A stretch of 64,000 bases of DNA from a virus. Location: IMG/VR virus record IMGVR_UViG_3300013947_000003, positions 32,001 through 96,000 of that record; one strand, given 5' to 3'. The notes under the pieces were generated by a model, which saw nothing but the letters and a program-made list of their open reading frames with translations, searched no databases and was not told the origin of the DNA. The translations under genes were made by a program, and so were the position numbers. This document shows, piece after piece, positions 1 to 64,000 of the stretch (positions are counted from its first letter, which is position 1; the number at the start of each line of letters is the position of its first letter).

Positions 1-488
1 AAGACTTCCTTTGAAATATTATTAAATTTGGCACTAGACTCATGCCTATCTCTAATAATAACTCCTACATTTTTTAGTTCAGTACAAATAATATATCTAG
101 ATACTTCAAATTTTTTTGCTATCTCTTCTAAAGTAAATTTTTTATTAATGTATAAATTTATTAAATCAGAAATACTCAAAATTTTTCTTTTAAATCTAGG
201 TGTATTACCGCCTATACTAGCATTATAACCTTTGGATTTATCAGTAGAATTATATAATTCTATATAGTACATTTCTTTATAATCTAGATCTTCTAAATCA
301 CATGTTTCTAACATTTCTATATAGAATTTATCTACTCCATACTTTTTCATAGCTCTATTAATAATTTGCTTACCATATTGTGCATGCCTAAGATGCTCCT
401 TCCATCTTTGTTCTACACTAGTTCTGGTTTGCCCTATATAAACCTTATTATTAATAGTGTTTCTGATTATGTAAATAAATCCGTTCAT
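1..488 (-). CDS. GIY-YIG homing endonuclease (C-terminus runs off left edge)
   Basis: Own minus-strand translation from ATG 488-486: MNGFIYIIRNTINNKVYIGQTRTSVEQRWKEH... This shows the GIY..YIG motif plus downstream R/E, then an HTH-like tail. It is absent from the ORF track because there is no stop inside the window. Confidence 0.8.
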   Translation of the reverse strand, partial: MNGFIYIIRNTINNKVYIGQTRTSVEQRWKEHLRHAQYGKQIINRAMKKYGVDKFYIEMLETCDLEDLDYKEMYYIELYNSTDKSKGYNASIGGNTPRFKRKILSISDLINLYINKKFTLEEIAKKFEVSRYIICTELKNVGVIIRDRHESSAKFNNISKEV

Positions 489-690
489 AGTTTCATCTTC
501 TATGCGTTACACTGTCCATAGATATTATTCTATGTCTTAGCACGGTGTTGTCCTTTACTATTGGAGGATTTCACCGTTTTTACCCAATTTTACAAGGGCT
601 TAACTTGTGAGTCAACCCTTCCAATGCTGGAATCCAACCATTTGGAACTTACCTAATTTACCAGCCATAAATTATATTATATTAAAAATT

Positions 691-1827
691 TTAAACATCT
701 AAAGTCCAACCTTTTCCTATAAAGGATTCAGGATCTTTACTGCCTCCCATAAAATTAAGGTTTCCATCAGAAGATCTTTGAGTATTATTAAGAACATTTT
801 CCAGTTCGCTAATACCCCTTTTTACTTCTTTTTTAACCTTACCTTTTATAAAACCACTTAAATCTTTAAACCCATTTGTTAATGTAAAAATAAGTCCCAG
901 ATTTTTAATAAAGTCTACTTTATTCTCCATTTCATACTGTTGAATTGCAGTATAAAGTTCTCCAGTGCTTTTATCTTTATGCACAGGCTTCATTATATTA
1001 TCCAGAATCCTTTGTCTTGTATTTCTATCTACTTCTAAATCACCAAAAAATTTTTTATCTTCAAGTATAGATTTTTTAAGAGTTTCTATTTGTTCGGCCT
1101 ATTCTCTTTTGCTCTTCTCGGCTTCTTCTTCTGCATCTTTTACAACTTTATTATATGCAGTTTTATAAAAATCTATATTTCCTTGAAGAGCTTCTTTTGC
1201 ATCTTCTATATCTGTTCCGCCCTTTATAGATTTATCTACCTCTCTTTGAGCTTTATCCTAAGAATATCCTCTATTAATAAAATCCTAGTATATTAATTTC
1301 TTTCTTAAATCTTCACCTTGATCACTTTCTTCTTCTATAGCAGATTGCTAAATACTGTCTAAATAATTTAAAGCTCCTTCATATTGTTTAATAAGATCTG
1401 GTTCTACACCAACACCTAAAGCTTTATTTATTCTTTTATATTTATCATCTAATTCTGAAGAAATCTTACTTTCAATAAGTGTTCTAAAATCTTCCGGTGT
1501 TTCTATTTTAGAAATGTCTTCTTCATTAAGGTCAGGGAAAATACCATCATCTGCAAAAGCTTTAGCAATGGAAGAATAAAATTTAGGAGAAGTGCCCTTT
1601 TCAGATGTGGTACTTTCCTGTTCCTTAATTGTATCTTCTTCACTACTTACGCTCTCTGGTGAATCCTCAAATAAATTATCTGGATTAACCTCAGTAGTAT
1701 TTTCTTCTTTTTTCTCTTCTTCAGGGGCTCCTTCTACAGTTTCTGTAGTATCCTCCTGTACATCTTCATTAAACAGGTTTTCTATTTCTGAACCTGTATA
1801 AATATTATCAAATGATAAACCTTCCAT
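691..1827 (-). CDS. late protein, acidic N-terminus and coiled-coil-like C-half, function unknown (TAG read as sense)
   Basis: Track fragments 691-993 and 1348-1827 share one frame, joined through 4 in-frame TAG (1348, 1285, 1258, 1099). There is no TAA/TGA until TAA at 691. Confidence 0.6.
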
Positions 1828-1929
1828 TTATTCTCCTTTTATCTAGTTTATTCAATACAAAATTACTATATTTTAGATTATATTACGCTGTAATTAATAA
1901 AACCTTAATAGTAATATTAACAAAAATAT

Positions 1930-1953
1930 AAGGTGGGGGAAATTCCCCACCTT
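1930..1953 (-). terminator. rho-independent terminator hairpin
   Basis: aaggtgggg-gaaatt-ccccacctt, a 9-bp GC-rich stem. On the minus strand it is followed by atattttt, 6 nt after the TAA at 1959. Confidence 0.7.
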
Positions 1954-1958
1954 ATACC

Positions 1959-2360
1959 TTAAAGTTCAACTATAGATTCTAGAGCATCTTCAAACATCTA
2001 TTGTGCTAAATTACCACTAAGATGTGCAGCTTCTTCTGAATAAGGATTAATATCCAAAGCTTCACATAAATGCATTTCTAAATGATTCTTTTCATGTACC
2101 AAAGTGTTTAAAAACTCTGCAATGCTACTAGCTTTATGTATAACAATAATGGTCATGTGATTATCAAAGCTGGAAAAAGTTAATCCTGTATCTAATTCTG
2201 CTTTATCTAAATTTGTTTTTACGGAGTCTATAGTACTCTAATTCTTGCTCATCTAAGAGACCTTTTTAATAATTTCGTTTCTCTACTAAAAATCCAAAAC
2301 ATAATAGATATTTACATCCCAGTTATATTTAGTCACTTTGAATTTTTGGCATAGTCCCAT
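1959..2360 (-). CDS. small HExxH (zincin-like) protein, TAG read as sense
   Basis: ATG 2360-2358 overlaps the upstream stop (TAATG). There are 5 in-frame TAG. Motif TLVHEKNHLEMH. Ends at TAA 1959. Confidence 0.5.
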
Positions 2361-2566
2361 TATTTATATTTCTCTTTAAGTTTCTCTAATTTTTCCTCAA
2401 AGCCTTCTCTATAGCTTCTTCCGCTTCTTTCTCCGTAACCTTCTAGTTCTCTCATGGCTTTTCTATAACCATGTTCACAGCCTTCTTTAAATGCTTTTTC
2501 CAGCATTTCTTCACTGTCACGAGATCTTTCATTATAATCTTCTGTTATATGATAAATTCTTCCCAT
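2360..2566 (-). CDS. hypothetical Arg/Glu-rich protein
   Basis: Intact 68-aa ORF in the track, with a TAA 1 codon upstream of its ATG. Confidence 0.55.
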   Translation of the reverse strand: MGRIYHITEDYNERSRDSEEMLEKAFKEGCEHGYRKAMRELEGYGERSGRSYREGFEEKLEKLKEKYK

Positions 2567-2717
2567 AGTTTAATCAGTTTTAGTTTCTTTTTTAAGAGTG
2601 GCCATTACTTCTTTTATGCTTCCCATTAATTCAGACATTTGTTGTTTTAACGCATTAATCTCTTGCTTCTATTTTTTCTATTCAGCAAACTCAGGATTTA
2701 AAGTCTATAATAAACTT

Positions 2718-3077
2718 TCACAATCCTATACTATTTTTTTTATGGTAGTCTACACTATTTAATATACCCAAACTTTTCTATCTTAATGAGTCCACTTCTG
2801 CATTCATAGCTTCTCTAGAAGTTGTTATTACCAATGCACCATTTACTGTACCCTAATCTGCAACATCTAGATTAGCCGGTAATTTCTATAAAGTAATATT
2901 ATTATCATTTATTTTAACCACAACATCTACAACCATTTCCTACGGATTTATAAAATTAGTTACTGGAAATTTTGGTTGTGGCTGTGATATGCTTACAACT
3001 TGTCCTACTTCTATATAAGGAGACGCCTCTTTATGAAGTATATATATTTGACTATTAGCTCTTAAATTTTGAAACAT
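2718..3077 (-). CDS. hypothetical late protein (zero-frame part; possible frameshift extension to 2570)
   Basis: ATG 3077, 4 in-frame TAG, TGA at 2718 just after an A8 run (T8 at 2734-2741 on plus). The +1 frame stays open to TAA 2570. Confidence 0.55.
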
Positions 3078-3089
3078 ATTAATATTTTA

Positions 3090-3512
3090 TTATGCCGTAG
3101 CCGACGTTATTACTAAAGTTAAAGAATCATTAATTGTGTAAGATAATGCACATCCACAATTAATATTAGAACCGTATTGTTCTCTTCCAACATTTGTTAG
3201 AGTTATTGTGGTAGGAACAGTAGTCTACCCCTAAAATGCAACTACATAATTCTCTGTAAATAGTTGTGTATGAGCATTACATCCGCATTTACCATCTTGT
3301 GTAACAACTGTTATTACTACTTTCACAGGAATAAAAACTGTTGTTTCTACCAACCTTGGAGTTCCAGTAGTGTAAACTACTGAAACCTACGGTTGAATAG
3401 TGGAATCAATACAAAATGGCCTACATAACTTCTCTTTATAAGTCGCCATAAAAGACAACTGATTAGCAACAGGGGCTGTTGCTAATCCTACAGGTGATAT
3501 TGTTACTGCCAT
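3090..3512 (-). CDS. hypothetical late (structural?) protein
   Basis: ATG 3512 to TAA 3090, checked codon by codon: 3 in-frame TAG (3387, 3231, 3225) and no TAA/TGA. Thr/Val-rich sequence. Confidence 0.6.
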
Positions 3513-3524
3513 AATGATTAATTA

Positions 3525-4430
3525 TTAACAATTACAACTACCTGTAGTATAAGGATATCCATAATTATTGCAGCCACATCCATAAGGGTTTGGAACTACA
3601 TAAGCAGGAGAGGGAGAAGGTCTAACCTAACTTACTATATTAGCAGTCTATGCCTACTGAGAAGCTGCCAAAGCAAGTTGACTATTTTCCTATCTAAGAG
3701 CATCAATCTTATTCTGCATCTCTCTCATTTCTAACTAACAGAACTTATCATTAATAAGAGTAGTTTGCGCGGCTATAGCATTCTTTAAATCACAAGTCTA
3801 CTATGCAGTAGCATATGCTGTAGAAGAAAATCCTCTCTCAACAGAACTATTTACAAAATTTATAGCATTCTATAAAGTGTTAGTTTGATTTACATTAGAT
3901 AACTGATTCTCATAATTAGTTTTAGTTATAGAATCCTAAATACTGCAGCAACATTGTGCTAATTGACTGCCTAACTGACAATTTCCGCTCTAGATAGAAT
4001 TGATAATCTGTTGGCCTGTCATACCAACCTGACTACCCACAGTTTGTATAGAGGATTGTACTTGACCTATAGCAGTTTGAAGAGTATTTACATCACAATT
4101 TAAAGTAGTGGCAAGTTGACTTAAAGCCTAACCATTACCATTAATAGCCTGTAAAAGAACTTCTCTACCAAAATCATTATTCAATTGGTTAGGTATACCA
4201 TCAGCATTTCCACCAAACATACCATTACCTCTACCTCCCCAAAGCCAGAACATTATGATTACCCAAATCCACCACATGCCTCCACCTCCCCAAGCATCTT
4301 GGTTTTTAGAAGCATTTGTAAGCATTGCCATAAGATTAGGATCAATACCTTTATTCTGCATTAGACTAGCAATAAGAGCAGAGGAATCAAAGCCCTTATC
4401 TGCTGTATCAAAAACATAAGTTTTTTCCAT
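3525..4430 (-). CDS. membrane-anchored Gln/Asn-rich coiled-coil protein with Cys-rich C-terminus
   Basis: Track ORF 4128-4430 continues through 11 in-frame TAG to TAA 3525 (906 nt). It has a TM-like GGGGMWWIWVIIMFWLWGG segment and the tail ...YGCGCNNYGYPYTTGSCNC. Confidence 0.6.
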
Positions 4431-4517
4431 ATATAAATAATAAAGAAGTTAATAAATAAGTGATCACTGCACAAAGGTATTATTTATATGTCAAAATTAA
4501 CAACAATGCTAAACAAC

Positions 4518-4552
4518 AAAGGCAATACTCTGTATTATAGAATATTGCCTTT
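4518..4552 (-). terminator. hairpin downstream of amidase gene
   Basis: aaaggcaata ... tattgccttt, a 10-bp stem 11 nt after TAA 4563. The T-tract is weak. Confidence 0.45.
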
Positions 4553-4562
4553 AGTATTGTTT

Positions 4563-4973
4563 TTATAAATCCTTATACTCAGTTTTTGCATCAAAAGAAG
4601 GGCACGCTTTATTGGCATATTCTCTATGCCCGTGTATAGTAGCGTTAGGATATTTCTTTCTAAGATCTTTTATAAGTTTTATTAAAGAAGCTTTTTGAGC
4701 AGCTGTTCGAGTGTCTTTAGGTGTTTTACCGTCTTTCGCTACGCCTCCTATATAACATACTCCTATAGAATATGCATTATGACCTGAGCAATGGGCTCCT
4801 ATTCTTTCTATTGGTCTACCTGTATGTATAGAGCCATCTCTATAAACAACATAATGGTAACCAATATCACTAAATCCTCTTTGTTTATGCCACTACCTTA
4901 TTTGATTTACTGTATAATCCTTTCCTTCAGGAGTAGCAGAACAGTGTATTATAATTTCATTTATTATTCTCAT
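4563..4973 (-). CDS. N-acetylmuramoyl-L-alanine amidase (T7-lysozyme/PGRP type endolysin)
   Basis: Own translation: MRIINEIIIHCSATPEGKDYTVNQIR(TAG)WHKQRGFSDIGYHYVVYRDGSIHTGRP...HREYANKACPSFD. It carries the family motifs HCSAT, GYH and KACPSFD. There is one in-frame TAG at 4893-4895. Confidence 0.9.
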
Positions 4974-5259
4974 ATTTATTTATATATAAATCTAAATCCT
5001 TTTTATACCAAAATAATTCTTTAAAGCCCGCTTGTTTCATTCCTTTAGGCAATCTTCCTTGTCTAACATAATTATCAAAAGAAGCCCTACTGATATTTAA
5101 ATATTGGTAAGCCTAATATTTACTCAGTCTTTCTTGTTTATCAGAAAGAACTCTTAAAGATTTTAGTATTTGTTCTTCTTCCTCTTTTGTTAAATCACAA
5201 CTTCCTTTATCTATATTTTCTATAAAACCTTTTAATAAATGTCGGATTATTTTTAACAT
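4957..5259 (-). CDS. small HTH (excisionase/MerR-like) DNA-binding protein
   Basis: ...LSKY(TAG)AYQYLNISRASFDNYVRQGRLPKGMKQAGFKELFWYKKDLD. The only ATG is at 5259. It overlaps both neighbours and ends at TGA 4957. Confidence 0.4.
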
Positions 5260-5620
5260 AACTATATAATAAATAAAATAACATAATTCCTGTAATTATA
5301 ATATGAAAAACAAATAGATGAAAATCCGAAATATTAATTCCTATATGATAATCAATTAAGTTTAAAGTTTCTATAACAAATATATACCATAAAAATATTT
5401 TATGATATGTACAAAATCTAAAAACAATTGCAGATACATATATAAATACCCAGGGTAAAAAAGACATTCCACCAAGACAACTTAACAGCCATGTATCTAT
5501 ATCAAAATAAGCAAATAAAGTGTTGAAGAAATAACATAAAGCTCCTAATATTGGAATTAGCTTTAGTAATTTCAACAACACTTTATATAAAATCTTATTT
5601 AAGTTTTCCTCCTTTAGCAT
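5207..5620 (-). CDS. multi-pass membrane protein (holin candidate by position)
   Basis: Track ORF with about 4 hydrophobic helices, adjacent to the amidase and lipoprotein genes. Confidence 0.5.
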   Translation of the reverse strand: MLKEENLNKILYKVLLKLLKLIPILGALCYFFNTLFAYFDIDTWLLSCLGGMSFLPWVFIYVSAIVFRFCTYHKIFLWYIFVIETLNLIDYHIGINISDFHLFVFHIIITGIMLFYLLYSYVKNNPTFIKRFYRKYR

Positions 5621-5658
5621 ACTATCCTTTCTTTAGTCCTGCTTTCGGAGTTAGAGGC

Positions 5659-6051
5659 TTAGGCCTTCTTGTCTTTGTTTTTGTTTTTGCCATTTTCATC
5701 TTTTTTAGGCTAGCTCATAATTCTAAGCTAGCAGGTTAAATCAGTACATATTTGAGTAGTTAACTATATTACCGCAGTTTTAAGATCTTCAAGTTCTCTC
5801 TTTAAATTATCATTATCCTATCTTAAAGTGACAATTTCAATACGAAGTTCCTTGTTTTCCTATAGTGCAGTATCCAATCTTTCTTTATTGTCGTTACTTA
5901 ACTTTTCATAAAACTCTAAAGATGCTTCCATATTACTTATTACTGAATTATCTACTTCACTATTATATTTCTTTCTTGCTAAAAACCATGATAACCAGCT
6001 TCCTGCTGTAGTAGAAACTACTCCAATTACTGCTATAATAATTTCAGTCAT
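5659..6051 (-). CDS. N-terminal TM plus coiled-coil protein (spanin-like)
   Basis: Track ORF 5860-6051 continues through 5 in-frame TAG to TAA 5659. It has a TM helix and then the heptad region ENKELRIEIVTLR.DNDNLKRELEDLK. Confidence 0.5.
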
Positions 6052-6055
6052 CGGA

Positions 6056-6442
6056 TTAAGATTTTTTTAGTTTATACCATGTTATTGCGGCACCTCCTAT
6101 TATAAATGCAGCACCTAACCACATTAATAACTTTTGATACCATTTAATTTTATTAACTTCTTTCACTTCAGTTTTTGTTATATATATCGGCGTTTCAATA
6201 GAGTCTTTCTGTATCATAGTATCAGTATGATTTAGATATTTATAAATGTACTTATACTTATATAAGTACAAGGTATCACCATTTACAAATCTGTCAATAC
6301 TATCATGAACATATATACTGTCTATTTTTAATGTATTTATATATTCTGTTTTTACTTTTTCTATAGGAACTTCTTTTTCTATTATTTTAGTAGACCCACA
6401 AGCAACTAGAAAAACAAGAATAATTATTAATAAATATCTCAT
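6056..6442 (-). CDS. lipoprotein with C-terminal hydrophobic helix (outer spanin-like?)
   Basis: MRYLLIIILVFLVACGS lipobox. Track ORF. Confidence 0.6.
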   Translation of the reverse strand: MRYLLIIILVFLVACGSTKIIEKEVPIEKVKTEYINTLKIDSIYVHDSIDRFVNGDTLYLYKYKYIYKYLNHTDTMIQKDSIETPIYITKTEVKEVNKIKWYQKLLMWLGAAFIIGGAAITWYKLKKS

Positions 6443-6465
6443 AGTTTGTTTTTTGTATACATTAT

Positions 6466-8004
6466 CTAATGTAACGTTCCATTATATACATTAGGTTCCA
6501 CAATAATTATATTGTCTTTATGGGTTACCATACTTCCGTTGCCTCCAAGGGGACTGCTAGACTTTCCTGTAGGAATTCCTTTAGATATGTTTTTAAATGT
6601 CATTTTAGATGCTTTAGTATTAAACATTGCAGTATTTAAGTTTTCACACTCAAAATCTATTGTACCTAAATAAACAGATCCGTCTTCATTTCCATTTTCA
6701 AAACATCTATTATAATAACAACACACCAGCTTTATACTTTGTTCATCAGACAAATAATTTTTAACATAAGTTATTCTAGGTAATGCTCCCTATAAATGTC
6801 CCCCTGCAGTATTTATTTTAATAGGAACTAAAGGTTGATCTGCATTACCATTAATACCGTCAGTAATAGTACTGCATAAAGGATCTATAATATTTCCTCC
6901 AAATCCTAACCAAAACAATTTATTATACTAGTTTCCGACATTACCCACTGCACGTATTACATAAAATATATGTCCAGATTCTGTGATTGTAAAATCAGGT
7001 TCAGAAACTAAAGTAGTATTACCATGTAATATAGAGGGCGTAATTGTAGCATCCCATTCTACTCCTGAAAAATCAGCTAGTTTCATTCCATCAAAAGTCT
7101 CAAAATCTTCAGTATGAACCAAATATATAGATCTCCAACAACCATCTGCAGAAAAATTTAATCTGTTTCTTGCGTAAGCCATAAAGTAATACAGCTTATT
7201 AAATTTGATTACTTTATTAGTGGGTATAACATGCATGTTATTGATAACAAGGTCTAAATCTTTAGATGTCCAAGTTTTACCACCATCTATAGATTTATAT
7301 AATGTTGTTATTTGGTCGCTTGTAAACTTTAGAGATATTATAACTTCGTTAAGCTCTTTATCTGTAAAATTAACACAGACGCAGTCTCCAAACATACTTG
7401 CAGCAGCATTGGGAACCTCATTATCATATATAAGTTCTTCAGTAGTATTTTCGTATATTTTATAAACTCGGTCTCTATAATTAGTTATAGAGTATAAAGT
7501 AGCTTTTTCCTGTCTTTCAAGTCTATACAAATACTGTTTATCATAGTATTGGTCTTCTCCTACTATATATTCCCAAGAAGGACTCCAAGGAGTTGTCTAT
7601 TTAGTAGCATCAACTTTATTAAAATACTTTATATCTTCTTCAATCTTTTCATTAATACTATCAATATCTTCTGCTTGTTTTTCAACTTTAGAAGTAAGAG
7701 CCTTAATAGCAGTGTTTAGAGTATTTAATTTATTATCAGTATTTGTTTTCCAAACATTTAATTCCTATATGGCTGCTTTATTGTCTGAAATGTCTTTTTC
7801 AATAGTTTGAAAATGAAAAATAGTATCTTGAAGGATATTATCCTTAATTGTGCTAAGATTAACTCTTACATTTTTAGCATTCTACACTATTACTATAGAG
7901 TCCTCATCTTTAATAGAACTTTTTAAATCAAACTCTAAATCTTTAACTCCTTTAGAATTTAACCATTTTTCTATTTTCTCTAATTCTAATCTTCCTAAAA
8001 ACAT
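6466..8004 (-). CDS. tail fibre/spike protein with BNR (Asp-box) propeller-like C-domain
   Basis: ATG 8004 to TAA 6466, checked codon by codon: 5 in-frame TAG (7882, 7765, 7597, 6928, 6790). N-terminal coiled coil. Asp-box SIDGGKTWT. Confidence 0.65.
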
Positions 8005-8717
8005 TATTCTACAGCTATTAATTGTATTTTTATTTTTCGACTACCATTATTAATAATACTACTAGTATCAGTCATTTTGGGAATGGTTACTTGCAAATAT
8101 GCTTTAGTTCCAGCAGTTGCAACTCCTTCTGAGTTTTTCCAACTTGAAGTAATAACATCGCTTTTATATACGCGTTCTCTGTCCTAAGTAAGTACATCCC
8201 CCACTTCATGTTTACACCATATTACTATAGGTTCTAAAAAATAGTCTTGTATTCCTATATAAGGAGCACTATTCCAATAAATACTATACCCATTAAATTC
8301 TTTTATATCAGACTAGTAATCATACAAACCATTATTCAACATAGGTACCGCCACAGTTTTAGAACTTCCTACTTTTAGGTCTTTAAAAAAGTTTCTAATA
8401 CCAAGAGTAAATACAGGCATTGTTAGTTGATCATATTTAGAAGCATAACTAGCACAATCTCTTTTTGATATATAATTCGCATTAATACCTTTTACCTCAG
8501 TTTCTAAAGATGATACACTATACACAAAGTCATCCATATTTCCTACAGGGGACCAGCTACCGTCTATATAATGGTAGATTATATCATTATCAGAATGTAA
8601 CTCATAAGATTCTTCATCCTAATCGCTTTTTATTTTCTGTTTACCTGCTTTTATCCAAAGTACATTTGTTTGTTTGGGAGGATTGGCAGAATATATAATA
8701 TTTTCGTACTTTATCAT
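8004..8717 (-). CDS. tail-fibre-like protein (shared N-terminal module)
   Basis: ATG 8717 to TAA 8004 (TAATG overlap with the next gene), 3 in-frame TAG. The N-terminus MIKYENIIYSANPPKQTNVLWIKAGK parallels that of 8720-9502. Confidence 0.6.
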
Positions 8718-8719
8718 AA

Positions 8720-9502
8720 TTAATCTATTAAGGTTACTATTACTTTATTCAAACTTGCATTTGCTTCAATTTCAGTCACACTATAAAACTCTACCTTAAT
8801 CCTTTTTTGTATATGTTCTACACTACTACCAACATCAATAGTAGTTTCTGTAATATATGTAGGTCTTAATTCCTAACTATAATTAGTTTTAAAAGCAAAG
8901 TTTGTAGAAGTAAAATCTAACTTACAAGGAACTCCTGTTTGTGTATTACCACTTAAAGTATTTGTTATGATTATATATGGAACATGATAATAATAAATTG
9001 CTTTTCCCACAGCTTCCCATTTATTATTGCTGGTAATAGTGGGTGTTATAGCAATATCACGTGTGATGCTAACTGTATCCATAGAAAGTTCATGAAGGTT
9101 ATCAATCTAAATTACAGGTATAGCCAAAGAAGACTCAGTGCCTTTATAAGTAGTAAAGTTGTCACTAAGCACATTAACACTGTTATTAAGGGTAGTAACG
9201 GTATTATTTACAGTAGTAACAGTATTATTTACAGAAGTAATAGACTCTTTAATATTGTCCGTCTCACTTTGAAGAGTTACAATATCTTCTTTTATACCTG
9301 ATATATAGTCAGCCGTATCATCCGCATTATTTACAGACCTCCAATTTCCGTCTACAAATTGATACAGTTTACTCCCAGGATATTCACTTTTATCCTCTTC
9401 AGGATTTTGTAAAGATTCAACGTATTTACCTGCTTTTATCCACAAAACATTATGTTCTTCAGGAGCTTTTTTTGAATATACTATATCTTTATATTTTATC
9501 AT
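8720..9502 (-). CDS. tail-fibre-like protein (shared N-terminal module)
   Basis: Track ORFs 9107-9502 and 8873-9082 are joined by TAG (9107, 8873). Ends at TAA 8720. N-terminus MIKYKDIVYSKKAPEEHNVLWIKAGK. Contains TVNNTVTT repeats. Confidence 0.6.
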
Positions 9503-11904
9503 TTACTATTAGTATTAGTAGGTTTATTTATTTGCTTTAATTTAAGAGCCTCATCGGCTTTATTTTTACGTTTAGTTTCAGCTAATTTATCTTTTTCTAA
9601 TTCCTATTTAGAATTAAACTATCTAATTTTTTCGTCAAGTTCAGCTTTTGCTTGTTCCGGATCTTCTTTATAGAAATTCTAATTAGCCATAGATTCAGCA
9701 TTTATTTCTGCAACAAGTATTCTGGTTTCATTGTCTCTTTGATTTATGGAATCTTTAAGTTCCATTTCTGCCTATTTTTGCTGCGCTTCCTGCTGTATTT
9801 GTTGCTGTGCCAATTCTTGTTGCTGTTGCTATTGTTGCTATGCTCTCTATAACATGTCTTCTTCATTCTTTTGGACCATTCTTTGTTTCTCGGCTAATGA
9901 AGTACTATTGTATAATTTCATAATAGTAGAGAAGTTAAGTGTTTGATTCTATAGGGCTGCCTATGCTAGCATATCTAACTTTTGTTTAAGCTCCTGCATA
10001 CCATCACTATTATCAACAACTAAACCATAGTCAGCTTCAGCAAACTCATCACCATCAATTTCAGTAACTTTCATAGTATTATCTGCTAATAAATACTAGA
10101 ACTTCTTACTTCTTCCTTTAAGTGCAATTTTTGCAGTTTCTAAAAAGCATTCTAAAGCTCTTCTTTTAACATCGTCATGGACCATAAACAGCCATTCAGT
10201 AATATGAGAAGACTGTAAAGTAGCCCTTTCCACACCACCAACAGTTTCTCTATTACTAATCTAGCCTTCTCTTTGTCTAGAAATGCCTGCAACATCAGAC
10301 ATTTCCTACTTAATATACTCCAATAGATTTACATATTGCTATATGGTATTACCAACATCTGCGTTAAATGCTCCCTGTTGTGCATTATTTAAAGCCCCTG
10401 AAAGCTTTCCCATAGCTGCTCCTGAATTGCCTTCTTTAAAACTATCAGAAACAACAATACCGGAAGTTTTAGCAAAATACATCCACTTTTCTATATCCCA
10501 TCCAGTAGGAACTTTGGCTAAATCTAGATTAATTAGAACACCCCAATTTCTAGCAAGTAGTTTATTAAGTCTGTCGTGTATAACATCATATAAGTAATTA
10601 TATGATTTCATCTTATCAACTAAAGAAAATGGTTTTGAATCATTAAGATTATAAACAGATCCTACAATACCAAAATGGCATCTTGAAGGATTGGAGAGTC
10701 TATTATACTAAACTACCCTAGGACGCATATTTACATAAATATCTGTGCCTATTTTAGTTCCTTCCCAAGCTTCATTTATATAAAAAACTGTTTCTTCCTC
10801 ACCCTCTTCTGTTTTTGTTATATAAGTTTCCGGATAAAAATTAAATACTTCTTCACCTGTTTCTGGATCATAAGATTTAACTTTTTTTATTTTTCTTCTA
10901 GATTTCCAATAAACTCTAAGAACCCTTATATTACCATTCATATCAAAAGGAAGAAGCGAATCATTAACTCCATCAAGTTCTCCTGTAATATTAGAAAAAA
11001 AATCAGTTTGGGAATTAAATGTTTCACCTAACATAGAACCATTTATAAATCCATATCTTTCATCTATATTATCCATAGAATCAGTAGATCCTTGCCCCAA
11101 ATTGTCAGGCATTTCTTCTATATACTCTCTGTCCTTTTCTGACAATACATCATAATAAGTATCTATTATCTTCCCGGGGCTCCAATAATCCTCAAGTATT
11201 ATAATATCTGCATCTTCTAATCTATTAGAATATCCAGATCTAAATGCGCGTATTTTTAAAGGGTTTATTCTTTCAATGACGGGTTCTCCACCAACAATAT
11301 CACATTGATATATTTCTTCACCAACAGTCATTCCGTCCATAAATCCTTGGTTAAATATCAAAGGCATGTTAAGTTCCTTAACATAGTGGTGTAATAATGA
11401 ATTGGCCCTTATTTCTCTCATATCTTGCCATTCTAGAGAAAAATAATCTCCCATCTATTGAATGCGTTGATTAAACTCTTCCTCAGAAGAGGAAGTATCC
11501 TAAACAGCTTTTTGAAGTTCCTAATATATTTGATCCCTTTTATTGTTTTCTATTTCAGATATAGAATTAGGATTTGTAATAACAACTCTATAATCAAATA
11601 CTCTGGCAGATTCTTCGCCTCTCAGAACATCTAGTTTGCTATTCATGATAGGATAGTGTTGTATTTTATCAGGAATAAATCCAGCCTGAAGATGCTCGGG
11701 ATTTAATATCATCATAAGGTCACTCATATGAAGTTTACCATTAATTAAATCATAATTAATCTTCTTATGAATAACACTGTTCCTAACAGGTGAATAGTTG
11801 AAAAATGTCTTAGAGTCTGCCCAATCACAATGAAGTTTACGCCATTTTTTATTCTTTTTATTAAATGGCAACTATTGTGGGGGTAATTTAACAAAATTAC
11901 TCAT
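9499..11904 (-). CDS. portal protein
   Basis: ATG 11904 to TGA 9499 (2406 nt). Three track fragments and the gaps between them join through 18 in-frame TAG; 9499-10710 was checked codon by codon. Support: about 800 aa, adjacent to the terminase, and a podovirus-connector-like core. The C-terminal tail is poly-Gln. Confidence 0.7.
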
Positions 11905-11983
11905 ATATCTTTCAACTTTAAATTTTATACAAAGGTATCATATAATAAACAAATACACAACATAATAATTATTTTATTAACTA

Positions 11984-14221
11984 TTATAAAGTATTAAGTT
12001 TAAACTGTCTATAATTTTTTTCAAAGAATGGGTCTATCTCAAGTCCTTTAGGTTTTACCTAAGCTCTTCGCATATCCCCTTGATATAATATCATCTTTTC
12101 TTCTCTAAAGAGCATTAACTAAACTAATGACATCAATCTATCAACATTTATATCAGGGTTAAATAATATAAGTTCTTTTAGTAAAGCTCTATTTTTAATA
12201 AATGATAAATTAGGCACAGTATAAGAAACTTCATGACCATTCTATTCTTCATTTATAGTAACAGGCTTTAATAACCAATCTCTAATTAAAGTTAGTCCAA
12301 AGTTTTTAATAGGTACTGTTGCCTAAACTCCCTTACTAGAATTACCAAAATTAGAGGACTTTATCAACTATTTATTCCTTAAATATTCAGGTGTATCAGC
12401 CAACATGTACAAACTATTAGTTCTACTAAAGTAAGAAAATGTGTTCTTTTTATTACTTTCATAGAGTAATTGACAATTATAAAATAAACATATCTTTCTA
12501 GCTATCTCATTTAAATCATCTACAAACATAGGTCTGCCTGTGTACTCTGCAACTATTCTATCAGTCCATAGGTCCATTACAAACAAAGAACCTAAAGACA
12601 TTGTATTAGATTCATCATTTTCATAATTATCTAGAGATGCTATATACCTATCCTATGGAATCTTACCTTGTACTTCCTAAGGCATTTCAAATATTTCTAA
12701 AGCTCCGGTACTTTTATTATCCTTTAATGGGAAGTCTCTAATAGGTTTATCATAACTAGGCTAGAACTCTACTTCATGTTTTTTATTAAATACAAGATTT
12801 CCTATATAAGTATCATCGTAGAAATTAGGGTTATTATCAATTTCATTTAATCTAGCTGTTAATTCTGTTATAGGAAATATATTGCCTTTAGCTCTCTGAA
12901 TAGCTTCCTACGGTGTTATAGGAATTTCAGCAATACGTTTAGTAATAGCATTAATATTAGTTGAATTATATTTAACAAGATACCTATCTTTTAGTATTTG
13001 TACTAATGCCTTAATAACATCGCTATTACCATCTTTATCATAACAATCAGCCCTATTTAAATATCCAGGAAAAAAGTATGTAAACTATTTCCTTCCCTAT
13101 CCCTCTTTATCATAAATATTATCAATCCCTAAAACATTGTAGCCTTTAGGATTATACATAAGTTCCTGCATAGAACTAAAGTCAGAGTCATTATCACCTG
13201 CTGTACCCCAAGCAGCAATAATTCCCCACACACTATCACCATCTTCTACAGAAGGCCTTAATACCTACCATAGATTTAATAACCTAGGGAACGTGCCACT
13301 CTCCTCGATTATATATAAAACTCCTCTAGAACCTCTAAGTTTAGATTCATCATCTTTAGAAGTAATACCCATAACACTATTTTCTGTACCCATTCTAACA
13401 CCTGTTTCAACATCTAAATAGCCCATAGTCCATTGCATATTCTAAAGACTAGATGTTAATCTTCTAGAGGGAAATTGAGTATTACTAGCACAGAAATCTA
13501 TATAATACTAAAACATGTCTAGAATCTAATTAGCCCCTTGTATATATTTTCTTTCAGATGCAGTTACGACACACTATACTTTCTTATTTACTTCGTAACC
13601 TTCTCCTAATATAAATCTTTTAGCTAACAAAGAAGCACCACAAAAAGACTTACCACAACCACGTCTTGATAGTTCCATATAATGATGTCCTCGATCTCTA
13701 CACTATTGTAAAAAATGAAATTTATAATAGTGCCCTTCCCAAAATAATGGCATACCTACAGAACGTATTGTTTTACCTTTTGCATCTTTTTTTATAAGCT
13801 ACATAGGGCAGTAGTTTAAAAAGAAATACATATCACCGGTAATCCACTCACCATCAGATGGCCTTACATACCCTTCATAGCATCTTCTAATTTCCTCTCT
13901 AATCCATTTACCAAATTCACTATTAGGATTAGCATTAGGTTTTAAATCTGTTAGTCTTCCTGTTTTCTAAAAATGTATTGCTGTGGGTCTAAAATAATCC
14001 GTATCTTCTAATATGTGGGGTTTTGTTATGTCAATAATGATTTTACCTTCTTCATCTCTAGGAAGATCTTTAGCATAGGGTCTATCAGCAGAAATTAGCT
14101 TTTTTATATAAGGAACATTATTAATATAATCAAAGAACTGCTCCTTAACTTCTTCATTCATAGAATCAAGCAGTTCCTAAGTTATACTAGTCTAGCATTT
14201 ATTTAATCGAAAGTTCTCCAT
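11984..14221 (-). CDS. terL: terminase large subunit
   Basis: Checked codon by codon from 14161 to 11984: 19 in-frame TAG and zero TAA/TGA over 726 codons. Walker A LSRRGCGKS and a WGTAGD-type nuclease half. An upstream ATG at 14221 adds 20 codons (2 more TAG). Confidence 0.85.
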
Positions 14222-14489
14222 TTAATACCAGTTTTATTATTTCTTGTATTATATATAAATCAAACTTTTTCTAAAAACTCTCTAAGGAAGTGGTTGATAC
14301 TTTATCTGTTTTAGTAAACCTTTCTATAAGCTCTCCTTTACTTTTAGTTATTTCATACAACTCCCCTGTGAAAGTCTTAATAATCTTCATTGTAGAATGT
14401 GTCTCCATAGTTTTTCTAACAACAAGATTTTTACCAACTGCTTTCCCTATAGTATTTATTACTTCATTAAAGGTTAAGTCCATCTTCAA
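14199..14489 (-). CDS. small protein upstream of terL (small terminase by position only)
   Basis: Track ORF 14271-14489 continues past TAG 14271 to TAA 14199. Confidence 0.4.
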
Positions 14490-15015
14490 ATAACTTTTTT
14501 TCGCCCGAACCTCTCATTTTTCCTGAACTAACCATTTCAGTGGTAATGGCTTTTTCTGCATCTGCAAGGTCCTTAACTAATTGTGGAATCATTTTAATAG
14601 TAGAGGTTATACTATTTATAGTATAAATAGGCTTTCCTTTATCATCTGAGGCATTAAGATCAACATCTCTAAGGAATGTTCTAACCTTATCTACTGCAAT
14701 ACGAGTATCCTCAAGAAGAAGCGCAGAGGGGGATTTAAAGGACTCATAAAACTACATAGCTTCTTGAACTTGTTTATCAGGTTTCCAATCCTTTAATCCC
14801 TCTCCCTCTATAACTGCTTTTGCCCTTTCTTTTGGGTCAATAATATATTGATAATCACTTCTAGGATCGCACATAAAATAAATATAAGCCAATTCCTAAA
14901 GTGCTTTATTTTTACCATTAGTTTTATCTCTAGACCATATTAATTTGAATGGCTTAAGCATTAGTGCTTCTTCCGAGATAACAACTTTATATGCATCATA
15001 TTTAAACAACTTCAT
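14467..15015 (-). CDS. hypothetical late protein
   Basis: ATG 15015 to TAA 14467 (549 nt), 2 in-frame TAG. Own translation: MKLFKYDAYKVVISEEALMLKPFKLIW... Confidence 0.5.
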
Positions 15016-15030
15016 AAATAATAAATTAAA

Positions 15031-15054
15031 AAAGCCTCTCAACTGAGAGGCTTT
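15031..15054 (-). terminator. rho-independent terminator
   Basis: aaagcctctc-aact-gagaggcttt, followed on the minus strand by a T-rich run. It lies 6 nt after TAA 15060. Confidence 0.7.
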
Positions 15055-15059
15055 GTCCT

Positions 15060-15470
15060 TTAAAGAATAATGTCTTTATTAGGATGGATAATTGAAGTAT
15101 CTTCAGTTTCCTCCCATTCTTCTACTACAAATTCTATATCTCTGTCCTACAGTAGTAAACAGGGCTTATTATCAATTACAACAATATCAAATCTATATTC
15201 AATAACCGGATTGTCTGATATAATACCGTCTTTAAGACTGCCGTCTTTATGCTTTTTGATTGCAAATCTGTTTGGGTTTATTGAGACAAGATCTCCTACT
15301 TTAATGCCTCTAACAGAATCTCCAACAGCTAATACTTTTTGATACTCTTTTACAGTACCTGCTTTTTTTGTAACATCTATAATATTTCCTATTTTACCAT
15401 CTTCCTCATATACATCCATAGTTGTAACAAGGGCAGTAAACATAGGTTTAATTTTTTTTACTATCAACAT
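15060..15470 (-). CDS. GroES/gp31-like co-chaperonin candidate
   Basis: Track ORF 15147-15470 continues past TAG 15147 to TAA 15060. The pattern IKP..ALV...Q.VLAVGD.V.GIKVGDLV resembles Cpn10. Confidence 0.45.
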
Positions 15471-15690
15471 ATGCTTTTATTCTTTTATATTTATCATAAG
15501 GGCAAGCTAACTTACCTAATGATGGAATATTAAAACTAGTAGTTAATTTAGAAAACTCTTCCTCTGATAAGTTTTCTTTTAAAGGTAACTCTTCTATGTG
15601 TTTTCTAATACATAGCCAAAAGGCTTTATAGGTTTTCTCCACCACATTTACTGGTAAATTTAACTCTTTTGCTATCTCTTCTATAGTCAT
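15448..15690 (-). CDS. hypothetical (HTH-like) protein
   Basis: Track ORF with overlapping gene junctions. Confidence 0.5.
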   Translation of the reverse strand: MTIEEIAKELNLPVNVVEKTYKAFWLCIRKHIEELPLKENLSEEEFSKLTTSFNIPSLGKLACPYDKYKRIKAYVDSKKN

Positions 15691-16070
15691 TCTGTAAAAT
15701 CAAATAACAGCATAAACTTAAAATTACCCTCGTCTTTTGTAATATTAGGTATGAATTTAGGATTTATTTTATCATCTATAATGATCTTCTTATCCCTAAG
15801 TTTAGACATTATAACCTGAAAATGAGAACTTGTAATACCACAATCTTCTCTTACAGCCTTTTTAATCTCCTCACTCATTAATACCCTATTAAGTAATTCC
15901 TCACTTGTAATATTGAGGCTTAATTGATACCTGTGTTTTACAAATGAGGAAATTACTTCAATCTCTCTATTTGTGAGATTATGAAAGGGCTTAAGAAACT
16001 CAAACCAATATTTAAAGAACTTTTCTTTTGTAGTGGGAATCCTAACAACATTGTTAATCTTCCCTAACAT
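15687..16070 (-). CDS. hypothetical protein
   Basis: Track ORF with an ATGA-type junction to its neighbour. Confidence 0.5.
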   Translation of the reverse strand: MLGKINNVVRIPTTKEKFFKYWFEFLKPFHNLTNREIEVISSFVKHRYQLSLNITSEELLNRVLMSEEIKKAVREDCGITSSHFQVIMSKLRDKKIIIDDKINPKFIPNITKDEGNFKFMLLFDFTE

Positions 16071-16071
16071 A

Positions 16072-16329
16072 TTATTCTTCTGCTTGAGTTTCTTCTTTTA
16101 CAGGAGTCATAATCTCAACAATCTCCTTAACACACTTATCTACAAATTCCTTATCAAAGCTAATTTCATTTTCAATTACCTTAAAAAGATAATCAAGACG
16201 CTTAAAAAGAGTAGTAGTGCTAAATTGTTGAAGTTTATTATATAATGCATTATTATCCTGCTGAAGCTGTTCTGCAACTGCTTTAAGTTGTTCGTACGTA
16301 AGCTCCTTTACTTCTTTATTATCTTCCAT
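16072..16329 (-). CDS. hypothetical coiled-coil protein
   Basis: Track ORF. Confidence 0.5.
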   Translation of the reverse strand: MEDNKEVKELTYEQLKAVAEQLQQDNNALYNKLQQFSTTTLFKRLDYLFKVIENEISFDKEFVDKCVKEIVEIMTPVKEETQAEE

Positions 16330-16332
16330 TGC

Positions 16333-16563
16333 TTATAAAGTATTATTTAAATATTTAAATCCGTATTTATTTTTATAAAGAGTTTCCCACTCTTTAATAT
16401 TTAATTCTCCTGTATCTGTTCCTCCACAGTTATCACAGTATACAAGATCGTCTAAGCCCATTCTGAGTATCCTTAAAGACAAGCATTTCTTACAGTATAC
16501 AACAGGTTCCTCATCATACTTTGTAGGCTCCTTGAATTCTAAAGTATCAATTGGTTCCTCCAT
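16333..16563 (-). CDS. zinc-ribbon protein
   Basis: CKKC...CDNC four-Cys pattern. Track ORF. Confidence 0.5.
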   Translation of the reverse strand: MEEPIDTLEFKEPTKYDEEPVVYCKKCLSLRILRMGLDDLVYCDNCGGTDTGELNIKEWETLYKNKYGFKYLNNTL

Positions 16564-16723
16564 CTTTATAGTATACTAATATAAAACTACCATTTTCTTT
16601 GACTAAAGATACTATGTCTTCTCTTTTAACATTTAGGTTATTTGCTTTTACTACCAACTATCGAATATTAGTTGCAGATATGGCAGTCATAACCTTTCCA
16701 TCTTTAACCATAGGTTCCATCAT
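16547..16723 (-). CDS. hypothetical small protein
   Basis: Own translation MMEPMVKDGKVMTAISATNIR(TAG)LVVKANNL... ATGA overlap upstream. Ends at TGA 16547. Confidence 0.4.
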
Positions 16724-16902
16724 TTCTTTATTTTACCGCCTGAAGCCATCTTCATAGCATTGGCTCTTCTTTCTAATGCTGCTGCTTGTGCTTTAGCGGC
16801 CTTAATAGCAGCATTCTTTCTACTAGGACTATTCATAATTTCCTAGTATTGTGCTAATGTATGAGCATCACTTTCAGCTTGCCATTTTTTATCAATTTTC
16901 AT
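16720..16902 (-). CDS. hypothetical small protein
   Basis: MKIDKKWQAESDAHTLAQY(TAG)EIMNSPSRKNAAIKAAKAQAAALERR... ATGA overlaps at both ends. Confidence 0.4.
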
Positions 16903-17081
16903 CTTTTTACACTTATTTTATTAAGTTCATCATAGAAATTTAGTACAAACTACTCATTTTCTAGTGAGTGTATTTCTATAATTTTATCTATAAAGTTAAG
17001 ATCGTCTAGTATAGCCAGCATGGCATGTTTAAGATATTCAATACTGGGCTTATTAAAATTATCAAGAATAGTCTGTTCCAT
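16899..17081 (-). CDS. hypothetical small protein
   Basis: MEQTILDNFNKPSIEYLKHAML...ENE(TAG)FVLNFYDELNKISVKR. Ends at TGA 16899. Confidence 0.4.
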
Positions 17082-17095
17082 AATATTAAATTTAG

Positions 17096-17168
17096 TCGCC
17101 CCACTCAGAGTCGAACTGAGATCTTCAGATTTAGAGTCTGTAGTAATAAACCGTTATACTATAGGGCA
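17096..17168 (-). tRNA. suppressor tRNA, anticodon CTA (reads TAG); probably Gln-accepting
   Basis: Hand-folded 73-nt cloverleaf. Acceptor TGCCCTA/TGGGGCG (2 G-U pairs). Anticodon stem CAGA/TCTG with loop C-T-CTA-A-A. T arm CTCAG-TTCGACT-CTGAG. U1 and a weak 1:72 pair, as in bacterial tRNA-Gln. Confidence 0.85.
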
Positions 17169-17172
17169 TTAA

Positions 17173-17406
17173 TTAAAATATATATTTATACATTAGTATA
17201 TAAAAAGCAACTGCTAAGAACTGCCCTACTATGCCCCCTGCTAATGTCATTAAAATATCCAGTTCGTCAAATTTATTTCCATATTGCTTGTCTTTAAATT
17301 CCATTCCTATGGCCAAGCCTAATACAAATAATATTGTGCCAATAAATCCTGCAGGTATTGCATAAAAGAAATGTTTGTTCCTGTTACTTTCCGTAAACCA
17401 ACTCAT
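17173..17406 (-). CDS. small membrane protein
   Basis: Track ORF with 2-3 hydrophobic helices, lying between tRNA genes. Confidence 0.45.
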   Translation of the reverse strand: MSWFTESNRNKHFFYAIPAGFIGTILFVLGLAIGMEFKDKQYGNKFDELDILMTLAGGIVGQFLAVAFYILMYKYIF

Positions 17407-17421
17407 AATATTTATTTTTTG

Positions 17422-17486
17422 CGGTTCCTAGTAGATTCGAACTACTATCTTCCATTTCAGGAGTAATACCATTATACTAAGGAACC
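17422..17486 (-). tRNA. tRNA-like element with truncated anticodon arm (pseudo-tRNA?)
   Basis: Acceptor GGTTCCT/AGGAACC, a D arm near-identical to the suppressor's, and T arm AGTAG-TTCGAAT-CTACT. Only about 12 nt (tcc-tgaaat-gga) occupy the position of the 17-nt anticodon arm. Confidence 0.35.
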
Positions 17487-17566
17487 AAGCTCCCTCCTTC
17501 CGTCTTCTCAGATTAAGGGAGGTTATTGTACAAATTAACAACAATTAAACATCTTTCCACCGTGTG

Positions 17567-17638
17567 TCTCCCCAGAAAGACTCGAACTTTCAATGTGGGA
17601 TTAGAAATCCCAAGTTATATCCCTTTAACTATGGGGAG
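17567..17638 (-). tRNA. tRNA-Arg (anticodon TCT)
   Basis: Perfect cloverleaf. Acceptor CTCCCCA/TGGGGAG, D stem GTTA/TAAC, anticodon stem TGGGA/TCCCA with loop TT-TCT-AA, T arm GAAAG-TTCGAGT-CTTTC. Confidence 0.85.
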
Positions 17639-17704
17639 CTTAATCAGAGTATTAAGATGCCACAAAGTAAAGTATAATATTTTAATTATACAAATATTTT
17701 AACA

Positions 17705-17890
17705 TTATTTAAGATTATTATTTATTTCATTGCTTAATTGTTTCATTTGTTCTTGGGTATTATCTATTCCGCCCCCATCAGCAAATTTATTATAAGTTTC
17801 TTTAATACTATTTACATCCCTAAGACCACTCTGAACACCAAGACGTATTATAATAGCCCTATCTCTCATTGGTAAGTTTTCCCAAGCCAT
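17705..17890 (-). CDS. hypothetical small protein
   Basis: Track ORF. Confidence 0.4.
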   Translation of the reverse strand: MAWENLPMRDRAIIIRLGVQSGLRDVNSIKETYNKFADGGGIDNTQEQMKQLSNEINNNLK

Positions 17891-17941
17891 ATATATATTA
17901 AAATTAAAGGGTATAGGGTTAAAGCCCCATACCCTTATATA

Positions 17942-18514
17942 TTATTGAATATTTACAAAATCTATCATTAAAAATTCTTTATCAGTGCCTTCCTCTATAT
18001 TCTTTTTATTATTAAACTTAGCATATATCCAAGGCCACCAATCATCTAAATAAGTCCCTGTACATGGAGTACCTAGAGTATTGTTAGATGAATACTTATC
18101 CTCATAAGTAGGATTATGTTTAAATTCATAAACTACTGTCCAAGACTCTTTGTCAATACCTCCACAGAACTTTACTCTAGGATACTTTTTTACTAAAGTA
18201 TCACAGTAATGCTGAAAGAGTTGTATATCCTCTTCATCTAATTTCCTTTCTAGAACTAGTCTAACATAACAATTTCTTTTCTTATTAAGGAAGTCTAAGA
18301 ATGTTTCTATATCTCCTTTATAAGCCATAAGACCATGCCTTATTTCTACATTAAAATCCCTATCAAAACTAATCCTAAAATCAAAAAATCTAATACCTAG
18401 CTTATACTGCTCCTCTATAGATTTACTTTGACACCTTGCTACAAATCTAAAAGGATATAGATACCATTTCTTAGGAGGTAAATATGTTAGAGAATTGTGT
18501 GATGCTATGATCAT
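17942..18514 (-). CDS. PI-PLC X-domain-like phosphodiesterase
   Basis: N-terminal IIASHNSLTY and GIRFFDFRI resemble the PLC-like phosphodiesterase TIM-barrel signature. Track ORF. Confidence 0.5.
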   Translation of the reverse strand: MIIASHNSLTYLPPKKWYLYPFRFVARCQSKSIEEQYKLGIRFFDFRISFDRDFNVEIRHGLMAYKGDIETFLDFLNKKRNCYVRLVLERKLDEEDIQLFQHYCDTLVKKYPRVKFCGGIDKESWTVVYEFKHNPTYEDKYSSNNTLGTPCTGTYLDDWWPWIYAKFNNKKNIEEGTDKEFLMIDFVNIQ

Positions 18515-19275
18515 CTTATAATAATATTTTTTGTAGAAAATCCTTCTTTTATTTGTACTTTAGGAAGTATTGTAACTGTATAATCATACCCGATGCCATT
18601 ACATATAGCATTTGGATTGGTTTCTGTAATATAGAATGTTTCTCTTCCTGTAGTATAATTTGCTAGATCCTAGCATTCTGTACTTATACTATAACCTCCA
18701 GAACTTTCTGTAAACTGATCAGATGTGGTTAAAGTTGCTACAGTACTTAGTACACCTATATTAAAATCTGGGGAATATGAGTTATAATATAAAAATGAAT
18801 ATTTATTACTAAATAATTCAGTCCTACTTAATATTAAATTTGGAGAAGTGTCTTTTTGGTAGTCTAGAAGATTTTTATAAGAATCATTATGATCTGGTAC
18901 CCCTATATAAACATTTGCTGTAAGTTTTACTCCTTCAGGGAAATCATTTCTTAATACCTGTATACCCCGATATATTCTAAAATTATCACCTTCTACATTG
19001 CCTGCCAGCATCCCCGAATAATTGTCAGCAAAGGGAAGATTTGAAGTGTCAGTACTTGGAATAACAGTTTTAAAGTAATCACCTATTACAACAGTATATA
19101 TATCATCTTTATCTATATAATAAACAGGATCAGTAATAGCAAAATTGGCTTTTGGGCTATCATCTCCAATACTATCAAGAACTTCCCAATACTTCAAATT
19201 ATTCTTCTGCTCTTCAAGACTACCACCACCAGAGACAATAGTCTTACCATTTCTTTTACCTATAATATGTTTCAT
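18511..19275 (-). CDS. first late-strand gene, function unknown
   Basis: Track ORF 18670-19275 continues past TAG 18670 to TGA 18511 (ATGA overlap with the next gene). Confidence 0.55.
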
Positions 19276-19761
19276 CTTTTACTTAATTTTAAGCATATTA
19301 TTAGCGTTCCTATTAATCAACCTTTATTATAAAAATTAGAGATTATAGAGAGACCTGCCCCACTTTTCGCCAAATTGGGAGCCTGGCATAGGTAATTATA
19401 GCCCTTGGGGCGTTTATATAATATTAGTCTACCTCTCTTATCTCTAGCTTCCATTTACCTCTGCCCTACTACTAGTACCCTTTATTCTCCTAGGTTGGCC
19501 GGAAGACCCGCAGACTATAATTACCTCATCTCTAACACTCTATGGTGTTTAAAGGCTATGTGATTAACAGTACTTGACCGTTCACTTCTTATAAGAAGCA
19601 CTGCAAAGTTACATAAAATATTTTTAAAAAACAAACTATTAATAAAATCCTAATAATACTATTAATGAAAAATGTTCAATGTTTAGAATATTAACACTTA
19701 TTAAATTTCTTTTCTAGAGTAGTTAAAATATGTATATCACTGTTAATAATTTAATTTTTTA

Positions 19762-19945
19762 TTTTTTATATTTGTAAGGATGTGGAGGGTAAAATAATAA
19801 AAATTTTTATACTTATAGGAATGAGGTATTTTAATTTTTTATATCTGTAAAATGGAGTATTCTAAGTTTATAAAAATAAAAGTTTTTTATTTGTAAAGAT
19901 GGGGGCATTTTTAAATTTTTTATATATTTATATAAACGAGGTATT
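19762..19945 (+). promoter_or_regulatory. five tandem promoter-like repeats
   Basis: Units start near 19762, 19804, 19835, 19883 and 19916. Consensus TTTTTTATAYNTRTAARRATGRGG. Unit 1 contains TATATTTG (19767-19774), which matches the Bacteroidota -7 box TAnnTTTG. Confidence 0.4.
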
Positions 19946-20402
19946 ATTACCCACTCCTCCCCACCCCTGGCGAGCCAGGGGGATATCCCCCGGGGGGCTA
20001 TATATCACAGTAGTCCCAACATGGCCCATACAGCCGAACATTGCTGCTATGGCCCAATTAATGCTTGCTAGTGTTCACTCAACTTCAGGAGTGAGGGAGC
20101 TGACCTATTCAGCCTTATAATTAACATGTTTCACTTAAAAACCATATAGGATATGAAAACAAAGCATTTCCTTATGGGGGCAAAGCAATAATTGCCTCAG
20201 CATTATTCTTTGCTGGGGCAATTGCATATGTCTTCATCATTTGGACATCCTCCAAAGATGAGGACTAATGCCCCATGTTGGGTTGCCAACACCCAACGTA
20301 TGTAGATAAAATTGGCCAACATTATTCATTCTCCCCATCTCCTCTTTTTATTATTAACCCAAACCTTCACACTGGGAATATAGTCTATCTAGACTGGTTA
20401 AA

Positions 20403-20891
20403 GTGTATAAAAAAATGCGATATATGTGGACGATAGAAAATGGGTACGGCCTGCTGCAAAAATGCAGCAATGCTGCAACCCTAGAAGGGGTCTTCACAGA
20501 AATTTTAGAAGAGATCCGGGAGCACTTTATAGTGTGCTCTATATGGACATCGTTTAGCGACAGGTATCCTATAAGGATACCTTTCACGGCAACTTCACTC
20601 CTCGGCGAATACTTCGCCGGGGAGGTGGTATATGATAAGGCGGAAAACCGCCTCATCATATATGAGGATGAATATTCTGCCCCCTCTAAAGAGGTGGCAA
20701 GACGGTGGTGCGAGGGGCCCACCAAACCCAAAGAGTTGCTCTTATATTGGAGCAACTCTCCATTTAGGGCAGATGTGCAGAGGGCCTACAGCCACACAGC
20801 TCTCTGTGTGGCATTCCTGGCCACGGGGGAAGTGGCCTCCTCATACGAGGAGGCGTGGAATATTGTTAGAGAGGCTGCTGAGCAGTCTTAA
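20403..20891 (+). CDS. hypothetical early protein
   Basis: Longest ORF in the G+C-richer block. Overlapping alternative-frame ORFs were judged to be shadows. Confidence 0.45.
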   Translation: MYKKMRYMWTIENGYGLLQKCSNAATLEGVFTEILEEIREHFIVCSIWTSFSDRYPIRIPFTATSLLGEYFAGEVVYDKAENRLIIYEDEYSAPSKEVARRWCEGPTKPKELLLYWSNSPFRADVQRAYSHTALCVAFLATGEVASSYEEAWNIVREAAEQS

Positions 20892-21212
20892 CAATATCCC
20901 CAGGATGAGCTCAAGAGCGATTGAATAAAAGGCCCTACAAAGCCTTTTACTTCACTCTTGAGTTCACCAAAGGTGGGTGGCCTGTTGGGTTTGTAGGCAC
21001 CCCAACATTAGACAAAAACCTACAGCACACTGCTCCCTCAGTAATATTCTATGCCCTCCATTAATTGGTTGTAGCCCTCAGTTTGCATATTGTATTATAT
21101 ATATGTAAACTTCTCTTTAGTTATGCATAGTTTCAGGTCATTCTTATCCATAGAATGGCTTGTTACTAATGCTGTATGTCTCGTTGATTTATTAACTCTT
21201 AACCTCAAAGAT

Positions 21213-21521
21213 ATGGAGTTACATAATTATACTCCTCACACAATCTCTTTGAATAATGGCACACAGTTCCCCTCTGAAGGGTTGGCTCGTGTGGCCAATA
21301 CATTCACAGAGTTTGTGGAAGGTATCTGTGAGGTACACTTTGGAGACATCCAAGGACTTCCTGAGCCTCAGGAAGGTGTCCTGTATATAGTGTCTGCACT
21401 TGTATTGTCTGCAGCTAAGGCTGCTGGCCGTACAGATTGTGTGGCACCTGCGACAGGACATCCTGATTGCATCCGTGATGCAAAAGGATTTATCCTGAGT
21501 GTGCCTGGCTTTGTTCGATAG
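21213..21521 (+). CDS. hypothetical early protein
   Basis: Internal ATG of track ORF 21090-21521: MELHNYTPHTISLNNG...GLPEPQEGVLYIVSALV. Ends in TAG. Confidence 0.55.
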   Translation: MELHNYTPHTISLNNGTQFPSEGLARVANTFTEFVEGICEVHFGDIQGLPEPQEGVLYIVSALVLSAAKAAGRTDCVAPATGHPDCIRDAKGFILSVPGFVR

Positions 21522-21636
21522 AATAGAGCCTTCACGGAGTTTTCACCTTGCAAAATAATGGGAGTTTTGTAAGGGCTTTCCTTGGCAACAGAATAAAGCC
21601 AGGTTCCCATAATGTTTAATTCATAATATTATAATA

Positions 21637-21882
21637 ATGTTAGCATTGTTACAATATAATGAAAGCGAGGTCTATAGCAGCAGCCTCTTTCTTAACAAAG
21701 AAGAGGCTAAACTGCAATTCGCCAAGCTCAAAGAAGAGTTTGCCAAAGAGGAAGGCAATACCTTCGAAGAACTTGGTGAGGGCCATTTTACATGGTGTTC
21801 TTGGGACAGCCTGGAATTCCAATATGTAAAATTGGTGGACCTCGGTCCCTCCTTAAGGGAATACTTTGGAGTAAACCTTTGA
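21637..21882 (+). CDS. hypothetical acidic early protein
   Basis: Track ORF. Confidence 0.5.
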   Translation: MLALLQYNESEVYSSSLFLNKEEAKLQFAKLKEEFAKEEGNTFEELGEGHFTWCSWDSLEFQYVKLVDLGPSLREYFGVNL

Positions 21883-22085
21883 GAACTTTGGGTTTATGCT
21901 TTCCCAAAGTATAGATAAAAAAGCACAATATTAAAAAACTTATATCCCTATGAGTTTCTTTTATTAAAAGTTTTAGATTAGGGACCTTGTTTTAATCTCG
22001 GTTTCACACCACTATATTATATAGTGTGTTATAGTGGTGGCTTTATTAAAGTATATCACACACTACCACCAAAACATATACATCT

Positions 22086-22232
22086 ATGGAAACATTTGAT
22101 GTTATGTGCCTCCTAACAGTATTGCTTATAATAGCAATTCTGGGAGGCATTGTGTTCCTCCTAGAGGCCACCCCACTGTGGAAGAAGTTTCAAAACTTCA
22201 TTCTCCACATATGGGGTGGAGAGGAAGACTAA
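22086..22232 (+). CDS. 48-aa single-TM peptide with acidic C-terminus
   Basis: Own translation: METFDVMCLLTVLLIIAILGGIVFLLEATPLWKKFQNFILHIWGGEED. Confidence 0.35.
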   Translation: METFDVMCLLTVLLIIAILGGIVFLLEATPLWKKFQNFILHIWGGEED

Positions 22233-22348
22233 CTCACTCTCCTCTCTCCTCACCTCTACTCCTCATTCACTTAATTCTAACCAAAACCTCCCAGGTAGTA
22301 AGGGTGTATTCCCAAGCTTATAAAGCTGTTAAGACCTGTTCAAAAATC

Positions 22349-22738
22349 ATGACAAAATTTAATTTTGCTTACAATCGTCTTCGTGAAGCCTACATGGCAT
22401 TCACACACAGCCGTTCGTACAACTCCTTTCAGGCATGGTATAATGAGTGCCACTACATAGATTGGGTGTGGGGGTATTATGGGGGAATTTTCGAAAGGGC
22501 GGACTACTATAGTAGTCCGCAAAAAGAAAGAGCGCAGAGGGAGTGGGAGAGCTTCCTCCTAAGGACCGCTAAGATATTTGATATCTTAGCGGACTGCACA
22601 GACTGGCACGAATCTGTGCCGTACTTCTATAAGAACGGAGACCCAGAGGCGACTCTCCGTCAATTCTTCCCAGAACTGGAAGAAGCAGACAGAATAAAGA
22701 GGGAATCCTCTTTAGGGAAGGACTACTTCCCATTCTAA
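22349..22738 (+). CDS. hypothetical early protein
   Basis: Internal ATG of track ORF 22106-22738. The upstream 81 codons look non-protein-like and overlap the TM peptide ORF. Confidence 0.5.
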   Translation: MTKFNFAYNRLREAYMAFTHSRSYNSFQAWYNECHYIDWVWGYYGGIFERADYYSSPQKERAQREWESFLLRTAKIFDILADCTDWHESVPYFYKNGDPEATLRQFFPELEEADRIKRESSLGKDYFPF

Positions 22739-22820
22739 TACTCCTAGAAAAAAACTAGTACCCCTAGAGTTTCTACATGAGTAGTTTTAAATAGGGGTTT
22801 CACTTAAATCCTATAAAACA

Positions 22821-23108
22821 ATGAAAAAAGGATTTTATGAGTTCAAAGAAGAACTCCTTCAGCAAATAGATGCTGAAATAGAAAATGCACCTCAACAGTC
22901 AATAACTGTTGAGGAATTTGAGGAATACCTCAACATCCACAATAAAGTAACTAAGTGTGTTGACACCATAGGGCTACTAAAGCTAGCCCAAACCTTTTAC
23001 AGGACACGCTTGTTTAGTGTTTGTAGTACCCCGGACTCCCCAACAACGTCTTCCATAGAGTACTATCTGGGGAAGCTCCAAGAAGTAAGGAGGGAGCTTT
23101 ATGGATGA
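22821..23108 (+). CDS. hypothetical early protein
   Basis: Track ORF, preceded by a hairpin plus the TTCACTTAAA motif. Confidence 0.5.
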   Translation: MKKGFYEFKEELLQQIDAEIENAPQQSITVEEFEEYLNIHNKVTKCVDTIGLLKLAQTFYRTRLFSVCSTPDSPTTSSIEYYLGKLQEVRRELYG

Positions 23109-23364
23109 GAGGCTCTATGAGTTATTGTTGGATTTGACAATCCACATGGCTCAAAGGAGATTCGATCAAAGGATCTCCAAAAGAGATCTCTCTACATGGG
23201 ATCTCTATGAGATATATGAGGAGCTAGACCTCCTCTATAACATGAAACGCACTGAATGGCCTACATTAGTGCGCCTTTCAAAAAAGTACATTGTGTACTT
23301 ATTAAACCAAGAAGGGACAGATAAACTGTTCTTTAAGTCCCTCCTGCAAAACCTAAAAGTATGA
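23101..23364 (+). CDS. hypothetical early protein
   Basis: Track ORF with an overlapping junction. Confidence 0.5.
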   Translation: MDERLYELLLDLTIHMAQRRFDQRISKRDLSTWDLYEIYEELDLLYNMKRTEWPTLVRLSKKYIVYLLNQEGTDKLFFKSLLQNLKV

Positions 23365-23603
23365 GCGAATACTGGGAATGTCTCCAAAAGGATATCAAGG
23401 AGACCAAAGCAGCTGTGGAGGACCTCAACAAACATCTTGAGAAAATCCGCCGTCTAAAAAGAGCTACTCCACAAGAACACGTGGAGAAACAAGAGGAGTT
23501 AAAACAAATAGAGCGAGAGCTCTCTAATGACCTAGACTACTATGAGTTGAAACTCCAAGACCTCACAAAAGAAGAGTGTATGTACGAGTACTTCTGCTCT
23601 TAA
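23361..23603 (+). CDS. hypothetical coiled-coil early protein
   Basis: Track ORF with an ATGA junction. It is followed by the 10-bp hairpin cttggtgggc/gcccaccaag. Confidence 0.5.
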   Translation: MSEYWECLQKDIKETKAAVEDLNKHLEKIRRLKRATPQEHVEKQEELKQIERELSNDLDYYELKLQDLTKEECMYEYFCS

Positions 23604-23699
23604 AATCTGAGCAATTCACTTGGTGGGCTTAAATAGTATGGGCCCACCAAGGCTTTGTATAAGTCAACACATACTACCACATCTAAAACTTATAATACA

Positions 23700-23903
23700 A
23701 TGGAAAAGTTTTCAGATGACCCTATTTGGGTAACAAAAGATGGAGTTAAACTCCATCTTTCTGAGATGTCAACCAGGCATCTCATTAACAGTTTAAACCT
23801 TCTAAGGATTAACTGTGGGTGGAGAGAGCGCTTTGTAGTTCCCATGCTTCGGGAACTTAAAAGGCGTAACATGTTATTTGACTGGTGGTTCTATAATCTC
23901 TAG
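23700..23903 (+). CDS. hypothetical early protein
   Basis: ATG inside track ORF 23655-23903. Ends in TAG. Confidence 0.45.
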   Translation: MEKFSDDPIWVTKDGVKLHLSEMSTRHLINSLNLLRINCGWRERFVVPMLRELKRRNMLFDWWFYNL

Positions 23904-23976
23904 TTAGCATAGAACTAATACCTTCCTAAGTTCTCAAGTTCTTAAAGGGAAGGTTCACTTAAAACGCATAACAACA

Positions 23977-24261
23977 ATGGAAAACAAAACAAATGGAAGG
24001 TGTTTAGCTATCATAGATAGCATCACCTATAATCTTAGGATGCTAGTAGCCACACCGAAACATCCTAATGGAGGTGTATTCTATGTGTGGGCAGCAATAC
24101 AAGCCCACTATCCATATGAGGTACACTTCATTACAGAGTACCAAGGGATGTACCTTGTAGATCCTCGGGTACTCTGCAAAGCAGATAGGAGTACCATAGA
24201 TAATATGGAACTAGAGGCTAAAAGCCTTAGAATCTTAGTATACGAACAAAAAATAAAATAA
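23977..24261 (+). CDS. hypothetical early protein
   Basis: Track ORF, preceded by a hairpin plus the GGTTCACTTAAAAC motif. Confidence 0.5.
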   Translation: MENKTNGRCLAIIDSITYNLRMLVATPKHPNGGVFYVWAAIQAHYPYEVHFITEYQGMYLVDPRVLCKADRSTIDNMELEAKSLRILVYEQKIK

Positions 24262-24319
24262 TATATAACACTCTAACTAAAGCTTGTAGGCTGCTCTAGT
24301 GTGGAACCTTCAAATAATT

Positions 24320-24613
24320 ATGAACATACAGCGTTCCTTCACACTTCTTATCTACTCCATCCTGGCAAATAAGCCCCACACACTCTTTGCAGATAGCTTA
24401 TATCCTGTTAGAGGGATGGCTTTTAAACAAGGAGGCCACCTCTATACCTCAAAGATACATCTGGGGTATATGTTCTACCTAAGCACCCCATACTCAAATG
24501 GTAGGTGCTTTGACCTGCTTGTAATAAGGCAGGGAGAGCAGGTTGATGAACACTGGGGAATAGTGCTTCCCGTAGACACTTTAAAATCTATTATCAATTA
24601 CCTAAAATACTAA
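24320..24613 (+). CDS. hypothetical early protein
   Basis: First ATG within track ORF 24299-24613. Confidence 0.45.
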   Translation: MNIQRSFTLLIYSILANKPHTLFADSLYPVRGMAFKQGGHLYTSKIHLGYMFYLSTPYSNGRCFDLLVIRQGEQVDEHWGIVLPVDTLKSIINYLKY

Positions 24614-24624
24614 CCACCAAAACA

Positions 24625-25083
24625 ATGAAGTTAATAATCCGGCTTCAAAGTAACGTGAATACGTTGCTTACAAACCATTCCCTAGATGGGAAAAGGTTTC
24701 ATAATCATGTGGTTTTCTATCTTAACCTTCATAAAAAGATAGAGCAAAACAGATTCAATCTGTTTAAGACGGCGCTTGTTAATAAACTTAACAGGTGCTG
24801 TCCTGAGTTTGAGGATGTATCCATCAAGCAGGTTAAACACCATGCTTATGATGGGGCAAAAACAATTAACCTCAAAAACCAGCTTTGGGCACTAAATGCC
24901 GCAAGTGAGGAATATATGCTAGAGTTAGTTCTCAAATACATCGTCGATATACTGCGCCTTAATTGTACGCTAAGCAACTATGAAGGCATTGGCGAAAAAG
25001 CCTTTATAATAGCAGATACAGATGATAACATGTTTGAGTATATACTCAATACATATAAAAACGGGGTCATTATAGACGCCTAG
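24625..25083 (+). CDS. hypothetical early protein
   Basis: Track ORF. Ends in TAG. Confidence 0.5.
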   Translation: MKLIIRLQSNVNTLLTNHSLDGKRFHNHVVFYLNLHKKIEQNRFNLFKTALVNKLNRCCPEFEDVSIKQVKHHAYDGAKTINLKNQLWALNAASEEYMLELVLKYIVDILRLNCTLSNYEGIGEKAFIIADTDDNMFEYILNTYKNGVIIDA

Positions 25084-25108
25084 TATCTGTAATCAAATAT
25101 CTAAAATA

Positions 25109-25285
25109 ATGGATAAAGAAAAGAGGCTTGAAGAGCTGCGGTTTGATATAATGCGGCAAGAACTTATCAGTGGATACCTAAATGAAAGACTGATAGAAGT
25201 ATCAAAGAAACTCAAAGAACTGCGTAAAGAAGAAGATGACCTTGAAAGGCAAATCTTCGAAGAACTTGAAGCAGAAGAATACTAA
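25109..25285 (+). CDS. 58-aa coiled-coil protein
   Basis: Own translation MDKEKRLEELRFDIMRQELISGYLNERLIEVSKKLKELRKEEDDLERQIFEELEAEEY. Below the track length cut-off. Confidence 0.4.
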   Translation: MDKEKRLEELRFDIMRQELISGYLNERLIEVSKKLKELRKEEDDLERQIFEELEAEEY

Positions 25286-25470
25286 ACCATCCTATATAAT
25301 AGTGCCCTTGAGGAGTAAAATCCTTGAGGGCATTATTTTTTTCTGCCCGCTTGCGCGTGCAAGTCACTCTTTCCCATGCATGGAAGGCAAGGTTGCCAAT
25401 GAGAGGTTCAACCACCTTCCACATCTTTTCACTTAAAACCTTATGGTGTATAGGTTAACCGTATACTGTT

Positions 25471-25758
25471 ATGTCTAAGTCAATTCTTAGCGGCAAAGTT
25501 TATGCAGGTTCTTGGAATCTCGACTCCACTGAAAACCTCAGCCAAGAGGAACTCAATGCCTTCGAGAAGGCCACGGTGGTAGATTCCATGTATGGACTTT
25601 CTTGCTGCTTTCTAATGCATAGCGGCGAGAAGATCTACGTCCCCATGGCCACCCAAAGTGGGGCCAAAGCAGGGGATGTCCTTGACTTGCACACCATGAA
25701 GAAACTCACCCTCTCCAAATCAGGAGAGGAAGATATTCTTCGTATCATGGAGGGATAA
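25471..25758 (+). CDS. hypothetical early protein
   Basis: Track ORF, last gene of the G+C-richer block. Confidence 0.5.
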   Translation: MSKSILSGKVYAGSWNLDSTENLSQEELNAFEKATVVDSMYGLSCCFLMHSGEKIYVPMATQSGAKAGDVLDLHTMKKLTLSKSGEEDILRIMEG

Positions 25759-25783
25759 TTAAACCCCCTCCTTCCGCTCTACA

Positions 25784-25823
25784 TACCCTCCTGGGAATTA
25801 TTCCTGGGAGGGTATTTTTTTTT
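25784..25823 (+). terminator. rho-independent terminator
   Basis: taccctcc...ggagggta stem followed by a T9 run (25815-25823). Confidence 0.8.
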
Positions 25824-25904
25824 CAGTCACCTCTCTCATCTAAGTTTCCATTACTATTTATTAATCTATATTAACATTAATTAATAGTAATAACATTACT
25901 TTAT

Positions 25905-25975
25905 ATTGGTATATTACCAATTATACCATACTTTTTATTGGTTTATTACCAATTTATACTATTGGTATGTTACCA
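25905..25975. repeat. three palindromic operator-like sites TTGGTA-N3-TACCAA
   Basis: ttggtatattaccaa 25905-25919, ttggtttattaccaa 25937-25951, ttggtatgttaccaa 25961-25975. Confidence 0.55.
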
Positions 25976-26157
25976 ATTTTATCACAACAACCTCACTATA
26001 TGTGTGGGTTATGTTGTTGAATATCAGTGAGTTACAGATGTCCTCACTCCTCCCCACAGTTGGTGGTGCACCGAGTAACTTATAAAAAATCAAAAGGATA
26101 AGTTAAATTATAGCTTTTTTTACCCGCTATTAATTCTCCTCCTTTTTGGTTTTTTAT

Positions 26158-26188
26158 TTGCACACCTTAAAATTTATATATAATTTTG
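26158..26188 (+). promoter_or_regulatory. Bacteroidota-type promoter (-33 TTTG / -7 TAnnTTTG)
   Basis: TTTG at 26158-26161 and TAATTTTG at 26181-26188, 19-nt spacer, 10 nt upstream of tRNA-Leu. Confidence 0.5.
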
Positions 26189-26198
26189 TATAAAATAA

Positions 26199-26284
26199 GC
26201 CCTTATGATGGAATTGGTAGACATGAGAGACTTAAAATCTCTTGGCCATTATTGGCTGTGTGGGTTCGAGTCCCACTAGGGGTA
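26199..26284 (+). tRNA. tRNA-Leu (anticodon TAA), long variable arm
   Basis: Acceptor GCCCTTA/TAGGGGT. Anticodon stem AGAGA/TCTCT with loop CT-TAA-AA. Long variable arm. T arm GTGGG-TTCGAGT-CCCAC. Confidence 0.85.
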
Positions 26285-26316
26285 CAATTAACAGTATTAA
26301 CTTAAAACTAAACAAA

Positions 26317-26781
26317 ATGGAGTACATTTACAAGATGACTTTAGTGGCAGGTGGAACCACTATCTGTACAAGAAAAGTAAGAACAAAAGAAGAAGGTGAA
26401 TTTCAAGCAAAAGAAATTCTAAAAAACAGACAAGATGTAGTAAAAGTGGAATACTATATCAAAGAAGGAGAAAAAAATAAATGTAATCCTTCGAAAGAAG
26501 AAAAAGTATATAACTACATACTCAAAACGTACTCACAGTTATACGAAACTCCCCTTAAAAAATACCCTAATGTATCTACATTAGCGGTTTTTGGTGCTAC
26601 ATCTAAAATAGTAGATGATATAGAGAGCTATCTTAATATATCTTTTAATGGAGATAGGACATCTTTAGAAGAAGGAGCTCTCTTCATACGCAAACATATA
26701 GAAGACCTCTATAATGCAATAGAAAAGTATAAAATGGACCTCTATAATGCCGACATAGTCGATATTATAGACACATATTAA
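26317..26781 (+). CDS. hypothetical protein
   Basis: First ATG after tRNA-Leu, in the frame of track ORF 26242-26781. Confidence 0.55.
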   Translation: MEYIYKMTLVAGGTTICTRKVRTKEEGEFQAKEILKNRQDVVKVEYYIKEGEKNKCNPSKEEKVYNYILKTYSQLYETPLKKYPNVSTLAVFGATSKIVDDIESYLNISFNGDRTSLEEGALFIRKHIEDLYNAIEKYKMDLYNADIVDIIDTY

Positions 26782-26947
26782 ATGACGTCCTACTTTCTTG
26801 TAGGAACATGTACTATGTTACAGCAGTACTAAAAAAGTCCCAGAAGATGTTGGTGACAAAGCAACCTTCTTAAAATCTATCTGCTACATCGACACTTTGT
26901 CCGTATGAGATGTATGATAGAGGTTAGAGACAATTGGTACTCTAACA

Positions 26948-27044
26948 GACTATATAGTTTATGTGTTAAAACATTCTTATATTACCTATGTGAAAAGTGC
27001 ATGGGGTTATAAGAAAGAAGTAAGTTCGCAACTTACTGTAGTCG
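26948..27044 (+). tRNA. tRNA-like gene with 32 nt between the anticodon-stem halves
   Basis: Acceptor GACTATA/TGTAGTC, D stem GTTT/AAAC, T arm GTAAG-TTCGCAA-CTTAC. Anticodon stem TTCTT (26974-78) and AAGAA (27011-15) enclose 32 nt instead of 7. Confidence 0.4.
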
Positions 27045-27063
27045 CACTTCATTTTGTAATAAT

Positions 27064-27183
27064 AGGTATATAGTTTAACTAAAGTAAAACACCATTACAG
27101 TCTATTTTTAGAGTGTTAGTTTGATTTTTTGTTGGCCATTGTTTTCAGTAATGGAGATATAGGTTCAAATCCTATTATACCTT
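27064..27183 (+). tRNA. tRNA-like gene with 44-nt insertion flanked by CCATT direct repeat
   Basis: Acceptor AGGTATA/TATACCT, D stem GTTT/AAAC, T arm ATAGG-TTCAAAT-CCTAT. CCATT occurs at 27092 and again at 27136, and AATGG at 27150. The loop next to the second copy is gttttcagt. Confidence 0.45.
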
Positions 27184-27243
27184 CTATATAAGTATCGTTT
27201 TTAGATTGTTAAAACTAGTGGTACGTGAGTATAGCTAGTATAT

Positions 27244-27317
27244 GGTCCTTTAGCTTAGTTGGTTAGAGCACCTGACTCATAATCAGGGAGTCGTAGGTTC
27301 AAGCCCTACAAGGACCA
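27244..27317 (+). tRNA. tRNA-Met/Ile2 type (anticodon CAT)
   Basis: Canonical cloverleaf GGTCCTT...CCTGA-CTCATAA-TCAGG...GTAGG-TTCAAGC-CCTAC-AAGGACC-A. Confidence 0.9.
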
Positions 27318-27363
27318 CTTCATTGTATTGTTGGTTTTAAGTGAAACAATTGGTTATTAACCA

Positions 27364-27431
27364 GGCTCTTTAGTTTAATGTAAAACATTCTATAGTATAG
27401 AAAGATGTAGGGTCATATCCTACAAGAGCTG
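27364..27431 (+). tRNA. tRNA-like gene with 5-nt anticodon loop
   Basis: Acceptor GGCTCTT/AAGAGCT. T arm GTAGG-GTCATAT-CCTAC. The anticodon arm TTCTA-tagta-TAGAA is 15 nt instead of 17. Confidence 0.35.
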
Positions 27432-27490
27432 CAAAAATTAAGTGTTTTATAACATTTTGATTAACATTTTGGTCATATTCACTTATTTTA

Positions 27491-27527
27491 CCTTGCGGTT
27501 CGTGAGAATAGCAAGGTTTTATTTTTT
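27491..27527 (+). terminator. hairpin plus T-run after tRNA cluster
   Basis: ccttgc-ggttcgtgagaata-gcaagg followed by ttttatttttt. The loop resembles that of a second hairpin at 27214-27239. Confidence 0.55.
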
Positions 27528-27547
27528 AACTTAAAACACAAAAGATT

Positions 27548-27736
27548 ATGGAAAAATGGATAATTAAATTAAGTAATAACGCATTTGCTTATATAGCAAA
27601 TAACACCTTATATATCAAATATAACTTTGAAGAAGCATCTATGTTTGATACTATAGGTGATGCATGGAAAGCTGCAATATTTGTAAACAAATTGCTAAAT
27701 ACAAATGCTGTAGCAGTATCTTACTATGTACATTAA
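27548..27736 (+). CDS. hypothetical protein
   Basis: Track ORF. Confidence 0.5.
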   Translation: MEKWIIKLSNNAFAYIANNTLYIKYNFEEASMFDTIGDAWKAAIFVNKLLNTNAVAVSYYVH

Positions 27737-27937
27737 AGAAAGGAAATTCTATAAATCACTGTTTGGTATATTACTATAAATATACCAGAAGAGTTAACTT
27801 CTTTAAAAAATCTCTAGCAGATAGTTCATGCAGTAAGGTGTGAGGGCTCAACTCCCTAGAAGAAAACATAGTAGAGGAGTTTTCGATAAATTGTTTTAAA
27901 ATCTACTATCTCGAATATTCATTTAAAATTAATATAT

Positions 27938-28129
27938 ATGAAACCTACTAAAAGTCAATTAAAAAGTTTAAATTTTTGTGTTATTACCTTAGGAGAACCT
28001 TTCTATGGTAACATTAATAATAAAGATGAAGTTCAGGAGTATCTAGATGAGCATTTAGAATGGGCTATAGATGCTGCTGAACAAAAAATAGATATAATGA
28101 CTAATTTCTTAAAACAACTAGACAAATGA
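27938..28129 (+). CDS. hypothetical protein
   Basis: Track ORF. Confidence 0.5.
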   Translation: MKPTKSQLKSLNFCVITLGEPFYGNINNKDEVQEYLDEHLEWAIDAAEQKIDIMTNFLKQLDK

Positions 28130-28446
28130 AAAGATGGACAGAAGAGGAAAAAAAAGCCATCATAGATGGGGTTTCCTCACATCCCGAGAATCTAACAAAA
28201 TGTTTTATCACTTTATCTTCACAAATGGATAGAAGCTTCTGTGCAATATGCCAAATGTGGTATCAAATGCAAAATCCAAAAAGTCCTCATTATATAGGAA
28301 CAAGAACTGCATTTGTACTATTAGGCAAAAGCAGTGTCTATAGAGGAAAAGTAAACAGAAACAACTCTAAAGAAACAATTAACGTTAAACCAACACTTTT
28401 ATATAAAGTAATAAATGCAATTAAAAAAATATGGAACCAAAAGTAA
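28126..28446 (+). CDS. Myb/SANT-like DNA-binding protein candidate
   Basis: The MKRWTEEEKKAIIDGV pattern. Track ORF with an ATGA junction. Confidence 0.4.
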   Translation: MKRWTEEEKKAIIDGVSSHPENLTKCFITLSSQMDRSFCAICQMWYQMQNPKSPHYIGTRTAFVLLGKSSVYRGKVNRNNSKETINVKPTLLYKVINAIKKIWNQK

Positions 28447-28820
28447 GTATTACATTTATAGTACCAGGTGCTCAAATGTACTCAGAACAAAAATGTAAAG
28501 ACAACAAAGCATTCGAACAAACAATTGTTAACACAGAATACTACACAGGAAGAGGAAAGGAGAAGAAGAAAAACAAGGAAAAACTTGTTATATATTCTCG
28601 AGGAAACAAGCCTGCAAAACATCATTTGAACATATGTAAAGAAACATACGATCATATGATAATGCCTGAAGGTATTCCTACTATAGAAAACTGGACCAAA
28701 AAACATTCAAGATATGTATGGTCTCAGTATTCTAAACAGCAACGTTTGGAAACACATATAAAACTTATAGCAAAAGAGCTTAATGCTCTTAGCTTTACAT
28801 ATGAAATATTAGATGACTAG
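28431..28820 (+). CDS. hypothetical basic protein
   Basis: Track ORF. Ends in TAG, which overlaps the start of the next gene. Confidence 0.5.
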   Translation: MEPKVSITFIVPGAQMYSEQKCKDNKAFEQTIVNTEYYTGRGKEKKKNKEKLVIYSRGNKPAKHHLNICKETYDHMIMPEGIPTIENWTKKHSRYVWSQYSKQQRLETHIKLIAKELNALSFTYEILDD

Positions 28821-29982
28821 AGAAGAAGTATTAAAAGAGGTATTAAGTTTAGAGGGTAAAAACTTCCTTTTTGAAATGGCTACAGGAGTTGGTAAAACAA
28901 GAATAGCTATAGAAAAGATAAAAACCCTTAATATTAAAACACTGCTTATAGTAGTACCAAGAAATGTTTTAAAACAAACTTGGGAAAATGAGTTTAATAA
29001 GTGGTGGAAAGATAATAATCTTAATATCTCTTTTACTACATATATCTCCTTCCCTAAGTATGCAGGAAAGTGGGATGCAGTTATTTATGATGAATGTCAT
29101 CATCTATCAGAAAGATGCCGTGATGTTCTTCCTAAATTTAACTCTTCCCACTCCCTCTTGCTCTCTGCTACTGTAAACAAGGAACTTAAAAAAGAATTAA
29201 CATATTGTTTTAATCCTTTAGTACAATATAAAATTAATCTTAAAGAAGCAATAGGAGACATATTACCTGATCCTATAGTTTATTTAATTCCTTTAGAATT
29301 AGACAATAAAATAAAGTCTGAAACTATCTATAAGAATAAAAATAAACCCGGTAAAATGATTACTATAGACTATTCTAAAAGATGGGAATATAGGAACATT
29401 AAAACTCCTATAGCCATCAAATGTACTGAGGCACAATATAACTTGGATATAAGTAATCTTATAGATTGGTATAAAACCAAATATATGAATACTCGTAACT
29501 CTGTTATAAAAAACATATGGTTAATGAAATGTAACGAACGCCTTAAATGGCTTAGTACACGTAAAACCACTATAGTATATAACATATTAAAAAAGTTCAA
29601 AAACAAAAGAACTTTAGTATTCTGTAGTAGTATTTTACAAACTGAAGCATTGGGAAAATATTGCATTAACAGCCAAAATAGAAATACATCTAAATATCTA
29701 CAAGACTTTAATGATGGTAAAATAAACCATATTACAGCATGTAATGTGCTTAATGAAGGCGTTAATCTTCATAACTGTCAAATAGGTATATATGCAAATC
29801 TTAATAGTTCTGAAACTATAGTGGCTCAAAGATGTGGTAGACTTCTAAGACATCCTAATCCTATTATTATAATACCTTATTATAAGAATACCAGGGAAGA
29901 GGAGTTAATGAAGAAAATGCTTGAAAACTATAATCCTGAATTAATTAAAACCGTATCATTAGATGACTATCTCAATAAATGA
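28813..29982 (+). CDS. superfamily 2 (DEAH/SNF2-like) helicase
   Basis: Motif I MATGVGKT, motif II DECHH, motif VI QRCGRLLR. Confidence 0.8.
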   Translation: MTREEVLKEVLSLEGKNFLFEMATGVGKTRIAIEKIKTLNIKTLLIVVPRNVLKQTWENEFNKWWKDNNLNISFTTYISFPKYAGKWDAVIYDECHHLSERCRDVLPKFNSSHSLLLSATVNKELKKELTYCFNPLVQYKINLKEAIGDILPDPIVYLIPLELDNKIKSETIYKNKNKPGKMITIDYSKRWEYRNIKTPIAIKCTEAQYNLDISNLIDWYKTKYMNTRNSVIKNIWLMKCNERLKWLSTRKTTIVYNILKKFKNKRTLVFCSSILQTEALGKYCINSQNRNTSKYLQDFNDGKINHITACNVLNEGVNLHNCQIGIYANLNSSETIVAQRCGRLLRHPNPIIIIPYYKNTREEELMKKMLENYNPELIKTVSLDDYLNK

Positions 29983-30556
29983 TAAAGTATGCACAGATAA
30001 TGGCATTACAATGCCTCAATTGCTTGCATTACTTTTAGTAAAAACAGGTGAAAATATTCCTAAACTTCTACAAGATTTAGAGTCTAAAGAAATGATAGTA
30101 AGGGAAACCTCTTTATTAGAAGATAACTATATTATAACACAACGATGGGATAATGTGTGTTGTAATATAATTTTATCTTCTGATAAAGATATTCCCAATG
30201 ACTCTCATATAGAAGAATTAGCAAAAGAGTTAATGGAACTTTTTCCTAAAGGTAAAAAACCGGGAACCAATACTTATTGGAGGGGCAACCTTAAGGATAC
30301 TAAATTAAGACTTAAGAAGTTCTATAAACTATATGGTAATAAATATACTGATAATCAAATACTTGATGCAACTAAAAAGTATATAGGTGATCATGTAGAC
30401 TTATCGTATATGAGAGTACTTAAATACTTCATTTGGAAAGACATTAAAAAAGTAGACTCTGAAGGAATAGGGTATATAGAAGAAACTTCAGATTTAGCCA
30501 GTTACATAGAAAATGAAGGTCAAACTGAAGATAATTGGCTGAATGAAGTAAAATGA
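29963..30556 (+). CDS. hypothetical protein (helicase loader/initiator by position only)
   Basis: Track ORF immediately upstream of the DnaB-like helicase. Confidence 0.4.
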   Translation: MTISINDKVCTDNGITMPQLLALLLVKTGENIPKLLQDLESKEMIVRETSLLEDNYIITQRWDNVCCNIILSSDKDIPNDSHIEELAKELMELFPKGKKPGTNTYWRGNLKDTKLRLKKFYKLYGNKYTDNQILDATKKYIGDHVDLSYMRVLKYFIWKDIKKVDSEGIGYIEETSDLASYIENEGQTEDNWLNEVK

Positions 30557-31737
30557 AACTTAAAGATAGAGTGTTGTTGAATCTTAAAGAGAGAAGGGAA
30601 AGACTATTATCTGGAAAGATTAATAGCATCCCTTCTCCTTTTATAAGATTTAAAGATGATTTTGTTGGTGTGGAACAAGGACGTTATTATTTGGTGACGG
30701 CAGCCACTAAAGCGGGAAAATCACAATTTGCCTCCTTTATGTTCATATACAACACACTACTCTATGCTTACGCTCATCCTGAGCAAGTTAGTGTAAAGAT
30801 TATCTATTATCCTTTAGAAGAAACTCCTGAAAATGTTATGGAGAGGTTTATGAGTTATTTACTATATACACTTTCAGGATTTAAAATAAGGATAAGTCCT
30901 CAGGATTTGAAATCAACTGATAATACTAAACCATTATCTGAAGAAATACTTAATATACTTAATTCAGAAGAATATGGAGAAATACTTCAATTCTTTGAAG
31001 ATAGTATAACTTTCTCATATAGTACAAATGCTACAGGTGTTTGGAAAGAATGTAAAAAGTATGCTGAAGAAAATGGCACAGTACACACTAAACCTATTAA
31101 AATAAAGGATGATTTTGGTCTAACCAAAGAAGTAAATGCATTTGATTATTATGAACCTAATAATCCAAATGAATATAGAATAATCTTTTTTGATCATCTA
31201 AGCTTAATTTCTACAGAAAAAGGAATGGATTTAAGACAATCTATGAGTAAGTTATCAGAATATTTAGTAACTTTGCGCAATAGATATAAATTTACTCCTG
31301 TAGTTATACAACAACAAGCAATGTTTGAAAATACAGATGCATTTAAAATGAATAAACTTACACCTAGCATAACTAACTTAGCTGATAACAAAGCTATAGC
31401 TAGAGATGTAGATGTATGTTTAGCTCTTTTTAGTCCTTTTAGATATGAAATTCCGGAACATCATGGATATAATATAAGGATGTTAAAAGATAATGTACGA
31501 TTTTTAGAAGTATTGCTTAATAGAAGTGGTCAATCAAATGGCGTTGTTGCACTATATTTTGATGGCGCAGTAAATTATTTTGAAGAACTACCTAAAGCTG
31601 ATGATCAAATAGCATTAAATAAAGTATATAAACAAATACAATCAAGAAAAAGTAAATCATTTTTATTAATCACTAAGTATGGCAAACATTTGTATGATAC
31701 TGGGAAAAAGTGGTTCAGGAAAATCCACAAGTATTAA
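30553..31737 (+). CDS. DnaB-like (RecA-fold) replicative helicase
   Basis: Walker A TAATKAGKS, Walker B IIFFDHLSL, RecA-like C-terminal domain pattern. Confidence 0.65.
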   Translation: MKLKDRVLLNLKERRERLLSGKINSIPSPFIRFKDDFVGVEQGRYYLVTAATKAGKSQFASFMFIYNTLLYAYAHPEQVSVKIIYYPLEETPENVMERFMSYLLYTLSGFKIRISPQDLKSTDNTKPLSEEILNILNSEEYGEILQFFEDSITFSYSTNATGVWKECKKYAEENGTVHTKPIKIKDDFGLTKEVNAFDYYEPNNPNEYRIIFFDHLSLISTEKGMDLRQSMSKLSEYLVTLRNRYKFTPVVIQQQAMFENTDAFKMNKLTPSITNLADNKAIARDVDVCLALFSPFRYEIPEHHGYNIRMLKDNVRFLEVLLNRSGQSNGVVALYFDGAVNYFEELPKADDQIALNKVYKQIQSRKSKSFLLITKYGKHLYDTGKKWFRKIHKY

Positions 31738-32359
31738 AACACTTGATCCTAAAGAAACTGTAGTATTTAATGTATTAAAAAAGCGTCTACCTTTTAAAGG
31801 GAGTAGGGCCATCTACAACACAGAGAATAAAAACCTCTTTAATGTAGATGATTATAGCACTATAGTAACATATTTATTAGGCATTAATGATAAAATGCCC
31901 AACGTAAAAAATGTTATTATAGATGACATGACTTATGTTATGCGTAAAGAATATTTTAAAACAGCTAAAATAACAGGCTTTAATAAGTTTGTGGACATAG
32001 CTGCACATTTTCAAAGCATTATTAATACTGCAGAAAATCTTCGTGATGATTTAAATGTATTCCTCATAATGCATAGCGAGGAAATAGTATCGGATGGTAC
32101 TATTATAGGATATAAACCAGCTACTGTAGGTAAACTTATAGACAGTAGTTATAATCCTGTAGAAGTTGTTCCTATGGTATTATTCTCTTCTGTAAAATAT
32201 GACGATAAAGGAAATGCATCATATGGCTTCTATACACATAAATGTATGGAAGGAAATGTAGAAATTCCTGCTAAATCTCCCGATGAGATGTTTACAGAGA
32301 ATTTTATCCCCAATGATTTAGGTTATGTAGTTAAAGCAATGAACGAATATTATAATTAA
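31679..32359 (+). CDS. P-loop ATPase (Sak4/RecA-like)
   Basis: N-terminal Walker A ILGKSGSGKST and Walker B VIIDDMT. Confidence 0.65.
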   Translation: MANICMILGKSGSGKSTSIKTLDPKETVVFNVLKKRLPFKGSRAIYNTENKNLFNVDDYSTIVTYLLGINDKMPNVKNVIIDDMTYVMRKEYFKTAKITGFNKFVDIAAHFQSIINTAENLRDDLNVFLIMHSEEIVSDGTIIGYKPATVGKLIDSSYNPVEVVPMVLFSSVKYDDKGNASYGFYTHKCMEGNVEIPAKSPDEMFTENFIPNDLGYVVKAMNEYYN

Positions 32360-32361
32360 TT

Positions 32362-32736
32362 ATGAAAGAATTAACAACATTTCAAATTGCAGCAGTTAAA
32401 CGTCAATTTAAAAACTCTCTGCCTGCATTAAAAAAGATTGAGTCTATTGATAAAAAGATTCAAGAACTTAAAGAAGAACGTGATATACAGCAAGCTCTAT
32501 TAGAAAATGGAGAAGCCGGTATTAAAATGCTTACAGGAGGTTATAAATCAACTGACCTCATTAGGTGTACCTATGAAACAGTTCTTAATGAAGACGGTAC
32601 TCCTAAAATGAATGGTAAGTATCCTCAAAAGAAGCAAATACTTACTTTTGAGTACCCTGTAGAGACTGTAGAAACATGTGAAACATGTGTAGTAGAACCT
32701 ATTGTAGTAACACCTAATATAGATAATATAGATTAA
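32362..32736 (+). CDS. hypothetical protein
   Basis: Track ORF. Confidence 0.5.
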   Translation: MKELTTFQIAAVKRQFKNSLPALKKIESIDKKIQELKEERDIQQALLENGEAGIKMLTGGYKSTDLIRCTYETVLNEDGTPKMNGKYPQKKQILTFEYPVETVETCETCVVEPIVVTPNIDNID

Positions 32737-32738
32737 TT

Positions 32739-33659
32739 ATGAAAAGCAAAACATTTATGGCATTTGCCAAAGGTACTGACACCTCTAAAACAGTAGAATT
32801 TAATCGTTATTGGGGCATTGCTCCCTGTTTTGTTAAGGCAGTAAATCCTAATAAAGAAGAAATGGAAAAACTATTTAATACCACTATAGAAAATGAGCCT
32901 AGCTATATAAGTGAATTAGATATAGATGGTGAGAAAATCATCAATGCCAGAGTAACTTTTGTAGTACAACCTGATATAGAAGGAGTAGAACCTATTTCTA
33001 TATCCTTCTTTGTAAGGCACCAATATCGCTTTAATCGTGATAAAACTAAAATACAAGTTATAGACAAGTATGCTCGTACAGCATGGGTAACTAAAGAAGA
33101 CCTACAGACTCATAATATACCTATCTATAGTAATGGCAAGCTCGCCAACATAGACAAGGACTATCGTCCGGTATTTGTTGGTGAGGAAAATCTTACTAAG
33201 TTTATGATAGAATATCTTGGTGTTCCCGGCTTAGAGTATTTCCGTGATGGTGAATGGCATAAAAATACCAATTCTGCAGACTGTGAAGCCCGTTTTGATG
33301 GTATTGAAAAGATCTTTACAGGGGATGTCAAAGAAATTAAGGAAATCATTGCACTTCAACCCACAAATAAAGTAAAGATTATGTTTGGTGTACGTAATAC
33401 CAATGATGGTAAACAGTATCAGACATTTTTTAGCGACGGCTTCCGTCGTAATAATTCTCAAAAGAAATCTACCCTTGCATTCTTTGAAAAAGAACTTGAA
33501 GATCGTAAAGCCATTGGTGCTTATAGTACTTCTGAATTTAAAGTAGGTGATTTTGAAAAATATACAGTAGAACCTACAGAAATTAAGCCTAATGACACCA
33601 GTGATCTTCCTTTTGGGGATGATCCATTCTCTACAACTCCTAAAACACCTTGGGAATAA
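32739..33659 (+). CDS. hypothetical protein (ssDNA-binding role possible by position)
   Basis: Track ORF. It has an acidic C-terminal tail DLPFGDDPF, typical of SSB-type proteins. Confidence 0.45.
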   Translation: MKSKTFMAFAKGTDTSKTVEFNRYWGIAPCFVKAVNPNKEEMEKLFNTTIENEPSYISELDIDGEKIINARVTFVVQPDIEGVEPISISFFVRHQYRFNRDKTKIQVIDKYARTAWVTKEDLQTHNIPIYSNGKLANIDKDYRPVFVGEENLTKFMIEYLGVPGLEYFRDGEWHKNTNSADCEARFDGIEKIFTGDVKEIKEIIALQPTNKVKIMFGVRNTNDGKQYQTFFSDGFRRNNSQKKSTLAFFEKELEDRKAIGAYSTSEFKVGDFEKYTVEPTEIKPNDTSDLPFGDDPFSTTPKTPWE

Positions 33660-33662
33660 AAG

Positions 33663-34649
33663 ATGTTTAGCCACGGACAGCCAACTATATCAATAGATGA
33701 TGTTTTAAAACATACTACTGAAGCAGATATTGCTTCAAAGTACCTAGGGATAAATAAAATTCCTACGGTCATTTGTAGTCCTTTAAGAGAAGATAAAAAG
33801 CCTTCCTTTGCAATATATTCTCCTGATGATAAAAGTGTAAACTATCGAGATTTTGCTAATGGGGATAAAGGAACTATTTTTACCTTACTTTCTCATATAT
33901 GGAATACTTCATTTAGAGAAACTCTTAAAAGAATAAATGATGACAATGTTCATAGTTCAATTAGTATTAGGAAAACTATCTCTAAAAACAGCATTATTAG
34001 AAACTCTCGCATAGAACTTTTATGTAAAGTAAGAGAATGGAGAGATTATGATATAGAATATTGGAAGTCTTATGGTGTACCTTTAAAGTGGCTAAAATAT
34101 GCAGATGTATATCCTATATCTCACAAAATAATAAAAAAAAACAATGAGACTTTTATATTTGGTGCAGATAAGTATGCATATGCATTTGCGGAATTTAAAG
34201 AAGGCAAAACAACTTTAAAGATATATCAACCTTTTAATAAACAAGGCTATAAGTGGTCTAATCAACATGATAAAAGTGTAATAAGTTTATGGACTAAAGT
34301 GCCTTCTTTTGGGGATAGAGTATGTATATGCTCCTCCCTAAAAGATGCACTATGTCTATGGGCTAATACAGGAATTCCTTCAATTGCCATTCAAGGAGAA
34401 GGCTATAGTATGAGTAATACTGCAATTAATGAACTCAAAAGGCGTTTTAAACAAGTTTTTATATGTTTGGATAATGATCCTCCGGGCTTGTTAGATGCAC
34501 AAAAGTTAGCTTCAAAAACAGAGTTTATTAATATAGTTCTTCCTAATGAATACAATCAAAAAGACATTTCTGACTTATACAAATATTTAAACAACAAACA
34601 ACTCTTTATTAACATTTTTAAAAAGCTTTTTAATTATGGAACCTCGTAA
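33663..34649 (+). CDS. DNA primase (Toprim domain)
   Basis: The IQGEG acidic motif and the CLDNDPPG DxD motif of Toprim. Confidence 0.65.
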   Translation: MFSHGQPTISIDDVLKHTTEADIASKYLGINKIPTVICSPLREDKKPSFAIYSPDDKSVNYRDFANGDKGTIFTLLSHIWNTSFRETLKRINDDNVHSSISIRKTISKNSIIRNSRIELLCKVREWRDYDIEYWKSYGVPLKWLKYADVYPISHKIIKKNNETFIFGADKYAYAFAEFKEGKTTLKIYQPFNKQGYKWSNQHDKSVISLWTKVPSFGDRVCICSSLKDALCLWANTGIPSIAIQGEGYSMSNTAINELKRRFKQVFICLDNDPPGLLDAQKLASKTEFINIVLPNEYNQKDISDLYKYLNNKQLFINIFKKLFNYGTS

Positions 34650-35232
34650 AATTTATGTAGTAGACACTCGCCGTGAAAAAACAACTATTACAACAGGTGC
34701 AGAAACTCTTGGCGAACTCAAAGAAGCACTTCACAATCACAATATTGAATGTGATGGTATGACATTCTTTGAAGGCTATAGTGCTGTAGAATTAAAGGAC
34801 GACTCTTCACAACTTCCTAAGGATGTAAAGAAGCGTAATGGCGAAACTACGAATGAGCTTCTTATTATGATTACAAATTCCGCTAAAAAGATTAAATCAG
34901 GAATGATGTCTCGTCAAGAGGTTTATAATAAGATTAAAGAATTAAATCTTGCTGCTAAAACACGTGAACACTTTGGTAAACCTTATACACAGATATCTAC
35001 AGCAGAGCTATTAAGCTTTATTGAAGATCAAAAATATCCCGCAGAAAAGTGTGGTTATGCTGAAGATCTTCGTACAGCTTTAGCTCAGCTTACTAATCTT
35101 CTTGTAGAAAAAGAAGTTATTTCTCGTGCAGAAGCAACTGAAGCTATGCGTTCAGTTAAATGTGAATGGGAAGAAAAAGTTGATTTCCCTTCAGATGAAG
35201 AAATCGACGAGATGTTTGCGAAATTTAAATAA
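34636..35232 (+). CDS. hypothetical protein; N-terminal about 88 aa has a beta-grasp (ubiquitin-like) secondary-structure pattern
   Basis: KIYVVD-TRRE-KTTITT-GAETLGELKEALHNHNI-...MTFFEG...ELLIMITNSAKKIKSG. This is pattern only, with no sequence motif. Confidence 0.5.
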   Translation: MEPRKIYVVDTRREKTTITTGAETLGELKEALHNHNIECDGMTFFEGYSAVELKDDSSQLPKDVKKRNGETTNELLIMITNSAKKIKSGMMSRQEVYNKIKELNLAAKTREHFGKPYTQISTAELLSFIEDQKYPAEKCGYAEDLRTALAQLTNLLVEKEVISRAEATEAMRSVKCEWEEKVDFPSDEEIDEMFAKFK

Positions 35233-35248
35233 TTAATTCTATTAAACT

Positions 35249-35294
35249 AAAGGGAGAGTGAGAGTTTCATCATCTTGCTCTCCCTTTATTTTTT
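35249..35294 (+). terminator. rho-independent terminator/attenuator
   Basis: aaagggagag...ctctcccttt, a 10-bp stem followed by a T-rich run. It ends 3 nt before ATG 35298. Confidence 0.65.
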
Positions 35295-35297
35295 ATT

Positions 35298-36314
35298 ATG
35301 GAAAGTATACAGAAAGACATTTGTTCAAGATTTATAGACTTCTTTGGAGAAGACTTTGTTGATGTACAAGAACCAGCTAATACATCTACTATTAAAATAA
35401 TAATATATTTTCCTAAACTAACGGTAACTAATGAGGGTAATGACAGTATTGACATTAAAGATACTTATGTAAGGTTTAGTATATATGATGACGGTTCTAT
35501 AAGCACGCACATTAATGTAGCAAGGGCTTATTATACATATAAACAATATGCCAGTCATTATGTACATAGTCATTGTCCCAGATTTAATACGCCAGGCCAA
35601 TGGTCAGCCTTTTGTTTAGGAACAGGTCCTATAACATTTACTATGTTTAATATTTGTAGAAATATTACAAATGGTAATGTAGATTTAGACCTATATACGC
35701 TCTTTGCAAGTGAGCTAAAACTATTATTAGGAGTGGAGTCTTTAGATGGAGGTCCTTACATAACATTAAGTTCTGTACATAATTATACCGAATATCTGGA
35801 AGAACTACAAATTCAATATAATATAAAGATGAGAGACTCTTTAATGGATGGATTTATAGACTATTTATGTAGAATACAACCATTTGAGTTTAATTTTAAC
35901 GGTTATTATTATGGATTTGCATATAGTACTTCGGATTTAATGATATTAATGGCAAATGAGTTTATAAAGTATTGTAATACCTTTAGCGAGGATAAAAGGC
36001 CTAATATGGATACTTTATTTTCATTAGGAGTTTTGTGTAAAGGATTTAAACGTTCTGGACGTATTTATAAATACACTAACGGAACATTAAGTGTTAATAA
36101 TATACCAAAAGCAACTGCTATTACTTTCAAAGGAAAAGTTGTTCCTTTAATAGTTGAACCTGATAAATCAAATAAAAAGTCCTATATAGTACTTTTAAAT
36201 CCTAGTAAATTTGCATATGTAACAACAACAATATTAGAAAGACTAAATTATGCAGCAACAAGTGGAAATCACCCAGAATCACCAAGTATCACCATACTTA
36301 ATTGTGGGCAGTGA
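35298..36314 (+). CDS. E2 (UBC)-like protein candidate with extra C-terminal domain
   Basis: HYVHSHCPRFNTPGQWSAFCLGTGP resembles the UBC HPN-x(n)-G-x-(I/L)-C-L active-site stretch, preceded by a beta-meander-like region. Motif-level evidence only. Confidence 0.35.
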   Translation: MESIQKDICSRFIDFFGEDFVDVQEPANTSTIKIIIYFPKLTVTNEGNDSIDIKDTYVRFSIYDDGSISTHINVARAYYTYKQYASHYVHSHCPRFNTPGQWSAFCLGTGPITFTMFNICRNITNGNVDLDLYTLFASELKLLLGVESLDGGPYITLSSVHNYTEYLEELQIQYNIKMRDSLMDGFIDYLCRIQPFEFNFNGYYYGFAYSTSDLMILMANEFIKYCNTFSEDKRPNMDTLFSLGVLCKGFKRSGRIYKYTNGTLSVNNIPKATAITFKGKVVPLIVEPDKSNKKSYIVLLNPSKFAYVTTTILERLNYAATSGNHPESPSITILNCGQ

Positions 36315-37299
36315 TGTAGAAAATAAAATAAAATATCTATGTAATAAAATACCCGACACTGAATGGTCAGGAGTATTATTTTACAAAACAAAAGATACTT
36401 ATGAAGAGGGACTTAAAGTTATATGTGTAGATTTATATTTAATGGATATAGGAACTATAACATATACTGAATTTAATACTTCCCCCTCCCTTGCTCATTA
36501 TATTGCAATGAATGATTTGTTTGAATATGAACAAGCGTTAATTCATTCGCATAATCACATGGCTACCTGTCCTAGTGGCACTGATATTGCTACACTAAAA
36601 GAAGAAGGCAGTGAAAGAATACATTTTGTATCATTAATTGTTAATAATGCAGGTACTTATAGTGCGTTTATAACTAGAAAATGTATTACTATTCAAAATA
36701 TTGAAGAAACTGCAAAATACAAAACTTTTGGTGGTGTAGAAGTGGAATCTAAGAATATATATACAAAAGAATTAACTAAAATAGAGTATAGTAAAATGGA
36801 AATTATCAAAGAAGATATAGACTATTCTGAAATTGATTCTAGAATAGCAGAAATACAAGAAGAAAAAAGGAAGCAAGAGGAATTAAGGAAAAAGGAAGAA
36901 ATAAAAAATCCTTTTTATTATCAAAAAATATTTAATTACGAAGAGTATAAAAAGCCTTTAATAAATCTTCCTATTGATGATAAACAAGTACAAAGTATTC
37001 TAAGACAAATAATTACCGGTAGTGTTCTTTCTGCCAATAATATTAAACTGGATTTATATGAATGGGTTCCTAAAATGGAGTCTATATATGATCATAGATT
37101 TAAAACTTTAGATTCCTATAACTGTTGGATAGACAGCTTTTTAGAAGCATTGTTTTCTGAGTATACCGAGGGAGAAGGCTTCTATAAAATAGATGAGGGT
37201 AGAAATCTCGCCGAAAAACTTTATAATGAAATATCTAAGTTTACACCTAATAAATATATTAAAATTATTAAAAACAGTCTTTTATTATGGATGGAGTAA
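36250..37299 (+). CDS. JAB/MPN+ (JAMM) metallopeptidase
   Basis: The conserved Glu (DTEWSGVLF) and the complete JAMM motif HSHNHMATCPSGTD (HxH-x7-S-xx-D). The start is uncertain: it overlaps the upstream gene by 65 nt, with an alternative GTG near 36303. Confidence 0.8.
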   Translation: MQQQVEITQNHQVSPYLIVGSDVENKIKYLCNKIPDTEWSGVLFYKTKDTYEEGLKVICVDLYLMDIGTITYTEFNTSPSLAHYIAMNDLFEYEQALIHSHNHMATCPSGTDIATLKEEGSERIHFVSLIVNNAGTYSAFITRKCITIQNIEETAKYKTFGGVEVESKNIYTKELTKIEYSKMEIIKEDIDYSEIDSRIAEIQEEKRKQEELRKKEEIKNPFYYQKIFNYEEYKKPLINLPIDDKQVQSILRQIITGSVLSANNIKLDLYEWVPKMESIYDHRFKTLDSYNCWIDSFLEALFSEYTEGEGFYKIDEGRNLAEKLYNEISKFTPNKYIKIIKNSLLLWME

Positions 37300-38096
37300 A
37301 TAATATAAGTGAAGATCTAATGGCAGAAATAAATGCTGCTATAGATGCAATAGAACAAGAAGAACAACAGCCTCTTCAAGAGAATTCTGAAACATTATTA
37401 GTAAAAGAGAATACCATTCGTTTTAATAGTGCAGAATGGTTTAATCAGATACAAAAAACATCAGTGGCTATTGCCGGTTGTGGAGGAATCGGCTCTTGGA
37501 CATCATTATTAATAGCCAGATTGAATCCTATATGGATATATCTATTTGATAATGATACTGTGGAAGAGGTTAATCTTGCGGGGCAACTGTTTTCCAATAA
37601 AGATGTAGGAAGGTATAAAACAAACGCCTGTGTTGAGAATATAGCGAATTTTTGCAACTATTCTAAGTTCAATGCCTATAATAGAAGGTTTGAATGTGTC
37701 TCTATAGTGCATTCTAAAAATCTAATTTGTGGCTTTGACAATATGGCTGCTCGTAAAGATGCTTTTAAACAATGGTTTAATGCAAACAATGGAAACTCGG
37801 AAGCTATATTTATAGACGGAAGGCTTAATGCAGAAGATTTTCAGATTTTCTGTATTACAGGAGATAATGAGAGTGCGGCTCATAAATATAGTAAACAGTA
37901 TTTATTTGACGACAAAGATGTTGAGAATGCAGTTTGTTCATACAAACAAACTTCATTTTGTGCTAGTATGATTGCGTCATTAATTACCAATCTGTTCGTT
38001 AATTATGCAGCTAATATAGCCTTAGGAGATTTTAGATGTCTTCCTTTTAAGATATCTTATGATGCAACAACTATGTTATTAAAGACTGAAGTATGA
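37287..38096 (+). CDS. ThiF/MoeB/E1-like adenylyltransferase
   Basis: Rossmann motif AIAGCGGIGS, then LFDNDTVEEVNLAGQ, DVGRYKT and CGFDNMAARK, the ThiF-family adenylation motifs. Confidence 0.8.
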   Translation: MDGVNNISEDLMAEINAAIDAIEQEEQQPLQENSETLLVKENTIRFNSAEWFNQIQKTSVAIAGCGGIGSWTSLLIARLNPIWIYLFDNDTVEEVNLAGQLFSNKDVGRYKTNACVENIANFCNYSKFNAYNRRFECVSIVHSKNLICGFDNMAARKDAFKQWFNANNGNSEAIFIDGRLNAEDFQIFCITGDNESAAHKYSKQYLFDDKDVENAVCSYKQTSFCASMIASLITNLFVNYAANIALGDFRCLPFKISYDATTMLLKTEV

Positions 38097-38692
38097 AAAT
38101 ATCGGATCACACCAAAGCAACAATATTTAAATTTTTAACAACTGCTGATATTGTCCATCAATATAAGACGGACTACTCAATATCTTTAGTATATAATAAT
38201 ATGTGTTTTCCTAAAATATTAAGAAAGGAGATTGATATTGGTAATTTAGGAAATATAATAAGGGGTATACCTTTAAATATAGATCGTTGTCTTTTAAAAG
38301 TATCTTCAGTTTTAAAAACAATAAAATATGCTCCAAGAACTAAATTAGCATTTTATAGTGTTGATAACAGTCTTAGATATTTTATTGGATGTGGATGTAT
38401 ATTCAATGACAAATTAGATCCCGTTTTACTATCATATTGTAATAAAACGGATCTGTTTGGAAGACAACATGCAAATTGTTTATATGCAAATATATATATA
38501 AATGCTTCGTTTATTAATAATAACAATAAACTGAATAATTTTATAAGTAAAAAAATCATTCCAGTAGCTACAATATATAAACATAATGTTACTATACTAG
38601 ATGATTCTAAAATGCGATCATTAGTATTTAAACCTAATAATGTTGGAACTGATAAAAATACTTGTTGGCATATGATAAATCTGCGACAATAA
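38093..38692 (+). CDS. hypothetical protein translationally coupled to the E1-like gene
   Basis: ATGA overlap with the E1-like stop. Track ORF. Confidence 0.5.
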   Translation: MKISDHTKATIFKFLTTADIVHQYKTDYSISLVYNNMCFPKILRKEIDIGNLGNIIRGIPLNIDRCLLKVSSVLKTIKYAPRTKLAFYSVDNSLRYFIGCGCIFNDKLDPVLLSYCNKTDLFGRQHANCLYANIYINASFINNNNKLNNFISKKIIPVATIYKHNVTILDDSKMRSLVFKPNNVGTDKNTCWHMINLRQ

Positions 38693-38733
38693 TTCAAATT
38701 TAATTAGTACCTTTGCATATAAATATTTTTATT

Positions 38734-39204
38734 ATGAAAACCGATATAAAGAAAATTACTTTTACAGAAGAGGAGTTTTCGAAATTCCTTATTGATTTGA
38801 TTACAGATCCCAGTAAAGTATGCAGAGTTATAGATGAAAAGCTACAAAAACCCAATGCTCTGGACTTATACAGAAGAGCCATTGAAAAACTTGCATCTAA
38901 ACTCAATTGGAAACCTGAAAAGCTTCTTAATATTCTAGATAGATTGAAAGAAGTCAATATTGTAGCAACGTTCTCCTTCATACTTAAACAAATAGCTATA
39001 GAGCTTGATAAAAAGTACGAAGATCATATTATGCAAAGCCCCGAGCTTTACTGTATAAGCCTTTTTGATGGGACTATCTGTAAAATAACTCCCATTAAAC
39101 ATGGAAACTATTCTAATATAACATTATTCAGATCTGAAGAAGATGCTAAGACAGCTATAGAAGCACTAGAACCCATATATAAATTAATGTTTCCTGATGA
39201 ATAA
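38734..39204 (+). CDS. hypothetical protein
   Basis: First ATG in track ORF 38713-39204. Confidence 0.5.
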   Translation: MKTDIKKITFTEEEFSKFLIDLITDPSKVCRVIDEKLQKPNALDLYRRAIEKLASKLNWKPEKLLNILDRLKEVNIVATFSFILKQIAIELDKKYEDHIMQSPELYCISLFDGTICKITPIKHGNYSNITLFRSEEDAKTAIEALEPIYKLMFPDE

Positions 39205-39703
39205 AAAAATTAGGAATGCAACTATAATCAAACAGAAGAATATTACGTTTAAATCTCAGTTGGAGAAGACTATTTATAATGCTCTTCAACAACTGGGATT
39301 TAAACCGCAATATGAACCTAAAACCTTTACTTTAATTGATGCTTTTGAAGCAAAAACTCCGTATTATGATAAGGAAACTGATAATCAATTAAAGAAAAGA
39401 AGAGAATTGGGGGATACTTCTGCAAGAAAACTAGTTAAGAAATCAAATAAATTTCAAGGTATTAGATATACTCCGGATTTTTACTTTAAATATCAAGGAG
39501 TTGATATTTACATAGAATCTAAAGGGTTTGAAAATGATATTTTTCCTATAAAGAAAAAACTATTTCTTAGATATTTAAACACCGTAAAAACACCTTCTAT
39601 GTACTTTGAAGTTTATACAAAAAAACAATTGTTACAAGCTATAGATATTATAAAAGATGCAACCACTATATTAGATAAGAATGCTACTTCCAGCACTTCC
39701 TGA
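39197..39703 (+). CDS. PD-(D/E)xK endonuclease, T7 endonuclease I-like (junction resolvase candidate)
   Basis: IRYTPDFYFKYQGVDIYIESKG matches the YTPDF...E.KG core. Confidence 0.55.
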   Translation: MNKKIRNATIIKQKNITFKSQLEKTIYNALQQLGFKPQYEPKTFTLIDAFEAKTPYYDKETDNQLKKRRELGDTSARKLVKKSNKFQGIRYTPDFYFKYQGVDIYIESKGFENDIFPIKKKLFLRYLNTVKTPSMYFEVYTKKQLLQAIDIIKDATTILDKNATSSTS

Positions 39704-39911
39704 GAAGGATTTTAAAATCTGTAGTAAATATCTTGAAAACAGAAGGTTTCAAGATATTCTAGAGATTGTAGAGTCTGATATATATAAACTTAGAAAAACT
39801 TTTGGTGATACTGAAGGAGATTACCTAAAGCAAGAAGCTGCTGTTGAAGATTTAGAGAGTTTACGTTATGCTTTAATAGAATATATTTCATATATAGACA
39901 TCGATGATTAA
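39681..39911 (+). CDS. hypothetical protein
   Basis: Track ORF. Confidence 0.45.
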   Translation: MLLPALPEKDFKICSKYLENRRFQDILEIVESDIYKLRKTFGDTEGDYLKQEAAVEDLESLRYALIEYISYIDIDD

Positions 39912-40950
39912 ATCATTAAAAGAAATTAGCTGGAGTGTATCAGAAGATACATATAGAAAAGATCCGGCTTTATCCTATTCTACATTAGCAAAGTTTGAAA
40001 GGGAGGGCTTTAATAAACTTGATAGCTTATTTGATCATATAGATACTCCATCCCTAACTTTTGGTTCTGCTGTAGATAGTATTATTACAGGAGGAGAAGA
40101 AGAATTTAATGCCAGATTTATGGTAGCAACTTTTCCTAATGTTCCTGATTCTATAATAAGTATAATAAAACATGCTTTTGAAGTATATAAAGAACAGTAT
40201 ACTTCTTTAGAAGATATTCCCAGCAATGTATTACTACCTATTATAGATAGTCATAACTATCAACAAAATTGGAAACCTGAAACAAGAGTTAAAGTTGTTA
40301 AGGAGAAGGGAGAGGAGTATTATAAACTTCTGTATATAGCCCAAGATAAAACTATATTATCTCAAGATGTATATCAAGATGTTATAAATGCTGTAAATGT
40401 TTTAAAAGAAAGCCCCTCTACAAGCCAGTATTTTATAAACAATCCTTTTGGTAATGTAGAACAACTTTATCAACTAAAGTTTAAACATACATTCAATAAT
40501 ATCAACTACAGAGGAATGATGGATCTTATAATAGTAGATCATGATAAAAAGTTAGTCATTCCTGTAGACTTAAAAACATCGGGTAAACCTGAATGGGAAT
40601 TTTATAAAAGTTTTGCTGATTGGAGATATGACATACAAAGCCGTCTGTATTGGAGATTACTTAGGGCCAATATGGACGAAGATGATTACTTTAAAGATTT
40701 TAAACTTACAAATTACAGATTTATAGTTGTTAATAGAAAAACTTTAACACCTTTAGTTTGGGAGTTTACTGATACACAAGCTGCAGGCGAGTTAGTGTAT
40801 GGTACAGGTTTTGCTATTAAGATGAGAGATCCTTTTGTTATAGGTGAAGAACTCCAGGAGTATCTGGAATCTAAACCTAGAGTACCTAAGGATATCTATG
40901 AAGATAAACCTAATGATTTAATAAAATGGATTAACAAAATAAACAATTAG
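39904..40950 (+). CDS. PD-(D/E)xK (RecB/Cas4-family) exonuclease
   Basis: GMMDLIIVDHDKKLVIPVDLKTSGK (D...D/E-x-K) plus a downstream Q..Y motif. Ends TAG-TAA. Confidence 0.6.
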   Translation: MIKSLKEISWSVSEDTYRKDPALSYSTLAKFEREGFNKLDSLFDHIDTPSLTFGSAVDSIITGGEEEFNARFMVATFPNVPDSIISIIKHAFEVYKEQYTSLEDIPSNVLLPIIDSHNYQQNWKPETRVKVVKEKGEEYYKLLYIAQDKTILSQDVYQDVINAVNVLKESPSTSQYFINNPFGNVEQLYQLKFKHTFNNINYRGMMDLIIVDHDKKLVIPVDLKTSGKPEWEFYKSFADWRYDIQSRLYWRLLRANMDEDDYFKDFKLTNYRFIVVNRKTLTPLVWEFTDTQAAGELVYGTGFAIKMRDPFVIGEELQEYLESKPRVPKDIYEDKPNDLIKWINKINN

Positions 40951-40952
40951 TA

Positions 40953-41850
40953 ATGAAAGTATTAAAAAGAGATGGGACTCTTGAAATGTTTAACCCTGAT
41001 AAAATTATAGCAGCTGTAGAAGCAGCCTATAAATCACAGGGTAAAACTATGGGAAGTGATGTGTTATTAAGTCTTAAGGGCATTATTAATATTCATGGGG
41101 AAATTATAAGTGTTGAAACTATTCAGGATAAAGTAGAAAAGATACTTATAGACCTTGCACCTTATGATGTTGCTAAATCTTATATTATATATAGGGAAGC
41201 ACATAATCAATCTAGATTTGTTAGAGAAAGACTTGATTATATGAATAAATATGCTAATTCTTCAGATAATGCAGCTACTTCATCAGAAACAGATGCCAAT
41301 GCTAATGTTTCTATGAAGAATGTAGCTAATCTTGAAGGAGAAGTATATAAAACTACTAATAGAATTATTCAGAGGCAACGCATGAAAGATAAACTTAACG
41401 AACTCTTCCCTGAAGTTGCTAAACAGTATGAAAAAGACTTAAATGATCATATTATATATGTCCATGATGAGGCTTCTAGTCCTACTTTAAAATATTATTG
41501 CTGTGCAGTAACCCTCTATCCATTAATGGTTGAAGGGGTTGGTAATATAGACGGTATTACTCCAATACCCCCTAATGATATACAATCTTTCAGTGGGCAA
41601 ATTACTAACCTTGCATTTCTACTATCTTCACAATGTAAGGGTGCAGTAGCTTTTGGAGATTATTTTATCGCACTTAATTATTATGTAATTAAAGAATTTG
41701 GTCCTAAGTGGTATGAAAAAGTAAATGAAGTTGTCACTAATGAGTATTATATAGAAAAGCATACTATGGCTCACTATATAAGAAAAGGTATGAAACAATT
41801 TATATATGGAGTAAATCAACCTGCTGGTAATAGAAGTTATAATTCTCCGT
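40953..41850 (+). CDS. nrdD: anaerobic ribonucleotide reductase NrdD, exon 1
   Basis: ATP-cone-like N-terminus. The frame stops 2 codons after ...YNSP. Joining 41850 to 43162 restores SPFTNVSYYD. Confidence 0.8.
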
Positions 41851-43161
41851 GGTAAAAATAAAACTTTTTTTGTCATTTGGTTGATTAGGAATTTTTTATT
41901 AACTTTGCATAAAGATTATAAATTATGCAAAGAAAAGATAGAAAATTTAATAAAACTCCAGAATGGTTATACGAACAATATGTTTTAAAGGAAAAACCTA
42001 GGACAGAAATAGCCAAAGAATGTGGAGTATCTGAAGCTGGATTAAAAAGTGTTTTAATAAAATACAATATTAAAAAAATTCCATTTGTACGCCCTATAAA
42101 AGAAATAAAACAATATTTGCAAGAAGGAAAATCCGTTACTGAAATATCTAAATTATTAAAATGTGGTAAAACTACTATATATAGAGTAATGAAGGATTCA
42201 AATTTATCTATTAACTATACACCTGATTATAAACAATATGATAGTAGCAAAGACGAATTAATAATTTCACTATATTTAGAAGGATATTCTTCTACAGAAA
42301 TTGCGAAAGCTCTTAATAGTACACACACAACTATTATAAAGCATCTAAAACACAATAATATTCCCATAAGAAGTTTTGTAGAATGTCAATTTAATCACTT
42401 GAACAAAGAGATTCCTAAAGAGCTAATCTCTTATAAGTTATTACATCAGCTCTATATAATAGAGCATAAAAGCAAAAAAGAAATAGCAAATTCATTAAAT
42501 GTTGATGCTGGAACCATTAATACTGCTTTAAAAAAGTTTAATATTCATATAAGAGGAAATTCTGAGTCTAAAATAGGTTTAAAATGTGGAGAAAACCACC
42601 ATAATTGGAAAAATGGCATAACTCCATTACATTTAAGACTTAGAGAAGCTTTTGGGGTACAATTAACGAACCAAGTGCTGAAAAGAGATGGTTACAAGTG
42701 TACAAAATGTGGAACTAAAGGTAAATTACATGTACATCATATAAGACACTTTAAAGATATTTTATGGGAAATAATAAATGAACATCCGACTTTAGATATA
42801 CAAAAAGATGTAAATACTTTATATGACATTATAGTAAAGGATACTAGATTTTTAGATTTAAATAACTTAATAACCCTTTGCCCTAATTGTCATTATGAAG
42901 AGCATAGTAAGAAACATTGTTTTGCGGAGAATAAACGTAGTGAATTGCTGGAAAATCCAGAAGTGGACAATCAGCAGCCGAGCATTAATAACAATGAAGG
43001 TCCAGAGACTATTCCAAAAGGAAGTACACTCAAGTGAGTGGAAGTGCTACGCTCTATTTAGAATATTCTATTTAGATGAAGATATAGTCCAAACTCTATA
43101 GTAATATAGAGAAGTTCATAAGAGAACTGCATAGAATTAACGACTCTATGTGAATATAATG
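41851..43161 (+). mobile_element. group-I-type intron carrying an HNH endonuclease
   Basis: The 5' exon ends in T and the insert ends in G (aatG at 43161). Precise excision gives an in-frame NrdD. It has 74 nt plus 124 nt of non-coding flanks. Confidence 0.7.
41925..43037 (+). CDS. HNH homing endonuclease with repeated HTH modules
   Basis: HVHHIRHFKD...NLITLCPNCHYEEH, plus 4 or more sigma/HTH-like repeats (TEIAKECGVS, TEISKLLKCG, TEIAKALNST, KEIANSLNVD). Confidence 0.8.
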   Translation: MQRKDRKFNKTPEWLYEQYVLKEKPRTEIAKECGVSEAGLKSVLIKYNIKKIPFVRPIKEIKQYLQEGKSVTEISKLLKCGKTTIYRVMKDSNLSINYTPDYKQYDSSKDELIISLYLEGYSSTEIAKALNSTHTTIIKHLKHNNIPIRSFVECQFNHLNKEIPKELISYKLLHQLYIIEHKSKKEIANSLNVDAGTINTALKKFNIHIRGNSESKIGLKCGENHHNWKNGITPLHLRLREAFGVQLTNQVLKRDGYKCTKCGTKGKLHVHHIRHFKDILWEIINEHPTLDIQKDVNTLYDIIVKDTRFLDLNNLITLCPNCHYEEHSKKHCFAENKRSELLENPEVDNQQPSINNNEGPETIPKGSTLK

Positions 43162-44426
43162 TTACAAACGTTTCTTACTACGATAAATATTACTTCAAAT
43201 CTTTGTTTGAAAACTTTAAATATCCCGATGGAACAGAACCAGAATGGAAGGCTATAGATACTTTACAGAGAATGTTTATGCAACTTCATAGGGAATTAAG
43301 ACTTATAAAACCATTAACTTTCCCTGTAAGTACAATGGCTCTTGTATATGATGATCAAGACTATCTAGATAAAGAATATAAAGAGTTATGTGCAGAAGAA
43401 TGGGCAAAAGGAGGAAGTTTCTTCCTATATAGCAACAACAACCCAACATCTTTGGCAAGTTGCTGTAGAGTTTTGTCCGAAATAACCGATAATACCTTTA
43501 GTTCTACTACAGGTATGGCAGGTATTATGACTGGTTCTTGTAATGTCATTACATTGAATATCAATAGAATAGTACAAGATTGGTATAGAACACTTCCTAA
43601 TGGCTATGTATATGGAGATTATCAAGGTCTTAAAGATTATATTAAAGTCATATTAGAACGTGTATATAAGTATCACATAGCTTTCAAAACAATGCTCTAT
43701 GATTTAGAGAATAAAGGTATGTTTGCCGCATCTAATGGAGGATACATTTATATGAGAAAGCTATATAGTACTATAGGTATTATAGGGTACTTTGAAGCTG
43801 CTAAGTTTTTAGGAATTACTCCTAATAATAATGAAGAATATAAACACTTTTTACAAGCAATTCTTGGTGTAGTAAAAGAAGAAAATACAGCACATTCTAT
43901 AAGAGATAAAAAGCGCCCTATTTTATTTAATTTTGAAGCTATTCCTGGTGAGAATTTAGCAGTAAAATTATATAATTGGGATAAAAAAGACAACTATGTA
44001 GTTCCTAAAGATCAAAATTTGTATAATTGTTATTTCTATAATCCTTGGGATAATACGTCTATCTTAGATAAAATTAAACTGCATGGCAAAGAAACTAGTA
44101 AATTAACCTCAGGAGGCCAAGCTTGTCATCTTAATTTAGACGAACATCTATCTAAAAAGCAGTATTTACAACTTATGGATATATTTAGAACAGAAGGCGC
44201 TAATTATGTAACTTTTAATATACCTATGAGTGAGTGTAAAGAGTGTGGATGTACAGTTAATGCCCCCATTATAGAATGCCCTAAGTGCAAGTCTAAAAAT
44301 ATAAAGTGGTGGACGCGCATAATTGGTTATCTTACCAGTGTAGATGCTTGGTCTAAACCTAGACAAGAAGAGTTTAAAAAGAGAGTATATGCTAAAATAT
44401 CTAGAGACACAGATAACATTCAGTGA
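43162..44426 (+). CDS. nrdD: NrdD, exon 2
   Basis: C-terminal CKECGC...CPKC zinc site and the glycyl-radical motif TRIIGYL. Confidence 0.8.
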
Positions 44427-44865
44427 AATACCTGATGAAGTTGTGTTATGTATCAACATAACAGGATGCCCCAATTATTGTGAAGGTTGCCATAGTCCTC
44501 AATTACTTGAGGATATTGGAGAGCCCCTTGATCTCGAGCATTTAACAAATCTTATTGATGCTAGTATAGGCATTACTTGTGTATGTTTTATGGGTGGTGA
44601 TGCTAATCCCAGTGAAGTAGATGACATAGCACAGGATATTAAAGAATACTATCCAAAGCTTAAAGTGGGGTGGTATAGTGGGAAAAACACAATAAGTAAA
44701 GAAATCAGCTTATATTATTTTGATTATATTAAAGTGGGTCCTTATATAAAAGATTTGGGGCCGCTTAATTCAAAAACAACAAACCAAAAAATGTATCAGG
44801 TAATACATACAAGTGTTGGTAAGGATAAATTAATAGATATTACACATAAATTCTGGAAAGTATGA
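44389..44865 (+). CDS. nrdG: NrdG activating enzyme (radical SAM)
   Basis: CPNYCEGC (CxxxCxxC) cluster motif. The ATG at 44389 was chosen over the track start at 44344, which overlaps nrdD by 83 nt. Confidence 0.75.
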   Translation: MLKYLETQITFSEIPDEVVLCINITGCPNYCEGCHSPQLLEDIGEPLDLEHLTNLIDASIGITCVCFMGGDANPSEVDDIAQDIKEYYPKLKVGWYSGKNTISKEISLYYFDYIKVGPYIKDLGPLNSKTTNQKMYQVIHTSVGKDKLIDITHKFWKV

Positions 44866-45044
44866 TTAAGAAAATTCATAAAGAATATTTAGAAGGGGAT
44901 TACGCTATATGTATATCCACATTAAAAATTTTTGGCATAACGATATATGTTAATAGAACATATACAACTAATAAAAACATCATTTCTTCATTAACTAAAT
45001 TAAAAACTAAAACATTAGGATTTAACAATGAAATTAAAGATTAA
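44862..45044 (+). CDS. hypothetical small protein
   Basis: Track ORF with an ATGA junction. Confidence 0.4.
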   Translation: MIKKIHKEYLEGDYAICISTLKIFGITIYVNRTYTTNKNIISSLTKLKTKTLGFNNEIKD

Positions 45045-45558
45045 AATTAAAAAGATAGGTAATGCCTATCTACCTAGAGAAATTAAAAAGGGAGACTGGA
45101 TTGATCTTTCTGCTGCATGTGATGTTTATTTTAAAGGCCCTCAATCCGAGACTTTAAAGCGTAAAACAGTTAATGGCATAACAACTGCCACTAGAGATGT
45201 TGTTTTTAGTAAAAAGATGGTACCTCTTGGTGTAGCAATGAAATTGCCTAAAGGGTTTGAAGCCCTATTAATAGTTAGAAGTAGTCTACAAAAACAATGG
45301 CTTATTCAAGCTAATTCTATGGGTATTATAGACAATAGTTATAATGGTAATAATGATGAATGGAAACTGCCATTAATTGCTTTAAAGGAGACAGTAATAC
45401 CTGAAGGCACAAGAGTGTGTCAATTTAGAATTCAACTTAGTCAAAAAGCTAATATTTGGCAAAAGTTGAAATGGTTATTTACTAATGGTATTAAAATAGA
45501 AGAAGTGCAAGATTTAGAGAATGTTGATAGAGGAGGCTTTGGAAGCACTGGAGTATGA
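45028..45558 (+). CDS. dut: dUTPase
   Basis: Motif 3 GIIDNSYNG and motif 5 RGGFGSTG. Confidence 0.8.
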   Translation: MKLKIKIKKIGNAYLPREIKKGDWIDLSAACDVYFKGPQSETLKRKTVNGITTATRDVVFSKKMVPLGVAMKLPKGFEALLIVRSSLQKQWLIQANSMGIIDNSYNGNNDEWKLPLIALKETVIPEGTRVCQFRIQLSQKANIWQKLKWLFTNGIKIEEVQDLENVDRGGFGSTGV

Positions 45559-46076
45559 TGTTATGGGCAATAATTGGCTGCATGGCAGCATTTATTATAA
45601 TACTAACAATAAAGTTTATTGTATATAAACATATTAACTATATATCTTTACAAGAATCATTAAATCTTATAGGATTACCCGTGATAACTCTAGAATCTGA
45701 AGGACATAAGCTAAATTTCATTTTAGATACCGGAAGTAATGAATCTCATGTAAGTAAAGAAGCATTTGAGAAACTATGTGTAGAAAAACGTAAAACAGAA
45801 ACACAAGTATATGGAGCAGGAGGTATAGCATTGTCTGTAGGTAAAGCAGACATAGAATTTACATATAAAAATGCTACATATTTAACTACATTAATAATCT
45901 CCCCCTCCCTCGATGCTACTTTTAAAGCAATTAAAGATTCTGAAGGCGCTAGTATACACGGAATTTTAGGAAATGATTTCCTTATAAAATATTCTTATAT
46001 AATGGACTTTGAAAGTTTAGTTGTCTATTCTAAGCGAAATAAATATAAAATATTTTGGGACTGGTTTAAAATATAA
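45555..46076 (+). CDS. membrane-anchored retropepsin-like aspartic protease
   Basis: N-terminal TM helix, then FILDTGSNESHV (D-T-G) and ILGNDFL. Confidence 0.6.
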   Translation: MMLWAIIGCMAAFIIILTIKFIVYKHINYISLQESLNLIGLPVITLESEGHKLNFILDTGSNESHVSKEAFEKLCVEKRKTETQVYGAGGIALSVGKADIEFTYKNATYLTTLIISPSLDATFKAIKDSEGASIHGILGNDFLIKYSYIMDFESLVVYSKRNKYKIFWDWFKI

Positions 46077-46079
46077 TAA

Positions 46080-48119
46080 ATGGTATATTTAGTAACAACT
46101 GAAAATAGATTAGTTGATACTTCCTATAAGATAATAAGTGTTGAGGAGTCTTTAAAGCTCCTCAGCACATTATCTATAGTGGGTTTAGATACTGAAACCT
46201 CAGGGTTAGACTGCCACAATGACACATTATTATCTTTGCAATTAGGTTGCTATGATTTTCAAGTTGTAGTGGACTGCACTAAAATAAACATCCTACTATA
46301 TAAAGACTATCTAGAATCTAATAGAGAATTCTTGTTTTGGAATGCTAAATTTGATTTGAAATGGCTTTATAAATATAATATTATTCCTAAGAAAGTTTAT
46401 GATGGTTATTTAGCAGAAAAACTTATGTATTTAGGGTATCCTTCGGGGTATCACAGTATGTCGTTAAAATCTGCTGGTGAACAGTATTTAAACATAGAAT
46501 TGGATAAAACTATAAGAGGACAGATTATCTGGAAAGGCTTAACAGATGACGTTATTATATATGCAGCTAAAGACGTTCAATATCTAGAGAAAATAAAGAA
46601 TGCTCAATATAAAGAACTTAGTAAAAAAGAACTATTAACTGCTATAGAATATGAAAATAAGTTTGTCTTAGCACTAGCTTATGAAGAATTTTGTGGAGTA
46701 AAACTAGATCAAGAAAAGTGGTTAAATAAAATGAAATCAGATAAAGCAGCTTTAAATGAAGCAGAAACAGCTTTAAATAATTTCATTATAAATCTTGCTA
46801 AAACAGACAACAATTTTAAGAAATTTACGTTTATAAACACACAAGGAGATTTATTTGAAGGGTTTGATTTAACTCCTAAATGTACTATAAATTGGAATAG
46901 TGCGCAACAAGTAATTGAAGTATTTACTTTATTGGGATTTAATCTATTATCTAAAGATAAAAAAACTGGACAAATGAAATCTTCAGTTGATGCTAAAATA
47001 ATAAAACCACAAAAGGACTTATCACCTATTGCTCCTATATATCTCAAATATAAAGCAGCACAAAAAGTAGTGAGTACTTATGGTCAAAATGTTTTAGACC
47101 AAGTCGACAAAAAAACAGGAAGGCTCTATACGCAATTTAACCAACTTGGCGCAGATACAACTAGAATAACCTCAGGAGGAAAGGACGGGAAGAAGGAATA
47201 CATTAACTTCTTAAATATGCCGTCTGATGAAATGACTCGTTCTTGTTTTGTGGCAGAACTTAATAATAATTGGATATCAATAGATTATGTGGGTCAAGAA
47301 ACTTACTTAATGGCATCTATAGCAAATGATAAAGCTATTCTTAAAGAACTTAATGAAGGCTCTGGAGATATTCATTCTTTAACTGCCTATATGACATATA
47401 AAGAAATTCCTAGAGATACTCCTATTAAAGAAGTCAAGAAGAAATACCATAATCTTAGACAAGAAGCTAAAGGTATTGAATTTTCAATTAATTACGGCGG
47501 AAATGCAGACACTATAGCAAGAAATAAAGGAATACCTTTAGAAGAAGCTAATAAAATCTATAATGAATATATGTCGGGTTTTAAAGGACTTAAAAAATAT
47601 CAAAACTTTAGAAGAAAAGATTGGTTTGATAAAGGTTATATTTTATTAAGTCCATTAACAGGACATAAAGCATTTATATATGATTATGAAGACCTTAAAA
47701 CAACACAAGAATCTTTCAAAGAACCCGGATTTTGGGATTATTATAGAGAAATGAAAAAGAATTCTCCTATGTGTGATACTGTACAAAACGTAAAACACTT
47801 CTTTAAAAGAAAATCCGAAAATGAGAGGTGCAGTATTAACTTTCCTATACAAGCTGCAGGTTCTTTTTGTTTAAGAGTTTCTATGATTAATTTCTTTGAA
47901 TGGCTCAGAAAAGAAAATTTATTATTTAAAGTTCTTATATGTATAACTCCTTACGATGAATTTGATGTAGAAGCTCCTAAAGGAATCGCCGAAAGAGTTG
48001 CATTAAAGCTTAAAGAATTTATGGTAAAAGCTGGTGCATATTTTTGCGATAAATGCAAACTAGATGCCGATATAAGTTATGATAAAAATGGCCATCTTCC
48101 AACTTATTGGATACATTAA
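46080..48119 (+). CDS. family A DNA polymerase with 3'-5' exonuclease domain
   Basis: Exo I LDTETSGLD, motif A IDYVGQETYL, motif B RQEAKGIEFSINYG, motif C YDEFDV. Confidence 0.85.
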   Translation: MVYLVTTENRLVDTSYKIISVEESLKLLSTLSIVGLDTETSGLDCHNDTLLSLQLGCYDFQVVVDCTKINILLYKDYLESNREFLFWNAKFDLKWLYKYNIIPKKVYDGYLAEKLMYLGYPSGYHSMSLKSAGEQYLNIELDKTIRGQIIWKGLTDDVIIYAAKDVQYLEKIKNAQYKELSKKELLTAIEYENKFVLALAYEEFCGVKLDQEKWLNKMKSDKAALNEAETALNNFIINLAKTDNNFKKFTFINTQGDLFEGFDLTPKCTINWNSAQQVIEVFTLLGFNLLSKDKKTGQMKSSVDAKIIKPQKDLSPIAPIYLKYKAAQKVVSTYGQNVLDQVDKKTGRLYTQFNQLGADTTRITSGGKDGKKEYINFLNMPSDEMTRSCFVAELNNNWISIDYVGQETYLMASIANDKAILKELNEGSGDIHSLTAYMTYKEIPRDTPIKEVKKKYHNLRQEAKGIEFSINYGGNADTIARNKGIPLEEANKIYNEYMSGFKGLKKYQNFRRKDWFDKGYILLSPLTGHKAFIYDYEDLKTTQESFKEPGFWDYYREMKKNSPMCDTVQNVKHFFKRKSENERCSINFPIQAAGSFCLRVSMINFFEWLRKENLLFKVLICITPYDEFDVEAPKGIAERVALKLKEFMVKAGAYFCDKCKLDADISYDKNGHLPTYWIH

Positions 48120-48121
48120 TT

Positions 48122-48412
48122 ATGAAGAATAAAGAAGTATGTAAAGAATTTATCTGCCGTAGAGTAGCATCAGGGAGTAATTTAATTTCAACAGGGGATA
48201 AGTTATTTTCTTATAATACCTGTATAGCACAATGGTATCCTAATGGAGTAATATATAATGAAACTAAGTATTCATCTACTACCAGTAGGCATCAAAGCTA
48301 TTTAAAAAGTGCTATTACCCATAATATAGGATGGGAAAGAGCGGTAATAATAGATAATATAAATTTTAATACAAGAGACTTAACATCTGATTATGAAAGA
48401 GTATATATGTAA
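48122..48412 (+). CDS. hypothetical protein
   Basis: First ATG in track ORF 48107-48412. Confidence 0.5.
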   Translation: MKNKEVCKEFICRRVASGSNLISTGDKLFSYNTCIAQWYPNGVIYNETKYSSTTSRHQSYLKSAITHNIGWERAVIIDNINFNTRDLTSDYERVYM

Positions 48413-48788
48413 AAAAGATTTTTATATTGAGGATACACAGTTTGCTAAAGAAGGAGATCACGTTATATTAATGCCGGATAATAATACTGTAGTTAATACT
48501 AATGGTAACCAAAAAGTAACTTGTATGCCTCAAATTGTAGGGGATAAAGAATTTTTTACTCCCACATTTGAACGTATAAAACCTGACATGGTTAATTCTC
48601 CTTCTCATTATTCTTGGTTAAAAGATAAGTGTGGTATTGAAGTAATTGATATTGCAAGACATTTAGATTTTGACTTAGGTAATGCAATTAAATACATACT
48701 TAGAGCGGGGAGGAAGAGGGATGCAATAGAAGATCTAAAGAAGGCTATATGGTATTTAAATGATAAAATAAAACTATTAGAAAAATGA
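48393..48788 (+). CDS. DUF3310-like phage protein
   Basis: SPSHYS...IEVIDI...GNAIKYILRAGRK pattern, recalled from the DUF3310 family. Confidence 0.5.
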   Translation: MKEYICKKDFYIEDTQFAKEGDHVILMPDNNTVVNTNGNQKVTCMPQIVGDKEFFTPTFERIKPDMVNSPSHYSWLKDKCGIEVIDIARHLDFDLGNAIKYILRAGRKRDAIEDLKKAIWYLNDKIKLLEK

Positions 48789-49033
48789 AAATAATTAAAT
48801 TTGGTGCACCTTGGTGTGGTCAATGTAAGGTAATGGTTAGTGAACTCAAGGAAACACCTTTAGATGTTCCTGTTGAAGAAATTAGTGTAGATAATGATGA
48901 AAAAGATTTAACTACCTTATTCGGTGTTAGATCTCTTCCCACACTGATCTTACTTAAAGGTGATAATGAAATTAAACGTTGGGTAGGACTTACAAAGCCC
49001 TCGGAAATAAATGATTATATTAAATCTATATGA
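48785..49033 (+). CDS. thioredoxin
   Basis: WCGQC active site, 82 aa. Confidence 0.75.
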   Translation: MKIIKFGAPWCGQCKVMVSELKETPLDVPVEEISVDNDEKDLTTLFGVRSLPTLILLKGDNEIKRWVGLTKPSEINDYIKSI

Positions 49034-49156
49034 TTTGGGCATTAGCATTAATAGTACTTATAATACTATTTTGGATAATTAAAATAAGTATAGATATTAA
49101 ATACTTATTTGAAGAGTTTGAAAAACAGTATCCACATTTATTTGACCCTAAAGACG

Positions 49157-49957
49157 ATGAAACTGATTAAACCTTCAATAGAAATAATGCATATACCTCT
49201 TGATTTTAAAGAGGCTTTAGAACAGATAGAATTGGCAGCAAGAGTGTGCTATAAATCAGAATGTAATATACAATATGATGATGATAATAGAAGTATTACT
49301 GCTGAACCATTTGTATCTAAATTATTAAATGTATATAAACATAGAAGTGTTGCAGAACACGGTACTATATATTTAACAGTACCTAAAAATTGTAGTGTGT
49401 CAGAACTTGATTGGATATGGTTTTTAGTAGCAAATCCATACACCAAATTTAATGAAGATGATAATTATGATTATATAACAACTAATTATAGAGTTATAGT
49501 CGATAATAATCTACAAAAAGCGCTTAAATTTCTAAGTACACCCACCGATAAACATGAAAAAAGAATTACTGTAAGGTTTATATGTAGTAGAGTATGTGCA
49601 CAACAGTTAACAAGACATAGATGTGCTTCATTTTCTATGGAAAGTCAACGTTTTTGCTCCTATGATAAGGGTAAATTTAATAATGAAATTACTTTTATTT
49701 ATCTTGGTGAAGGCATAAATCCTATACAAGCAGAGTTATACCAACATGCTGAACATGTTTATATGGAGCTTATAGATAAAGGTTTTAAACCTCAAGAAGC
49801 AAGAATGGTTTTACCTAACGCTACTAAAACTGAACTAGTAATGACCGCTTTTCAAAGTGATTGGAGTAACATATTTGAATTACGTTGCTCTAATAAAGCA
49901 GACGAGGAAATTAGATTATTATGTACAACACTTAAAGAAAAAATAAATGCGTATTAA
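49157..49957 (+). CDS. thyX: FAD-dependent thymidylate synthase ThyX
   Basis: Exact ThyX signature RHRCASFSMESQR (RHRxxSxxxxSxR). The ATG at 49157 lies within track ORF 49109-49957. Confidence 0.85.
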   Translation: MKLIKPSIEIMHIPLDFKEALEQIELAARVCYKSECNIQYDDDNRSITAEPFVSKLLNVYKHRSVAEHGTIYLTVPKNCSVSELDWIWFLVANPYTKFNEDDNYDYITTNYRVIVDNNLQKALKFLSTPTDKHEKRITVRFICSRVCAQQLTRHRCASFSMESQRFCSYDKGKFNNEITFIYLGEGINPIQAELYQHAEHVYMELIDKGFKPQEARMVLPNATKTELVMTAFQSDWSNIFELRCSNKADEEIRLLCTTLKEKINAY

Positions 49958-50174
49958 AACTAATTGGAATTTATATATTAAAGATTTAAAAGAAAAACCC
50001 TTATATGCAGAATGTATAATAGAGAAGAAGGGGGAAAAATACCCCGAAGATGTTATATATTCTTTTAATCCTAGAGATAAAGAACATTTCGATTCTGTAG
50101 AAGAGTTTATTAAATTCATTAAAAAAAGTAAAAGTGAGTTCGAATTGATAGATTGTTATTTTAAGAGTAAATGA
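49947..50174 (+). CDS. hypothetical protein
   Basis: Track ORF. Confidence 0.45.
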   Translation: MRIKTNWNLYIKDLKEKPLYAECIIEKKGEKYPEDVIYSFNPRDKEHFDSVEEFIKFIKKSKSEFELIDCYFKSK

Positions 50175-50247
50175 TTATAGGGGGAGGAGAAAGAATTATT
50201 TCTTCTCCTCTTCCCCTATTCCTAATTTAGATATTATAATCAGTAAC

Positions 50248-50652
50248 ATGTTTAAGAAGTTAAAGAAAAAAATTAAATTGTGGAATGAATACCACAATCC
50301 ATTTTTTCCATGGTATAAAGCAAGAAAAAAGTTTAAAAGACCTAAAGCACATTTTATATATGAAAAAAATGTATGGTTTTACGGAATGCCTATTAATAAG
50401 GAATTATATAATCCTATTTTAAGTATTCATTTGTCTTCCTTAGGTTGGAAAACCAAGTATGAAATGTTTAGGCATGAATGGGATCCATATATAGATATTT
50501 GCTTCTTTAGAAAATATCACTTTATGTGGGTTTTCAATTATGCTAAAACTATTGAAAATAAAGCAACCGACGAAGATTTTAATAAGTCTTATACTGATAA
50601 TATATATTATTGGGAATCAATGTTAGAATATTTATATGGCAAAAAATTATAA
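50248..50652 (+). CDS. hypothetical protein
   Basis: Track ORF. Confidence 0.5.
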   Translation: MFKKLKKKIKLWNEYHNPFFPWYKARKKFKRPKAHFIYEKNVWFYGMPINKELYNPILSIHLSSLGWKTKYEMFRHEWDPYIDICFFRKYHFMWVFNYAKTIENKATDEDFNKSYTDNIYYWESMLEYLYGKKL

Positions 50653-50821
50653 ACTTTGGAATGTAGGAGAAAAAGTTGTAATAACCAGAACTGGACCTAA
50701 AAATAATGATTTAGGTAAAGAAGGAGTTATTACTTGTGTCAGAAATAGTTTTTGTAAAATACTTATTGATGGTAAAGAATACAACCATACTTACGGACAA
50801 TTTAAAAGAATTGAAGAATGA
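50636..50821 (+). CDS. hypothetical small protein
   Basis: Track ORF. Confidence 0.45.
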   Translation: MAKNYKLWNVGEKVVITRTGPKNNDLGKEGVITCVRNSFCKILIDGKEYNHTYGQFKRIEE

Positions 50822-51060
50822 AATTAACATATACTGATGGATGCACTACCTATAATTTAAGTATTGACGGTAAATGTGCAGAAGATCTTACTGTAGATGA
50901 AAAGAAAGAAATAATGAAATCATTAATTGACAAATATGAAGATATTTGTGATTTTAAAAATATGATTATAGATTTCCTTGAAATGAATGCAGAACCCGAA
51001 TTTAAATACCACTGTGATCAATGCGGTGATAGTGTTTATGAATATACTTTAGAGATATGA
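50818..51060 (+). CDS. hypothetical small protein (C-terminal CxxC)
   Basis: Track ORF with an ATGA junction. Confidence 0.45.
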   Translation: MKLTYTDGCTTYNLSIDGKCAEDLTVDEKKEIMKSLIDKYEDICDFKNMIIDFLEMNAEPEFKYHCDQCGDSVYEYTLEI

Positions 51061-51353
51061 ATAGTTTTAACGTAATAATTGAAGATAATGGTAAGTTCAT
51101 TCCTTATGATGTAATACCTTATCTTTATGAAAGGTACAAAAAATCAAAACCAAAACCCAAAACTCACGAAAATTTAAAAGCATGGATTAAAAATGAATCT
51201 ATGCGACAATGGTGGAGTCGCTGTGAATATGAAATAATAATATCGGATTGGCCGCCATCAGGCAAAGAAGAAAAATGGGATGTGTATAAGCAAATAGAAA
51301 TAAATCTTGATTTAATAACTAGTATCTTAGAAAAAGAAATTAAAAAGAAATAA
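51057..51353 (+). CDS. hypothetical protein
   Basis: Track ORF with an ATGA junction. Confidence 0.45.
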   Translation: MNSFNVIIEDNGKFIPYDVIPYLYERYKKSKPKPKTHENLKAWIKNESMRQWWSRCEYEIIISDWPPSGKEEKWDVYKQIEINLDLITSILEKEIKKK

Positions 51354-51380
51354 AATACATAATACTTTAATTAAATGTGA

Positions 51381-51572
51381 ATGAAATATATAATACTTTA
51401 TTTGACATTGGAAAATGGAGACCATATTCCAAATTATAATGTGGTATCTTCTAAAGAAAACATTTTAAGTTTTATAGAAAAAGCTAAGAAAGATTATTTA
51501 GCTTGTAACTTTAGAATATTTGAACTTGGTTCTGAAATAACTGAAGAATATGAAATATATAATCCTATATGA
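51381..51572 (+). CDS. hypothetical small protein, paralog pair member 1
   Basis: Starts MKYIILY and ends ...FELGSEITEEY. Confidence 0.45.
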   Translation: MKYIILYLTLENGDHIPNYNVVSSKENILSFIEKAKKDYLACNFRIFELGSEITEEYEIYNPI

Positions 51573-51750
51573 TTGGGAGGGCGGTAATACCGCCACCCAA
51601 ACAGACTATGAAATAGCCACTTCTTTACATGAAGTGCAGGAAATAGTTGACAATATACCCAAAGAAGTTGGGCGAAGTTATATTGAAGTCTTTGAGTTGG
51701 GCGATGATATTAGTACTAAATTTATAGGAACTAAAATTGAATGGCAATGA
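51550..51750 (+). CDS. hypothetical small protein, paralog pair member 2
   Basis: Starts MKYIILY and has ...FELGDDISTKF. Confidence 0.45.
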   Translation: MKYIILYDWEGGNTATQTDYEIATSLHEVQEIVDNIPKEVGRSYIEVFELGDDISTKFIGTKIEWQ

Positions 51751-52010
51751 CTATTGAAGAATATAACAAAATAAAGGCTTCCCTTGATGAAGCAAAAAGA
51801 TACATTGAAGTTATTAGCTGTTGTGAATCTTTAGATAAATATAAAGATAAAAAGAAACTGGAAATTAAAATAAATGTAGGTGATGAATCTGATTTTTATT
51901 CCTGGAGAGTTTGGACACTAAATAGCTATGATGAAGATCTTCTTCTTGATGTTATGAGTGCTATTAAAAAGTATCAAGCGAGGCTAATTGATAAGTTGGA
52001 AGGATTATAA
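51741..52010 (+). CDS. hypothetical protein
   Basis: Track ORF. Confidence 0.45.
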   Translation: MAMTIEEYNKIKASLDEAKRYIEVISCCESLDKYKDKKKLEIKINVGDESDFYSWRVWTLNSYDEDLLLDVMSAIKKYQARLIDKLEGL

Positions 52011-52410
52011 TGAATTTTAAATATATAGTCATATATTCAAGTTATTCAAAAAGAAAGAAAAGAAAAAAATTAATTCAAAAGAGCTTTGGAATCTTGATAT
52101 AACAATTATTGAATGGCTTGTCCCGAGACTTAAAGCTTTTAGAGAACAGACAGAAGGTTATCCTGGTGATATTACTGAAGAAGAATGGGATAATATCCTT
52201 GATAAAATTATCACAGGCCTCGAAGCTTATAAAGCAGAACATGATTGGGATGATAATATCTCAAAGAAAGAAAATATGGAGTGTGCTAAAATATTCTATG
52301 CCGATAAAAATGCAAAGTTTCAAGAAGCTATGCGATTATTAGCTAAACATTTTAAAAAAGTCTTTGATGGTAACGGTAATTCCGAAAGAAATAACAATTC
52401 TCAAGCATAA
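52010..52410 (+). CDS. hypothetical protein needing a -1 shift at A_AAA_AAA (52063-52069)
   Basis: ATG 52010 (TAATG coupling) opens a 30-codon frame. The -1 frame from the A7 run encodes a protein-like 113 aa (KELWNLDITIIEWLVPRLKAFREQTEGYPG...) with no start codon of its own. Confidence 0.4.
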
Positions 52411-52690
52411 AATCAAAGTCATACATGTAAGGACTTTGGAAGATAAGTTTGGTGAATTTGATCCTGTAAAACTTGAGATAAAAATTGCCCAATATGCACT
52501 TTCAAATGATAAGGAAGTTGCTTTATCCTCTGAGCAAGTACTTCATACGTTTTGGCACGAAGTCTTCCACGTCTTTCAATGGTTTTATGAAGGAGAATAT
52601 AATGAAGGTCAATCCCAGACTTACGCAGGGTTTATGTTAGAGGTTTTTGATGCAATAGAGAAAATAAGTAAAGATATAAAATGTTCTTAA
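52367..52690 (+). CDS. small HExxH (zincin-like) protein
   Basis: FWHEVFHVFQ motif. Track ORF. Confidence 0.5.
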   Translation: MVTVIPKEITILKHKIKVIHVRTLEDKFGEFDPVKLEIKIAQYALSNDKEVALSSEQVLHTFWHEVFHVFQWFYEGEYNEGQSQTYAGFMLEVFDAIEKISKDIKCS

Positions 52691-52768
52691 TGGGATTTAT
52701 TATGGGGCTTTTAACAGGTCTATTTATCACATGTGTAGTTGGTATGTATTTACAAAAAGGTGATTAAT

Positions 52769-53098
52769 ATGATGGCATTATATATTATAGGAACCCTTTT
52801 CGCAATTATGTTAATTATAAGCTATTTTTATAGAGTATATGAAAATACTCAATGTAAAAAAGAAGGTATAAAACAAGACAAATGTCCTAACTTTAAAGAA
52901 CCACATAAATTTTATTATCTAATTAAATGGTGGTCTATTTTAGATAAAAACCATCCATTTTCAAATAATGTATATAGTAATGGAGATGTTTCCCAAGTTA
53001 GAAAAATAATAAAGAAATTGAGAAAAAGGTATGGAGCCACTCTTAATTATGTTGTATACGAACAAAGAGATTTAACTGATTTTATTGATTGGGAATGA
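52769..53098 (+). CDS. N-terminal TM protein
   Basis: ATG within track ORF 52739-53098. MMALYIIGTLFAIMLIISYF. Confidence 0.45.
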   Translation: MMALYIIGTLFAIMLIISYFYRVYENTQCKKEGIKQDKCPNFKEPHKFYYLIKWWSILDKNHPFSNNVYSNGDVSQVRKIIKKLRKRYGATLNYVVYEQRDLTDFIDWE

Positions 53099-53138
53099 GT
53101 TTTACAGTTTTACTATATTACCCCTATATTTAAAAATT

Positions 53139-53291
53139 ATGGGAAAGAGATATTTAAGCACAACAGATGGAATAATCTTAGTCTTTATTATTGGATTATT
53201 AACTTTAGTGACTTGGTCTCTCAGTGAAAAGGTTGACAACCTTTCTATAGAAATAGTTCAAATAGAAAAGCAAATAGATACAATAAAATAA
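53139..53291 (+). CDS. small TM protein
   Basis: ATG within track ORF 53085-53291. Confidence 0.4.
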   Translation: MGKRYLSTTDGIILVFIIGLLTLVTWSLSEKVDNLSIEIVQIEKQIDTIK

Positions 53292-53323
53292 ATAATTATA
53301 TTAATTAATGAGATTAATAAGAA

Positions 53324-53548
53324 ATGAGCAAACTATTAGAAAGTCTTGAAAATTACTTCAGGAATACACCGAAAGAGCAATTAGACAAAGACTGGGAAGA
53401 AATTGAATATCTCAATGAAATCGGTCCTGATGTCTTTGAGTATGCTGAATTTGTAAAAAATCAACATTTTATACCATCTTGTTGGAAAGAGGGAGAACAG
53501 GAGAAAGAATATAATGCAACAAACACTTCTATAAGCGTAGATAAGTGA
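53324..53548 (+). CDS. hypothetical acidic protein
   Basis: Track ORF. Confidence 0.45.
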   Translation: MSKLLESLENYFRNTPKEQLDKDWEEIEYLNEIGPDVFEYAEFVKNQHFIPSCWKEGEQEKEYNATNTSISVDK

Positions 53549-53913
53549 TTTAATATATTTTAAGACTCTAAAATTAAATGTTTTAGACAATTTATTATAT
53601 AAATAAATAATATAACAACTTAAAACAAAAGTCTTTGTAAGTCTTTAGATGCTGTTGAAAATTGCATAGAGCGTCTCAAAAGTAAATATGAAATTCAATG
53701 GTTAAAAGTATTTCCAATGTCATCTGAATTGACACAATATGGCATAGATAATGGGGTTAAATCCTCTGTTCTCTAAACCAACTCAATTAAACTTTTAAAA
53801 GAAGTACTGGGGAATTAAATATCGATGGTAGTCTATTAAAGCCATAATAAGGAGAATTCCTAAATGGAATCTCCCCATTGGAGCTATTGTCAAGGTAGAT
53901 AGGAGAATGAATT

Positions 53914-54387
53914 ATGTTTTTCAAATTAAAAAATGATATGGGAACAAATTTCTATATAAAAAAATATATGACTTCTGAACAAAAAAAGAAAGTCATAGAT
54001 GCTATCAATAATGACCAATATGATGAAGCCAGAGATATTATAGCTGAAGTTGGGGAGATTCACATAGGGAAAAGATCTTGTGGATGGAAATTTCTTTGGG
54101 ATGCAAATGACTTCAAGTATTTTAAACCCACTAAAGAATCCCTCATTGAATGGCTTAAATCGGGCCAGATCGTTGACGAGTATGGACAAGAATATACTTT
54201 TATGGAGTTTTGGAATGATGCATTAGATGGATTTTGGGAAGGATATGATGCAATAACCTATGAAAAAGATTATCCTGGAAGAGGGCATTGGCGTAATCCA
54301 TGTGCTATATTTTACGGTATACCAGTAACGCTTGGAGAATTTTATATAGATGATTTACGTTTTAGTATATATACAGATTTTGGATAA
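53914..54387 (+). CDS. hypothetical protein
   Basis: Track ORF. Confidence 0.5.
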   Translation: MFFKLKNDMGTNFYIKKYMTSEQKKKVIDAINNDQYDEARDIIAEVGEIHIGKRSCGWKFLWDANDFKYFKPTKESLIEWLKSGQIVDEYGQEYTFMEFWNDALDGFWEGYDAITYEKDYPGRGHWRNPCAIFYGIPVTLGEFYIDDLRFSIYTDFG

Positions 54388-54563
54388 TGGGAATAACATA
54401 TAAAAGAAAAACTAATAAAAAAGCAACTCTTAAATTAATGAGTGCAATAAGTTCATATTTATTTGAACAGGAATGTGATGAACTTAAAGGAGTTGGTAAT
54501 ACGTATATAAATAAAATAAAAGAAGCATGTAAGGTTCTTACTTCTATAGTAAATAAAAATTAG
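54387..54563 (+). CDS. 58-aa hypothetical protein
   Basis: TAATG coupling. Own translation MGITYKRKTNKKATLKLMSAISSYLFEQECDELKG... Ends in TAG just before a terminator. Confidence 0.4.
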   Translation: MGITYKRKTNKKATLKLMSAISSYLFEQECDELKGVGNTYINKIKEACKVLTSIVNKN

Positions 54564-54581
54564 TTGAACCATTATAAATAG

Positions 54582-54628
54582 GGGGGTAAGTTGCGGCATA
54601 TGCTGCTTCTTGCCCCCTTATTTTTTTT
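54582..54628 (+). terminator. rho-independent terminator closing the middle-gene block
   Basis: gggggtaag...cttgccccc stem, then tta plus a T8 run. Confidence 0.8.
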
Positions 54629-54682
54629 ATAAGTAAGATATACATTTATTTAGAATTTATTGTGTTATAAGAAATTAATTAG

Positions 54683-54690
54683 TAATTTTG
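54683..54690 (+). promoter_or_regulatory. TAnnTTTG -7 box upstream of the giant gene
   Basis: TAATTTTG, 22 nt upstream of ATG 54713. Confidence 0.4.
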
Positions 54691-54712
54691 TACTATTAAA
54701 CAAAATATAAAT

Positions 54713-57700
54713 ATGGGAAAGTGTTATATAACATCTGACTTAGATAGAGCTGTAGCTAAAGCCGCCGGTAATTTCATGGGGAAAGGAAGTACAGCGCGGT
54801 ACTTTGCATATATGCGAGGGCTATATGATGAGAAAAATGGTGATTAGAATTGGAAAGCCATGAGTGTTGAAGAAGTAAAAAATCTTTTAACAAAATTTGA
54901 AGGAGATTTAAGAAAAGAAGATACTAGAAAAATAAAAGCGTCTGGTACAAATGCTTCTGATATGTTTGTACAACTTCAATAGGAAATTCCCGATGCAGTA
55001 ATTAGAGAAACTAGAATTAGCTGGATTAGTCACCTGTTTAGTGAAACTGTAGATAGAATAGCAGAAAATGACTCTAGGTCTTTGGGTCTGGATAGAAAAT
55101 TTATTATTAAAGGAACTATTGACGAAGAAGGTAATACTATTTTTGGATAGAGTTACATATTTAATGCTATGTATAGAATACTTGGATCAAAATTTACCAG
55201 TGCTTGGGATACATATAAAAGCACTGATTCAAATATAACAGAAGAATAGAAAAAACAAGCATTATATAAAGCACAGCAAATACGTTTAGTTTTAAGAAAT
55301 TGGCCAGCATTTGTAACTATTGCTAGGCTTAGAATTAGAGATATTGAAGGAATAAAGTTAGGAGCCTTTAATGATTTTACAGCTGATGCAGATGAAGGTA
55401 ATTTTGAAATAGAGAATTTACAAGAAAAAATTGATATAGAAGAAACTTCTATTAGAGAAGGGTGGTAGGAAATAGCAGAATCTATGTCAGCATATGCTTC
55501 AATAGGCGCAGAAGTTAGAGAACTACTAGCTTCTATACCACAACGTAATTAGTTTGGAGAGGTGGAAAAAGATGATTTAGGCAACACTAAGTATTTAGAT
55601 CCTTTATAGGTACACCAGACTTTATTAGATGCAGTAAGAGGTTCTACTTCTGAAGCAAGTATGCTTAGAAAGCTTACAAAATATGTTAATTCTCAGTATA
55701 AGGAAAGTCATAGTAAAACAGGAGCAAATAGAAGAAGATATTGGTTAGCCCCTATATTAGATAAGTTGACTTTATCTGTAGAAGATGATGATGGTGGAAT
55801 TACTATATTTGAAACTACTTAGGATTATCTAGATGCACTATCGGAAGAGCAAAAAAAACTAGCAGTAGCAATTGCTTAGGGAGATTAGGAAAACATAGAA
55901 ATACTAACTGACAATATAGAAGGTATGAAAGAATCTGTAGAAAGAGCAGCAAGGTTAAGAAGTAAAGTTTTTGCCGATTTAAAGCGCAATTTTCAACCTT
56001 TATATGTAGTACAGGAAGTTTTTGAGAAAGGGGTACATTATTTAAAAACTACATGTTTAAATGATAAAAAAGGTTTCAGTTTTTCAGAATAGGCACAAGC
56101 AAATCTAAAGAGAGGGCGTTCTGAAAAAGATGAAACTAACCCTCTTATTTCTAAAAGAGGAAGTAATGCACTTCCATAGGTTAGCAAAGAAAATGTAGAT
56201 GCACTTGCAAAATTTATAGAAAACAAATTCATTAAGGGTGAAAATGTAGATCTTATTAGTGGTAAATCATCATCGTGGTTTATGACAAAATCTGAGGATG
56301 AAAGCACTAAATAGGAAAAAATATCTGCAGTTCAGTATATTGGCAAGACTCTTGGATTTAATATTTCAAACGAAGCTGCTACTAAGATTGTAACAAATTC
56401 TAGATATGCAAAGAGATTTCAAACTGCCATGTAGAACCTTCATAAATATGGATTAACCCATTCTTAGATGGCCAAACAATTTAAAAATGGAGGAAGTTTA
56501 AATATTATTGACTTTTTAAATGTTAAACCGGGAGGTTCTGTAAGTGAAAAAGGTGCAGTTACCGAAGCAATCGAGGTAATAGGTGATGTAATATCTGCAG
56601 TAACAACTACCTAGGAAGTACGAGTTTCCTATAAAGATAAAAAAGGTAAAAATACAATGTTATCCAGTGATGTATTGCCTTCCTATTTAGGAGATTTTGT
56701 AGAAGACATTAAGGAATTTGTTGATAATAAAGATACTGCAGGTCTTAGAAGTTTCCTTGAAGAGAGGTACTTTAATAACTGTCCAATGTTTGCTGTAAAA
56801 GATGAAAATGGAAACTGGAAAATCCATAATATATGGTTAAGAGAATTATATAATTCAGATCTTTCTGAAGACGGAAATTTTGCAGAAATATTTGGCTCAT
56901 TTAGACTTTTAGGGGACTCTAAAAATACAGGCGCTAAAAGGTTTGAAAACTATACTAAAAAACGTCATGCCTGGTCAATGCTGGAGTTGTTTTTAGCCCC
57001 AAGAAAACTTGCAGGCACAAAAGATAACAAAAAGGATTATGCTAATTATCCTTTATTTGTTTTAGGAGATAGTGGTGTTTGTAAAAATATAACTGCAAAA
57101 TATTATACAAGAGATACAGTAATGAAAGAGCTTGTGAGTCTAGCAAATACTGAAGTTGAACGTGCTAGATTGGTTTTAGAAATGAACCAAACATGTGAAT
57201 TAAATGGTTGGGAAAAGCTGGAAACTTTTAGTGATGAAAATGCAGTATTAAAATTTACTTCTTTGCCCTTTTTAAATGATTACTTAGAGCTGAGAAAAGT
57301 TTAGGAAGTCAACCCCATAACCCAGGAGACAAAAACTGTTATAAAAGTATTTGATAAATTATCAGAAGAAGAAAAAGACTAGGGTAAAAAGGCTCAGGTT
57401 GTAAATGATGTTTATATAGAAACTTGCATAAGACAAGCCATTGATAGGGATTTTGAAAATTTCTATAGACAGATAAGTGGAAATGAGGCTTTGAAATCAG
57501 ATTCAGATATGGGGCTTACAAATCTAAACTCTGGTAATAATGTTCCCTTATATTTAAGTGGGTTTTTGACAAAAAAGGAAATAGCAGATGCGCCAGAGAA
57601 AAGTAAAGAAGAAATGCAGGCATTACTAAAAGAAAGGGTAAAAGATTTCTATGCTAATTATAAATTAGCAACAGCTTGTCAATTATAGATGTTTACTATA

Positions 57701-59503
57701 GATGCAGGTTTTTATGGTAATACTGAAAATTTACAAAAAAGGTATAAAGAACTGCATGCTCCTGGAACAAAGGTATCAGATGATGCATTAGATTGGAAAC
57801 TCGATAAACTTGCTATAGAAAACGGCGAAGAGCGTGTAGTATACTTTGATGACATAAGTATAAGTGCAGATGAAATGGATCCCGGATTTATGGATATTAT
57901 TAAAGCTAGATTTGGAACTAGCGATCCAAGTGTTGTAGATGCCTATACTAAGAATACTTTAACTGATGGCCAGGGTTATAGAACTCTAGAAAGCTATAGA
58001 AAAGTTATGATTGCTGCAGGTAAATGGAACGACTATCTAGAGCAGACTTATGATAAGATACAAGTCATCAGAGACAGAATGAGAGCAACAGGAAAAGAGC
58101 AGTTAGAGCCTGAAGAAATAACATAGTTGACGTAGTTGTTCGTAATATTCCAGCCATTAAAACCTTATTTATATACAATTGAAGATATTGGTGTAAGTAA
58201 CGGTAGAATGCTTAAAGTTCCTGTACAACATAAATATGCAGAAGTTATTATTATTCCTGAACTTTGTGTCCCCGGCTCTAACCTTCGCGCTTTGGGAGAA
58301 GCTATGGAAGAAAATAATATAGATGTAGTTTGTTCTACTAAATGTGTTAAAGTGGGATCATTTGGATCTATGGCTTTAGACTTTAAAACAAATGATAAAG
58401 GGCAGTTTGTAGATAAATTTGATGATATTATTAAAGGTATAGACGAAAATGGAAATATAATAGACTCTCCTAATGTAACAAGAACACAGCAACGTGCTTA
58501 TATAAAGAAGTATGGAGAAGAGGGATTACAAAGGATAACTCCTTAGACTATTAAAGATTCTATGCAAGTAATTAGAGATTCACAAGGCGCTTATGTTCAT
58601 AAATTAAAATATCGTGATTATAGAATACAAACTAATGTTCCTGCACATATAAATGCCTCTAATCTATTTGGCACTTAGATTAGAAAAATTATAATGACAG
58701 GAATTGATAAAAATGGTAACTATAGTAGTTATTTAGGAAATTCAGAAAAAGTAAATTTAGGAGACGGTTTAGTAGATCTTAATGGTAATAGGCTTATATA
58801 GTTCTACAATCAATTAATTGTTGCAAATGTTTTAGAAGGCTATCGTGATTTTGAAAAAGCTATAGATTCTATGGATAAAGTAAGTAAGTCTCTAATTTAG
58901 AATGTTATAGCTAATAGTAGAGAAGATGAAGCTAATATAATGGCGTATTGTCTTACAGGTGACGGTTAGTTTTTAGTTCCCTTATATGAGCTAGGAATAG
59001 AACATAATACATCACAAGCCCTAATTTCTTTATTTAAAAAAATGGTTAATAAATAGAGAATATAGGGAGGCGCATTAGTTTAGGCATCTGCTTGGGGAAT
59101 AACTAAAATTGAAGAGGGATCTAAAGATTATGGCGATCTAGACTGGCATACTGTTGAAGAAGGTAAAAATGGTAATATAGTCTATGGAGATTGTGAAATA
59201 CCATTTGATTTTAAATGGACAGATCAGTTCGGAAGAGAACATTAGTTAGATTTTAATGACTATTGTAATCCTGATGGTACTTTTAAAATGTCGGGAAGAA
59301 AACTTAATATAGGAGGCATTATTATAGATGAAACTTTAATAGAAAAAGACTATCCCGGAATACTTGATATAGTATCTTATAGAATACCTACAGAATCTCA
59401 ATACTCTATGATGCGTCTTAGAGTGAAAAGATGTACATTACCAACACAAGGAGGTGTTATCAGAGTTCCTGCACAAGGCACTACAACTGCAGGATTTGAC
59501 TTT
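54713..59503 (+). CDS. giant virion-RNAP-like protein, exon 1 (TAG read as sense)
   Basis: All track fragments (56657, 57491, 57689, 58136, 59288) share one frame with ATG 54713 and are separated only by TAG. 54713-56657 was translated by hand. The exon ends ...TTAGFDF. Confidence 0.75.
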
Positions 59504-60389
59504 AAGCTATATTGAAGTCATTAAATTGTGTTAATTGCTGGGAACCCTTATAAAAGTCATCAATTTATATGGAAATCAGCAGCCAAGCTAGTTGAAATAC
59601 TAGAAGGTTCAACGACTAAATAAATCATAGAAATAACATACGTTAATCGTTATGAAAAGTAAATTAAATAAAGATAGTAGAAATTTATTAATAGGATTAT
59701 TATTAGGAGATGGTACAATATCTAATAATAATGTGTTTAAAATAGCCCATTCAGAGAAGCAAAAAGATTATTTAGAATGGAAAATAAAGCAGCTTAAAAA
59801 TCATGGAATACGAAATAATGGCGTTAAAACTTATATTAAAAAGGGTGGATATAATTCAGGAGTTCCTGTATATTACACACAGCTAAATATAATACCATTT
59901 ATTAAAGTGTTAAGACGTGTATTTTATAAAGGCAAGAAAATTATTGGAAATAGGAAGTTATTAAATAGATTAAATGCTTTAGGTATTGCCGTTTGGTATA
60001 TGGATGATGGGCATATAAATATTAGAAAGTACAATGGAAAACCTTGTGGATTTTATATAAAAATCTCCACATGTGAACCTAAAGAAGAGGTACAAATAAT
60101 AATAGACTATTTCAAAGAAGTTTGGGGAATAAATTTCTACATGTTTCATGAAGGTCATAAAGAGAATAGCTATTCTTTATGTTGTGGTGCTAAAGAGGGG
60201 ATTAAATTTATAGAAATTGTTAAACCTTATGTACAGCAAGTTCCTTCAATGATATATAAAATAAATTATGATTTATCTCAAAGAAAAAGAAGTATTTGAG
60301 AGTACCCTTAAATGGGGAAATGCACAACATGCTACTAGCATGAAGATATAGTCTACTCTTTACAAAATAAATAATGTAAAGTATATAGG
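59504..60389 (+). mobile_element. group-I-type intron carrying a LAGLIDADG endonuclease
   Basis: Exon 1 ends in T (gacttT) and the insert ends in G (tatagG). Excision joins GFDF to DIDKLYL in frame. Confidence 0.7.
59652..60299 (+). CDS. LAGLIDADG homing endonuclease (double-motif)
   Basis: LLIGLLLGDGTIS and GIAVWYMDDGHIN. Confidence 0.85.
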   Translation: MKSKLNKDSRNLLIGLLLGDGTISNNNVFKIAHSEKQKDYLEWKIKQLKNHGIRNNGVKTYIKKGGYNSGVPVYYTQLNIIPFIKVLRRVFYKGKKIIGNRKLLNRLNALGIAVWYMDDGHINIRKYNGKPCGFYIKISTCEPKEEVQIIIDYFKEVWGINFYMFHEGHKENSYSLCCGAKEGIKFIEIVKPYVQQVPSMIYKINYDLSQRKRSI

Positions 60390-63374
60390 GATATTGACAA
60401 ATTATATTTAATGCGTAAATAGTTTTCTTTTGTATAGCGTTATGAAAGTGAAGATGAAGATATAACTGAAGAAGAAAAAAACACAGTATGGGCTAAAATT
60501 TATAATGAAAACCCGTCAATTAAAAATCATTTAGAACAAACAAAAAAATAGTGGGAAGAAAATCCCGCAAATAAAAATAAGTCTCACAAGAAGTCATTAA
60601 ATTCCTTTTGGGATGAAAGCGAGTATTTAAAGAATAATTATGATAAGAATGAAATTTTTAGTAATGCATTATTGGACTTAATAAATCAAGGAGTTCTTGC
60701 CCCATTAGAAAAAATAGTAAACATAACTCGTAAACAAACTTATAAGTATAACCTTAATAAAAGGGTTATGGATAGTTATGATGAAACTGGTAAGTTAATA
60801 AGAGGTAATAATAGAATTGCTAGGAACAATATGCTTTTAGATCTTATTATAAAGCGTCTTGAAGATCCTGAAACTCTTGATGAAAGATTTCAGCCGGGTG
60901 AGTTTAAAAATGCAAAGCAGTCTGCTAAAATAATGCGTATATTAACACTGTCAGATAAATCATTTGAAGATTATGTACTTAATGGGAAAAAAATGAACTT
61001 TTCTGAAATAGAAAATAGTGCTAACAAAATTGCAGACCCAAAACCTAACTATGATTATACTGACCCCTTGACATTATTAACTTATAATGAGTAGAATTAG
61101 GTTGCAGGAAAATTAATTGGTATATTTGCAAACCAAAATGTAAACTATGCTATTTCTACAATGTTATACAAATATAATCTTAATAGCCCTATAGCTTTTG
61201 GAGATCATATGCAGGGATTGTCAGATTTAATACATGCTCCTTCTGCTAAAAAAACTTGTGCCGAACTTCTTTCTGCATCTGTAGATGCTGTTAAAGATCC
61301 TGTATTGAATTATTTAAATCTCAATGAGATTACTGCTAATGCTGCAGCAGTATTAGCTAGATTGGGATATTCTACTACAGAAATAGGGTTACTATTAAAT
61401 TAGCCGGTAATTAAAGATCTGTGCTAGTTTGCATTAAATAGTGGTAGAAGTACTAGTAGTGCTTTAAACCATTATATGAAGAAATATGCAGGAATAAAGC
61501 TTGTTGGTAATGAGTCTAAAACATATTTAACTTCTAATGCATTGGCAAATAACATAGTTATAAATAGTGCTAGAAATTCTGTAAAAGCTGAAGTTAGAAA
61601 TGCTGCAGATTTAAAAACCCAAAATTATGATTTTCAAAGAGGATAGGCTGCAGTACTATAGTTATTTTCTGAAATTTTAGGAGTTACTAAAGAAGTTTCA
61701 GACTTTGTAACAAATACTAAATTTACTGCTGCTAATGCTGTTTCTGTGTCATTTGGTAGCATGATTGCTCAATAGTTAAAAGTTAAAAGATATATAGAGG
61801 ATTAGGCAAATGCAGTATTAGACTAGAAAAACGGCAAATCCTCATTAAAAACATCTATGATAGTCTCTGAAATGCACGGTGATTCAAAAAGATTTATAGG
61901 AATGCCAAATATAAATGTTGATGATTGGAGTTATTTGAGATCCATCGATTTTAACCCCTTTGCATACGAACAATGTATGTTTGATATGAATAGAAGAGCA
62001 TTAGAAAAAATGGCAGACTACTTTCCTTATAGAAGTCCACTATATAAAGAAACAACAGACTACTTTGATGAAATGGCTAGCTATCCTATGGATGAAGATA
62101 CTGTAAATGATATTATACATGATATAATGGTGTATAAAATGGGGTCAATGCCTGGTAATAGATTTAATAAAAACACTCTTATAAAAACCAATGATGGACA
62201 AATTATGACATAGGAACAATACTATAAATATGTGTTTCCTGATATTATAATGAATTCATCAGAGTGGGAAACATCTTTTGATGAAAAGATAACAAATGCT
62301 TTAAAGTTACTAAATAACTATGGTATTTTATCAGTTGAGTCTCATAGTGAATGGTATACTAAAGATCGTATACCAACACGAAGAACTTGGTATACCTTTG
62401 GTTTAAGAGGGTCTGCTAATCTAGACTTTGATAAAAAACAAATAACAGCTTTATTTGAAGAACTTTATGATGATCCTAAAACAAGATGGTTTATTGAAGA
62501 CTTATATATGTATGACTTTTTCTAGGGAGAAAGGGGGTTTGGTCCCAAAAGTTTCACATCTTACTTGCCGCAGTCTATTACTGCTAATATAACTATGTAT
62601 ATTGATGGTAATGGTAACCCTGTAACATATAGAGATTGGTTAATTAAACATAAAAACGAAGGATTTGGAATAGAAGGTAATGCTAAAAATAATATAATAA
62701 CTTATTATATTAGAAGGCATAGTGACAACAGACGATTTGTAAAAGAGCTCTACTCTAATGACACCTATTATAACTATTTTAAAAACAAAATTAAGAATGA
62801 ACAAGGTGTTATTTCCTAGAGTATAGAGGTTTCTACAGACAAAGAATTTGAAAGTGTTGATAATAAAGGACGATCTGAAGTTATAGACAATCCATTATAT
62901 AATGCATAGAAAAATGCTTTTGTCCCTGCTTTTACTATAAATATAAATGGAACTGATTATTTGTATATATGTAAAAGTAACATAAGTGATTTTAATAAAC
63001 CTAATGGGCCATTAATGGAATATGAAAGATTTACCCCATTAAAGCCCGGATTTACTGAATATAATATAGGAACAACTTCTGAAGAAACAGAAAAAGAAAA
63101 AGCAGTAAACCAAGAAAATTTAATTGGAGTATTTGATGAATCAGATATGAAGAAGCCGGTTACATATGCATCACTATATGAATAGGCTAAAAAAGAAACA
63201 CAAGAAAAATCATATGAAGATGCAATAGTAGAAAAAATGGACCCGACACTTAGGAATATATATGAAACTTCTAGTGAAGAAGGTAAACGTGAAATTTTAA
63301 ATGATATTAAAAATAATAAAAAGTGCTATGCAATGAATGATGATGGCACTATTAGTAAAACTGAACTTTGTTAA
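60390..63374 (+). CDS. giant virion-RNAP-like protein, exon 2
   Basis: Fragments 60672, 61161, 61857, 62232, 62565 and 62961 are all in frame with 60390 and are separated only by TAG. First true stop is TAA 63372-63374. Confidence 0.75.
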
Positions 63375-63376
63375 TT

Positions 63377-64000
63377 ATGGGATTTTGTATAATTAAACCT
63401 AATAAACACCAATTATGGGATGAAATTGCAGAAGTAGTTGGAAATGAAAACAGAGGGCTTATAAAATATTGGTATAATGTTGCTCACGATAATAGGTTTT
63501 TAGAAGCTTCTGCTAATGATATAGTCTTAAATGAGGAGGGGGAACCCACGTTCTCCTCCTTATTAAAGGCTGCTAATACAACAGAATATAATGAAAAAAT
63601 AAAAGAAACCCTTAATAAAAAAATAGGTGCAGGAGAGATGACATATAAAGAGGCTTGTGAAAAGCTGTTTAACTTTAATAAGAACTCTAATTATAATGAT
63701 AAATATCTAGCAACTATTCAAAGAACTGAGGGAGGGAAAGTGCGTTTATTCATAACAGAAAAGACAAACAAAACAACTAAAGACCTGTACAAACAATTAA
63801 AAAATGGTTCTATAGCAGAAAGATTGTAGGCAAAACTAAATGAATGTGGTGTTACCTATGAATTTCTTGAAAATGCTAAATTTGAAGGTAGATATAGTAC
63901 CATGAATAGTGAAAGGGTTCTTAATGGATTAAATGCTTTAATATCTATTAGAGATGGTCATATTGTAGATGAAACTTTAGCTGAAGAGGCAGGCCACTTT
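63377..64000 (+). CDS. next large late-type protein (partial; TAG read as sense)
   Basis: ATG 63377 lies 2 nt after the previous stop. The frame continues past TAG 63827 to the window edge. Confidence 0.55.

Follow-up and report, generated by a model that had tools for sequence, protein, structure and literature searches.

The window analysed here, a stretch of 64,000 nucleotides (64 kb), very probably comes from a Steigviridae phage that uses two codes, in which TAG is read as glutamine in the late and polymerase genes, a tRNA(CUA) is supplied by the phage itself, and translation of the late genes would be gated by this suppressor. Its genome is written partly in genes that are neutral to the choice of code and partly in recoded genes. 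TAG makes up about 40% of the glutamine codons in the recoded part, to which belong the minus-strand genes for virion, packaging and lysis and, on the plus strand, a giant putative polymerase gene.

On sequence grounds the window derives from a gut phage of the crAss-like group (Crassvirales), family Steigviridae (beta crAss-like). The closest DNA matches are Steigviridae/Asinivirinae, at 72-74% identity over the large terminase (TerL) and portal genes alone, and the nearest GenBank genomes are cr116_1, cr128_1 and Kolpuevirus Bc03, all of which use the standard code. The features by which the family is recognised are present: TerL and portal group with it by best matches, and there is a homologue of the giant single-chain RNA polymerase with a DxDxD motif as well as a family A DNA polymerase, the latter in the replication block (phrog_17, 1e-79). 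Genomes of relatives measure about 93.5 kb, of which the window would represent about two thirds. The host is likely a member of the Bacteroidales; Bacteroides cellulosilyticus and B. thetaiotaomicron, which both use code 11, are the hosts of relatives that have been isolated. Recoding of TAG to glutamine in late genes, together with suppressor tRNAs, was published for Steigviridae in 2021-2022, and the window phage is a further example of this phenomenon. The original prediction had likewise seen here a clear further case of something known and no new principle, a fair reading given what is published on the late genes of the beta group (PMC7886860). Public protein sets already hold full-length products of close relatives with Q at the TAG positions.

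Recoded genes on both strands

Positions 691-19278 of the minus strand form an unbroken series of open reading frames (ORFs) if only TAA and TGA terminate. By a greedy ORF measure, coverage of 691-19275 rises from 54.5% in code 11 to 96.1% with TAG as sense (code 15), compared with 59.6% in a control with TGA as sense. The longest frame free of TAA and TGA runs to 812 codons against a maximum of 249 in 200 shuffles of the region, and the probability of 745 such codons arising by chance is about 1e-21. The recoded late block itself (691..17081, minus strand) holds 25 ORFs for packaging, fibre-like, lysis and small genes. Its in-frame TAG codons number 93 in the raw count and 90 once three upstream of a likely true start are removed, a density of 17.7 per 1000 codons, and make up about 39% of Gln-type codons (TAG+CAA+CAG). 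Across 19 minus-strand genes the total is 91, a count that leaves out one TAG within a tRNA-like element and the three that precede the probable real start of 16333-16632. Every recoded gene ends in TAA or TGA, and some stops overlap the following start codon as ATGA or TAATG, for example at 9499-9502, 8004, 6439-6442, 2360, 15687-15690 and 18511-18514. Other minus-strand ORFs of the block include 6439-8046 (7 TAG between stops, of which 6 follow the first ATG at 8004), 3525-4448 (11 TAG) and 3090-3521 (3 TAG). Four further ORFs on this strand (17173..19275), which lie upstream of the suppressor tRNA, are almost free of TAG, with 1 credible instance in 604 codons.

The TerL gene (11984..14221, minus strand) encodes 745 aa with 21 in-frame TAG and ends in TAA, TAG being 64% of its Gln-type codons (21/33); residues 95-716 match phrog_6681 in one stretch (1e-98). 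The portal gene (9499..11904, minus strand; 801 aa) has 18 in-frame TAG and ends in TGA, and all 18 lie within a stop-to-stop frame of 812 codons (9499-11937). Portal residues 6-799 match phrog_6547, again in one stretch (4e-134). Since TerL homologues align from about residue 10, where 108 of 108 have Q, the long form of TerL is the more likely. The 19 TAG over 726 codons given for TerL in the original prediction correspond to a start at Met21, and would be replaced by the 21 of the 745 aa form. Otherwise its account of this region stands: TAG as a sense codon throughout 691-19275 agrees with the comparison of code 15 with code 11 and with the end-to-end profile alignments of TerL and portal, the estimate of about 90 TAG in about 20 genes is close to the recount, and the described TAA and TGA stops and overlapping starts are there.

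The block also holds a putative lysis cassette (4563..6442, minus strand), in which the amidase is identified by profile and the other roles are suggested by sequence features. The amidase (4563-4973; phrog_822, 2e-61) has 1 TAG against 3 CAA/CAG, and a spanin-like protein with a TM segment and a coiled coil (5659-6051) has 5 TAG against 1 CAA. Recoding does not reach every lysis gene, as two membrane proteins, one with 4 TM segments (5207-5620) and one with a lipobox and a C-terminal TM (6056-6442), have 0 TAG.

On the plus strand, positions 54.7-63.4 kb form a second recoded block, a giant gene for a putative RNA polymerase that contains 47 TAG. Coverage of 54713-63374 rises from 53.2% to 96.5% with TAG as sense, so that recoding, correctly predicted for 691-19275, extends beyond those coordinates, which proved too narrow. 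Exon 1 (54713..59503; 30 in-frame TAG), ending in ...GFDF, can be aligned with residues 5-1351 of Bc03 WEY17546.1, named as a 'putative RNA polymerase', and identity to this protein is 34-35% at the amino acid level across some 1,900 residues, including the DFDID motif. The catalytic motif is split by a predicted group I intron of 886 nt (59504..60389, plus strand; Rfam Intron_gpI). The Intron_gpI match scores 36.6 bits (E=1.8e-7) at 59533-59620 and its 3' part E=0.056; the score falls under the Rfam gathering score of 50 because an ORF splits the model. This ORF (59652-60299, plus strand) encodes a LAGLIDADG homing endonuclease (phrog_11023, 2e-22) and contains no TAG. The predicted exon junction, GFDF|DIDKLY, is seamless, the 5' exon ending in T (...TTT) and the intron in G (...GG), and together these features mark the insert as a probable group I intron with a homing endonuclease. 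Exon 2 (60390..63374, plus strand) starts with DIDKLY... and has 17 in-frame TAG, giving a predicted spliced product of 2591 aa with 47 TAG and neither TAA nor TGA. The next ORF on this strand (63365..64000), which continues beyond the window end, has 1 in-frame TAG in 212 codons.

Code usage across the genome

The replication and nucleotide-metabolism block (28431..54387, plus strand) reads the same in code 11 and code 15, with coverage of 90.9% and 91.4%, respectively. It includes genes for helicases, a DnaB-like helicase, a primase, an exonuclease, NrdD, dUTPase, PolA and ThyX, and has 4 TAG in 7895 codons, every one at the extremes of an ORF. Under code 11 three of its genes terminate in TAG, one of them with an immediate TAA back-up. 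Without sense TAG, the replication genes are therefore translatable by unmodified host ribosomes under the standard code. TAG has a share of 0.02 of the Gln-type codons in the replication block but reaches 0.39 for the late block and 0.44 for the polymerase gene (Fisher p=2.6e-27), while TAG out of frame is equally frequent in all blocks and base composition is equal.

An unlikely alternative is that TAG means glutamine all through infection, through a suppressor present from the start or tolerance by the host, with the scarcity of TAG in replication genes reflecting ancestry or codon bias and no regulation. The sequence carries no measure of timing, the replication genes are identical in both codes, and the tRNA cluster lies about 2 kb from a divergent intergenic region and could be transcribed early, all of which is compatible with such an unconditional code. 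However, the contrast in TAG share at equal base composition and off-frame TAG frequency argues against it, as do the few replication genes terminating in TAG, with the one back-up stop, and the recurrence of the bimodal layout across independent recoded phage clades (10.1101/2021.08.26.457843).

Gating of the late genes by the suppressor is the preferred reading, with 'early' and 'late' assigned here from gene function. TAG-free genes, which are compatible with the host code, would be translated after infection. The tRNA(CUA) would then be transcribed and processed, receive CCA from host enzymes and be charged with glutamine, most likely by the host glutaminyl-tRNA synthetase, to judge from E. 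coli GlnRS and supE/su7. Charged tRNA(CUA) would outcompete release factor 1 at TAG, and full-length late proteins would appear only after it has accumulated. For half of the chains to be full length, read-through per codon must exceed about 97% for TerL (21 TAG) and about 98.5% for the polymerase (47 TAG); reassignment must thus be nearly complete late in infection. Published hypotheses would have late and lysis proteins gated at translation as a result, and host proteins that terminate in TAG may also be damaged by read-through. Searches of the 64-kb window against Pfam and PHROG found no gene for a release factor, a synthetase or an anti-RF1 protein.

The amino acid at TAG and the suppressor tRNA

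Alignment to relatives shows that TAG in the recoded genes is glutamine. Over 125 TAG columns pooled from TerL, portal and polymerase, with the standard-code cr116_1 and Kolpuevirus Bc03 as references, Gln occupies 47 columns against a background of 3.7% (10.2-fold, p=1.6e-34). It is the sole enriched residue; the values for Asn and Lys are 0.6-fold and 0.8-fold, and Trp is absent from these columns. At the TAG positions cr116_1 has CAA/CAG in 14 of 21 cases in TerL and 11 of 18 in portal (25/39 together), and Bc03 in 12 of 18 in portal; neither has any in-frame TAG in TerL, portal or polymerase. In close relatives (about 86% aa identity) TAG of the window stands opposite TAG (32-44), CAA (22), CAG (6-14) and a handful of others, and the reverse comparison, from TAG of the relatives to the window, gives the same picture. 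Gaps are found at 8.0% of TAG columns against 7.5% in the background and frame breaks are absent, so the placement of TAG in gaps or at changes of frame, named in the original prediction as adverse to recoding, is not seen. The codon-to-amino-acid inference which it proposed likewise singles out Gln.

An amber suppressor tRNA with anticodon CUA is predicted by ARAGORN at 17095..17168 on the minus strand (Rfam tRNA, 52.4 bits), at the head of the recoded block and directly upstream of TAG-rich genes on the same strand. It has a U1.G72 pair and discriminator A73, CCA is not encoded, and it is kept at the same place in two relatives, L012 and L137. A small tRNA cluster begins with tRNA-Arg(UCU) at 17566..17638 (minus strand; ARAGORN, Rfam tRNA). 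Between it and the suppressor sits a tRNA-like remnant with a truncated anticodon arm (17422..17486, minus strand; Rfam tRNA, 45.6 bits), in which 6 nt stand in for 13 model positions and the D arm has the same sequence as in a phage tRNA-Thr(UGU). Only tRNA-Arg, a decayed tRNA-Thr and the suppressor are left in this lineage. The interpretation in the original prediction is supported, though it had overlooked the suppressor, the recoded plus-strand block and the indifference of the replication block to the choice of code.

That TAG encodes some other amino acid, such as pyrrolysine, asparagine or tryptophan, is highly improbable. ARAGORN labels the tRNA(CUA) 'Pyl', but from the anticodon only. 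The tRNA is about equally similar to phage tRNA-Asn and tRNA-Gln, being marginally nearer the cr116_1 tRNA-Asn (0.67) than tRNA-Gln (0.58), and its amino-acid identity is not readable from its sequence. Its discriminator, however, is A73 as in phage tRNA-Gln and not G73 as in tRNA-Asn. E. coli GlnRS recognises anticodon U35 and a weak 1:72 pair, as known from supE/su7 biology, and A73 with the weak U1.G72 pair would favour charging with Gln. The alignment columns enrich Gln only, TAG is exchanged among close relatives almost solely with CAA/CAG, and Q was found by proteomics in related phages (PMC9523058). Pyrrolysine decoding was considered and rejected, as Pfam and PHROG searches of the window proteins gave neither PylS-like nor pyrrolysine-synthesis (PylBCD) genes and TAG is frequent and aligned with Gln. 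A last explanation, that TAG is untranslated in decaying pseudogenes, assembly or sequencing artefacts, or genes rescued by frameshift or splicing, could appeal to the introns of this genome as a way of interrupting genes without recoding, but is effectively refuted by the stop pattern, in which 138 of 138 interruptions (91 in the minus block and 47 in the polymerase) are TAG and none brings a change of frame, by the same layout in dozens of independently assembled relatives and by alignments that pass straight across the TAG positions.

Homing elements and comparison with known systems

The endonuclease ORF within the intron of the TAG-rich polymerase gene is TAG-free and therefore translatable before the switch of code. 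An insert of about 1 kb with a TAG-free HNH endonuclease ORF divides the suppressor tRNA gene of a sister genome, L010, between U35 and A36 of the anticodon, and this split gene was missed by ARAGORN. It is a tentative and rather doubtful idea that there is interplay in this lineage between homing-endonuclease elements and the code switch itself. If the L010 insert self-splices, the amount of mature suppressor available, and with it the timing of the whole late programme, would hinge on intron excision. About 60% of TAG-recoded phage genomes are reported to have suppressor tRNAs; if the idea holds, split genes, which standard tRNA finders would miss, would account for part of the 'missing' ones.

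Recoding of TAG to Gln in late genes with suppressor tRNAs was described in the beta group, among 243 recoded genomes, by Yutin et al. 2021 (PMC7886860). The window phage is of the same family and shares with those phages TAG as Gln mainly in late genes and giant genes of the transcription block, phage-encoded suppressor tRNAs, PolA in the replication block, and introns or inteins with LAGLIDADG or HNH endonucleases in conserved genes. Gating of late and lysis genes in recoded phages was modelled in the Borges preprint (10.1101/2021.08.26.457843), and peptides prove TAG as Q in the 94 kb crAss-like phage of Peters et al. (PMC9523058), a size matched by the ~93.5 kb of the window lineage. By description, the phages of both studies resemble this one in keeping the replication block in the standard code while structural and lysis genes are recoded, in having a tRNA(CUA) and in a heavy bias to TAG in some genes (here 5/6 in the spanin-like gene and 21/33 in TerL). 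Unlike in those phages, the amidase here is not preferentially recoded, and unlike the phage with peptide proof, the window phage is known from sequence alone.

The nearest GenBank phage match of the tRNA(CUA) is that of the Lak megaphages (75-77% identity), which the papers cited here describe as TAG-recoded too. The tRNAs of Lak (Prevotella) and the window have in common the acceptor stem UGCCCUA/UGGGGC, the T stem, A73 and the unstable 1:72 pair. Lak is, however, an unrelated phage of about 540 kb, its recoding extends to most replication genes, and RF2 is encoded in some Lak genomes (Borges preprint, 10.1101/2021.08.26.457843) but was not found in the window. With cr116_1 (Pamirivirus faecium, MT774389) and Kolpuevirus Bc03 (OQ198718) the window shares the TerL/portal gene order, the giant polymerase and the clustering of tRNA genes upstream of the late ones, whereas cr116_1 carries at the equivalent place 13 ordinary tRNAs, tRNA-Gln(UUG) among them, and no CUA tRNA.

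Reading frames of the late block and the meaning of TAG

When only TAA and TGA are taken as stops, the minus strand between 691 and 19278 resolves into an unbroken series of open reading frames, separated by short gaps or overlapping by 1-4 nt. By greedy cover, ORFs occupy 54.5% of the late block (691-19275) under the standard code (code 11) and 96.1% with TAG as a sense codon, so that the comparison of coding density put forward in the original prediction falls on the side of code 15, in which TAG is read as Gln. Recoding of TGA is ruled out, as TGA read as sense lifts coverage of the same interval to 59.6% only. The longest frame free of TAA and TGA spans 812 codons, against a maximum of 249 among 200 shuffles, and the chance of meeting neither stop over 745 codons is about 1e-21. 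Credible in-frame TAG codons number 91, spread over 19 genes, matching the earlier count of about 90 in about 20.

The terminase gene, TerL (11984-14221, minus strand), and the portal gene (9499-11904, minus strand) match phrog_6681 (1e-98, residues 95-716) and phrog_6547 (4e-134, residues 6-799), respectively. Each match is a single stretch running through every TAG that it contains, which is the end-to-end alignment foreseen for the recoded products. The 19 TAG in 726 codons first reported for TerL hold from a start at Met21. The longer 745-aa form with 21 TAG is preferred, because homologues conserve the region upstream of Met21, including Q at position 10, present in all 108. The profile search of the late block also yields an amidase (4563-4973, minus strand) and three families of unknown function.

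Full-length TerL homologues are numerous in public protein sets, and Q occupies 1550 of 2268 cells at the 21 TAG columns (108 homologues below 85% identity). Because such database entries might have been translated with code 15 in the first place, the comparison was carried to codon level in DNA, using the standard-code sister phages cr116_1 (Pamirivirus faecium, MT774389) and Kolpuevirus Bc03, whose TerL, portal and giant polymerase genes are free of in-frame TAG. The cr116_1 codon is CAA or CAG at 14 of 21 TerL and 11 of 18 portal TAG positions. With the three genes and two references pooled, 47 of the 125 TAG columns carry Gln, where the background is 3.7% (10.2-fold, p=1.6e-34), and no other residue is enriched at these columns. 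Gaps at TAG columns are at background (8.0% versus 7.5%), and the alignments call for no change of frame; thus neither of the signs against recoding named in the original prediction, frame breaks and TAG falling in gaps, was found. Two related metagenomic sequences, L012 and L010 (the latter a contig of Logan ERR11565213), share about 86% protein identity with the window over the late genes. Their codons opposite a window TAG are TAG (32/44 for L012/L010), CAA (22/22) or CAG (6/14) and hardly anything else, and the reverse comparison gives a like pattern. Since TAG exchanges with CAA and CAG among close relatives, it acts in this lineage as a codon for Gln synonymous with them. TAG is in this way shown by alignment to stand for glutamine.

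Annotation under code 11 would leave TerL, portal, the fibre-like and lysis genes and the 2,591-aa polymerase in over 100 pieces, with half of the coding sequence lost. Code-aware callers cope already, and full-length 745-aa TerL proteins 88-97% identical to that of the window are present in public protein sets.

Two further features of the structural genes were observed. Adjacent fibre-like genes of 237 and 260 aa (8004-9502, minus strand) are almost identical over some 27 N-terminal residues (MIKY..VLWIKAGK) and differ beyond them, a pattern suggestive of duplication of an attachment module and exchange of its distal domains. Some TerL homologues of related phages (P0011, P0035, P0066, P0085, P0103 and P0118) reach about 1,090 aa and contain Pfam domains of the Hom_end/Hint or LAGLIDADG kind; by domain content these are inteins. 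The window's TerL has no intein.

The replication block and the giant putative polymerase gene

The plus-strand replication block (28431-54387), which encodes helicases, primase, exonuclease, NrdD, dUTPase, ThyX and PolA, was overlooked in the original prediction and is neutral as to code. Of its 7895 codons 4 are TAG, each at the extreme of an ORF, and the two codes give the same coverage. Recoding also extends further than predicted: the late block is indeed recoded, but so is the plus-strand gene at 54713-63374, where 47 in-frame TAG occur and ORF coverage rises from 53.2% to 96.5% with TAG as sense. As a fraction of Gln-type codons, TAG amounts to 0.39 for the late block and 0.44 for the polymerase gene, against 0.02 for the replication block (Fisher p=2.6e-27). 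The contrast is not compositional, since the three regions are equally rich in TAG out of frame. Under code 11, three replication genes have a TAG stop. The exonuclease gene (39904-40950) ends in TAG followed by TAA at 40951-40953, a back-up stop overlapping the next start codon (TAG-TAA-TG, 40948-40955, plus strand), and late read-through of this TAG would append one residue only.

The gene at 54713-63374 is homologous to one that is labelled "putative RNA polymerase" in Bc03. Neither PHROGs nor a PDB sequence search gave a match for it, and its putative identity follows from the annotation of the Bc03 homologue together with a DFDID motif. In work on phi14:2 the giant polymerase is reportedly thought to be a virion protein transcribing early genes. 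The same role has been proposed for the giant polymerase of crAss-like phages (PMC7886860); as a virion protein it would be made late, consistent with the recoding pattern. A group I intron of 886 nt (59504-60389, plus strand) splits the gene of the window exactly within the DFDID catalytic motif, the exon junction reading ...GFDF / DIDKLY.... The intron ORF (59652-60299) encodes a LAGLIDADG homing endonuclease with 0 TAG in 215 codons. At the exon frequency of 18 TAG per 1000 codons about 3.9 would be expected there, and the probability of none is about 0.02.

NrdD, in the replication block, is likewise in two parts, with the ATP-cone and N-terminus at 40953-41855 (plus strand) and the C-terminal part at 43272-44426. 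Between them lies an HNH endonuclease ORF of 370 aa (41925-43037), and the split is probably a further intron or homing-endonuclease insertion. Elsewhere in the block (36250-38096, plus strand), neighbouring ORFs have a weak Prok-JAB (JAB/MPN-like) match below the Pfam cut-off (E=3.6e-4) and a clear ThiF/E1-like match (2.8e-17), and together resemble a ubiquitin-like modification pair.

The suppressor tRNA and its surroundings

At the head of the recoded genes, and likewise missed in the original prediction, is a tRNA with anticodon CUA (17095-17168, minus strand; ARAGORN, Rfam 52.4 bits). The cluster runs tRNA-Arg(UCU), a tRNA-like remnant and the suppressor, immediately followed by the genes with in-frame TAG. 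On its upstream side, four ORFs (17173-19275) are nearly free of TAG, and the suppressor is kept at the same position in relatives. A two-code genome carrying its own CUA tRNA is seen directly. The suppressor has U1.G72 and discriminator A73, as in phage tRNA-Gln and not as in tRNA-Asn. E. coli GlnRS reads U35 together with weak pairing at 1:72, and glutamine is readily attached to amber suppressors. The same has been argued elsewhere (10.1101/2021.08.26.457843), and the tRNA of the window would be charged by the host GlnRS. Neither RF1, RF2, GlnRS nor an amidotransferase was found by PHROGs or Pfam among the 59 proteins of the window, about 30 kb of the genome lying outside it. For half of the chains to be completed, genes with 21 and 47 TAG need read-through above roughly 97-98.5% per codon; RF1 must then be almost fully outcompeted. 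Late and lysis proteins would be gated in time, as in the published model, the pointers to this here being the bimodal distribution of TAG and the TAG bias in a spanin-like gene and TerL (5/6 and 21/33 of Gln-type codons, respectively).

As to origin, viral contigs sharing the suppressor's acceptor stem include 39 tRNA-Asn, 16 CUA and 8 Gln tRNAs, with identities to the suppressor of 61%, 72% and 65%, respectively, and of the cr116_1 tRNAs Asn comes closest (0.67), Gln reaching 0.58. Overall similarity thus does not separate Gln from Asn ancestry. A bacterial-genome scan for a host ancestor, using the T arm and 3' acceptor, was uninformative, with five unrelated matches (Arg(CCU), Phe, Trp, one CUA tRNA and one non-tRNA site).

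In L010 (6050-7124) an insert of about 1 kb interrupts the suppressor gene within the anticodon, between U35 and A36, and the ORF of the insert (6100-6918) encodes a TAG-free HNH endonuclease of 272 aa. As with group I introns, the last nucleotide of the 5' exon is T and that of the insert is G. Two Rfam searches of the insert gave no intron core; the group I classification was set aside, and the insert is a candidate intron. ARAGORN did not detect the split tRNA in L010; if such split genes are functional, some "missing" suppressors of recoded phages could be accounted for.

The tRNA-like element at 17422-17486 (minus strand; Rfam 45.6 bits) has intact acceptor, D and T arms, an anticodon arm cut to about 3 bp with a 6-nt loop, and a D arm identical to that of phage tRNA-Thr(UGU). 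It is kept, with a differing loop sequence, in L010, L012 and a further relative, L137, and is probably a decayed tRNA-Thr. At the equivalent place cr116_1 (L139 1096-3749) has 13 ordinary tRNAs, including tRNA-Gln, tRNA-Thr and tRNA-Arg, whereas the window lineage keeps just tRNA-Arg, the remnant of tRNA-Thr and the suppressor; the array has therefore been reduced in the recoded lineage. A non-canonical tRNA-like sequence (27364-27431, plus strand; Rfam 44.9 bits, missed by ARAGORN), odd both in its T loop (GTCATAT) and in its anticodon loop, where AGU may be the anticodon, adjoins tRNA-Met(CAU), with tRNA-Leu(UAA) near.

In the divergent intergenic region between the minus- and plus-strand modules, three to four tandem AT-rich copies of TTTTTTATATTTGTAAGGATGTGG and variants, some with TAnnTTTG, lie at 19756-19930 (plus strand) and are possibly repeated promoters. 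Beyond them is an island of 39-52% G+C (20000-25800; genome 31%) with small orphan ORFs and no Rfam family. Part of it, 20145-22001, is an insertion relative to L012 (about 410 nt there) and is also without a match in L010; the ORF at 21195-21521 has a weak PHROG match of unknown function.

Comparison with known recoded phages

The nearest GenBank phages are Steigviridae of the subfamily Asinivirinae, at about 72-74% DNA identity in TerL and portal only; the host of isolated relatives is Bacteroides. Recoding mostly confined to late genes, suppressor tRNAs, a transcription block with in-frame stops and LAGLIDADG introns were all described by Yutin et al. (PMC7886860). Borges et al. reported the same two-code architecture with the lysis-gating model (10.1101/2021.08.26.457843), and for a crAss-like phage of 94 kb Peters et al. 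gave proteomic proof that TAG is read as Q (PMC9523058). The lineage's own contigs, of about 93.5 kb, recur in public assemblies, one TerL variant occurring on at least 24 contigs with a stored product that is full length and has Q at the window's TAG positions. Given these precedents and the lineage's presence in public assemblies, the recoding is a well-documented further case of a known phenomenon and no new principle, as the original prediction had judged.

The window is a clean and compact two-code specimen, with bimodal TAG usage and one suppressor heading a recoded block. Its close standard-code relatives, unlike it, keep an ordinary tRNA-Gln within a large tRNA array. Given this contrast, the lineage is reasonably suited to asking how RF1 is outcompeted at 20-47 TAG per gene and how a lineage passes from the standard code to code 15.

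Follow-up and report, generated by a model that had tools for sequence, protein, structure and literature searches.

A tRNA(CUA) gene with a glutamine-type acceptor stem in the tRNA-array slot of a crAss-like phage, and the probable reading of late-gene TAG codons as glutamine

The locus examined here lies in a 64,000-nt stretch of viral DNA (positions 32,001 to 96,000 of IMG/VR record IMGVR_UViG_3300013947_000003; hereafter the window), where a short minus-strand segment appeared to fold into a tRNA with a CUA anticodon. The question that it raises is whether the segment encodes a working amber suppressor and, if so, which amino acid is inserted, when in infection the tRNA would be made, and from what source it was derived. 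The gene was delimited as follows:

17096..17168, minus strand: tRNA(CUA), predicted Gln-type amber suppressor (ARAGORN, Rfam RF00005, family covariation, and acceptor stem)

ARAGORN called four tRNAs in the window, among them a 74-nt tRNA with anticodon cta at 17095-17168 (-), and Rfam model RF00005 matched 17096-17168 (-) over the full model (1-71) with 52.4 bits (gathering score 29; E = 2e-8); the anticodon register was identical in both, so that the CUA reading of the preliminary description was confirmed. The RNA, as read from the alignment, is UGCCCUA-UA-GUAU-AACGGUUUA-UUAC-U-ACAGA-CUCUAAA-UCUGA-AGAU-CUCAG-UUCGACU-CUGAG-UGGGGCG-A, a cloverleaf with stems of 7/4/5/5 bp, a 9-nt D loop containing G18G19, a 5-bp anticodon stem, a 4-nt variable loop, and the T arm CUCAG-UUCGACU-CUGAG, in which the positions U33, G53-T54-Psi55-C56, and A58 are all present. 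The anticodon loop is C-U-CUA-A-A (C32-U33-C34-U35-A36-A37-A38, with the anticodon at 17132-17134), and the acceptor stem carries a U1.G72 pair and discriminator A73, with CCA not encoded; the canonical 7-nt anticodon loop, the standard T arm, and the U1 with a weak 1:72 pair that had been proposed by hand folding were thus all correct by ARAGORN and the Rfam alignment. Two non-standard pairs (U13.U22 and A27.A43) and one wobble pair (U6.G67) are also present, and minimum free energy folding of the tRNA by itself was not significant (z = -1.16). In a family alignment of 25 sequences, comprising 22 related phage tRNA(CUA) genes and three tRNA-Gln, 96.8% of the cells were paired, both sides had changed in 17 of the 21 pairs, and none of 500 shuffles was as good; slid controls on the same alignment were 41-53% paired. 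The gene is a genuine tRNA, the structure of which has been kept by compensatory changes.

The window has a G+C content of 31% and, judged by its gene content and gene order, is from a crAss-like phage (Crassvirales, Steigviridae/Asinivirinae-like). Thirty of its proteins matched Bacteroides phage crAss001 in a collinear but mirrored order. On the minus strand, from low to high coordinates, the matches were the homologue of gp31 (which in crAss001 immediately precedes the major capsid protein gene), a holin-like gene, portal, TerL, chaperonin, HU, a VpsT-like regulator, and a Zn-finger factor; on the plus strand they were an HKD nuclease, helicase, primase, DNA polymerase I, ThyX, and the gp50 virion RNA polymerase. 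The best GenBank phage matches, cr116_1 (Pamirivirus), cr128_1, and a Kolpuevirus, all belong to Steigviridae/Asinivirinae, and the best of them covered 38% of an 11-kb query from the terminase-portal region at ∼74% nucleotide identity, so that there is no close phage record in GenBank; a relative with a 95% identical TerL is present in IMG/VR, where contig IMGVR_UViG_3300045988_177920 also represents a close relative. In crAss001 the order runs from gp3-gp4 through the tRNA array, t1(Gln) to t23, to gp9-gp13 (Zn-finger factor and VpsT-like regulator), HU, chaperonin, TerL, and portal. The same order was found in the window with a much smaller array, consisting of tRNA-Arg(UCU), a tRNA-like remnant, a small membrane-protein gene, and tRNA(CUA), and tRNA(CUA) accordingly occupies the conserved Asinivirinae tRNA-array slot, where the structural arm begins. 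Two intact tRNAs are present in this array, compared with 10-23 in relatives, and two tRNA-like remnants with damaged anticodon arms were detected in the window by Rfam. The array and its immediate neighbor comprise, in addition to tRNA(CUA):

17567..17638, minus strand: tRNA-Arg(UCU), the second intact array member (ARAGORN; Rfam 59.9 bits)
17422..17486, minus strand: tRNA-like remnant, its anticodon arm truncated, flanked by tRNA-Arg and the membrane-protein gene (Rfam 45.6 bits, E-value scan)
17173..17406, minus strand: small membrane-protein gene inside the array (PHROGs match to phrog_38535, residues 21-88)
16899..17081, minus strand: first gene downstream of tRNA(CUA), with an in-frame TAG at codon 44 that aligns to Gln in relative L016 (tblastn)

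The remnant was missed by ARAGORN and is ∼98% conserved in L034, a close relative whose own tRNA(CUA) copy has an odd T loop and no GG in the D loop. The stop codon of the membrane-protein gene lies 4 nt before the 5′ end of tRNA(CUA), and homologues of this gene are also embedded in the tRNA arrays of relatives. In 10 loci these homologues start at M23/W25, some of the loci having stops upstream of that point, and the apparent in-frame TAG of ORF 17173-17472 falls before M23, inside the remnant; the gene at 17173-17406 is TAG-free because its real start is M23. PHROGs and Pfam searches returned almost nothing for the small genes near tRNA(CUA) or for the GC-rich block.

Whether the phage has a use for such a tRNA can be read from the distribution of in-frame TAG codons. 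When TAG was treated as sense, the window contained 23.4 rather than 15.3 thousand codons of long ORF and its longest ORF grew from 679 to 1,609 codons, and ORF length was gained only when TAG, of the stop codons, was read in this way. The genome divides into blocks of different usage:

691..17081, minus strand: structural/late block, TAG-recoded; 25 genes, 93 TAG, 39% of Gln-type codons, stops all TAA/TGA
54387..63374, plus strand: virion-polymerase block, TAG-recoded; five genes, 50 TAG, 42% of Gln-type codons, stops all TAA/TGA
26317..54387, plus strand: replication/nucleotide-metabolism block, standard-code-compatible; 43 called genes, four TAG, 2% of Gln-type codons, stops TAA/TGA
11984-14221, minus strand: TerL; 21 TAG
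9499-11904, minus strand: portal; 18 TAG
5659-6051, minus strand: holin-like gene; five TAG

The virion-gene blocks together hold 143 in-frame TAG codons (93 + 50), including 30 and 17 in the two pieces of the crAss001 gp50 virion RNA polymerase homologue, and the conserved late genes are intact only when TAG is sense. Three of the four TAGs of the replication block are close to where the called ORF begins and probably precede the true start, and the remaining one is a terminal TAG-TAA. TAG also terminates four ORFs located in the early region and where the plus arm begins, each being backed by another stop 2-16 codons further on; with the TAG-TAA case counted, five early/middle ORFs terminate at TAG and have a backup stop 0-16 codons later. 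Because early/middle genes either avoid TAG or back a TAG stop with TAA/TGA, they are readable under either code. This distribution indicates that UAG is read through in the late genes of the phage. A standard-code annotation breaks the terminase, portal, holin-like, and virion RNA polymerase genes into fragments, and tRNA(CUA) is therefore a guide to the correct annotation of the genome.

A further TAG had been pointed out in the first late gene, upstream of the tRNA in transcription order, and it is real:

18511..19275, minus strand: gene preceding the array; a single TAG (18670-18672) forms codon 202, beyond which the reading frame runs as far as an ATGA overlap with the following gene

In the L034 homologue of this gene the TAG site is occupied by Tyr and the frame stays open, which together with the ATGA overlap makes readthrough of this single TAG plausible. 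A TAG-bearing gene upstream of the suppressor is no paradox, since the tRNA acts in trans. A polarity rule, with TAG-free genes upstream and TAG-rich genes downstream of the tRNA, held in the window and in L034 and was rejected because L025 (41 TAG) and L043 (11 TAG) have TAG-rich same-strand genes upstream of their tRNA(CUA).

The timing of tRNA synthesis was approached through crAss001. The claim that the tRNA lies inside the late operon is supported by synteny with crAss001 and by the RNA-seq interval in which the corresponding tRNA and flanking genes appear. The crAss001 intervals were assigned via genes whose class is named in the text of the source, where the classes are dated 0-10, 10-30, and 30-60 minutes (PMC8375218). 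In the supplementary RNA-seq table, gp102-104 rise in the first interval and the helicase in the second, and t1(Gln), t2, t3, t16-18, t23, gp4, gp9, and gp13 rise only in the interval of TerL; the tRNA genes give no signal in the first two intervals and then jump by ∼11-15 log2 in the late interval (PMC8375218). By this synteny, the suppressor of the window probably belongs to the late class. Transcription of crAss001 gp49 and gp50 falls in the middle phase (PMC8375218), and if that program is conserved, translation of the gp50 homologue with its 47 TAG codons would have to wait for the late tRNA.

Late timing would differ from the published early code-switch model (Borges et al.). On an alternative along those lines, the suppressor would be made in the early or middle phase from its own promoter and would switch the code before late transcription. 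Three candidate signals on the minus strand are:

17907..17936, minus strand: terminator-like hairpin after gene 17942-18514 (consensus scan only)
17663..17694, minus strand: near-consensus Bacteroides-type promoter motif, TTTG-N20-TTACTTTG, with one mismatch, 25 nt upstream of tRNA-Arg (sequence)
19604..19635, minus strand: perfect match to TTTG-N-TAnnTTTG, located between the divergent genes where the minus arm begins (motif scan)

The promoter motif upstream of tRNA-Arg, with the hairpin just before it, would suit an independent early unit, the published model places code-change components in the early phase (bioRxiv 2021.08.26.457843), and the gp50 polymerase genes, if middle-phase as in crAss001, would need the tRNA at that time. 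However, the syntenic crAss001 tRNA genes are silent until the late jump, the Bacteroides-type promoter motif is not above chance in the window (five matches vs 4.45 expected), and a host-type promoter is also compatible with late transcription by host RNA polymerase; we therefore regard an early or middle-phase suppressor as unlikely. The hairpin may place the two genes upstream of it in a transcript of their own; like the promoter motifs, it is a weak lead only.

The amino acid inserted at TAG was addressed by aligning the TerL and portal proteins of the window, with X at each TAG, to 40 relatives that have no internal TAG in these genes. Opposite the TAG sites Gln made up 48.7% of residues vs a background of 4.4%, an 11-fold enrichment, and was the majority residue at 24 of the 39 sites; Glu and Lys were next commonest, at background levels. 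Opposite the CAA/CAG codons of the window Gln made up 44.4%, and the profile was equal to that of the TAG sites. Co-occurrence of tRNA(CUA) with recoding was assessed in 42 IMG/VR loci found through TerL and in GenBank relatives. In-frame TAG was present in the TerL genes of L011, L016, L025, L026, L034, and L043. In all cases of a recoded TerL with enough upstream flank (L016, L025, L034, L043, and the window) tRNA(CUA) was found, in the four relatives 3-4 kb upstream of TerL, and it was absent from all 38 remaining loci with a TerL gene, which in these is free of in-frame TAG; many of these non-recoded loci instead have tRNA-Gln(UUG) first in an array of 10-15 members. Recoded and standard-code genomes were interleaved at similar TerL identities, as is reported for crAss-like phages (PMC7886860).

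The same data bear on a possible role against the host, in which tRNA(CUA) would mainly cause readthrough of host TAG stops and so harm host proteins, including those of defence, with phage decoding secondary. Such a role has been proposed for crAss-like phages, and some Zeta phages keep a tRNA(CUA) without recoding; as the main function it is nevertheless improbable, given that 39-42% of the Gln-type codons in essential virion genes are TAG, which makes decoding indispensable, and that the presence of tRNA(CUA) tracks recoding exactly among close relatives. The anti-host and decoding roles are mutually compatible.

An independent view of the amino acid came from the tRNA itself. Isotype assignment by whole-tRNA identity failed, as phage Thr, Arg, and Asn tRNAs scored as high as Gln, and the search was consequently restricted to the acceptor stem; a search anchored on the anticodon arm retrieved only tRNA(CUA) genes with C1-G72 from unrelated ∼170 kb contigs and was uninformative. 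The stem and discriminator of the window tRNA are UGCCCUA/UGGGGCG and A73, including G2-C71 and C3-G70. In IMG/VR, the pattern UGCCCUAU...GUGGGGCGAC matched 21 stretches on contigs of 8 to 179 kb, and 18 of 18 ARAGORN tRNAs that begin with the stem carry CUA. GTDB was searched with one genome per species, position 72 set to A or G, and the anticodon free; at least 44 real tRNAs with the stem were recovered, and among the matches listed all were tRNA-Gln (35 CUG, nine UUG) with U1-A72 and A73. Among those listed the sources were mostly Bacteroidota (Odoribacter, Butyricimonas, Paludibacteraceae, Marinilabiliaceae, Chitinophaga, and Flavobacteriales), with some Oscillospiraceae, and the other pattern matches were chance hits in GC-rich coding DNA. 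As far as these matches reach, the acceptor stem is specific to tRNA-Gln and mostly of the Bacteroidota type, the sole difference being A72 to G. The G73 that had been expected on the E. coli pattern is absent, the base being A73; this does not contradict a Gln identity because 54 of 54 sampled cellular tRNA-Gln and 25 of 25 phage tRNA-Gln(UUG) have A73, and another anticipated element, U35, is kept. The Gln identity suggested in the preliminary description is thus supported along two independent lines, the alignment of TAG with Gln and the tRNA-Gln acceptor stem, both consistent with a Gln-inserting amber suppressor.

Insertion of a different residue at TAG (Lys, Glu, Tyr, Trp, or pyrrolysine) is, on the same evidence, very improbable. 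ARAGORN labels the gene tRNA-Pyl, which is its default for any CUA anticodon; tRNA-Pyl has a small D loop without G18G19, a 6-bp anticodon stem, a 3-nt variable loop, no T-Psi-C, and pylS/pylBCD nearby. The window tRNA was rejected as a tRNA-Pyl on its 9-nt D loop with GG, 5-bp anticodon stem, 4-nt variable loop, and UUCGACU T loop, and there were no pyl genes among the scanned proteins. Identity to phage tRNA-Thr and tRNA-Arg (0.70-0.72) does equal that to tRNA-Gln, and Glu and Lys are next commonest opposite TAG; however, these two residues stand at background whereas Gln is 11-fold enriched, the acceptor stem occurs only in tRNA-Gln among the cellular matches listed, and the short variable loop rules out the bacterial Tyr, Ser, and Leu types. 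That tRNA(CUA) is instead a non-working relic of a larger array, with TAG decoded by some other factor, is barely credible, for although the array has shrunk, two damaged remnants lie in the window, and the L034 copy is aberrant, in the window copy every canonical tertiary position is intact and the anticodon loop is flawless, its family shows compensatory changes, and the gene is retained in exactly the recoded genomes. Very probably, then, the gene encodes a Gln amber suppressor through which UAG in the virion, packaging, and lysis genes of this crAss-like phage is decoded as Gln (code 15).

The origin of the suppressor was sought by comparison with host-type tRNA-Gln, relative to which the anticodon loop has changed from UUCUGGU to CUCUAAA; G36, G37, and U38 are replaced by A36, A37, and A38, and position 32 also differs. 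In E. coli, G36 is a major identity element for GlnRS, and its loss in tRNA(CUA) is forced because the anticodon must read UAG. L068, another member of the family, shares 82% identity with a Bacteroidales tRNA-Gln(CUG): nothing separates the two in the anticodon stem or the variable region, and a single base does so in the T arm. This likeness suggests capture of a host tRNA-Gln(CUG) followed by a change of G36 to A. These sequence comparisons point to a captured host tRNA-Gln(CUG) as the origin of the suppressor. Derivation from the resident phage tRNA-Gln(UUG) was not supported, the acceptor stems of the latter being UGCCUCU, UGUCUCU, UGCUUCU, and UGACCUU, whereas that of the suppressor corresponds to cellular tRNA-Gln(CUG). 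In a survey of Bacteroidetes, GlnRS was present in 13 of 14 members and gatCAB was absent in all but S. ruber (PMC3927822), which implies a direct charging route. The host GlnRS, to which the tRNA-Gln-type acceptor stem also points as the charging enzyme, thus likely charges tRNA(CUA) directly.

The 1:72 pair sets the suppressors of this lineage apart from tRNA-Gln. In the acceptor-stem searches and the TerL-anchored relatives taken together, U.G at 1:72 occurred, with any acceptor stem, in 21 tRNA(CUA) and no tRNA-Gln; the UGCCCUA stem with A72 occurred in four tRNA(CUA), 13 phage tRNA-Gln, and at least 44 cellular tRNA-Gln; and all ordinary tRNA-Gln sampled, phage or cellular, keep U1-A72. 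In relatives found through TerL, and so unconditioned on the tRNA sequence, all five tRNA(CUA) had a non-Watson-Crick 1:72 pair (three U.G and two U-U, the latter with different acceptor stems), whereas all ten tRNA-Gln had U-A (Fisher's exact test, p ∼3e-4, several of the sequences being near-duplicates). Within the lineage, U1.G72 belongs to the widespread UGCCCUA family and the U1-U72 mismatch to two other acceptor types. A weak 1:72 pair in all phage tRNA(CUA) was rejected; a wider phage tRNA(CUA) sample, not conditioned on the acceptor stem, was heterogeneous, with G1-C72 commonest and some U1-A72 suppressors, and the non-Watson-Crick pair is therefore limited to this lineage, where shared ancestry could account for the pattern. 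The E. coli GlnRS must open the 1:72 pair, and for that reason the loss of a Watson-Crick pair there is possibly compensatory.

From these comparisons we infer a course of events in which charging by GlnRS, the late timing, and any role of G72 are the conditional steps. The tRNA would be transcribed with the late class, as in crAss001, and excised by host RNase P and 3′ processing; since CCA is not encoded, the host CCA-adding enzyme would finish it. Host GlnRS would then charge it through the tRNA-Gln-type acceptor stem, the discriminator, and the retained U35, with U1.G72 in place of U1-A72 perhaps offsetting the loss of the G36 identity element. The rebuilt loop CUCUAAA (A36-A37-A38) would suit codons that start with U, and the charged tRNA would compete with RF1 at the 143 late-gene TAG codons of the window. 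A fuller scenario, in which a host-type tRNA-Gln became a suppressor, the loss of the 1:72 pair restored charging after the loss of G36, and the late array acts as a translational gate that also holds back the virion RNA polymerase subunits, is tentative, and as a whole we consider it doubtful. Competition with RF1 would be demanding: for a 1,600-codon gene with 30 TAG codons, suppression at 95% per codon was calculated to give ∼21% full-length chains, so that suppression may need more than the tRNA, perhaps a further factor directed at RF1. Neither a release factor nor an aminoacyl-tRNA synthetase was found among the 30 proteins scanned or the crAss001-matched ones, in the 64 kb of the ∼95 kb genome covered by the window. 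The question is thereby sharpened to whether one suppressor tRNA can outcompete RF1 at 30 TAGs unaided.

Among known bacterial systems, one likeness is to E. coli supE (glnV44), a tRNA-Gln changed from CUG to CUA that is charged by GlnRS and inserts Gln at UAG in competition with RF1; both have a tRNA-Gln body with a CUA anticodon. However, supE arose by one base substitution in a gene of the chromosome and gives partial suppression, whereas in the genome that the window tRNA serves TAG is used routinely as sense, and the phage tRNA further differs from supE in C32, A37, and A38 (host U32, G37, and U38) and in G72, and from E. coli tRNA-Gln in having A73 and C3-G70 rather than G73 and G3-C70. 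Bacteroidota tRNA-Gln(CUG/UUG) share with it 13 of 14 acceptor-stem positions, U8, G10, A73, and the short variable loop, and the Bacteroidales examples likewise do not encode CCA; the differences from them are the CUA anticodon, loop positions 32/37/38, G72 in place of A72, the longer D loop (9 nt), and the U13.U22 mismatch.

[quoted passage not shown] The window resembles it in that transcription would reach the suppressor tRNA before the recoded structural and lysis genes, but its tRNA lies in a remnant array and precedes the holin-like gene by ∼11 kb, the recoded codon is TAG (Gln) rather than TGA (Trp), and no synthetase or release factor was found among the scanned proteins. Among crAss-like phages, the Beta/Steigviridae, Delta, and Zeta groups are already known to recode TAG to Gln in late genes by means of suppressor tRNAs of their own (PMC7886860; bioRxiv 2021.08.26.457843), and metaproteomic evidence for TAG as Gln is reported (Peters et al. 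2022, PMC9523058). The code 15 crAss-like phages (Yutin et al. 2021; Borges et al.; Peters et al. 2022) have TAG in late, structural, and lysis genes, standard-code replication genes, a phage tRNA(CUA), and TAG aligned with Gln, all as in the window, and nothing essential differs in the window phage. In the accessible portions of the published code 15 accounts (PMC7886860; bioRxiv 2021.08.26.457843), a tRNA-Gln-type stem with A72 changed to G, the Asinivirinae array slot, and the late class were not found. To the known crAss-like recoding of TAG to Gln the window thus adds a host-type acceptor stem, a non-Watson-Crick 1:72 pair, and a probable late-class location, and with them a clean comparative case.

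Between the window and its close relative L034, TerL is 95% identical and the flanks are 94% identical, yet the genes for the Gln-type amber suppressor tRNA(CUA), at 17096-17168 in the window and 7053-7124 in L034, share just 78% identity. The two agree in their acceptor and T stems but diverge in the T loop, anticodon stem, and D arm; in the L034 gene, the T-loop sequence (UGCAAGU) is non-canonical and the D loop lacks GG. The nearest gene to that of the window is the copy on the 114-kb contig L055, at 85%. This pattern suggests either cassette exchange or rapid drift of the suppressor gene. Separately, two contigs of ∼175 kb (L052 and L056) each carry two different tRNA(CUA) genes, one with the UGCCCUA stem and G72 and the other with a UGUCCUA stem and U1-A72. 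Another RNA gene was observed on the crAss-like contig L015, where ARAGORN called a tmRNA (1880-2269, minus strand; tag peptide ADNTEYRIAA) placed upstream of the tRNA region.

Two tRNA-like sequences and an associated hairpin were located in the window:

17422-17486, minus strand, tRNA-like element (Rfam, 45.6 bits)
17492-17522, minus strand, hairpin CCTCCCTT...AAGGAGGG, preceding the element at 17422-17486
27364-27431, plus strand, second tRNA-like sequence (Rfam, 44.9 bits)

Neither tRNA-like sequence was called by ARAGORN; the anticodon arm of the first is reduced to 2 bp and a 6-nt loop, and the second, 46 nt 3′ of tRNA-Met(CAU), has a shortened anticodon loop. The ∼160 nt containing the hairpin and first remnant are ∼98% identical to L034, compared with ∼94% for the flanking coding DNA, and the hairpin motif also stands ahead of tRNA-Glu in the crAss-like phage cr116_1 and in L032.

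The use of TAG was also assessed in individual genes:

5659-6051, minus strand, holin/lysis-regulator homologue (crAss001 gp28), 5 TAGs in 130 codons
21519-21521, 23901-23903, 25081-25083, 28818-28820, and 40948-40953, TAG sites of TAG-terminated early/middle ORFs

The five TAGs in the gp28 homologue agree with the reported tendency of recoded stops to concentrate in lysis genes. The TAG-ended early/middle ORFs have a backup TAA or TGA 0-16 codons on, including one direct TAG-TAA tandem, and thus these genes would be hardly changed when the suppressor is active.

Two genes in the window, those for the anaerobic ribonucleotide reductase NrdD (40953-44426) and a homologue of gp50, the virion RNA polymerase of crAss001 (54713-63374 in the window), are each in two pieces:

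40953-41855, plus strand, first nrdD piece (ATP-cone and NRDD positions 3-156)
41925-43037, plus strand, HTH/NUMOD1/HNH endonuclease ORF between the nrdD pieces
43272-44426, plus strand, second nrdD piece (NRDD positions 197-560)
54713-59515 and 60411-63374, plus strand, gp50 homologue ORFs
59652-60299, plus strand, LAGLIDADG endonuclease ORF separating them

The nrdD interruption looks like an intron carrying a homing endonuclease. The LAGLIDADG ORF contains zero TAGs, and the neighbouring gp50 pieces contain 30 and 17. In L034, the closest relative, TerL (10001-13255) is a single open frame of 1,084 codons, versus 745 in the window, with an in-frame insertion of ∼340 codons that looks intein-like.

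Sequences that fit the Bacteroides promoter consensus (TTTG-N-TAnnTTTG) exactly include:

19604-19635, minus strand, heading the minus arm
26157-26188, plus strand, 11 nt 5′ of tRNA-Leu(UAA)

The window contains five matches against 4.45 expected by chance, and thus no excess. Short plus-strand ORFs are packed into a GC-rich block at ∼20000-26000 (39-46% G+C versus 30% for the genome); nine of 10 lack a Pfam or PHROGs match, and the tenth, at 21090-21521, has hits to two PHROG families without an assigned function. This block occupies the same place as the early region of crAss001, and the region is likewise GC-rich in L034 but not in crAss001.

Follow-up and report, generated by a model that had tools for sequence, protein, structure and literature searches.

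A tRNA cluster of a TAG-recoded crAss-like gut phage (96.9 kb) holds three tRNA-shaped RNAs, elements 1 to 3, in which the frame of a tRNA exists and is held by selection and in which there is no conserved anticodon loop. A fourth lies in another tRNA island of the same window, i.e., the 64,000-nt stretch analyzed here (positions 32,001 to 96,000 of IMG/VR record IMGVR_UViG_3300013947_000003). We lean towards the reading that these elements are selected, non-decoding tRNA mimics, derived from tRNAs of the phage and possibly serving as decoys; this reading draws on comparison with related phages. The anticodon helix is closed or extended and carries no 7-nt loop; hence, the elements would not read codons. 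The usual reasons given for tRNA genes in phages are codon usage, recoding and the replacement of tRNAs destroyed by host defenses. Conserved tRNA-shaped RNAs that are unable to decode would indicate another purpose to which phages put this fold, be it as a decoy, as a scaffold or as a handle for processing; the phages concerned belong to one of the most abundant groups of gut viruses.

The cluster lies on the plus strand. It begins with a canonical tRNA-Leu(TAA) at 26199-26285 (ARAGORN; Rfam, 54.3 bits), followed by an ORF of 154 amino acids, read from the sequence at 26317-26781. Elements 1 to 3 are located between this tRNA-Leu and a terminator-like hairpin, and a canonical tRNA with anticodon CAT (27244-27318; ARAGORN; Rfam, 73.1 bits) is interleaved with them. 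The latter is a tRNA-Met or, possibly, a tRNA-Ile2; its orthologue in the related phages L002 and L227 bears the anticodon GAT. The ORF is present in relatives, with the same gene call in L243 and L245. Neither this ORF nor its neighbors match any PHROG, Pfam or Atlas entry, and a nuclease cassette (GIY-YIG or other) beside the remodeled tRNAs was discarded for this reason. A Bacteroidetes-type -7 promoter-like box, TAATTTTG, was found by pattern matching 10 nt 5' of the tRNA-Leu (26181-26188, plus strand) and is kept in L243 and L245; the pattern gives 89 matches where 98 are expected, so a lone match is not significant. This box may mark the start of a transcription unit of tRNAs and tRNA-like RNAs. 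The elements, the tRNA-Met and the two hairpins listed by a first-pass annotation of the sequence are all present at their positions.

The elements share a cloverleaf frame in tRNA order: a 7-bp acceptor stem, a 4-bp D stem, a 4-nt variable region and a 5-bp T stem with a 7-nt loop, kept 99-100% paired in the homologues. In element 1 (26948-27044, plus strand; fold and 4-sequence alignment), the acceptor stem is formed by 26948-26954 and 27037-27043, the D arm by 26957-26972 and the T arm by 27020-27036. The place of the anticodon arm is taken by a long hairpin (26974-27015): TTCTT (26974-26978) and AAGAA (27011-27015), separated by 32 nt, belong to an 8-bp stem, beyond which an internal loop leads to a 6-bp stem capped by an apical loop of 9 nt (26991-26999). 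Among the four sequences, the 8-bp stem is invariant and the 6-bp stem covaries; 99.2% of the cells of the frame are paired, and two of the three pairs changed on both sides sit in the inner stem. The internal loops face each other and are not conserved (TTA/GT vs. TG/G vs. TA/G), and the T loop reads TTCGCAA. The fold of the single sequence is far more stable than that of shuffled ones (z = -5.1). The apical loop is 9 nt long in three sequences, is nearly gone in L245 and is 6 nt shorter in contigs of the public runs X3 and X4. An anticodon-like function of this loop was ruled out, as it is deleted in relatives.

Element 2 (27064-27183, plus strand; fold and 6-sequence alignment) consists of an acceptor stem (27064-27070 with 27176-27182), a D arm (27073-27090), an anticodon stem (27092-27098 with 27148-27154) and a T arm (27159-27175). 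The anticodon stem has 7 bp around a variable domain of 49 nt, and the T loop is canonical (TTCAAAT). The frame is kept throughout: in six sequences, 100% of the cells are paired, five pairs are changed on both sides, and the score reached with 12 double-changed cells was equaled by none of 500 shuffles. The single-sequence fold has a z of -2.2 against shuffles. The would-be loop positions 33 and 37 are part of the stem and covary between C-G, U-A and U-G; as RNAalifold misaligned the 5' end, the rows of the anticodon stem alone were used. Across orthologues, the 5-bp stem spans 19-69 nt and the bases proximal to its 3' side differ. The relatives carry, furthermore, an extra 17-nt hairpin inside the D loop.

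The first-pass annotation had proposed that an insertion in element 2 is bounded by a CCATT direct repeat. The repeat itself is there: the copies are at 27092-27096 and 27136-27140, 44 nt from start to start, and the second is followed by gttttcagt-aatgg. The boundary is not, since the second copy is mutated in the relatives and a stem built on it pairs in only 82.8% of the cells, vs. 100% for the first copy. This supports the first CCATT as the stem partner, and the direct repeat is, judged from the alignment, a peculiarity of this lineage and no insertion boundary. The proposed excision, leaving a UUC (Glu) loop, is likewise not supported: besides the second CCATT, the loop also differs among orthologues (GTTTTCAGT vs. 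GTTTTCTGGT vs. ACAATCAT).

Element 3 is a 68-nt tRNA-shaped RNA (27364-27431, plus strand; Rfam tRNA model and fold). Its arm can be read as TTCTA-TAGTA-TAGAA, with a 5-nt loop, but the minimum-energy fold is a palindromic closed hairpin, TTCTAT-AGT-ATAGAA, with a 6-bp stem and a triloop. In relatives, a TA insertion yields 7 bp and a triloop, and the helix is maintained. The single-sequence fold again exceeds that of shuffles (z = -3.1). The T loop is non-canonical (GTCATAT) and the D loop is without GG. Element 4 (17423-17486, minus strand; 64 nt; frame scan and fold) lies in the other tRNA island, with an amber suppressor on one side and a tRNA-Arg on the other. Of its anticodon arm, only 3 bp and a loop of 6 nt are left (tcc-tgaaat-gga), and three of 65 positions differ from genome G001. 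All four elements lie inside phage tRNA clusters, as putative non-decoding RNA genes.

In its default mode, ARAGORN calls none of elements 1 to 3. With introns allowed, element 2 is called at the default threshold (TCA, 46-nt intron) and elements 1 and 3 at a relaxed one (element 1 as GTT, 25-nt intron); the anticodons vary between orthologues (GTT vs. ATT for element 1, TCA vs. GTT for element 2). This check, suggested at first pass, therefore returns the elements, two of them at the relaxed threshold only, with anticodons and splice positions that are inconsistent. With the Rfam tRNA model (RF00005; cut-off 29 bits), element 3 reaches 44.9 bits, its loop being shortened, element 2 matches by its T arm only (15.5 bits) and element 1 has no match. 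Compared with a canonical tRNA, the elements have the same acceptor, D and T stems and the same 4-nt variable region, and element 3 even passes the cut-off. They differ by their closed or extended anticodon helix, by the absence of U33 and of a conserved anticodon and by missing G18 and G19. None of elements 1 to 3 combines a 5-bp anticodon stem and a 7-nt loop with U33 and with an anticodon shared by its orthologues. The elbow determinants G18 and G19 are missing in all three (D loops ATGTGTTA, AACTAAAGTA and AATGTA), and T54-A58 is missing in elements 1 and 3, element 2 alone having TTCAAAT. The stems of elements 1 and 2 contain G-U pairs, which indicates a structure at the RNA level, on the plus strand. 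Standard annotation pipelines miss such elements or label them as intron-bearing or undetermined tRNAs; inferences on suppressors or codon supply in recoded phages can, therefore, be wrong.

Working tRNAs with short removable introns, spliced by proteins or otherwise and left with a normal anticodon loop after ligation, would account for the ARAGORN intron calls of elements 2 and 1. In L002 and L245, moreover, the bases after the stem of element 2 read A-T-GTT-A; if the extended pairing opened, A-U-GUU-A would be a canonical tRNA-Asn half-loop, and the ancestor of element 2 may, on this sequence, have been an intron-bearing tRNA. The inserts might be recognized by their hairpin shape, and the host may supply a ligase, RtcB having been matched in the control genome of Bacteroides thetaiotaomicron. 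The RNA ligase genes found enriched among phages with theta ribozymes (PMC10879173) fit as well. A close parallel is that of the Lak megaphages, whose 'enigmatic' tRNA introns are short and conserved, with a splicing mechanism that is unexplained (Devoto et al., bioRxiv 10.1101/356790). Like the phage studied here, Lak phages live in the gut, have Bacteroidales hosts and recode TAG, and their tRNAs are likewise overlong through short conserved insertions in the anticodon region, escape bacterial tRNA finders and, as here, have no known splicing mechanism. The Lak tRNAs differ in having an identifiable anticodon and excision points set by intron-less alleles (bioRxiv 10.1101/356790). In the elements, there is no conserved anticodon or 7-nt loop, the flanking positions pair and covary, and one arm is shortened rather than interrupted; among the homologues, neither an allele of the same gene without the insert nor the consistent anticodon and excision point of the Lak type was found.

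Several further observations make short introns unlikely. Anticodon and splice position differ between orthologues, and the window and L243 have C at position 33. The pairs that must open, 32-38 and 33-37, covary as Watson-Crick pairs. A hairpin insertion is present in the D loop of relatives as well, and element 3 has nothing to splice, its arm being shorter than normal. A TGA-reading element 2 was rejected as a suppressor, as many genes end in TGA and reading TGA as sense adds no ORF length. The phage truly uses TGA as a stop codon and would be harmed by an opal suppressor; the intron-bearing opal suppressor that element 2 appears to be is, almost certainly, no suppressor. The bulge-helix-bulge of archaeal and eukaryal tRNA introns lies at the exon-intron junctions, usually at 37/38. 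In the elements, no two 3-nt bulges 4 bp apart were found. To our knowledge, no bacterial tRNA-splicing endonuclease is known. A Pfam search of the whole phage genome gave no match for an RNA ligase, T4 Rnl1, RtcB, a tRNA intron endonuclease or a CCA enzyme (PF01974, PF09414, PF09511 and PF01139 all blank, the blank for PF09511 being uninformative because its control also matched nowhere). The inserts (19-69 nt) are, as had been remarked at first pass, too short for group I introns, which exceed 200 nt and have a P1-P9 core, and the elements match no Rfam intron family at E values up to 10. Each insert occurs once in the genome; dispersed mobile copies of a hairpin or repeat were ruled out by this uniqueness.

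The conservation of the elements bears on a second alternative, namely, that they are decaying, functionless duplicates of phage tRNA genes, still recognizable because the duplication was recent. The cluster does turn over rapidly: its gene content varies among relatives, and in L243, with a 97% identical helicase, a canonical tRNA-Ile(GAT) occupies the slot of element 1. Non-canonical T and D loops, the variable length of the inserts and an A-C mismatch at the T-stem pair 53-61 in relatives of element 3, which looks like relaxed constraint, go in the same direction. Against this, elements 1 and 2 have retained all their helices through compensatory double changes, with 99-100% pairing. Compensatory changes maintain the acceptor, D and T arms in four relatives; the counts of such changes are small and partly linked by phylogeny because close homologues are few (4-6 sequences, few lineages). 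Identity to L002 is 79-96% for the elements (96% for element 3), similar to the 88% of the tRNA-Met and far above the 56-63% of the spacers, which have large indels. Lineages whose helicases are 90% identical still carry the same elements, and indels within the arms leave a helix in every case. Simple decay is, on these alignments, unlikely, indeed distinctly improbable as an account of the elements. The good acceptor, D and T frames with aberrant anticodon arms, described at first pass, are thus confirmed: the folds outperform shuffles and the frame is kept by compensation in relatives, even if the length of the inserts and the loops vary. From the three explanations offered with that description, comparative evidence favors decoy tRNA mimics over short introns and over decay.

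Chance does not account for such frames: in 1.2 Mb of gut-phage DNA, a strict frame scan found 191 tRNA frames, vs. one in the reversed sequence. Genes of this kind are not limited to this cluster. Phage cr273_1 has a similar tRNA-like gene with a closed arm, and in more distant relatives the corresponding place in the genome holds 2-5 tRNA frames, 106-137 nt long. DNA patterns derived from the elements, scanned against IMG/VR and metagenomes, gave mostly chance matches, the true homologues being only L002/L004 and L227. Closed-arm tRNA-like genes are also present in L058 and L172 and are unrelated to the elements. Among GenBank phages, blastn recovered the canonical tRNA-Leu and tRNA-Met only, and the elements were not found.

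If the elements are non-decoding mimics, they would have originated from the phage's own AT-rich tRNA genes by remodeling of the anticodon arm, elements 1 to 3 as well as element 4. The elements would be transcribed in one unit with the tRNA-Leu, the small ORF and the tRNA-Met, ending at the terminator of hairpin 2. With their acceptor/T-arm minihelix intact, they could be excised in the manner of tRNAs by the RNase P of the host together with a 3'-end nuclease, and CCA would be added, probably by a host enzyme. The weakest step is conjectural: the excised RNAs may act in trans through their acceptor/T-arm half, as a competitive ligand or decoy for a tRNA-binding factor of the host or the phage. 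Candidate targets are a tRNA-targeting defense nuclease or an enzyme that modifies or charges tRNAs.

The same processing sites would suffice if the elements were mere punctuation in cis, i.e., RNase P and RNase Z sites that cut a polycistronic early transcript and release RNAs that themselves have no further function, on the model of mitochondrial tRNA punctuation or the 3'-end processing of the mascRNA type. The cluster looks like a single unit: a promoter-like box precedes it, a terminator hairpin follows, and it comprises, besides the elements, one ORF and two tRNAs. The part that is strictly kept is only the acceptor/T-arm half, which RNase P and RNase Z recognize. In other phages, a related hairpin motif stands 2-13 nt before the 5' ends of tRNAs, a position that suggests a processing-related architecture. 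The arrangement is otherwise ill-suited to punctuation: three marks fall within 480 nt with no ORF between them and, thus, nothing to separate, the true tRNAs of the unit already provide cleavage sites, and element 4 stands between two tRNAs in a different island. A bare cleavage signal needs neither a D arm nor an extended anticodon helix, and both are conserved and covary. A function in cis only is, hence, quite unlikely.

Non-decoding RNAs from tRNA clusters have a precedent in phage T4, whose RNAC and RNAD, tRNA-like at their ends, are substrates of RNase P. These RNAs (species 1 and 2) resemble the elements in being encoded in the tRNA cluster of a lytic phage without decoding, and their role is still unexplained (PMC9697503). 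They differ by their size, about 120-140 nt, by the lack of a full cloverleaf and by their demonstrated expression, that of the elements being predicted. The tRNA-like domain of tmRNA is also a tRNA shape without an anticodon, with extra sequence at the place of the anticodon arm, and a permuted tmRNA is present in the same cluster of the relatives cr273_1 and L227. In contrast to tmRNA, the elements have a normal D stem, inserts of 19-69 nt, no tag frame and no G3-U70: their 3-70 pairs are C-G, G-C or A-U, and C-G. Neither ARAGORN nor Rfam detects a tmRNA in the window, in which Rfam finds no ribozyme family either.

Two hairpins with a common loop accompany the cluster. Hairpin 1 (27214-27239, plus strand; fold) is located 4 nt 5' of the tRNA-Met; an outer stem leads, past a G-A mismatch, to a G-U/U-A/A-U/C-G stem capped by a GUGA tetraloop (core GGUACGUGAGUAUAG). 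The outer stem shows a compensatory change from G-C to U-A in L002, L227 and L245. Hairpin 2 has the exact core GGTTCGTGAGAATAG and is followed by a T run (27490-27528, plus strand; the hairpin proper at 27491-27516). Its stem of 7+4 bp (-14.2 kcal/mol, z = -4.5) is followed by TTTTATTTTTT, i.e., a stable stem-loop with a U run at once behind it, although a simple terminator scan left it out owing to a loop limit of 3-8 nt. It is intrinsic-terminator-like and would form the end of the cluster. In L002, it is 96% identical, and its tetraloop variant, GGGA, is still a GNRA.

The first-pass report of this pair was right and understated. Both belong to a large family in Bacteroidales phages (hairpin 1 as a variant member in the family alignment), in which the core GGUUCGUGAGAAUAG is enclosed by strongly covarying stems. 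The apex is a 14-nt module, identical letter for letter across otherwise unrelated phages: a G-A mismatch, the pairs G-U/U-A/U-A/C-G and a GUGA tetraloop. A sarcin-ricin, loop E or K-turn motif was rejected by eye, as the A/U difference between the copies covaries in the Watson-Crick manner (TAC/GTA vs. TTC/GAA). No Rfam family matches the motif and a full-text literature search with the core returned no relevant paper; it is, apparently, widespread in Bacteroidales phages and undescribed. A T-run tail follows 31 of the 69 members; members of the family are terminator-like or lie 2-13 nt ahead of a tRNA. Like intrinsic terminators, hairpin 2 closes a transcription unit with a stable stem and, directly behind it, a T run; it differs from them by the conserved 14-nt apex and because the module also occurs without a T run, just 5' of tRNA genes. 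The conserved apex offers a searchable landmark of transcript ends and tRNA arrays in Bacteroidales phages and may mark some RNA-binding factor.

A broader interpretation, which is tentative and on balance doubtful, would join both observations. The elements could represent a widespread, undescribed class of anticodon-less tRNA mimics, kept because their acceptor/T-arm half would bind and neutralize some host factor directed against tRNAs or sensing them, e.g., an anticodon nuclease or a different tRNA-directed defense, with variable arms that tune the specificity. The hairpin with GGUUCGUGAGAAUAG would then be a new module, recognized by a protein or RNase, that organizes the termination and processing of tRNA arrays in Bacteroidales phages. 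A hairpin-CUUACAA module of related phages, presumably displaying the loop sequence of tRNA-Val(UAC), could be an example of such a specificity-tuning arm.

A search of public runs for positions 25500-29500 listed no RNA run; its matches were four contig sets of one study, with the library type unrecorded. They carry the variant of a relative: the apex of element 1 has the 6-nt deletion mentioned above, and the content of the cluster differs.

The virus record that holds the window is 96.9 kb long with direct terminal repeats, the window being its bases 32001-96000. Judged by the canonical tRNAs, the closest GenBank phages are the crAss-like phages cr272_1 and cr273_1 (Suoliviridae). TAG must be read as sense for the late genes to be open; TGA terminates many genes, and reading it as sense brings no gain. 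Four ordinary tRNAs are found in the window by default ARAGORN and Rfam: a suppressor tRNA with anticodon CTA and a tRNA-Arg(TCT), both near 17.1-17.6 kb on the minus strand, and tRNA-Leu(TAA) (26199-26285) and tRNA-Met(CAT) (27244-27318) on the plus strand. The cluster of tRNAs and tRNA-shaped elements opens the replication module, with a helicase and a DnaB-like gene downstream. Directly upstream, positions 20000-26000 form a block of ~40% GC within the 30% GC genome, coinciding with a strand switch and the minimum of the cumulative GC skew. The gene orthologous to tRNA-Met(CAT) reads GAT (Ile) in two related phage loci, L002 (4443-4518) and L227 (minus strand), accompanied by matching anticodon-stem changes; because of these orthologues, the CAT gene may be a tRNA-Ile2 (lysidine-modified, AUA-reading) instead of a tRNA-Met, which would fit a 30% GC phage.

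Elements 1 (26948-27044), 2 (27064-27183) and 3 (27364-27431), all on the plus strand, are absent from the default ARAGORN calls in the window. Once introns are allowed, element 2 is called as 'tRNA(tca)', interrupted at 33/34 by a 46-nt intron, but elements 1 and 3 are called at a relaxed threshold only, as 'Asn(gtt)' with a 25-nt intron and 'Thr(agt)' with a 4-bp stem. The Rfam tRNA model scores element 3, with its shortened anticodon loop, at 44.9 bits and matches the T arm alone of element 2. Compared with shuffles, the single-sequence folds of elements 1, 2 and 3 have z = -5.1, -2.2 and -3.1. The sequence features of the tRNA-like cluster described in the first-pass annotation are all present and correctly placed.

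Four close relatives carry the cluster. Searching with the neighbouring helicase, by protein anchoring and by exact-protein look-up, gave L002 (from IMG/VR), L243 and L245, whose helicases are 90%, 97% and 90% identical to that of the window; L227 came from a metagenome pattern scan. Between the window and L002, identity is 86% for element 1, 79% for the element 2 frame, 96% for element 3, 88% for tRNA-Met, and 87% and 96% for hairpins 1 (27214-27239) and 2 (27490-27528), whereas the spacers adjoining the elements reach 56-63% and differ by indels of tens of bases. Conservation of the elements thus matches that of the bona fide tRNA; that the elements are products of decay is improbable and is ranked last. 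In the slot of element 1, L243 carries a canonical tRNA-Ile(GAT) (4106-4176) with the same T stem, immediately preceded by a possible tRNA 5'-half remnant, and the turnover of the cluster between the window and L243 is a cassette-like replacement.

Within the arms, the helices are kept among relatives, but the apical loop and the length of the insert are not. In a four-sequence alignment, the cloverleaf of element 1 with a long anticodon arm is paired in 99.2% of cells. Three pairs are changed on both sides; pair 1-72 goes from G-C to A-U, and the inner 6-bp stem has two pairs changed in this way (CCTATG/CATGGG vs CTTACG/CGTAAG). All four sequences share the 8-bp stem TTCTTATA/TATAAGAA. Three of them have the 9-nt apical loop, which is almost wholly deleted in L245, and contigs of two public runs contain a relative with a 6-nt deletion at 26994, where a triloop would remain. 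Since it is shortened in both cases, the apex is dispensable, the helix being the part that is kept.

For element 2, six sequences were aligned, two of which are copies from L227. With the first CCATT in the stem, the frame is paired in 100% of cells, with five pairs changed on both sides (12 cells) and a covariation score reached by 0/500 shuffles. The first-pass annotation had instead proposed a 44-nt insertion bounded by the CCATT repeat, whose removal would leave a UUC (Glu) loop. This repeat-bounded intron is rejected: if the second CCATT is taken to close a 9-nt loop, that helix is paired in no more than 82.8% of cells, this copy carries mutations in L227 and mismatches in L002 and L245, and the orthologues do not share UUC or UCA as an anticodon. 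RNAalifold adds two pairs (A-U; C-G, U-A or U-G) directly atop the 5-bp stem, so that the arm is a 7-bp helix, the top pairs of which sit at the would-be positions 32-38 and 33-37. The span enclosed by the 5-bp stem ranges from 19 to 69 nt, and the bases adjoining its 3' strand vary among orthologues (GTTTTCAGT, GTTTTCTGGT, ACAATCAT, ATAATCAT, ACAATCGT). An extra 17-nt hairpin is present within the D loop in L002, L245 and L227.

Element 3 folds into a 6-bp stem with an AGU triloop; in relatives, an extra TA lengthens the stem to 7 bp and leaves a GUA triloop, so it is the palindrome that is kept and not a 7-nt loop. In the spacer before it (27319-27363), the loop GGTTTTAAGTGAA is kept in relatives, the stems around it being partly compensated. 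Element 4 (17423-17486, minus strand), located by a whole-genome frame scan, is also tRNA-shaped, its anticodon-arm site holding a 3-bp stem that closes a 6-nt loop, and differs from the L002 genome at 3/65 positions. As the stems of elements 1 and 2 contain G-U pairs, their structure is specific to the plus-strand RNA.

We lean towards the elements being non-decoding tRNA mimics, an option already raised in the first-pass annotation. That they are spliced tRNAs with introns is ranked second and seems unlikely. ARAGORN does call them once introns are allowed, the arm of element 2 starts A-T-GTT-A in L002 and L245, and the 'enigmatic' short tRNA introns published for Lak megaphages are a precedent (bioRxiv 10.1101/356790). 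However, the inferred anticodon and splice site differ from orthologue to orthologue, the putative loop-closing positions of element 2 covary as pairs, an opal-suppressor reading is at odds with TGA as stop, no bulge-helix-bulge motif was found, and the arms of elements 3 and 4 are too short, leaving nothing to excise. No Pfam match to a tRNA intron endonuclease, RNA ligase, T4 Rnl1, RtcB or CCA-adding enzyme was found in the phage genome, the Rnl1 control likewise matching nowhere; the host may own RtcB. The inserts are unique in the genome, which rules out a mobile repeat. AT-rich canonical tRNAs in relatives match the element frames at 64-77% identity, and the T stem of element 1 (GTAAG/CTTAC) recurs in the L243 tRNA-Ile(GAT) and in a tRNA-Val(TAC) of L227; together with the unique inserts, this resemblance fits a putative origin from phage tRNA genes. 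The evidence for and against introns and that on origin place the mimics above the other readings.

A Bacteroidetes -7 promoter-like box (26181-26188), kept in relatives, precedes tRNA-Leu; no further plus-strand box of that type occurs up to 27622, and hairpin 2 with a T run closes the cluster. A single transcript would carry tRNA-Leu, a 154-aa ORF, elements 1 and 2, hairpin 1, tRNA-Met and element 3. Host RNase P and 3'-end enzymes would release each element through the intact acceptor/T-arm minihelices, and a host enzyme would add CCA, as it is not encoded. CACTTCATT is found 3' of both element 1 and tRNA-Met and may be a common 3'-trailer signal. The elements as mimics could act in trans, as a decoy or competitive ligand for a tRNA-binding factor, a conjecture whose sole basis is which half of the molecule is conserved. 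Action in cis, as punctuation, is ranked third and is rather doubtful.

Hairpin 1, 4 nt upstream of tRNA-Met, and hairpin 2 share a fold: an outer stem, G-A mismatch, G-U, U-A, U-A (or A-U), C-G and a GUGA tetraloop. The A/U difference between them is compensated, and in L002 the tetraloop is GGGA, which retains the GNRA form. IMG/VR and a prokaryote genome set were queried with the exact 15-mer of hairpin 2. Among the IMG/VR matches listed, 70 of the 83 distinct ones are flanked by at least six base pairs, in stems that differ widely in sequence, and several phages have hairpin arrays at ~200 nt per copy. At least five flanking pairs occur in only 33/122 matches of the prokaryote set; among those of the 33 checked by title, most are assemblies of Bacteroidales and a few are Clostridia MAGs. 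The remaining matches, with a chance-like 0-3 pairs, serve as an internal control. Across an 81-sequence alignment, both sides are changed in 283 outer-stem cells, where shuffles give 96.6 ± 8.7 (0/500), and slid controls all score far lower; as the sequences were picked by the apex alone, the outer stems are independent evidence. A T run follows the hairpin in 31/69 members, and in 14/68 (0.37 expected) a tRNA or tRNA-like frame begins 2-13 nt downstream of it. No Rfam family matches the motif, and no paper covered by a full-text search contains its sequence. In our reading, the motif is a hairpin of terminators and tRNA leaders, the conserved apex of which would serve recognition.

Similar frames occur in more distant crAss-like relatives (helicase identity 57-60%): in L247 (3540-3969), L250 (5495-5783) and L252 (437-2017), the corresponding helicase module is preceded by 2-5 tRNA frames, each 106-137 nt long. 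Each has a stem that encloses a variable domain, which nearly always includes an RGUAUC...GAUACU hairpin followed by UACAA; CUUACAA is the anticodon-loop sequence of tRNA-Val(UAC). Three orthologues with a D arm of tRNA-Glu type receive three different ARAGORN isotypes, and their intron calls also disagree. In cr273_1 (NC_055904), the stretch 2518-2892 holds a near-threshold permuted tmRNA (46.2 bits, cut-off 47) and, after it, a tRNA-like gene of 68 nt whose arm is closed, ACACAC-TT-GTGTGT (Rfam tRNA, 53.6 bits); in the record, all of this stretch is annotated as a single tmRNA. The L227 cluster also holds a tmRNA-like start (GGGGCTACTAGG...). When 1.2 Mb of gut-phage loci, some chosen for carrying such frames, were scanned for frames under strict criteria, 191 were obtained vs 1 in reversed sequence; 69 of the 191 are 93-160 nt long, a few long ones being artefacts in which the frame extends across a hairpin or a pair of neighbouring tRNAs.

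Non-decoding RNAs derived from tRNA in phage tRNA clusters are a kind known in outline and uncharacterised, of which elements 1-4 and the hairpin family are putative new variants. Viral RNA-structure screens mention tRNA-like candidates in general terms, and the function of RNAC and RNAD of T4 is still unexplained (PMC9697503). In other gut phages (L256, 3130-3262; L288, L310, L357), tRNA genes of ~119-133 nt have the anticodon region interrupted by a T-arm-like minihelix (GGTTGAGAGTTCGAGTCTCTCAAG...), resembling the Lak tRNA-Thr intron. A further tRNA-like family of 111-136 nt (AGCTCTATAGTTTAAAAAGTAAAACATTCTCC...), apparently from marine samples, is found in IMG/VR (L103, L011, L015, L032, L036, L040, L055, L065 and others), with a 47-72-nt insert within a TTCTC/GAGAA stem and Rfam tRNA scores of 39-42 bits; its contigs also carry 63-66-nt elements that match the ends only of the tmRNA model (44-54 bits).

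Follow-up and report, generated by a model that had tools for sequence, protein, structure and literature searches.

Does a crAss-like gut phage encode its own machinery for ubiquitin-style protein tagging? The question is raised by a 64,000-nt stretch of viral DNA (the window), in which a preliminary description had pointed out a run of genes for a possible ubiquitin-like protein (Ubl), an E2-like enzyme, a JAB peptidase, an E1-like enzyme and a fifth protein. We located all five ORFs on the plus strand at the coordinates given below, together with every motif that had been quoted for them, and this five-gene conserved set inside the replication genes looks like such a machinery. We put the probability that the module is a phage-encoded Ubl activation and conjugation cassette, lodged in a replication block, at roughly 60%.

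Gene layout and conservation of the module

The module is flanked by replication genes, upstream a DnaB-like helicase, an AAA_24 ATPase and a primase and downstream a DUF1064 resolvase, a PD-(D/E)XK exonuclease and NrdD, in keeping with its earlier placement within the phage replication block. The translational coupling proposed for the E2-like gene and the three genes behind it is also borne out by real overlaps of 65 nt (E2/JAB), 13 nt (JAB/E1) and 4 nt (E1/fifth gene, ATGA). The order Ubl-E2-JAB-E1, with or without the fifth gene, is kept in all untruncated loci of 80 IMG/VR contigs and also in crAss001, DAC15 and Flavobacterium phage FpV4, and the motif residues are essentially invariant in 69-75 distinct IMG/VR homologues that share 22-77% identity with the window proteins, which argues that the module is not a product of chance. 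The E2-like and JAB proteins each match the same 74 phage records, and the E1-like protein matches these and seven more. The cassette sits in the replication blocks of Steigviridae-type crAss-like phages and of FpV4-group Flavobacterium phages, and its fixed place between the primase and repair or nucleotide-metabolism genes suggests that it targets the phage replisome or host DNA-associated proteins.

The same machinery might instead disrupt host Ubl-based immunity (Bil, CBASS type II) or tag host defence proteins rather than act in replication, a role that we consider very unlikely. The characterised bacterial relatives (Bil, Cap2/Cap3) all act in phage-host conflict, the strongest PADLOC matches of the E1-like protein are CBASS Cap2 E1-E2 models (to 1e-9), and the 6 loci with this E1 type among 185,579 species genomes are all on phage-like MAG contigs. 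However, the module is fixed in the replication block, whereas anti-defence genes typically occupy variable accessory regions; it has been kept from Bacteroides crAss-like phages to FpV4, a depth unusual for fast-turnover anti-defence genes; and its homology to Bil or Cap proteins goes no further than the generic E1 fold.

The fifth gene (38093..38692, plus strand; 199 aa), whose start overlaps the E1 stop, encodes a protein that belongs, though divergent, to the crAss001 gp75 family: when 65 IMG/VR homologues, but not the window protein, were used to build an HMM, it recovered the window protein at 1.2e-9. It follows the E1-like gene in 70 of the 80 IMG/VR loci and had no match in Pfam, PHROG, PADLOC or NCBIfam.

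A hairpin had been noted as separating the putative Ubl gene from the enzyme genes, and it proved to be real. This intrinsic terminator or attenuator (35248..35294, plus strand) combines a 16-bp stem (35248-35288) with a U-tract ending 3 nt before the E2-like start codon, and has a folding energy of -23.9 kcal/mol (z -5.8; none of 200 shuffles folded as well). All six relatives tested (crAss001, bajarodcaudo virus, cr106_1, FpV4, DAC15 and cr128_1) have a hairpin followed by U7-9 in this place, with stem sequences unrelated among them. Because it is conserved at this place, the terminator is no obstacle to linking the Ubl with the enzymes; judging from the hairpin, the Ubl is probably made in excess over them.

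The Ubl precursor and the JAB peptidase

The first gene (34636..35232, plus strand) encodes a 198-aa precursor composed of a beta-grasp domain and a C-terminal helical domain with an acidic tail. The beta-grasp domain (aa 1-89; 34636..34902, plus strand), previously a guess, is confidently modelled by AlphaFold (pLDDT 80 for the precursor) in the expected order of strands (4-10, 15-20, 42-46, 51-53 and 75-81) and helix (25-34), and leads into a flexible, disordered tail at aa 83-89 (AKKIKSG, pLDDT below 50). Foldseek searches of the PDB returned SUMO1, ubiquitin, NEDD8, ISG15 and BilA (8tyx_A) with probability 1.0 and TM scores (target) of 0.6-0.68; the best 50 structural matches comprised ubiquitin, SUMO, NEDD8, ISG15, UBX, DIX, FERM and BilA, with neither ThiS nor MoaD among them. 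Homologues fall into 81 clusters and include crAss001 gp79 and a 289-aa FpV4 protein (hhalign 97%) that carries KSGG. The KKIKSG sequence at aa 84-89 conforms to a KKI[KR]SG motif found in all 80 parsed IMG/VR loci, and Ser88 and Gly89, present in 75/75 distinct IMG/VR homologues, form the predicted site of both JAB cleavage and E1 activation.

Alignment, conservation counts and AlphaFold helices (93-102, 106-113 and 122-133) delimit the C-terminal domain (aa 90-198; 34903..35232, plus strand), which had no match in family searches. It consists of a conserved three-helix unit, in which R93, I100, L105, T118 and L125 are invariant or nearly so, followed by a variable linker, a helical region and a conserved acidic tail (...SDEEIDEMF or ...SDEEIDDMF). 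The earlier suggestion that this domain is a removable extension gained independent support from phage cr106_1, in which an HNH gene lies exactly at the junction of the two domains, such that the Ubl ORF ends in ...KKIKSGKF* and the C-terminal domain follows the HNH gene as a separate intact ORF. The split is unique among 56 relatives, indicating a recent insertion that left both halves open.

The candidate processing enzyme is a JAB/JAMM (MPN+) metallopeptidase of 349 aa (36250..37299, plus strand; gp77 in crAss001) with a long helical C-terminal extension. The JAB call made from its motifs holds, as the JAMM motif (HSHNHMATCPSGTD, aa 99-112; nt 36544-36585) and the upstream Glu74 form a complete site in which Glu74, His99, His101, Ser109 and Asp112 are invariant, and the profile matched the archaeal desampylase PfJAMM1 (5lda) at 6e-4 and CSN5 at 0.04; Pfam Prok-JAB matched at 3.6e-4, below its cut-off. 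Among solved structures, it is closest to Ubl-specific isopeptidases (PfJAMM1/SAMP2 and CSN5).

A precursor of this kind could also be a maturation device only: the C-terminal domain, with its SSB-like acidic tail, would be the real product, an accessory protein of replication, and the N-terminal Ubl would serve as a chaperone or timer that JAB takes off, much as in eukaryotic ubiquitin-ribosomal-protein fusions. This we judge unlikely. The conservation of the C-terminal domain, its survival as an ORF in cr106_1, the position of the gene beside the primase in every relative and the best PDB match of the E1-like protein, MccB, would all fit such a device. But the Ubl half is likewise an intact, free-standing ORF in cr106_1, the similarity to MccB is limited to the shared nucleotide-binding motif, and a maturation device leaves unexplained why the E1-like, E2-like and JAB genes strictly co-occur with the Ubl and overlap one another and why the E1 crossover-loop cysteine and the E2-like cysteine are invariant.

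[quoted passage not shown]

The E1-like adenylating enzyme (37287..38096, plus strand; 269 aa) consists of one ThiF-fold domain, whose crossover loop holds an invariant cysteine, Cys217 (nt 37935-37937). Its assignment to the E1/ThiF superfamily, made from the motifs GCGGIGS (64-70), DNDTVEEVNLAGQ (88-100) and FDNMAARK (150-157), is upheld by Pfam ThiF (2.8e-17; 63 bits against a cut-off of 28) and by the invariance of the catalytic residues (G64xGGIGS70, D88, D90, K111, D151, R156 and C217). PDB profile matches were spread over MccB, UBA5, PaaA, TcdA, Uba1, Cap2, ThiF and MoeB without singling out a subfamily, and PRTRC_ThiF (TIGR03736) matched at 7e-14, below that model's cut-off. Gly99, present in 70/70 E1-like sequences, replaces the arginine that MccB and PRTRC ThiF have in their '(N)xxRQ' motif, which counts against the conjugation reading.

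These matches bear on a sulfur-carrier pathway, which we hold to be quite unlikely. Here the Ubl would be a carrier of the ThiS/MoaD/CysO/QbsE type whose extension is trimmed by JAB (compare Mec+ and QbsD), the E1-like protein would adenylate the glycine for conversion to a thiocarboxylate that delivers sulfur to a small molecule, nucleotide or DNA, and the E2-like protein would be a sulfur-transfer or metal-dependent enzyme using HxH...C...E. The best NCBIfam matches of the E1-like protein are indeed ThiF models (5.5e-16 and 7.6e-15), although all ThiF/MoeB equivalog scores are far under their cut-offs (for example, 59 against 159 bits). An Ubl, a JAB and an E1 with a removable C-terminal extension are the CysO/QbsE arrangement too (Iyer et al., 2006), and the module lies among nucleotide and DNA metabolism genes, yet the E1-like protein has no rhodanese domain and the module no sulfur-donor gene. 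The structural neighbours of the Ubl and the isopeptidase relatives of JAB also speak against a sulfur carrier. The Ubl tail ends in Ser-Gly, not Gly-Gly, which is a point against this pathway and against conjugation alike. Finally, the E2 assignment is unproven and HxH, C and E could form a metal site, which would favour the sulfur-carrier pathway.

The protein in question (35298..36314, plus strand; 338 aa) has a UBC-like topology at aa 1-165, followed at aa 166-325 by a C-terminal alpha/beta domain in which an FKGK motif is conserved, and belongs to a family of 3270 representatives at 50% identity. In its confident AlphaFold model (pLDDT 86), a helix, a four-strand meander, a loop containing HSH, the Cys and two helices follow one another as in the UBC fold. 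The putative active-site stretch from His90 to Cys106 (HSH x13 C; 35565..35615, plus strand), which contains the motif HSHCPRFNTPGQWSAFCLG (aa 90-108), falls in the loop that connects strand 4 to helix 111-124. His90-Ser91-His92, Cys106 and Glu147-Ser148 are the invariant residues: H90 and C106 were each found in 72/74 sequences and S91 and H92 in 73/74, the remainder being gaps from truncated contigs and one H90F substitution, and H90, H92, C106 and E147 are invariant across proteins of 22-52% overall identity. The cysteine of the 'HSHC' sequence, Cys94, is not conserved. In the Foldseek PDB search, the only listed matches that aligned over more than 110 columns with an rmsd below 7.5 Å were RWD, the E2 UbcA1 and UFC1, which were not significant (E 0.24-1.8, TM at most 0.40); BilB and Cap2 structures, although in the library, were absent among the best 50. 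Pfam, PADLOC and NCBIfam detected no E2 family in 35 members, nor did the PDB profile search or hhalign against eukaryotic E2s and Prok-E2_D return an E2 match. The earlier E2 call has the topology and the invariant Cys106 in its favour but no significant sequence or structure match, and is not established; we retain it tentatively, as the weakest identification of the module. None of the outcomes that the preliminary description had named as refuting its reading was seen, with a beta-grasp domain modelled for the Ubl and a UBC-like topology for the E2-like protein.

Proposed mechanism and comparison with known systems

In the conjugation reading, the Ubl would be made as a precursor whose beta-grasp domain is joined through ...K-K-I-K/R-S-G to the helical C-terminal domain, as its modelled fold, invariant Ser-Gly and domain boundary show. 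The JAMM peptidase would cut after Gly89 and so yield an Ubl ending in glycine and a free C-terminal-domain protein, as BilC/BilA, BubC, CsRpn11 and QbsD suggest by analogy; the cr106_1 split at the same point supports this step. Given its intact adenylation motifs and invariant cysteine, the E1-like enzyme would then adenylate Gly89 with ATP and load the Ubl onto Cys217. Transfer to Cys106 of the E2-like protein and on to target lysines, with targets selected by the extra E2-like domain and/or the fifth protein, is the step that we propose least firmly. JAB may also reverse the modification.

Bacterial BilABCD operons of types I and II combine the same four activities in the same order, as the preliminary description had recognised; in their Ubl, the JAB DUB removes the residues behind a conserved Gly, and in their E2 a long loop separates strand 4 from the Cys (Chambers et al., PMC10557695). 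On the proposed reading, the phage module shares these features, the lack of a separate E3 and an Ubl structurally nearer to ubiquitin/SUMO than to ThiS/MoaD. In contrast, it resides in the replication block of a virulent phage rather than in bacterial defence islands, its E1 consists of one adenylation domain whose Cys sits on a short crossover loop instead of IAD+AAD+CYS, its E2-like protein carries H-x-H before the Cys and a Glu far behind it (C-x5-E-x-H-x4-H in Bil) plus an extra domain of ~170 aa, its Ubl extension is a conserved domain of ~110-160 aa (9 or fewer residues in Bil), and it has a fifth conserved gene. PADLOC found no BilA, BilB or BilC match for the module proteins. CBASS type II likewise pairs E1-type adenylation and E2-type transfer (Cap2, an E1-E2 fusion) with a JAB antagonist or processor (Cap3), so the proposed parallel holds for the activities and for the best PADLOC matches; however, the substrate in CBASS is the C-terminus of a cGAS-like enzyme instead of a dedicated beta-grasp Ubl, and the phage module has no effector. 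Membership in Bil or CBASS was rejected on its short single-domain E1 and the absence of a CD-NTase and an E1-E2 fusion.

PRTRC, or operon type 6d, encodes Prok_Ub, alpha-hel2, Prok-E2_D, DUF2016+Prok-JAB and ThiF (Iyer, Burroughs and Aravind, 2006), and shares with the phage module the order Ub ... E2-JAB-E1, a following gene of no named family and carriage by mobile elements including phage, a full copy being present in Ralstonia phage Dina. PRTRC ThiF is the named family most similar to the phage E1 (hhalign 97.8% to Dina ThiF), and the Dina Prok_Ub beta-grasp likewise ends in ...GRKG before a 65-aa extension. Yet no module protein matched Prok_Ub, Prok-E2_D, DUF2016 or alpha-hel2 in Pfam, hhalign of the Ubl and E2-like profiles against Dina proteins gave probabilities of at most 0.14, the conserved His follows the Cys in Prok-E2_D (Iyer et al., 2006) but precedes it here, the alpha-helical PRTRC-F gene is absent, and the RQ arginine, retained by PRTRC ThiF, is lost from the phage E1.

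Peptidase-released Ubls made as fusion precursors or with C-terminal extensions also occur in archaeal Caldiarchaeum Ub/Rpn11 and in Bub, where an operon-encoded peptidase frees the Ubl from the Ubl-E2 fusion BubAB ahead of activation (Ye et al., PMC11601596); Bub, however, uses oxyester (serine) intermediates and a peptidase-E1 fusion, whereas the conserved residues here are cysteines, the JAMM enzyme is separate and the Ubl is fused to a helical domain that is not an enzyme. [quoted passage not shown] The claim that the set was undescribed in crAss-like phages needs narrowing, since both the beta-group genome maps (Yutin 2021, supplement) and the crAss001 GenBank record already carry ThiF and MPN labels; what is new is confined to the Ubl, the E2-like protein and the reading of the set as one system. 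The module belongs to none of Bil, PRTRC and CBASS, yet it most likely works like them, through JAB processing, E1 activation and E2 transfer.

Organization and distribution of the module

All five open reading frames of the module lie on the + strand where the preliminary description had placed them, and all of the motifs quoted for them are present: the ubiquitin-like (Ubl) precursor at 34636-35232 (198 aa), the E2-like protein at 35298-36314 (338 aa), the JAB protein at 36250-37299 (349 aa), the E1-like enzyme at 37287-38096 (269 aa) and a fifth gene, gene 5, at 38093-38692 (199 aa). The last four genes overlap successively by 65, 13 and 4 nt. The module is embedded in a replication block, with genes for a DnaB-like helicase, an AAA_24 ATPase and a primase upstream and for a DUF1064 resolvase, a PD-(D/E)XK exonuclease and an anaerobic ribonucleotide reductase downstream. 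The window has a G+C content of ~30% and carries tRNAs, and the phage to which it belongs (~96-101 kb) is found repeatedly in metagenomes. A megablast search of the phage collection with the 4 kb region gave no match, leaving this phage without a close DNA relative there.

Protein searches of the same collection revealed that the E2-like protein and JAB each match the same 74 records, namely Bacteroides crAss-like phages, six uncultured Steigviridae and 29 Flavobacterium psychrophilum phages, and that E1 matches these 74 records plus 7 others. The order primase-Ubl-E2-JAB-E1-gene 5 is annotated in crAss001 (gp80-gp75), the bajarodcaudo virus, cr106_1, DAC15 and cr128_1; FpV4 differs in having a UDG gene between its primase-like gene and Ubl. 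Among 80 IMG/VR loci fetched via Ubl, 70 carry Ubl-E2-JAB-E1-gene 5, four more carry Ubl-E2-JAB-E1, and the other six are short and end before the module does, so that no untruncated locus in this set breaks the order. A search of viral contigs with the single E1 protein recovered no locus, the loci being retrieved only with alignment queries. Across 185,579 bacterial and archaeal species (one genome each), a search for this type of E1 gave just six loci, each on a MAG contig (one of 94 kb), which identifies the module as a trait of the phage lineage, and tblastn of E1 against plasmids returned nothing but one unrelated Thermus ThiF. Gene 5 yielded no match by tblastn against phages; its homology was seen by HMM only, a profile built without the window protein placing it as a divergent member of the crAss001 gp75 family (1.2e-9).

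The preliminary description had treated a terminator-like hairpin 3' of the Ubl gene as a caveat to the linkage between Ubl and the enzymes. This hairpin (16 bp, -23.9 kcal/mol, z -5.8) is followed by a U-tract that stops 3 nt short of the E2-like start codon, and all six relatives compared, FpV4 included, carry at the corresponding position a different hairpin with a U7-9 tract. The terminator is thus conserved by position and not by sequence, which argues for the linkage instead of against it, and it may serve as an attenuator giving high Ubl and low enzyme expression. The overlap between the E2-like and JAB genes (window 36250-36314) is also unusually long and conserved, amounting in most relatives (loci L001-L004 and L006) to 50-125 nt read in different frames, with the overlapped protein ends being poorly conserved and of low confidence. 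A programmed frameshift from E2-like to JAB was considered for this overlap and set aside, as no slippery sequence is visible in the window.

The set had also been thought undescribed in crAss-like phages, which holds for some of its members only. GenBank records name E1 a 'thiamine biosynthesis protein' (in one record, 'E1 enzyme family protein') and JAB a 'metalloprotease domain containing protein', and on a crAss-like genome map that Yutin et al. (2021) give in their supplement, the only labels for these genes are 'ThiF family' and 'MPN, metalloprotease', with the E2-like protein (AXQ62721), Ubl (AXQ62722) and gene 5 (AXQ62718) left uncharacterised. Neither the main text of Yutin et al. (2021) nor the crAss001 paper mentions these genes. 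Full-text searches turned up no paper that connects crAss-like phages to ubiquitin-like systems, E1 or JAMM; as their coverage was incomplete, this amounts to absence of evidence and no more.

Several features elsewhere in the window were recorded. A tRNA with the anticodon CTA (amber suppressor; labelled tRNA-Pyl by ARAGORN) lies on the - strand at 17095-17168 and adjoins tRNA-Arg(TCT) at 17566-17638, and a tRNA-Leu(TAA), a tRNA-Met and a fifth tRNA lie within 26199-27431 (+); no Rfam families besides tRNA were found. The CTA tRNA suggests that part of the genome recodes TAG, a phenomenon known for some crAss-like phages. The region ~20000-26000 stands out by its G+C content (0.39-0.43 versus ~0.30 elsewhere) and its few ORFs of at least 120 aa, coincides with a switch in coding strand and a change in the sign of the GC skew, and could consist of recoded genes, be non-coding or have been acquired. 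At 40953-44426, the gene for the anaerobic ribonucleotide reductase is apparently interrupted: a first ORF (40953-41855) encodes an ATP-cone and the NrdD N-terminus, the next (41925-43037) a free-standing HNH endonuclease that bears several HTH/NUMOD domains, and after it comes another long ORF (43203-44426), an arrangement that looks like a homing-endonuclease or intron-type insertion.

The Ubl precursor and its candidate processing and activating enzymes

The AlphaFold model of the Ubl precursor (pLDDT 80, from 34 homologues) comprises strands at residues 4-10, 15-20, 42-46, 51-53 and 75-81 and a helix at 25-34, in the beta-grasp order of ubiquitin, followed by a disordered tail at residues 83-89 (AKKIKSG, pLDDT < 50) and a helical C-terminal half. 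Foldseek searches of the PDB with the full two-domain query matched SUMO1, ubiquitin variants, NEDD8, ISG15, UBX and DIX domains and BilA (8tyx_A), with probability 1.0, target-normalised TM 0.6-0.68 and E about 1e-3, and neither ThiS nor MoaD was among the best 50 matches. All 75 distinct IMG/VR homologues (36-77% identity to the window protein) have Ser88-Gly89 within a K-K-I-K/R-S-G motif, and the distant FpV4 homologue (hhalign 97%) reads ...KQVKSGG. Since Gly89 is internal in the window protein, processing would be required to generate a C-terminal Gly. Across the family, the residue directly after the Gly is as a rule Ala, and the domain beyond it has a conserved unit (R93, I100, L105, T118, L125), a variable linker and an acidic end (...SDEEIDDMF); it matched no known family in Pfam or the PDB, and its HeH/SAP-like and SSB-tail-like look is an impression only. 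The same holds for a 306-aa protein without family match encoded just upstream of the primase (32739-33659, +; the crAss001 gp81 position), whose end (...DLPFGDDPF...) is reminiscent of SSB-type acidic/aromatic tails.

The boundary between the two halves is marked in one relative by a natural split. In the uncultured Steigviridae phage cr106_1 (MT774378), an HNH endonuclease gene (locus L003, 7281-7796) sits exactly at the junction of Ubl and C-terminal domain, such that the Ubl ORF ends ...EKKIKSGKF*, two residues past the Gly, and a separate ORF after the HNH gene, starting METKIMTRNE..., encodes the C-terminal domain. When 56 IMG/VR relatives of this Ubl were compared, the split was seen in cr106_1 alone and the rest read on past residue 90, pointing to a recent insertion after which both halves have been kept as intact, separately translated proteins. 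This is what one expects if the halves are normally separated post-translationally at the Gly.

A candidate for this cleavage is JAB. The single window sequence scored 20.8 bits against Pfam Prok-JAB, under the cut-off of 25, and a profile built from seven phages matched Pyrococcus JAMM1 (PfJAMM1, solved with SAMP2; 6e-4) and CSN5 (0.04) in the PDB, with Glu, HxH and SxxD lined up. The JAMM zinc site E...HxHx7SxxD is complete, E74, H99, H101, S109 and D112 being invariant. Neither the context nor the best matches of the window JAB resemble those of tail-assembly JAB proteins.

The E1-like enzyme is a clear ThiF-domain protein (PF00899; 63.1 bits, cut-off 28.1, E 2.8e-17) with a single domain at residues 50-191. 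G64, G66, G67, D88, D90, K111, D151 and R156, which cover the GxGxxG nucleotide loop, the Asp pair of DxD, the Lys and the Mg-binding Asp of the (G/C)xDN motif, are invariant in seven phages and present in 68-70 of 70 IMG/VR sequences. Cys217 (CSYKQT, in the crossover-loop region) is found in 68 of these 70 sequences, the other two having gaps, and is predicted to be the catalytic Cys of a thioester-forming E1. The Arg of the NLxRQ motif is kept in MccB (NLTRQ) and in the PRTRC ThiF of Ralstonia phage Dina (NMGRQ) and is replaced by Gly99 (window 37581-37583) in 70 of 70 sequences; an invariant, clade-specific Arg78 lies nearby. A distant E1 relative (29% identity) is encoded beside DNA topoisomerase genes in Xanthomonas and Erwinia jumbo phages (~227-229 kb), as in Xanthomonas phage PhiXhv-16 (PV764603, L014 4947-5630), and tblastn detected no E2-like or JAB partner in these jumbo phages.

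The E1 profile matches MccB, UBA5, PaaA, TcdA, Uba1, Cap2, ThiF and MoeB, all through the shared Rossmann part only, and the E1 scores against all NCBIfam equivalogs lie far under their cut-offs, so that assignment to an E1 subfamily is not possible by these comparisons. A sulfur-carrier pathway was weighed as an alternative; in searches of E1 and the module its marks are absent, there being no equivalog-level ThiF/MoeB score, no Gly-Gly end (the tail is Ser-Gly) and no rhodanese, and we consider such a pathway improbable.

The E2-like protein

Whether the protein encoded at 35298-36314 is an E2, as the preliminary description had proposed, was examined by structure and by sequence. The AlphaFold model (pLDDT 86; N-terminal domain blocks 86-98) contains H3-16, E21-24, E31-45, E50-63, E72-80, a loop, H111-124 and H130-144, an element order like that of a UBC fold with long strands, and the loop carries His90-Ser-His92 and then Cys106. 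Overall identity is 22-52%, with His90, Ser91, His92, Cys106, Glu147 and Ser148 invariant. The placement of H90-S-H92 and its distance to C106 are compatible with an E2, but HSH stands where an E2 would have HPN. Foldseek matches in the PDB were not significant (RWD domain 2ebk, E 0.24, TM 0.39; the E2 UbcA1, 3we5, TM 0.40; UFC1, TM 0.29-0.35); the only entries with more than 110 aligned columns at an rmsd below 7.5 A were this RWD domain, UbcA1 and four UFC1 entries (E 0.24-1.8, TM at most 0.40).

Every sequence-based test of E2 family membership failed. Searches of Pfam, PADLOC and NCBIfam with the window protein and 35 family members gave no match to UQ_con, Prok-E2_A-E, BilB, Cap2-E2 or PRTRC-B, PHROGs gave no E2 match for the window protein, and the profile had 0 matches at E <= 10 among PDB sequences. 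Comparison by hhalign gave probabilities of 0.1 with four eukaryotic E2s and 0.06 with the Prok-E2_D protein of Dina. Foldseek against BFVD returned uncharacterised phage proteins only, and in a profile search of 1.84 billion representatives the best 150 matches were all close family members, providing no bridge to a named family. The family itself is very large, with at least 3270 representatives or clusters at 50% identity. No structural match supports taking this Cys/His protein for a papain-like or NlpC/P60 peptidase, and that idea was discarded. We regard the protein as probably, rather than demonstrably, E2-like.

In an alternative reading, Ubl is made for maturation only and E1 and E2 do something else. 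The invariant Cys217 of E1, the invariant Cys106 of the E2-like protein and the constant company of the enzyme genes with Ubl speak against it, and we judge this alternative unlikely.

A proposed conjugation pathway and its relation to known systems

The reading best supported, to which we give a probability of roughly 0.6, connects the observed folds, intact and invariant active sites, domain boundary and genetic linkage by a chemistry of four steps. JAB would cut after Gly89; E1 would adenylate Ubl and then form a thioester with it on Cys217; Ubl would pass to Cys106 of the E2-like protein; and it would finally be conjugated to targets, for which the E2 C-terminal domain, gene 5 or both may act as specificity factors. 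The broader proposition, for which we see even odds, is that a complete Ubl conjugation cascade of viral origin operates in infections by Steigviridae-type crAss-like phages and by the Flavobacterium phages related to them. A fusion precursor would supply the Ubl, an E2-like family that is very large and had gone unrecognised would take part, and the phage replisome or host proteins would be tagged.

To our knowledge, Ubl conjugation in prokaryotes has so far been shown only as anti-phage defence (Bil, CBASS Cap2/Cap3), with PRTRC and Bub left uncharacterised. The cascade, if true, would be a ubiquitination system in a virus of bacteria that is used by the virus and not against it, in phages that are among the most abundant human gut viruses. 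The module follows the same logic as the defence systems, yet has a fixed place in the replication block of virulent phages that form a large lineage, the cultured crAss001 and DAC15 among them. The same machinery might instead serve counter-defence; given its place among replication genes, we hold this to be a slim prospect. Should the module conjugate, phages would use Ubl tagging in their own infection programme, a new and very large E2-like family would be added, and crAss001 gp75-gp79 with its host Bacteroides intestinalis would offer a tractable system. Trypsin, cutting after K/R87, would leave a Ser-Gly remnant on the target lysine, for which we calculate a mass shift of +144.054 Da. 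In dozens of phage genomes on deposit, the five genes carry the label 'hypothetical' or the misleading name 'thiamine biosynthesis protein', and the pathway would also provide them with a probable function.

Bil operons have the order Ubl-E2-DUB-E1, a conserved Gly followed by residues that the JAB DUB removes, and an E2 with a long loop ahead of its Cys (PMC10557695). Comparison with this description bore out the proposed match in gene order, and order and logic are common to both systems. The BilD-type E1, however, consists of IAD and AAD with an inserted CYS domain (about 500 aa), whereas the phage E1 has 269 aa and a single ThiF domain and matches the PADLOC BilD model only partially (2.7e-5); the PADLOC models of the BilA, BilB and BilC families found no match in Ubl, the E2-like protein or JAB. 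Equating the E2-like H/H/C/E residues with the 'CEHH' of BilB was rejected, the order in BilB being C138, E144, H146, H151 and here H90, H92, C106, E147. On these grounds, the module falls outside Bil. CBASS type II, Bub and lambda TAPI/TAPK share its logic in part only, and neither a CD-NTase nor a Cap2 E1-E2 fusion is present in the module.

The closest system by E1 similarity is the PRTRC or type 6d operon (Iyer 2006), which has the order Ub...E2-JAB-E1 in common with the module. The phage E1 reached 51.7 bits against TIGR03736 PRTRC_ThiF (cut-off 144.75), Pfam detected no Prok_Ub, Prok-E2_D, DUF2016 (JAB-N) or alpha-hel2 domain in the window proteins, all of which it detected in Dina, the Ubl and E2 profiles gave null results with the Dina PRTRC counterparts, and gene 5 showed no similarity to PRTRC-F or Dina gp01. 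Dina, a 39 kb phage, carries the complete PRTRC set (NC_055026, record 947-5299), comprising E, C (Prok_Ub), F (alpha-hel2), B (Prok-E2_D), A (DUF2016 + Prok-JAB) and ThiF, and its Prok_Ub runs on past ...GRKG in a 65-aa extension. A second, sequence-unrelated Ubl/E2/JAB/E1 set is thus also phage-borne.
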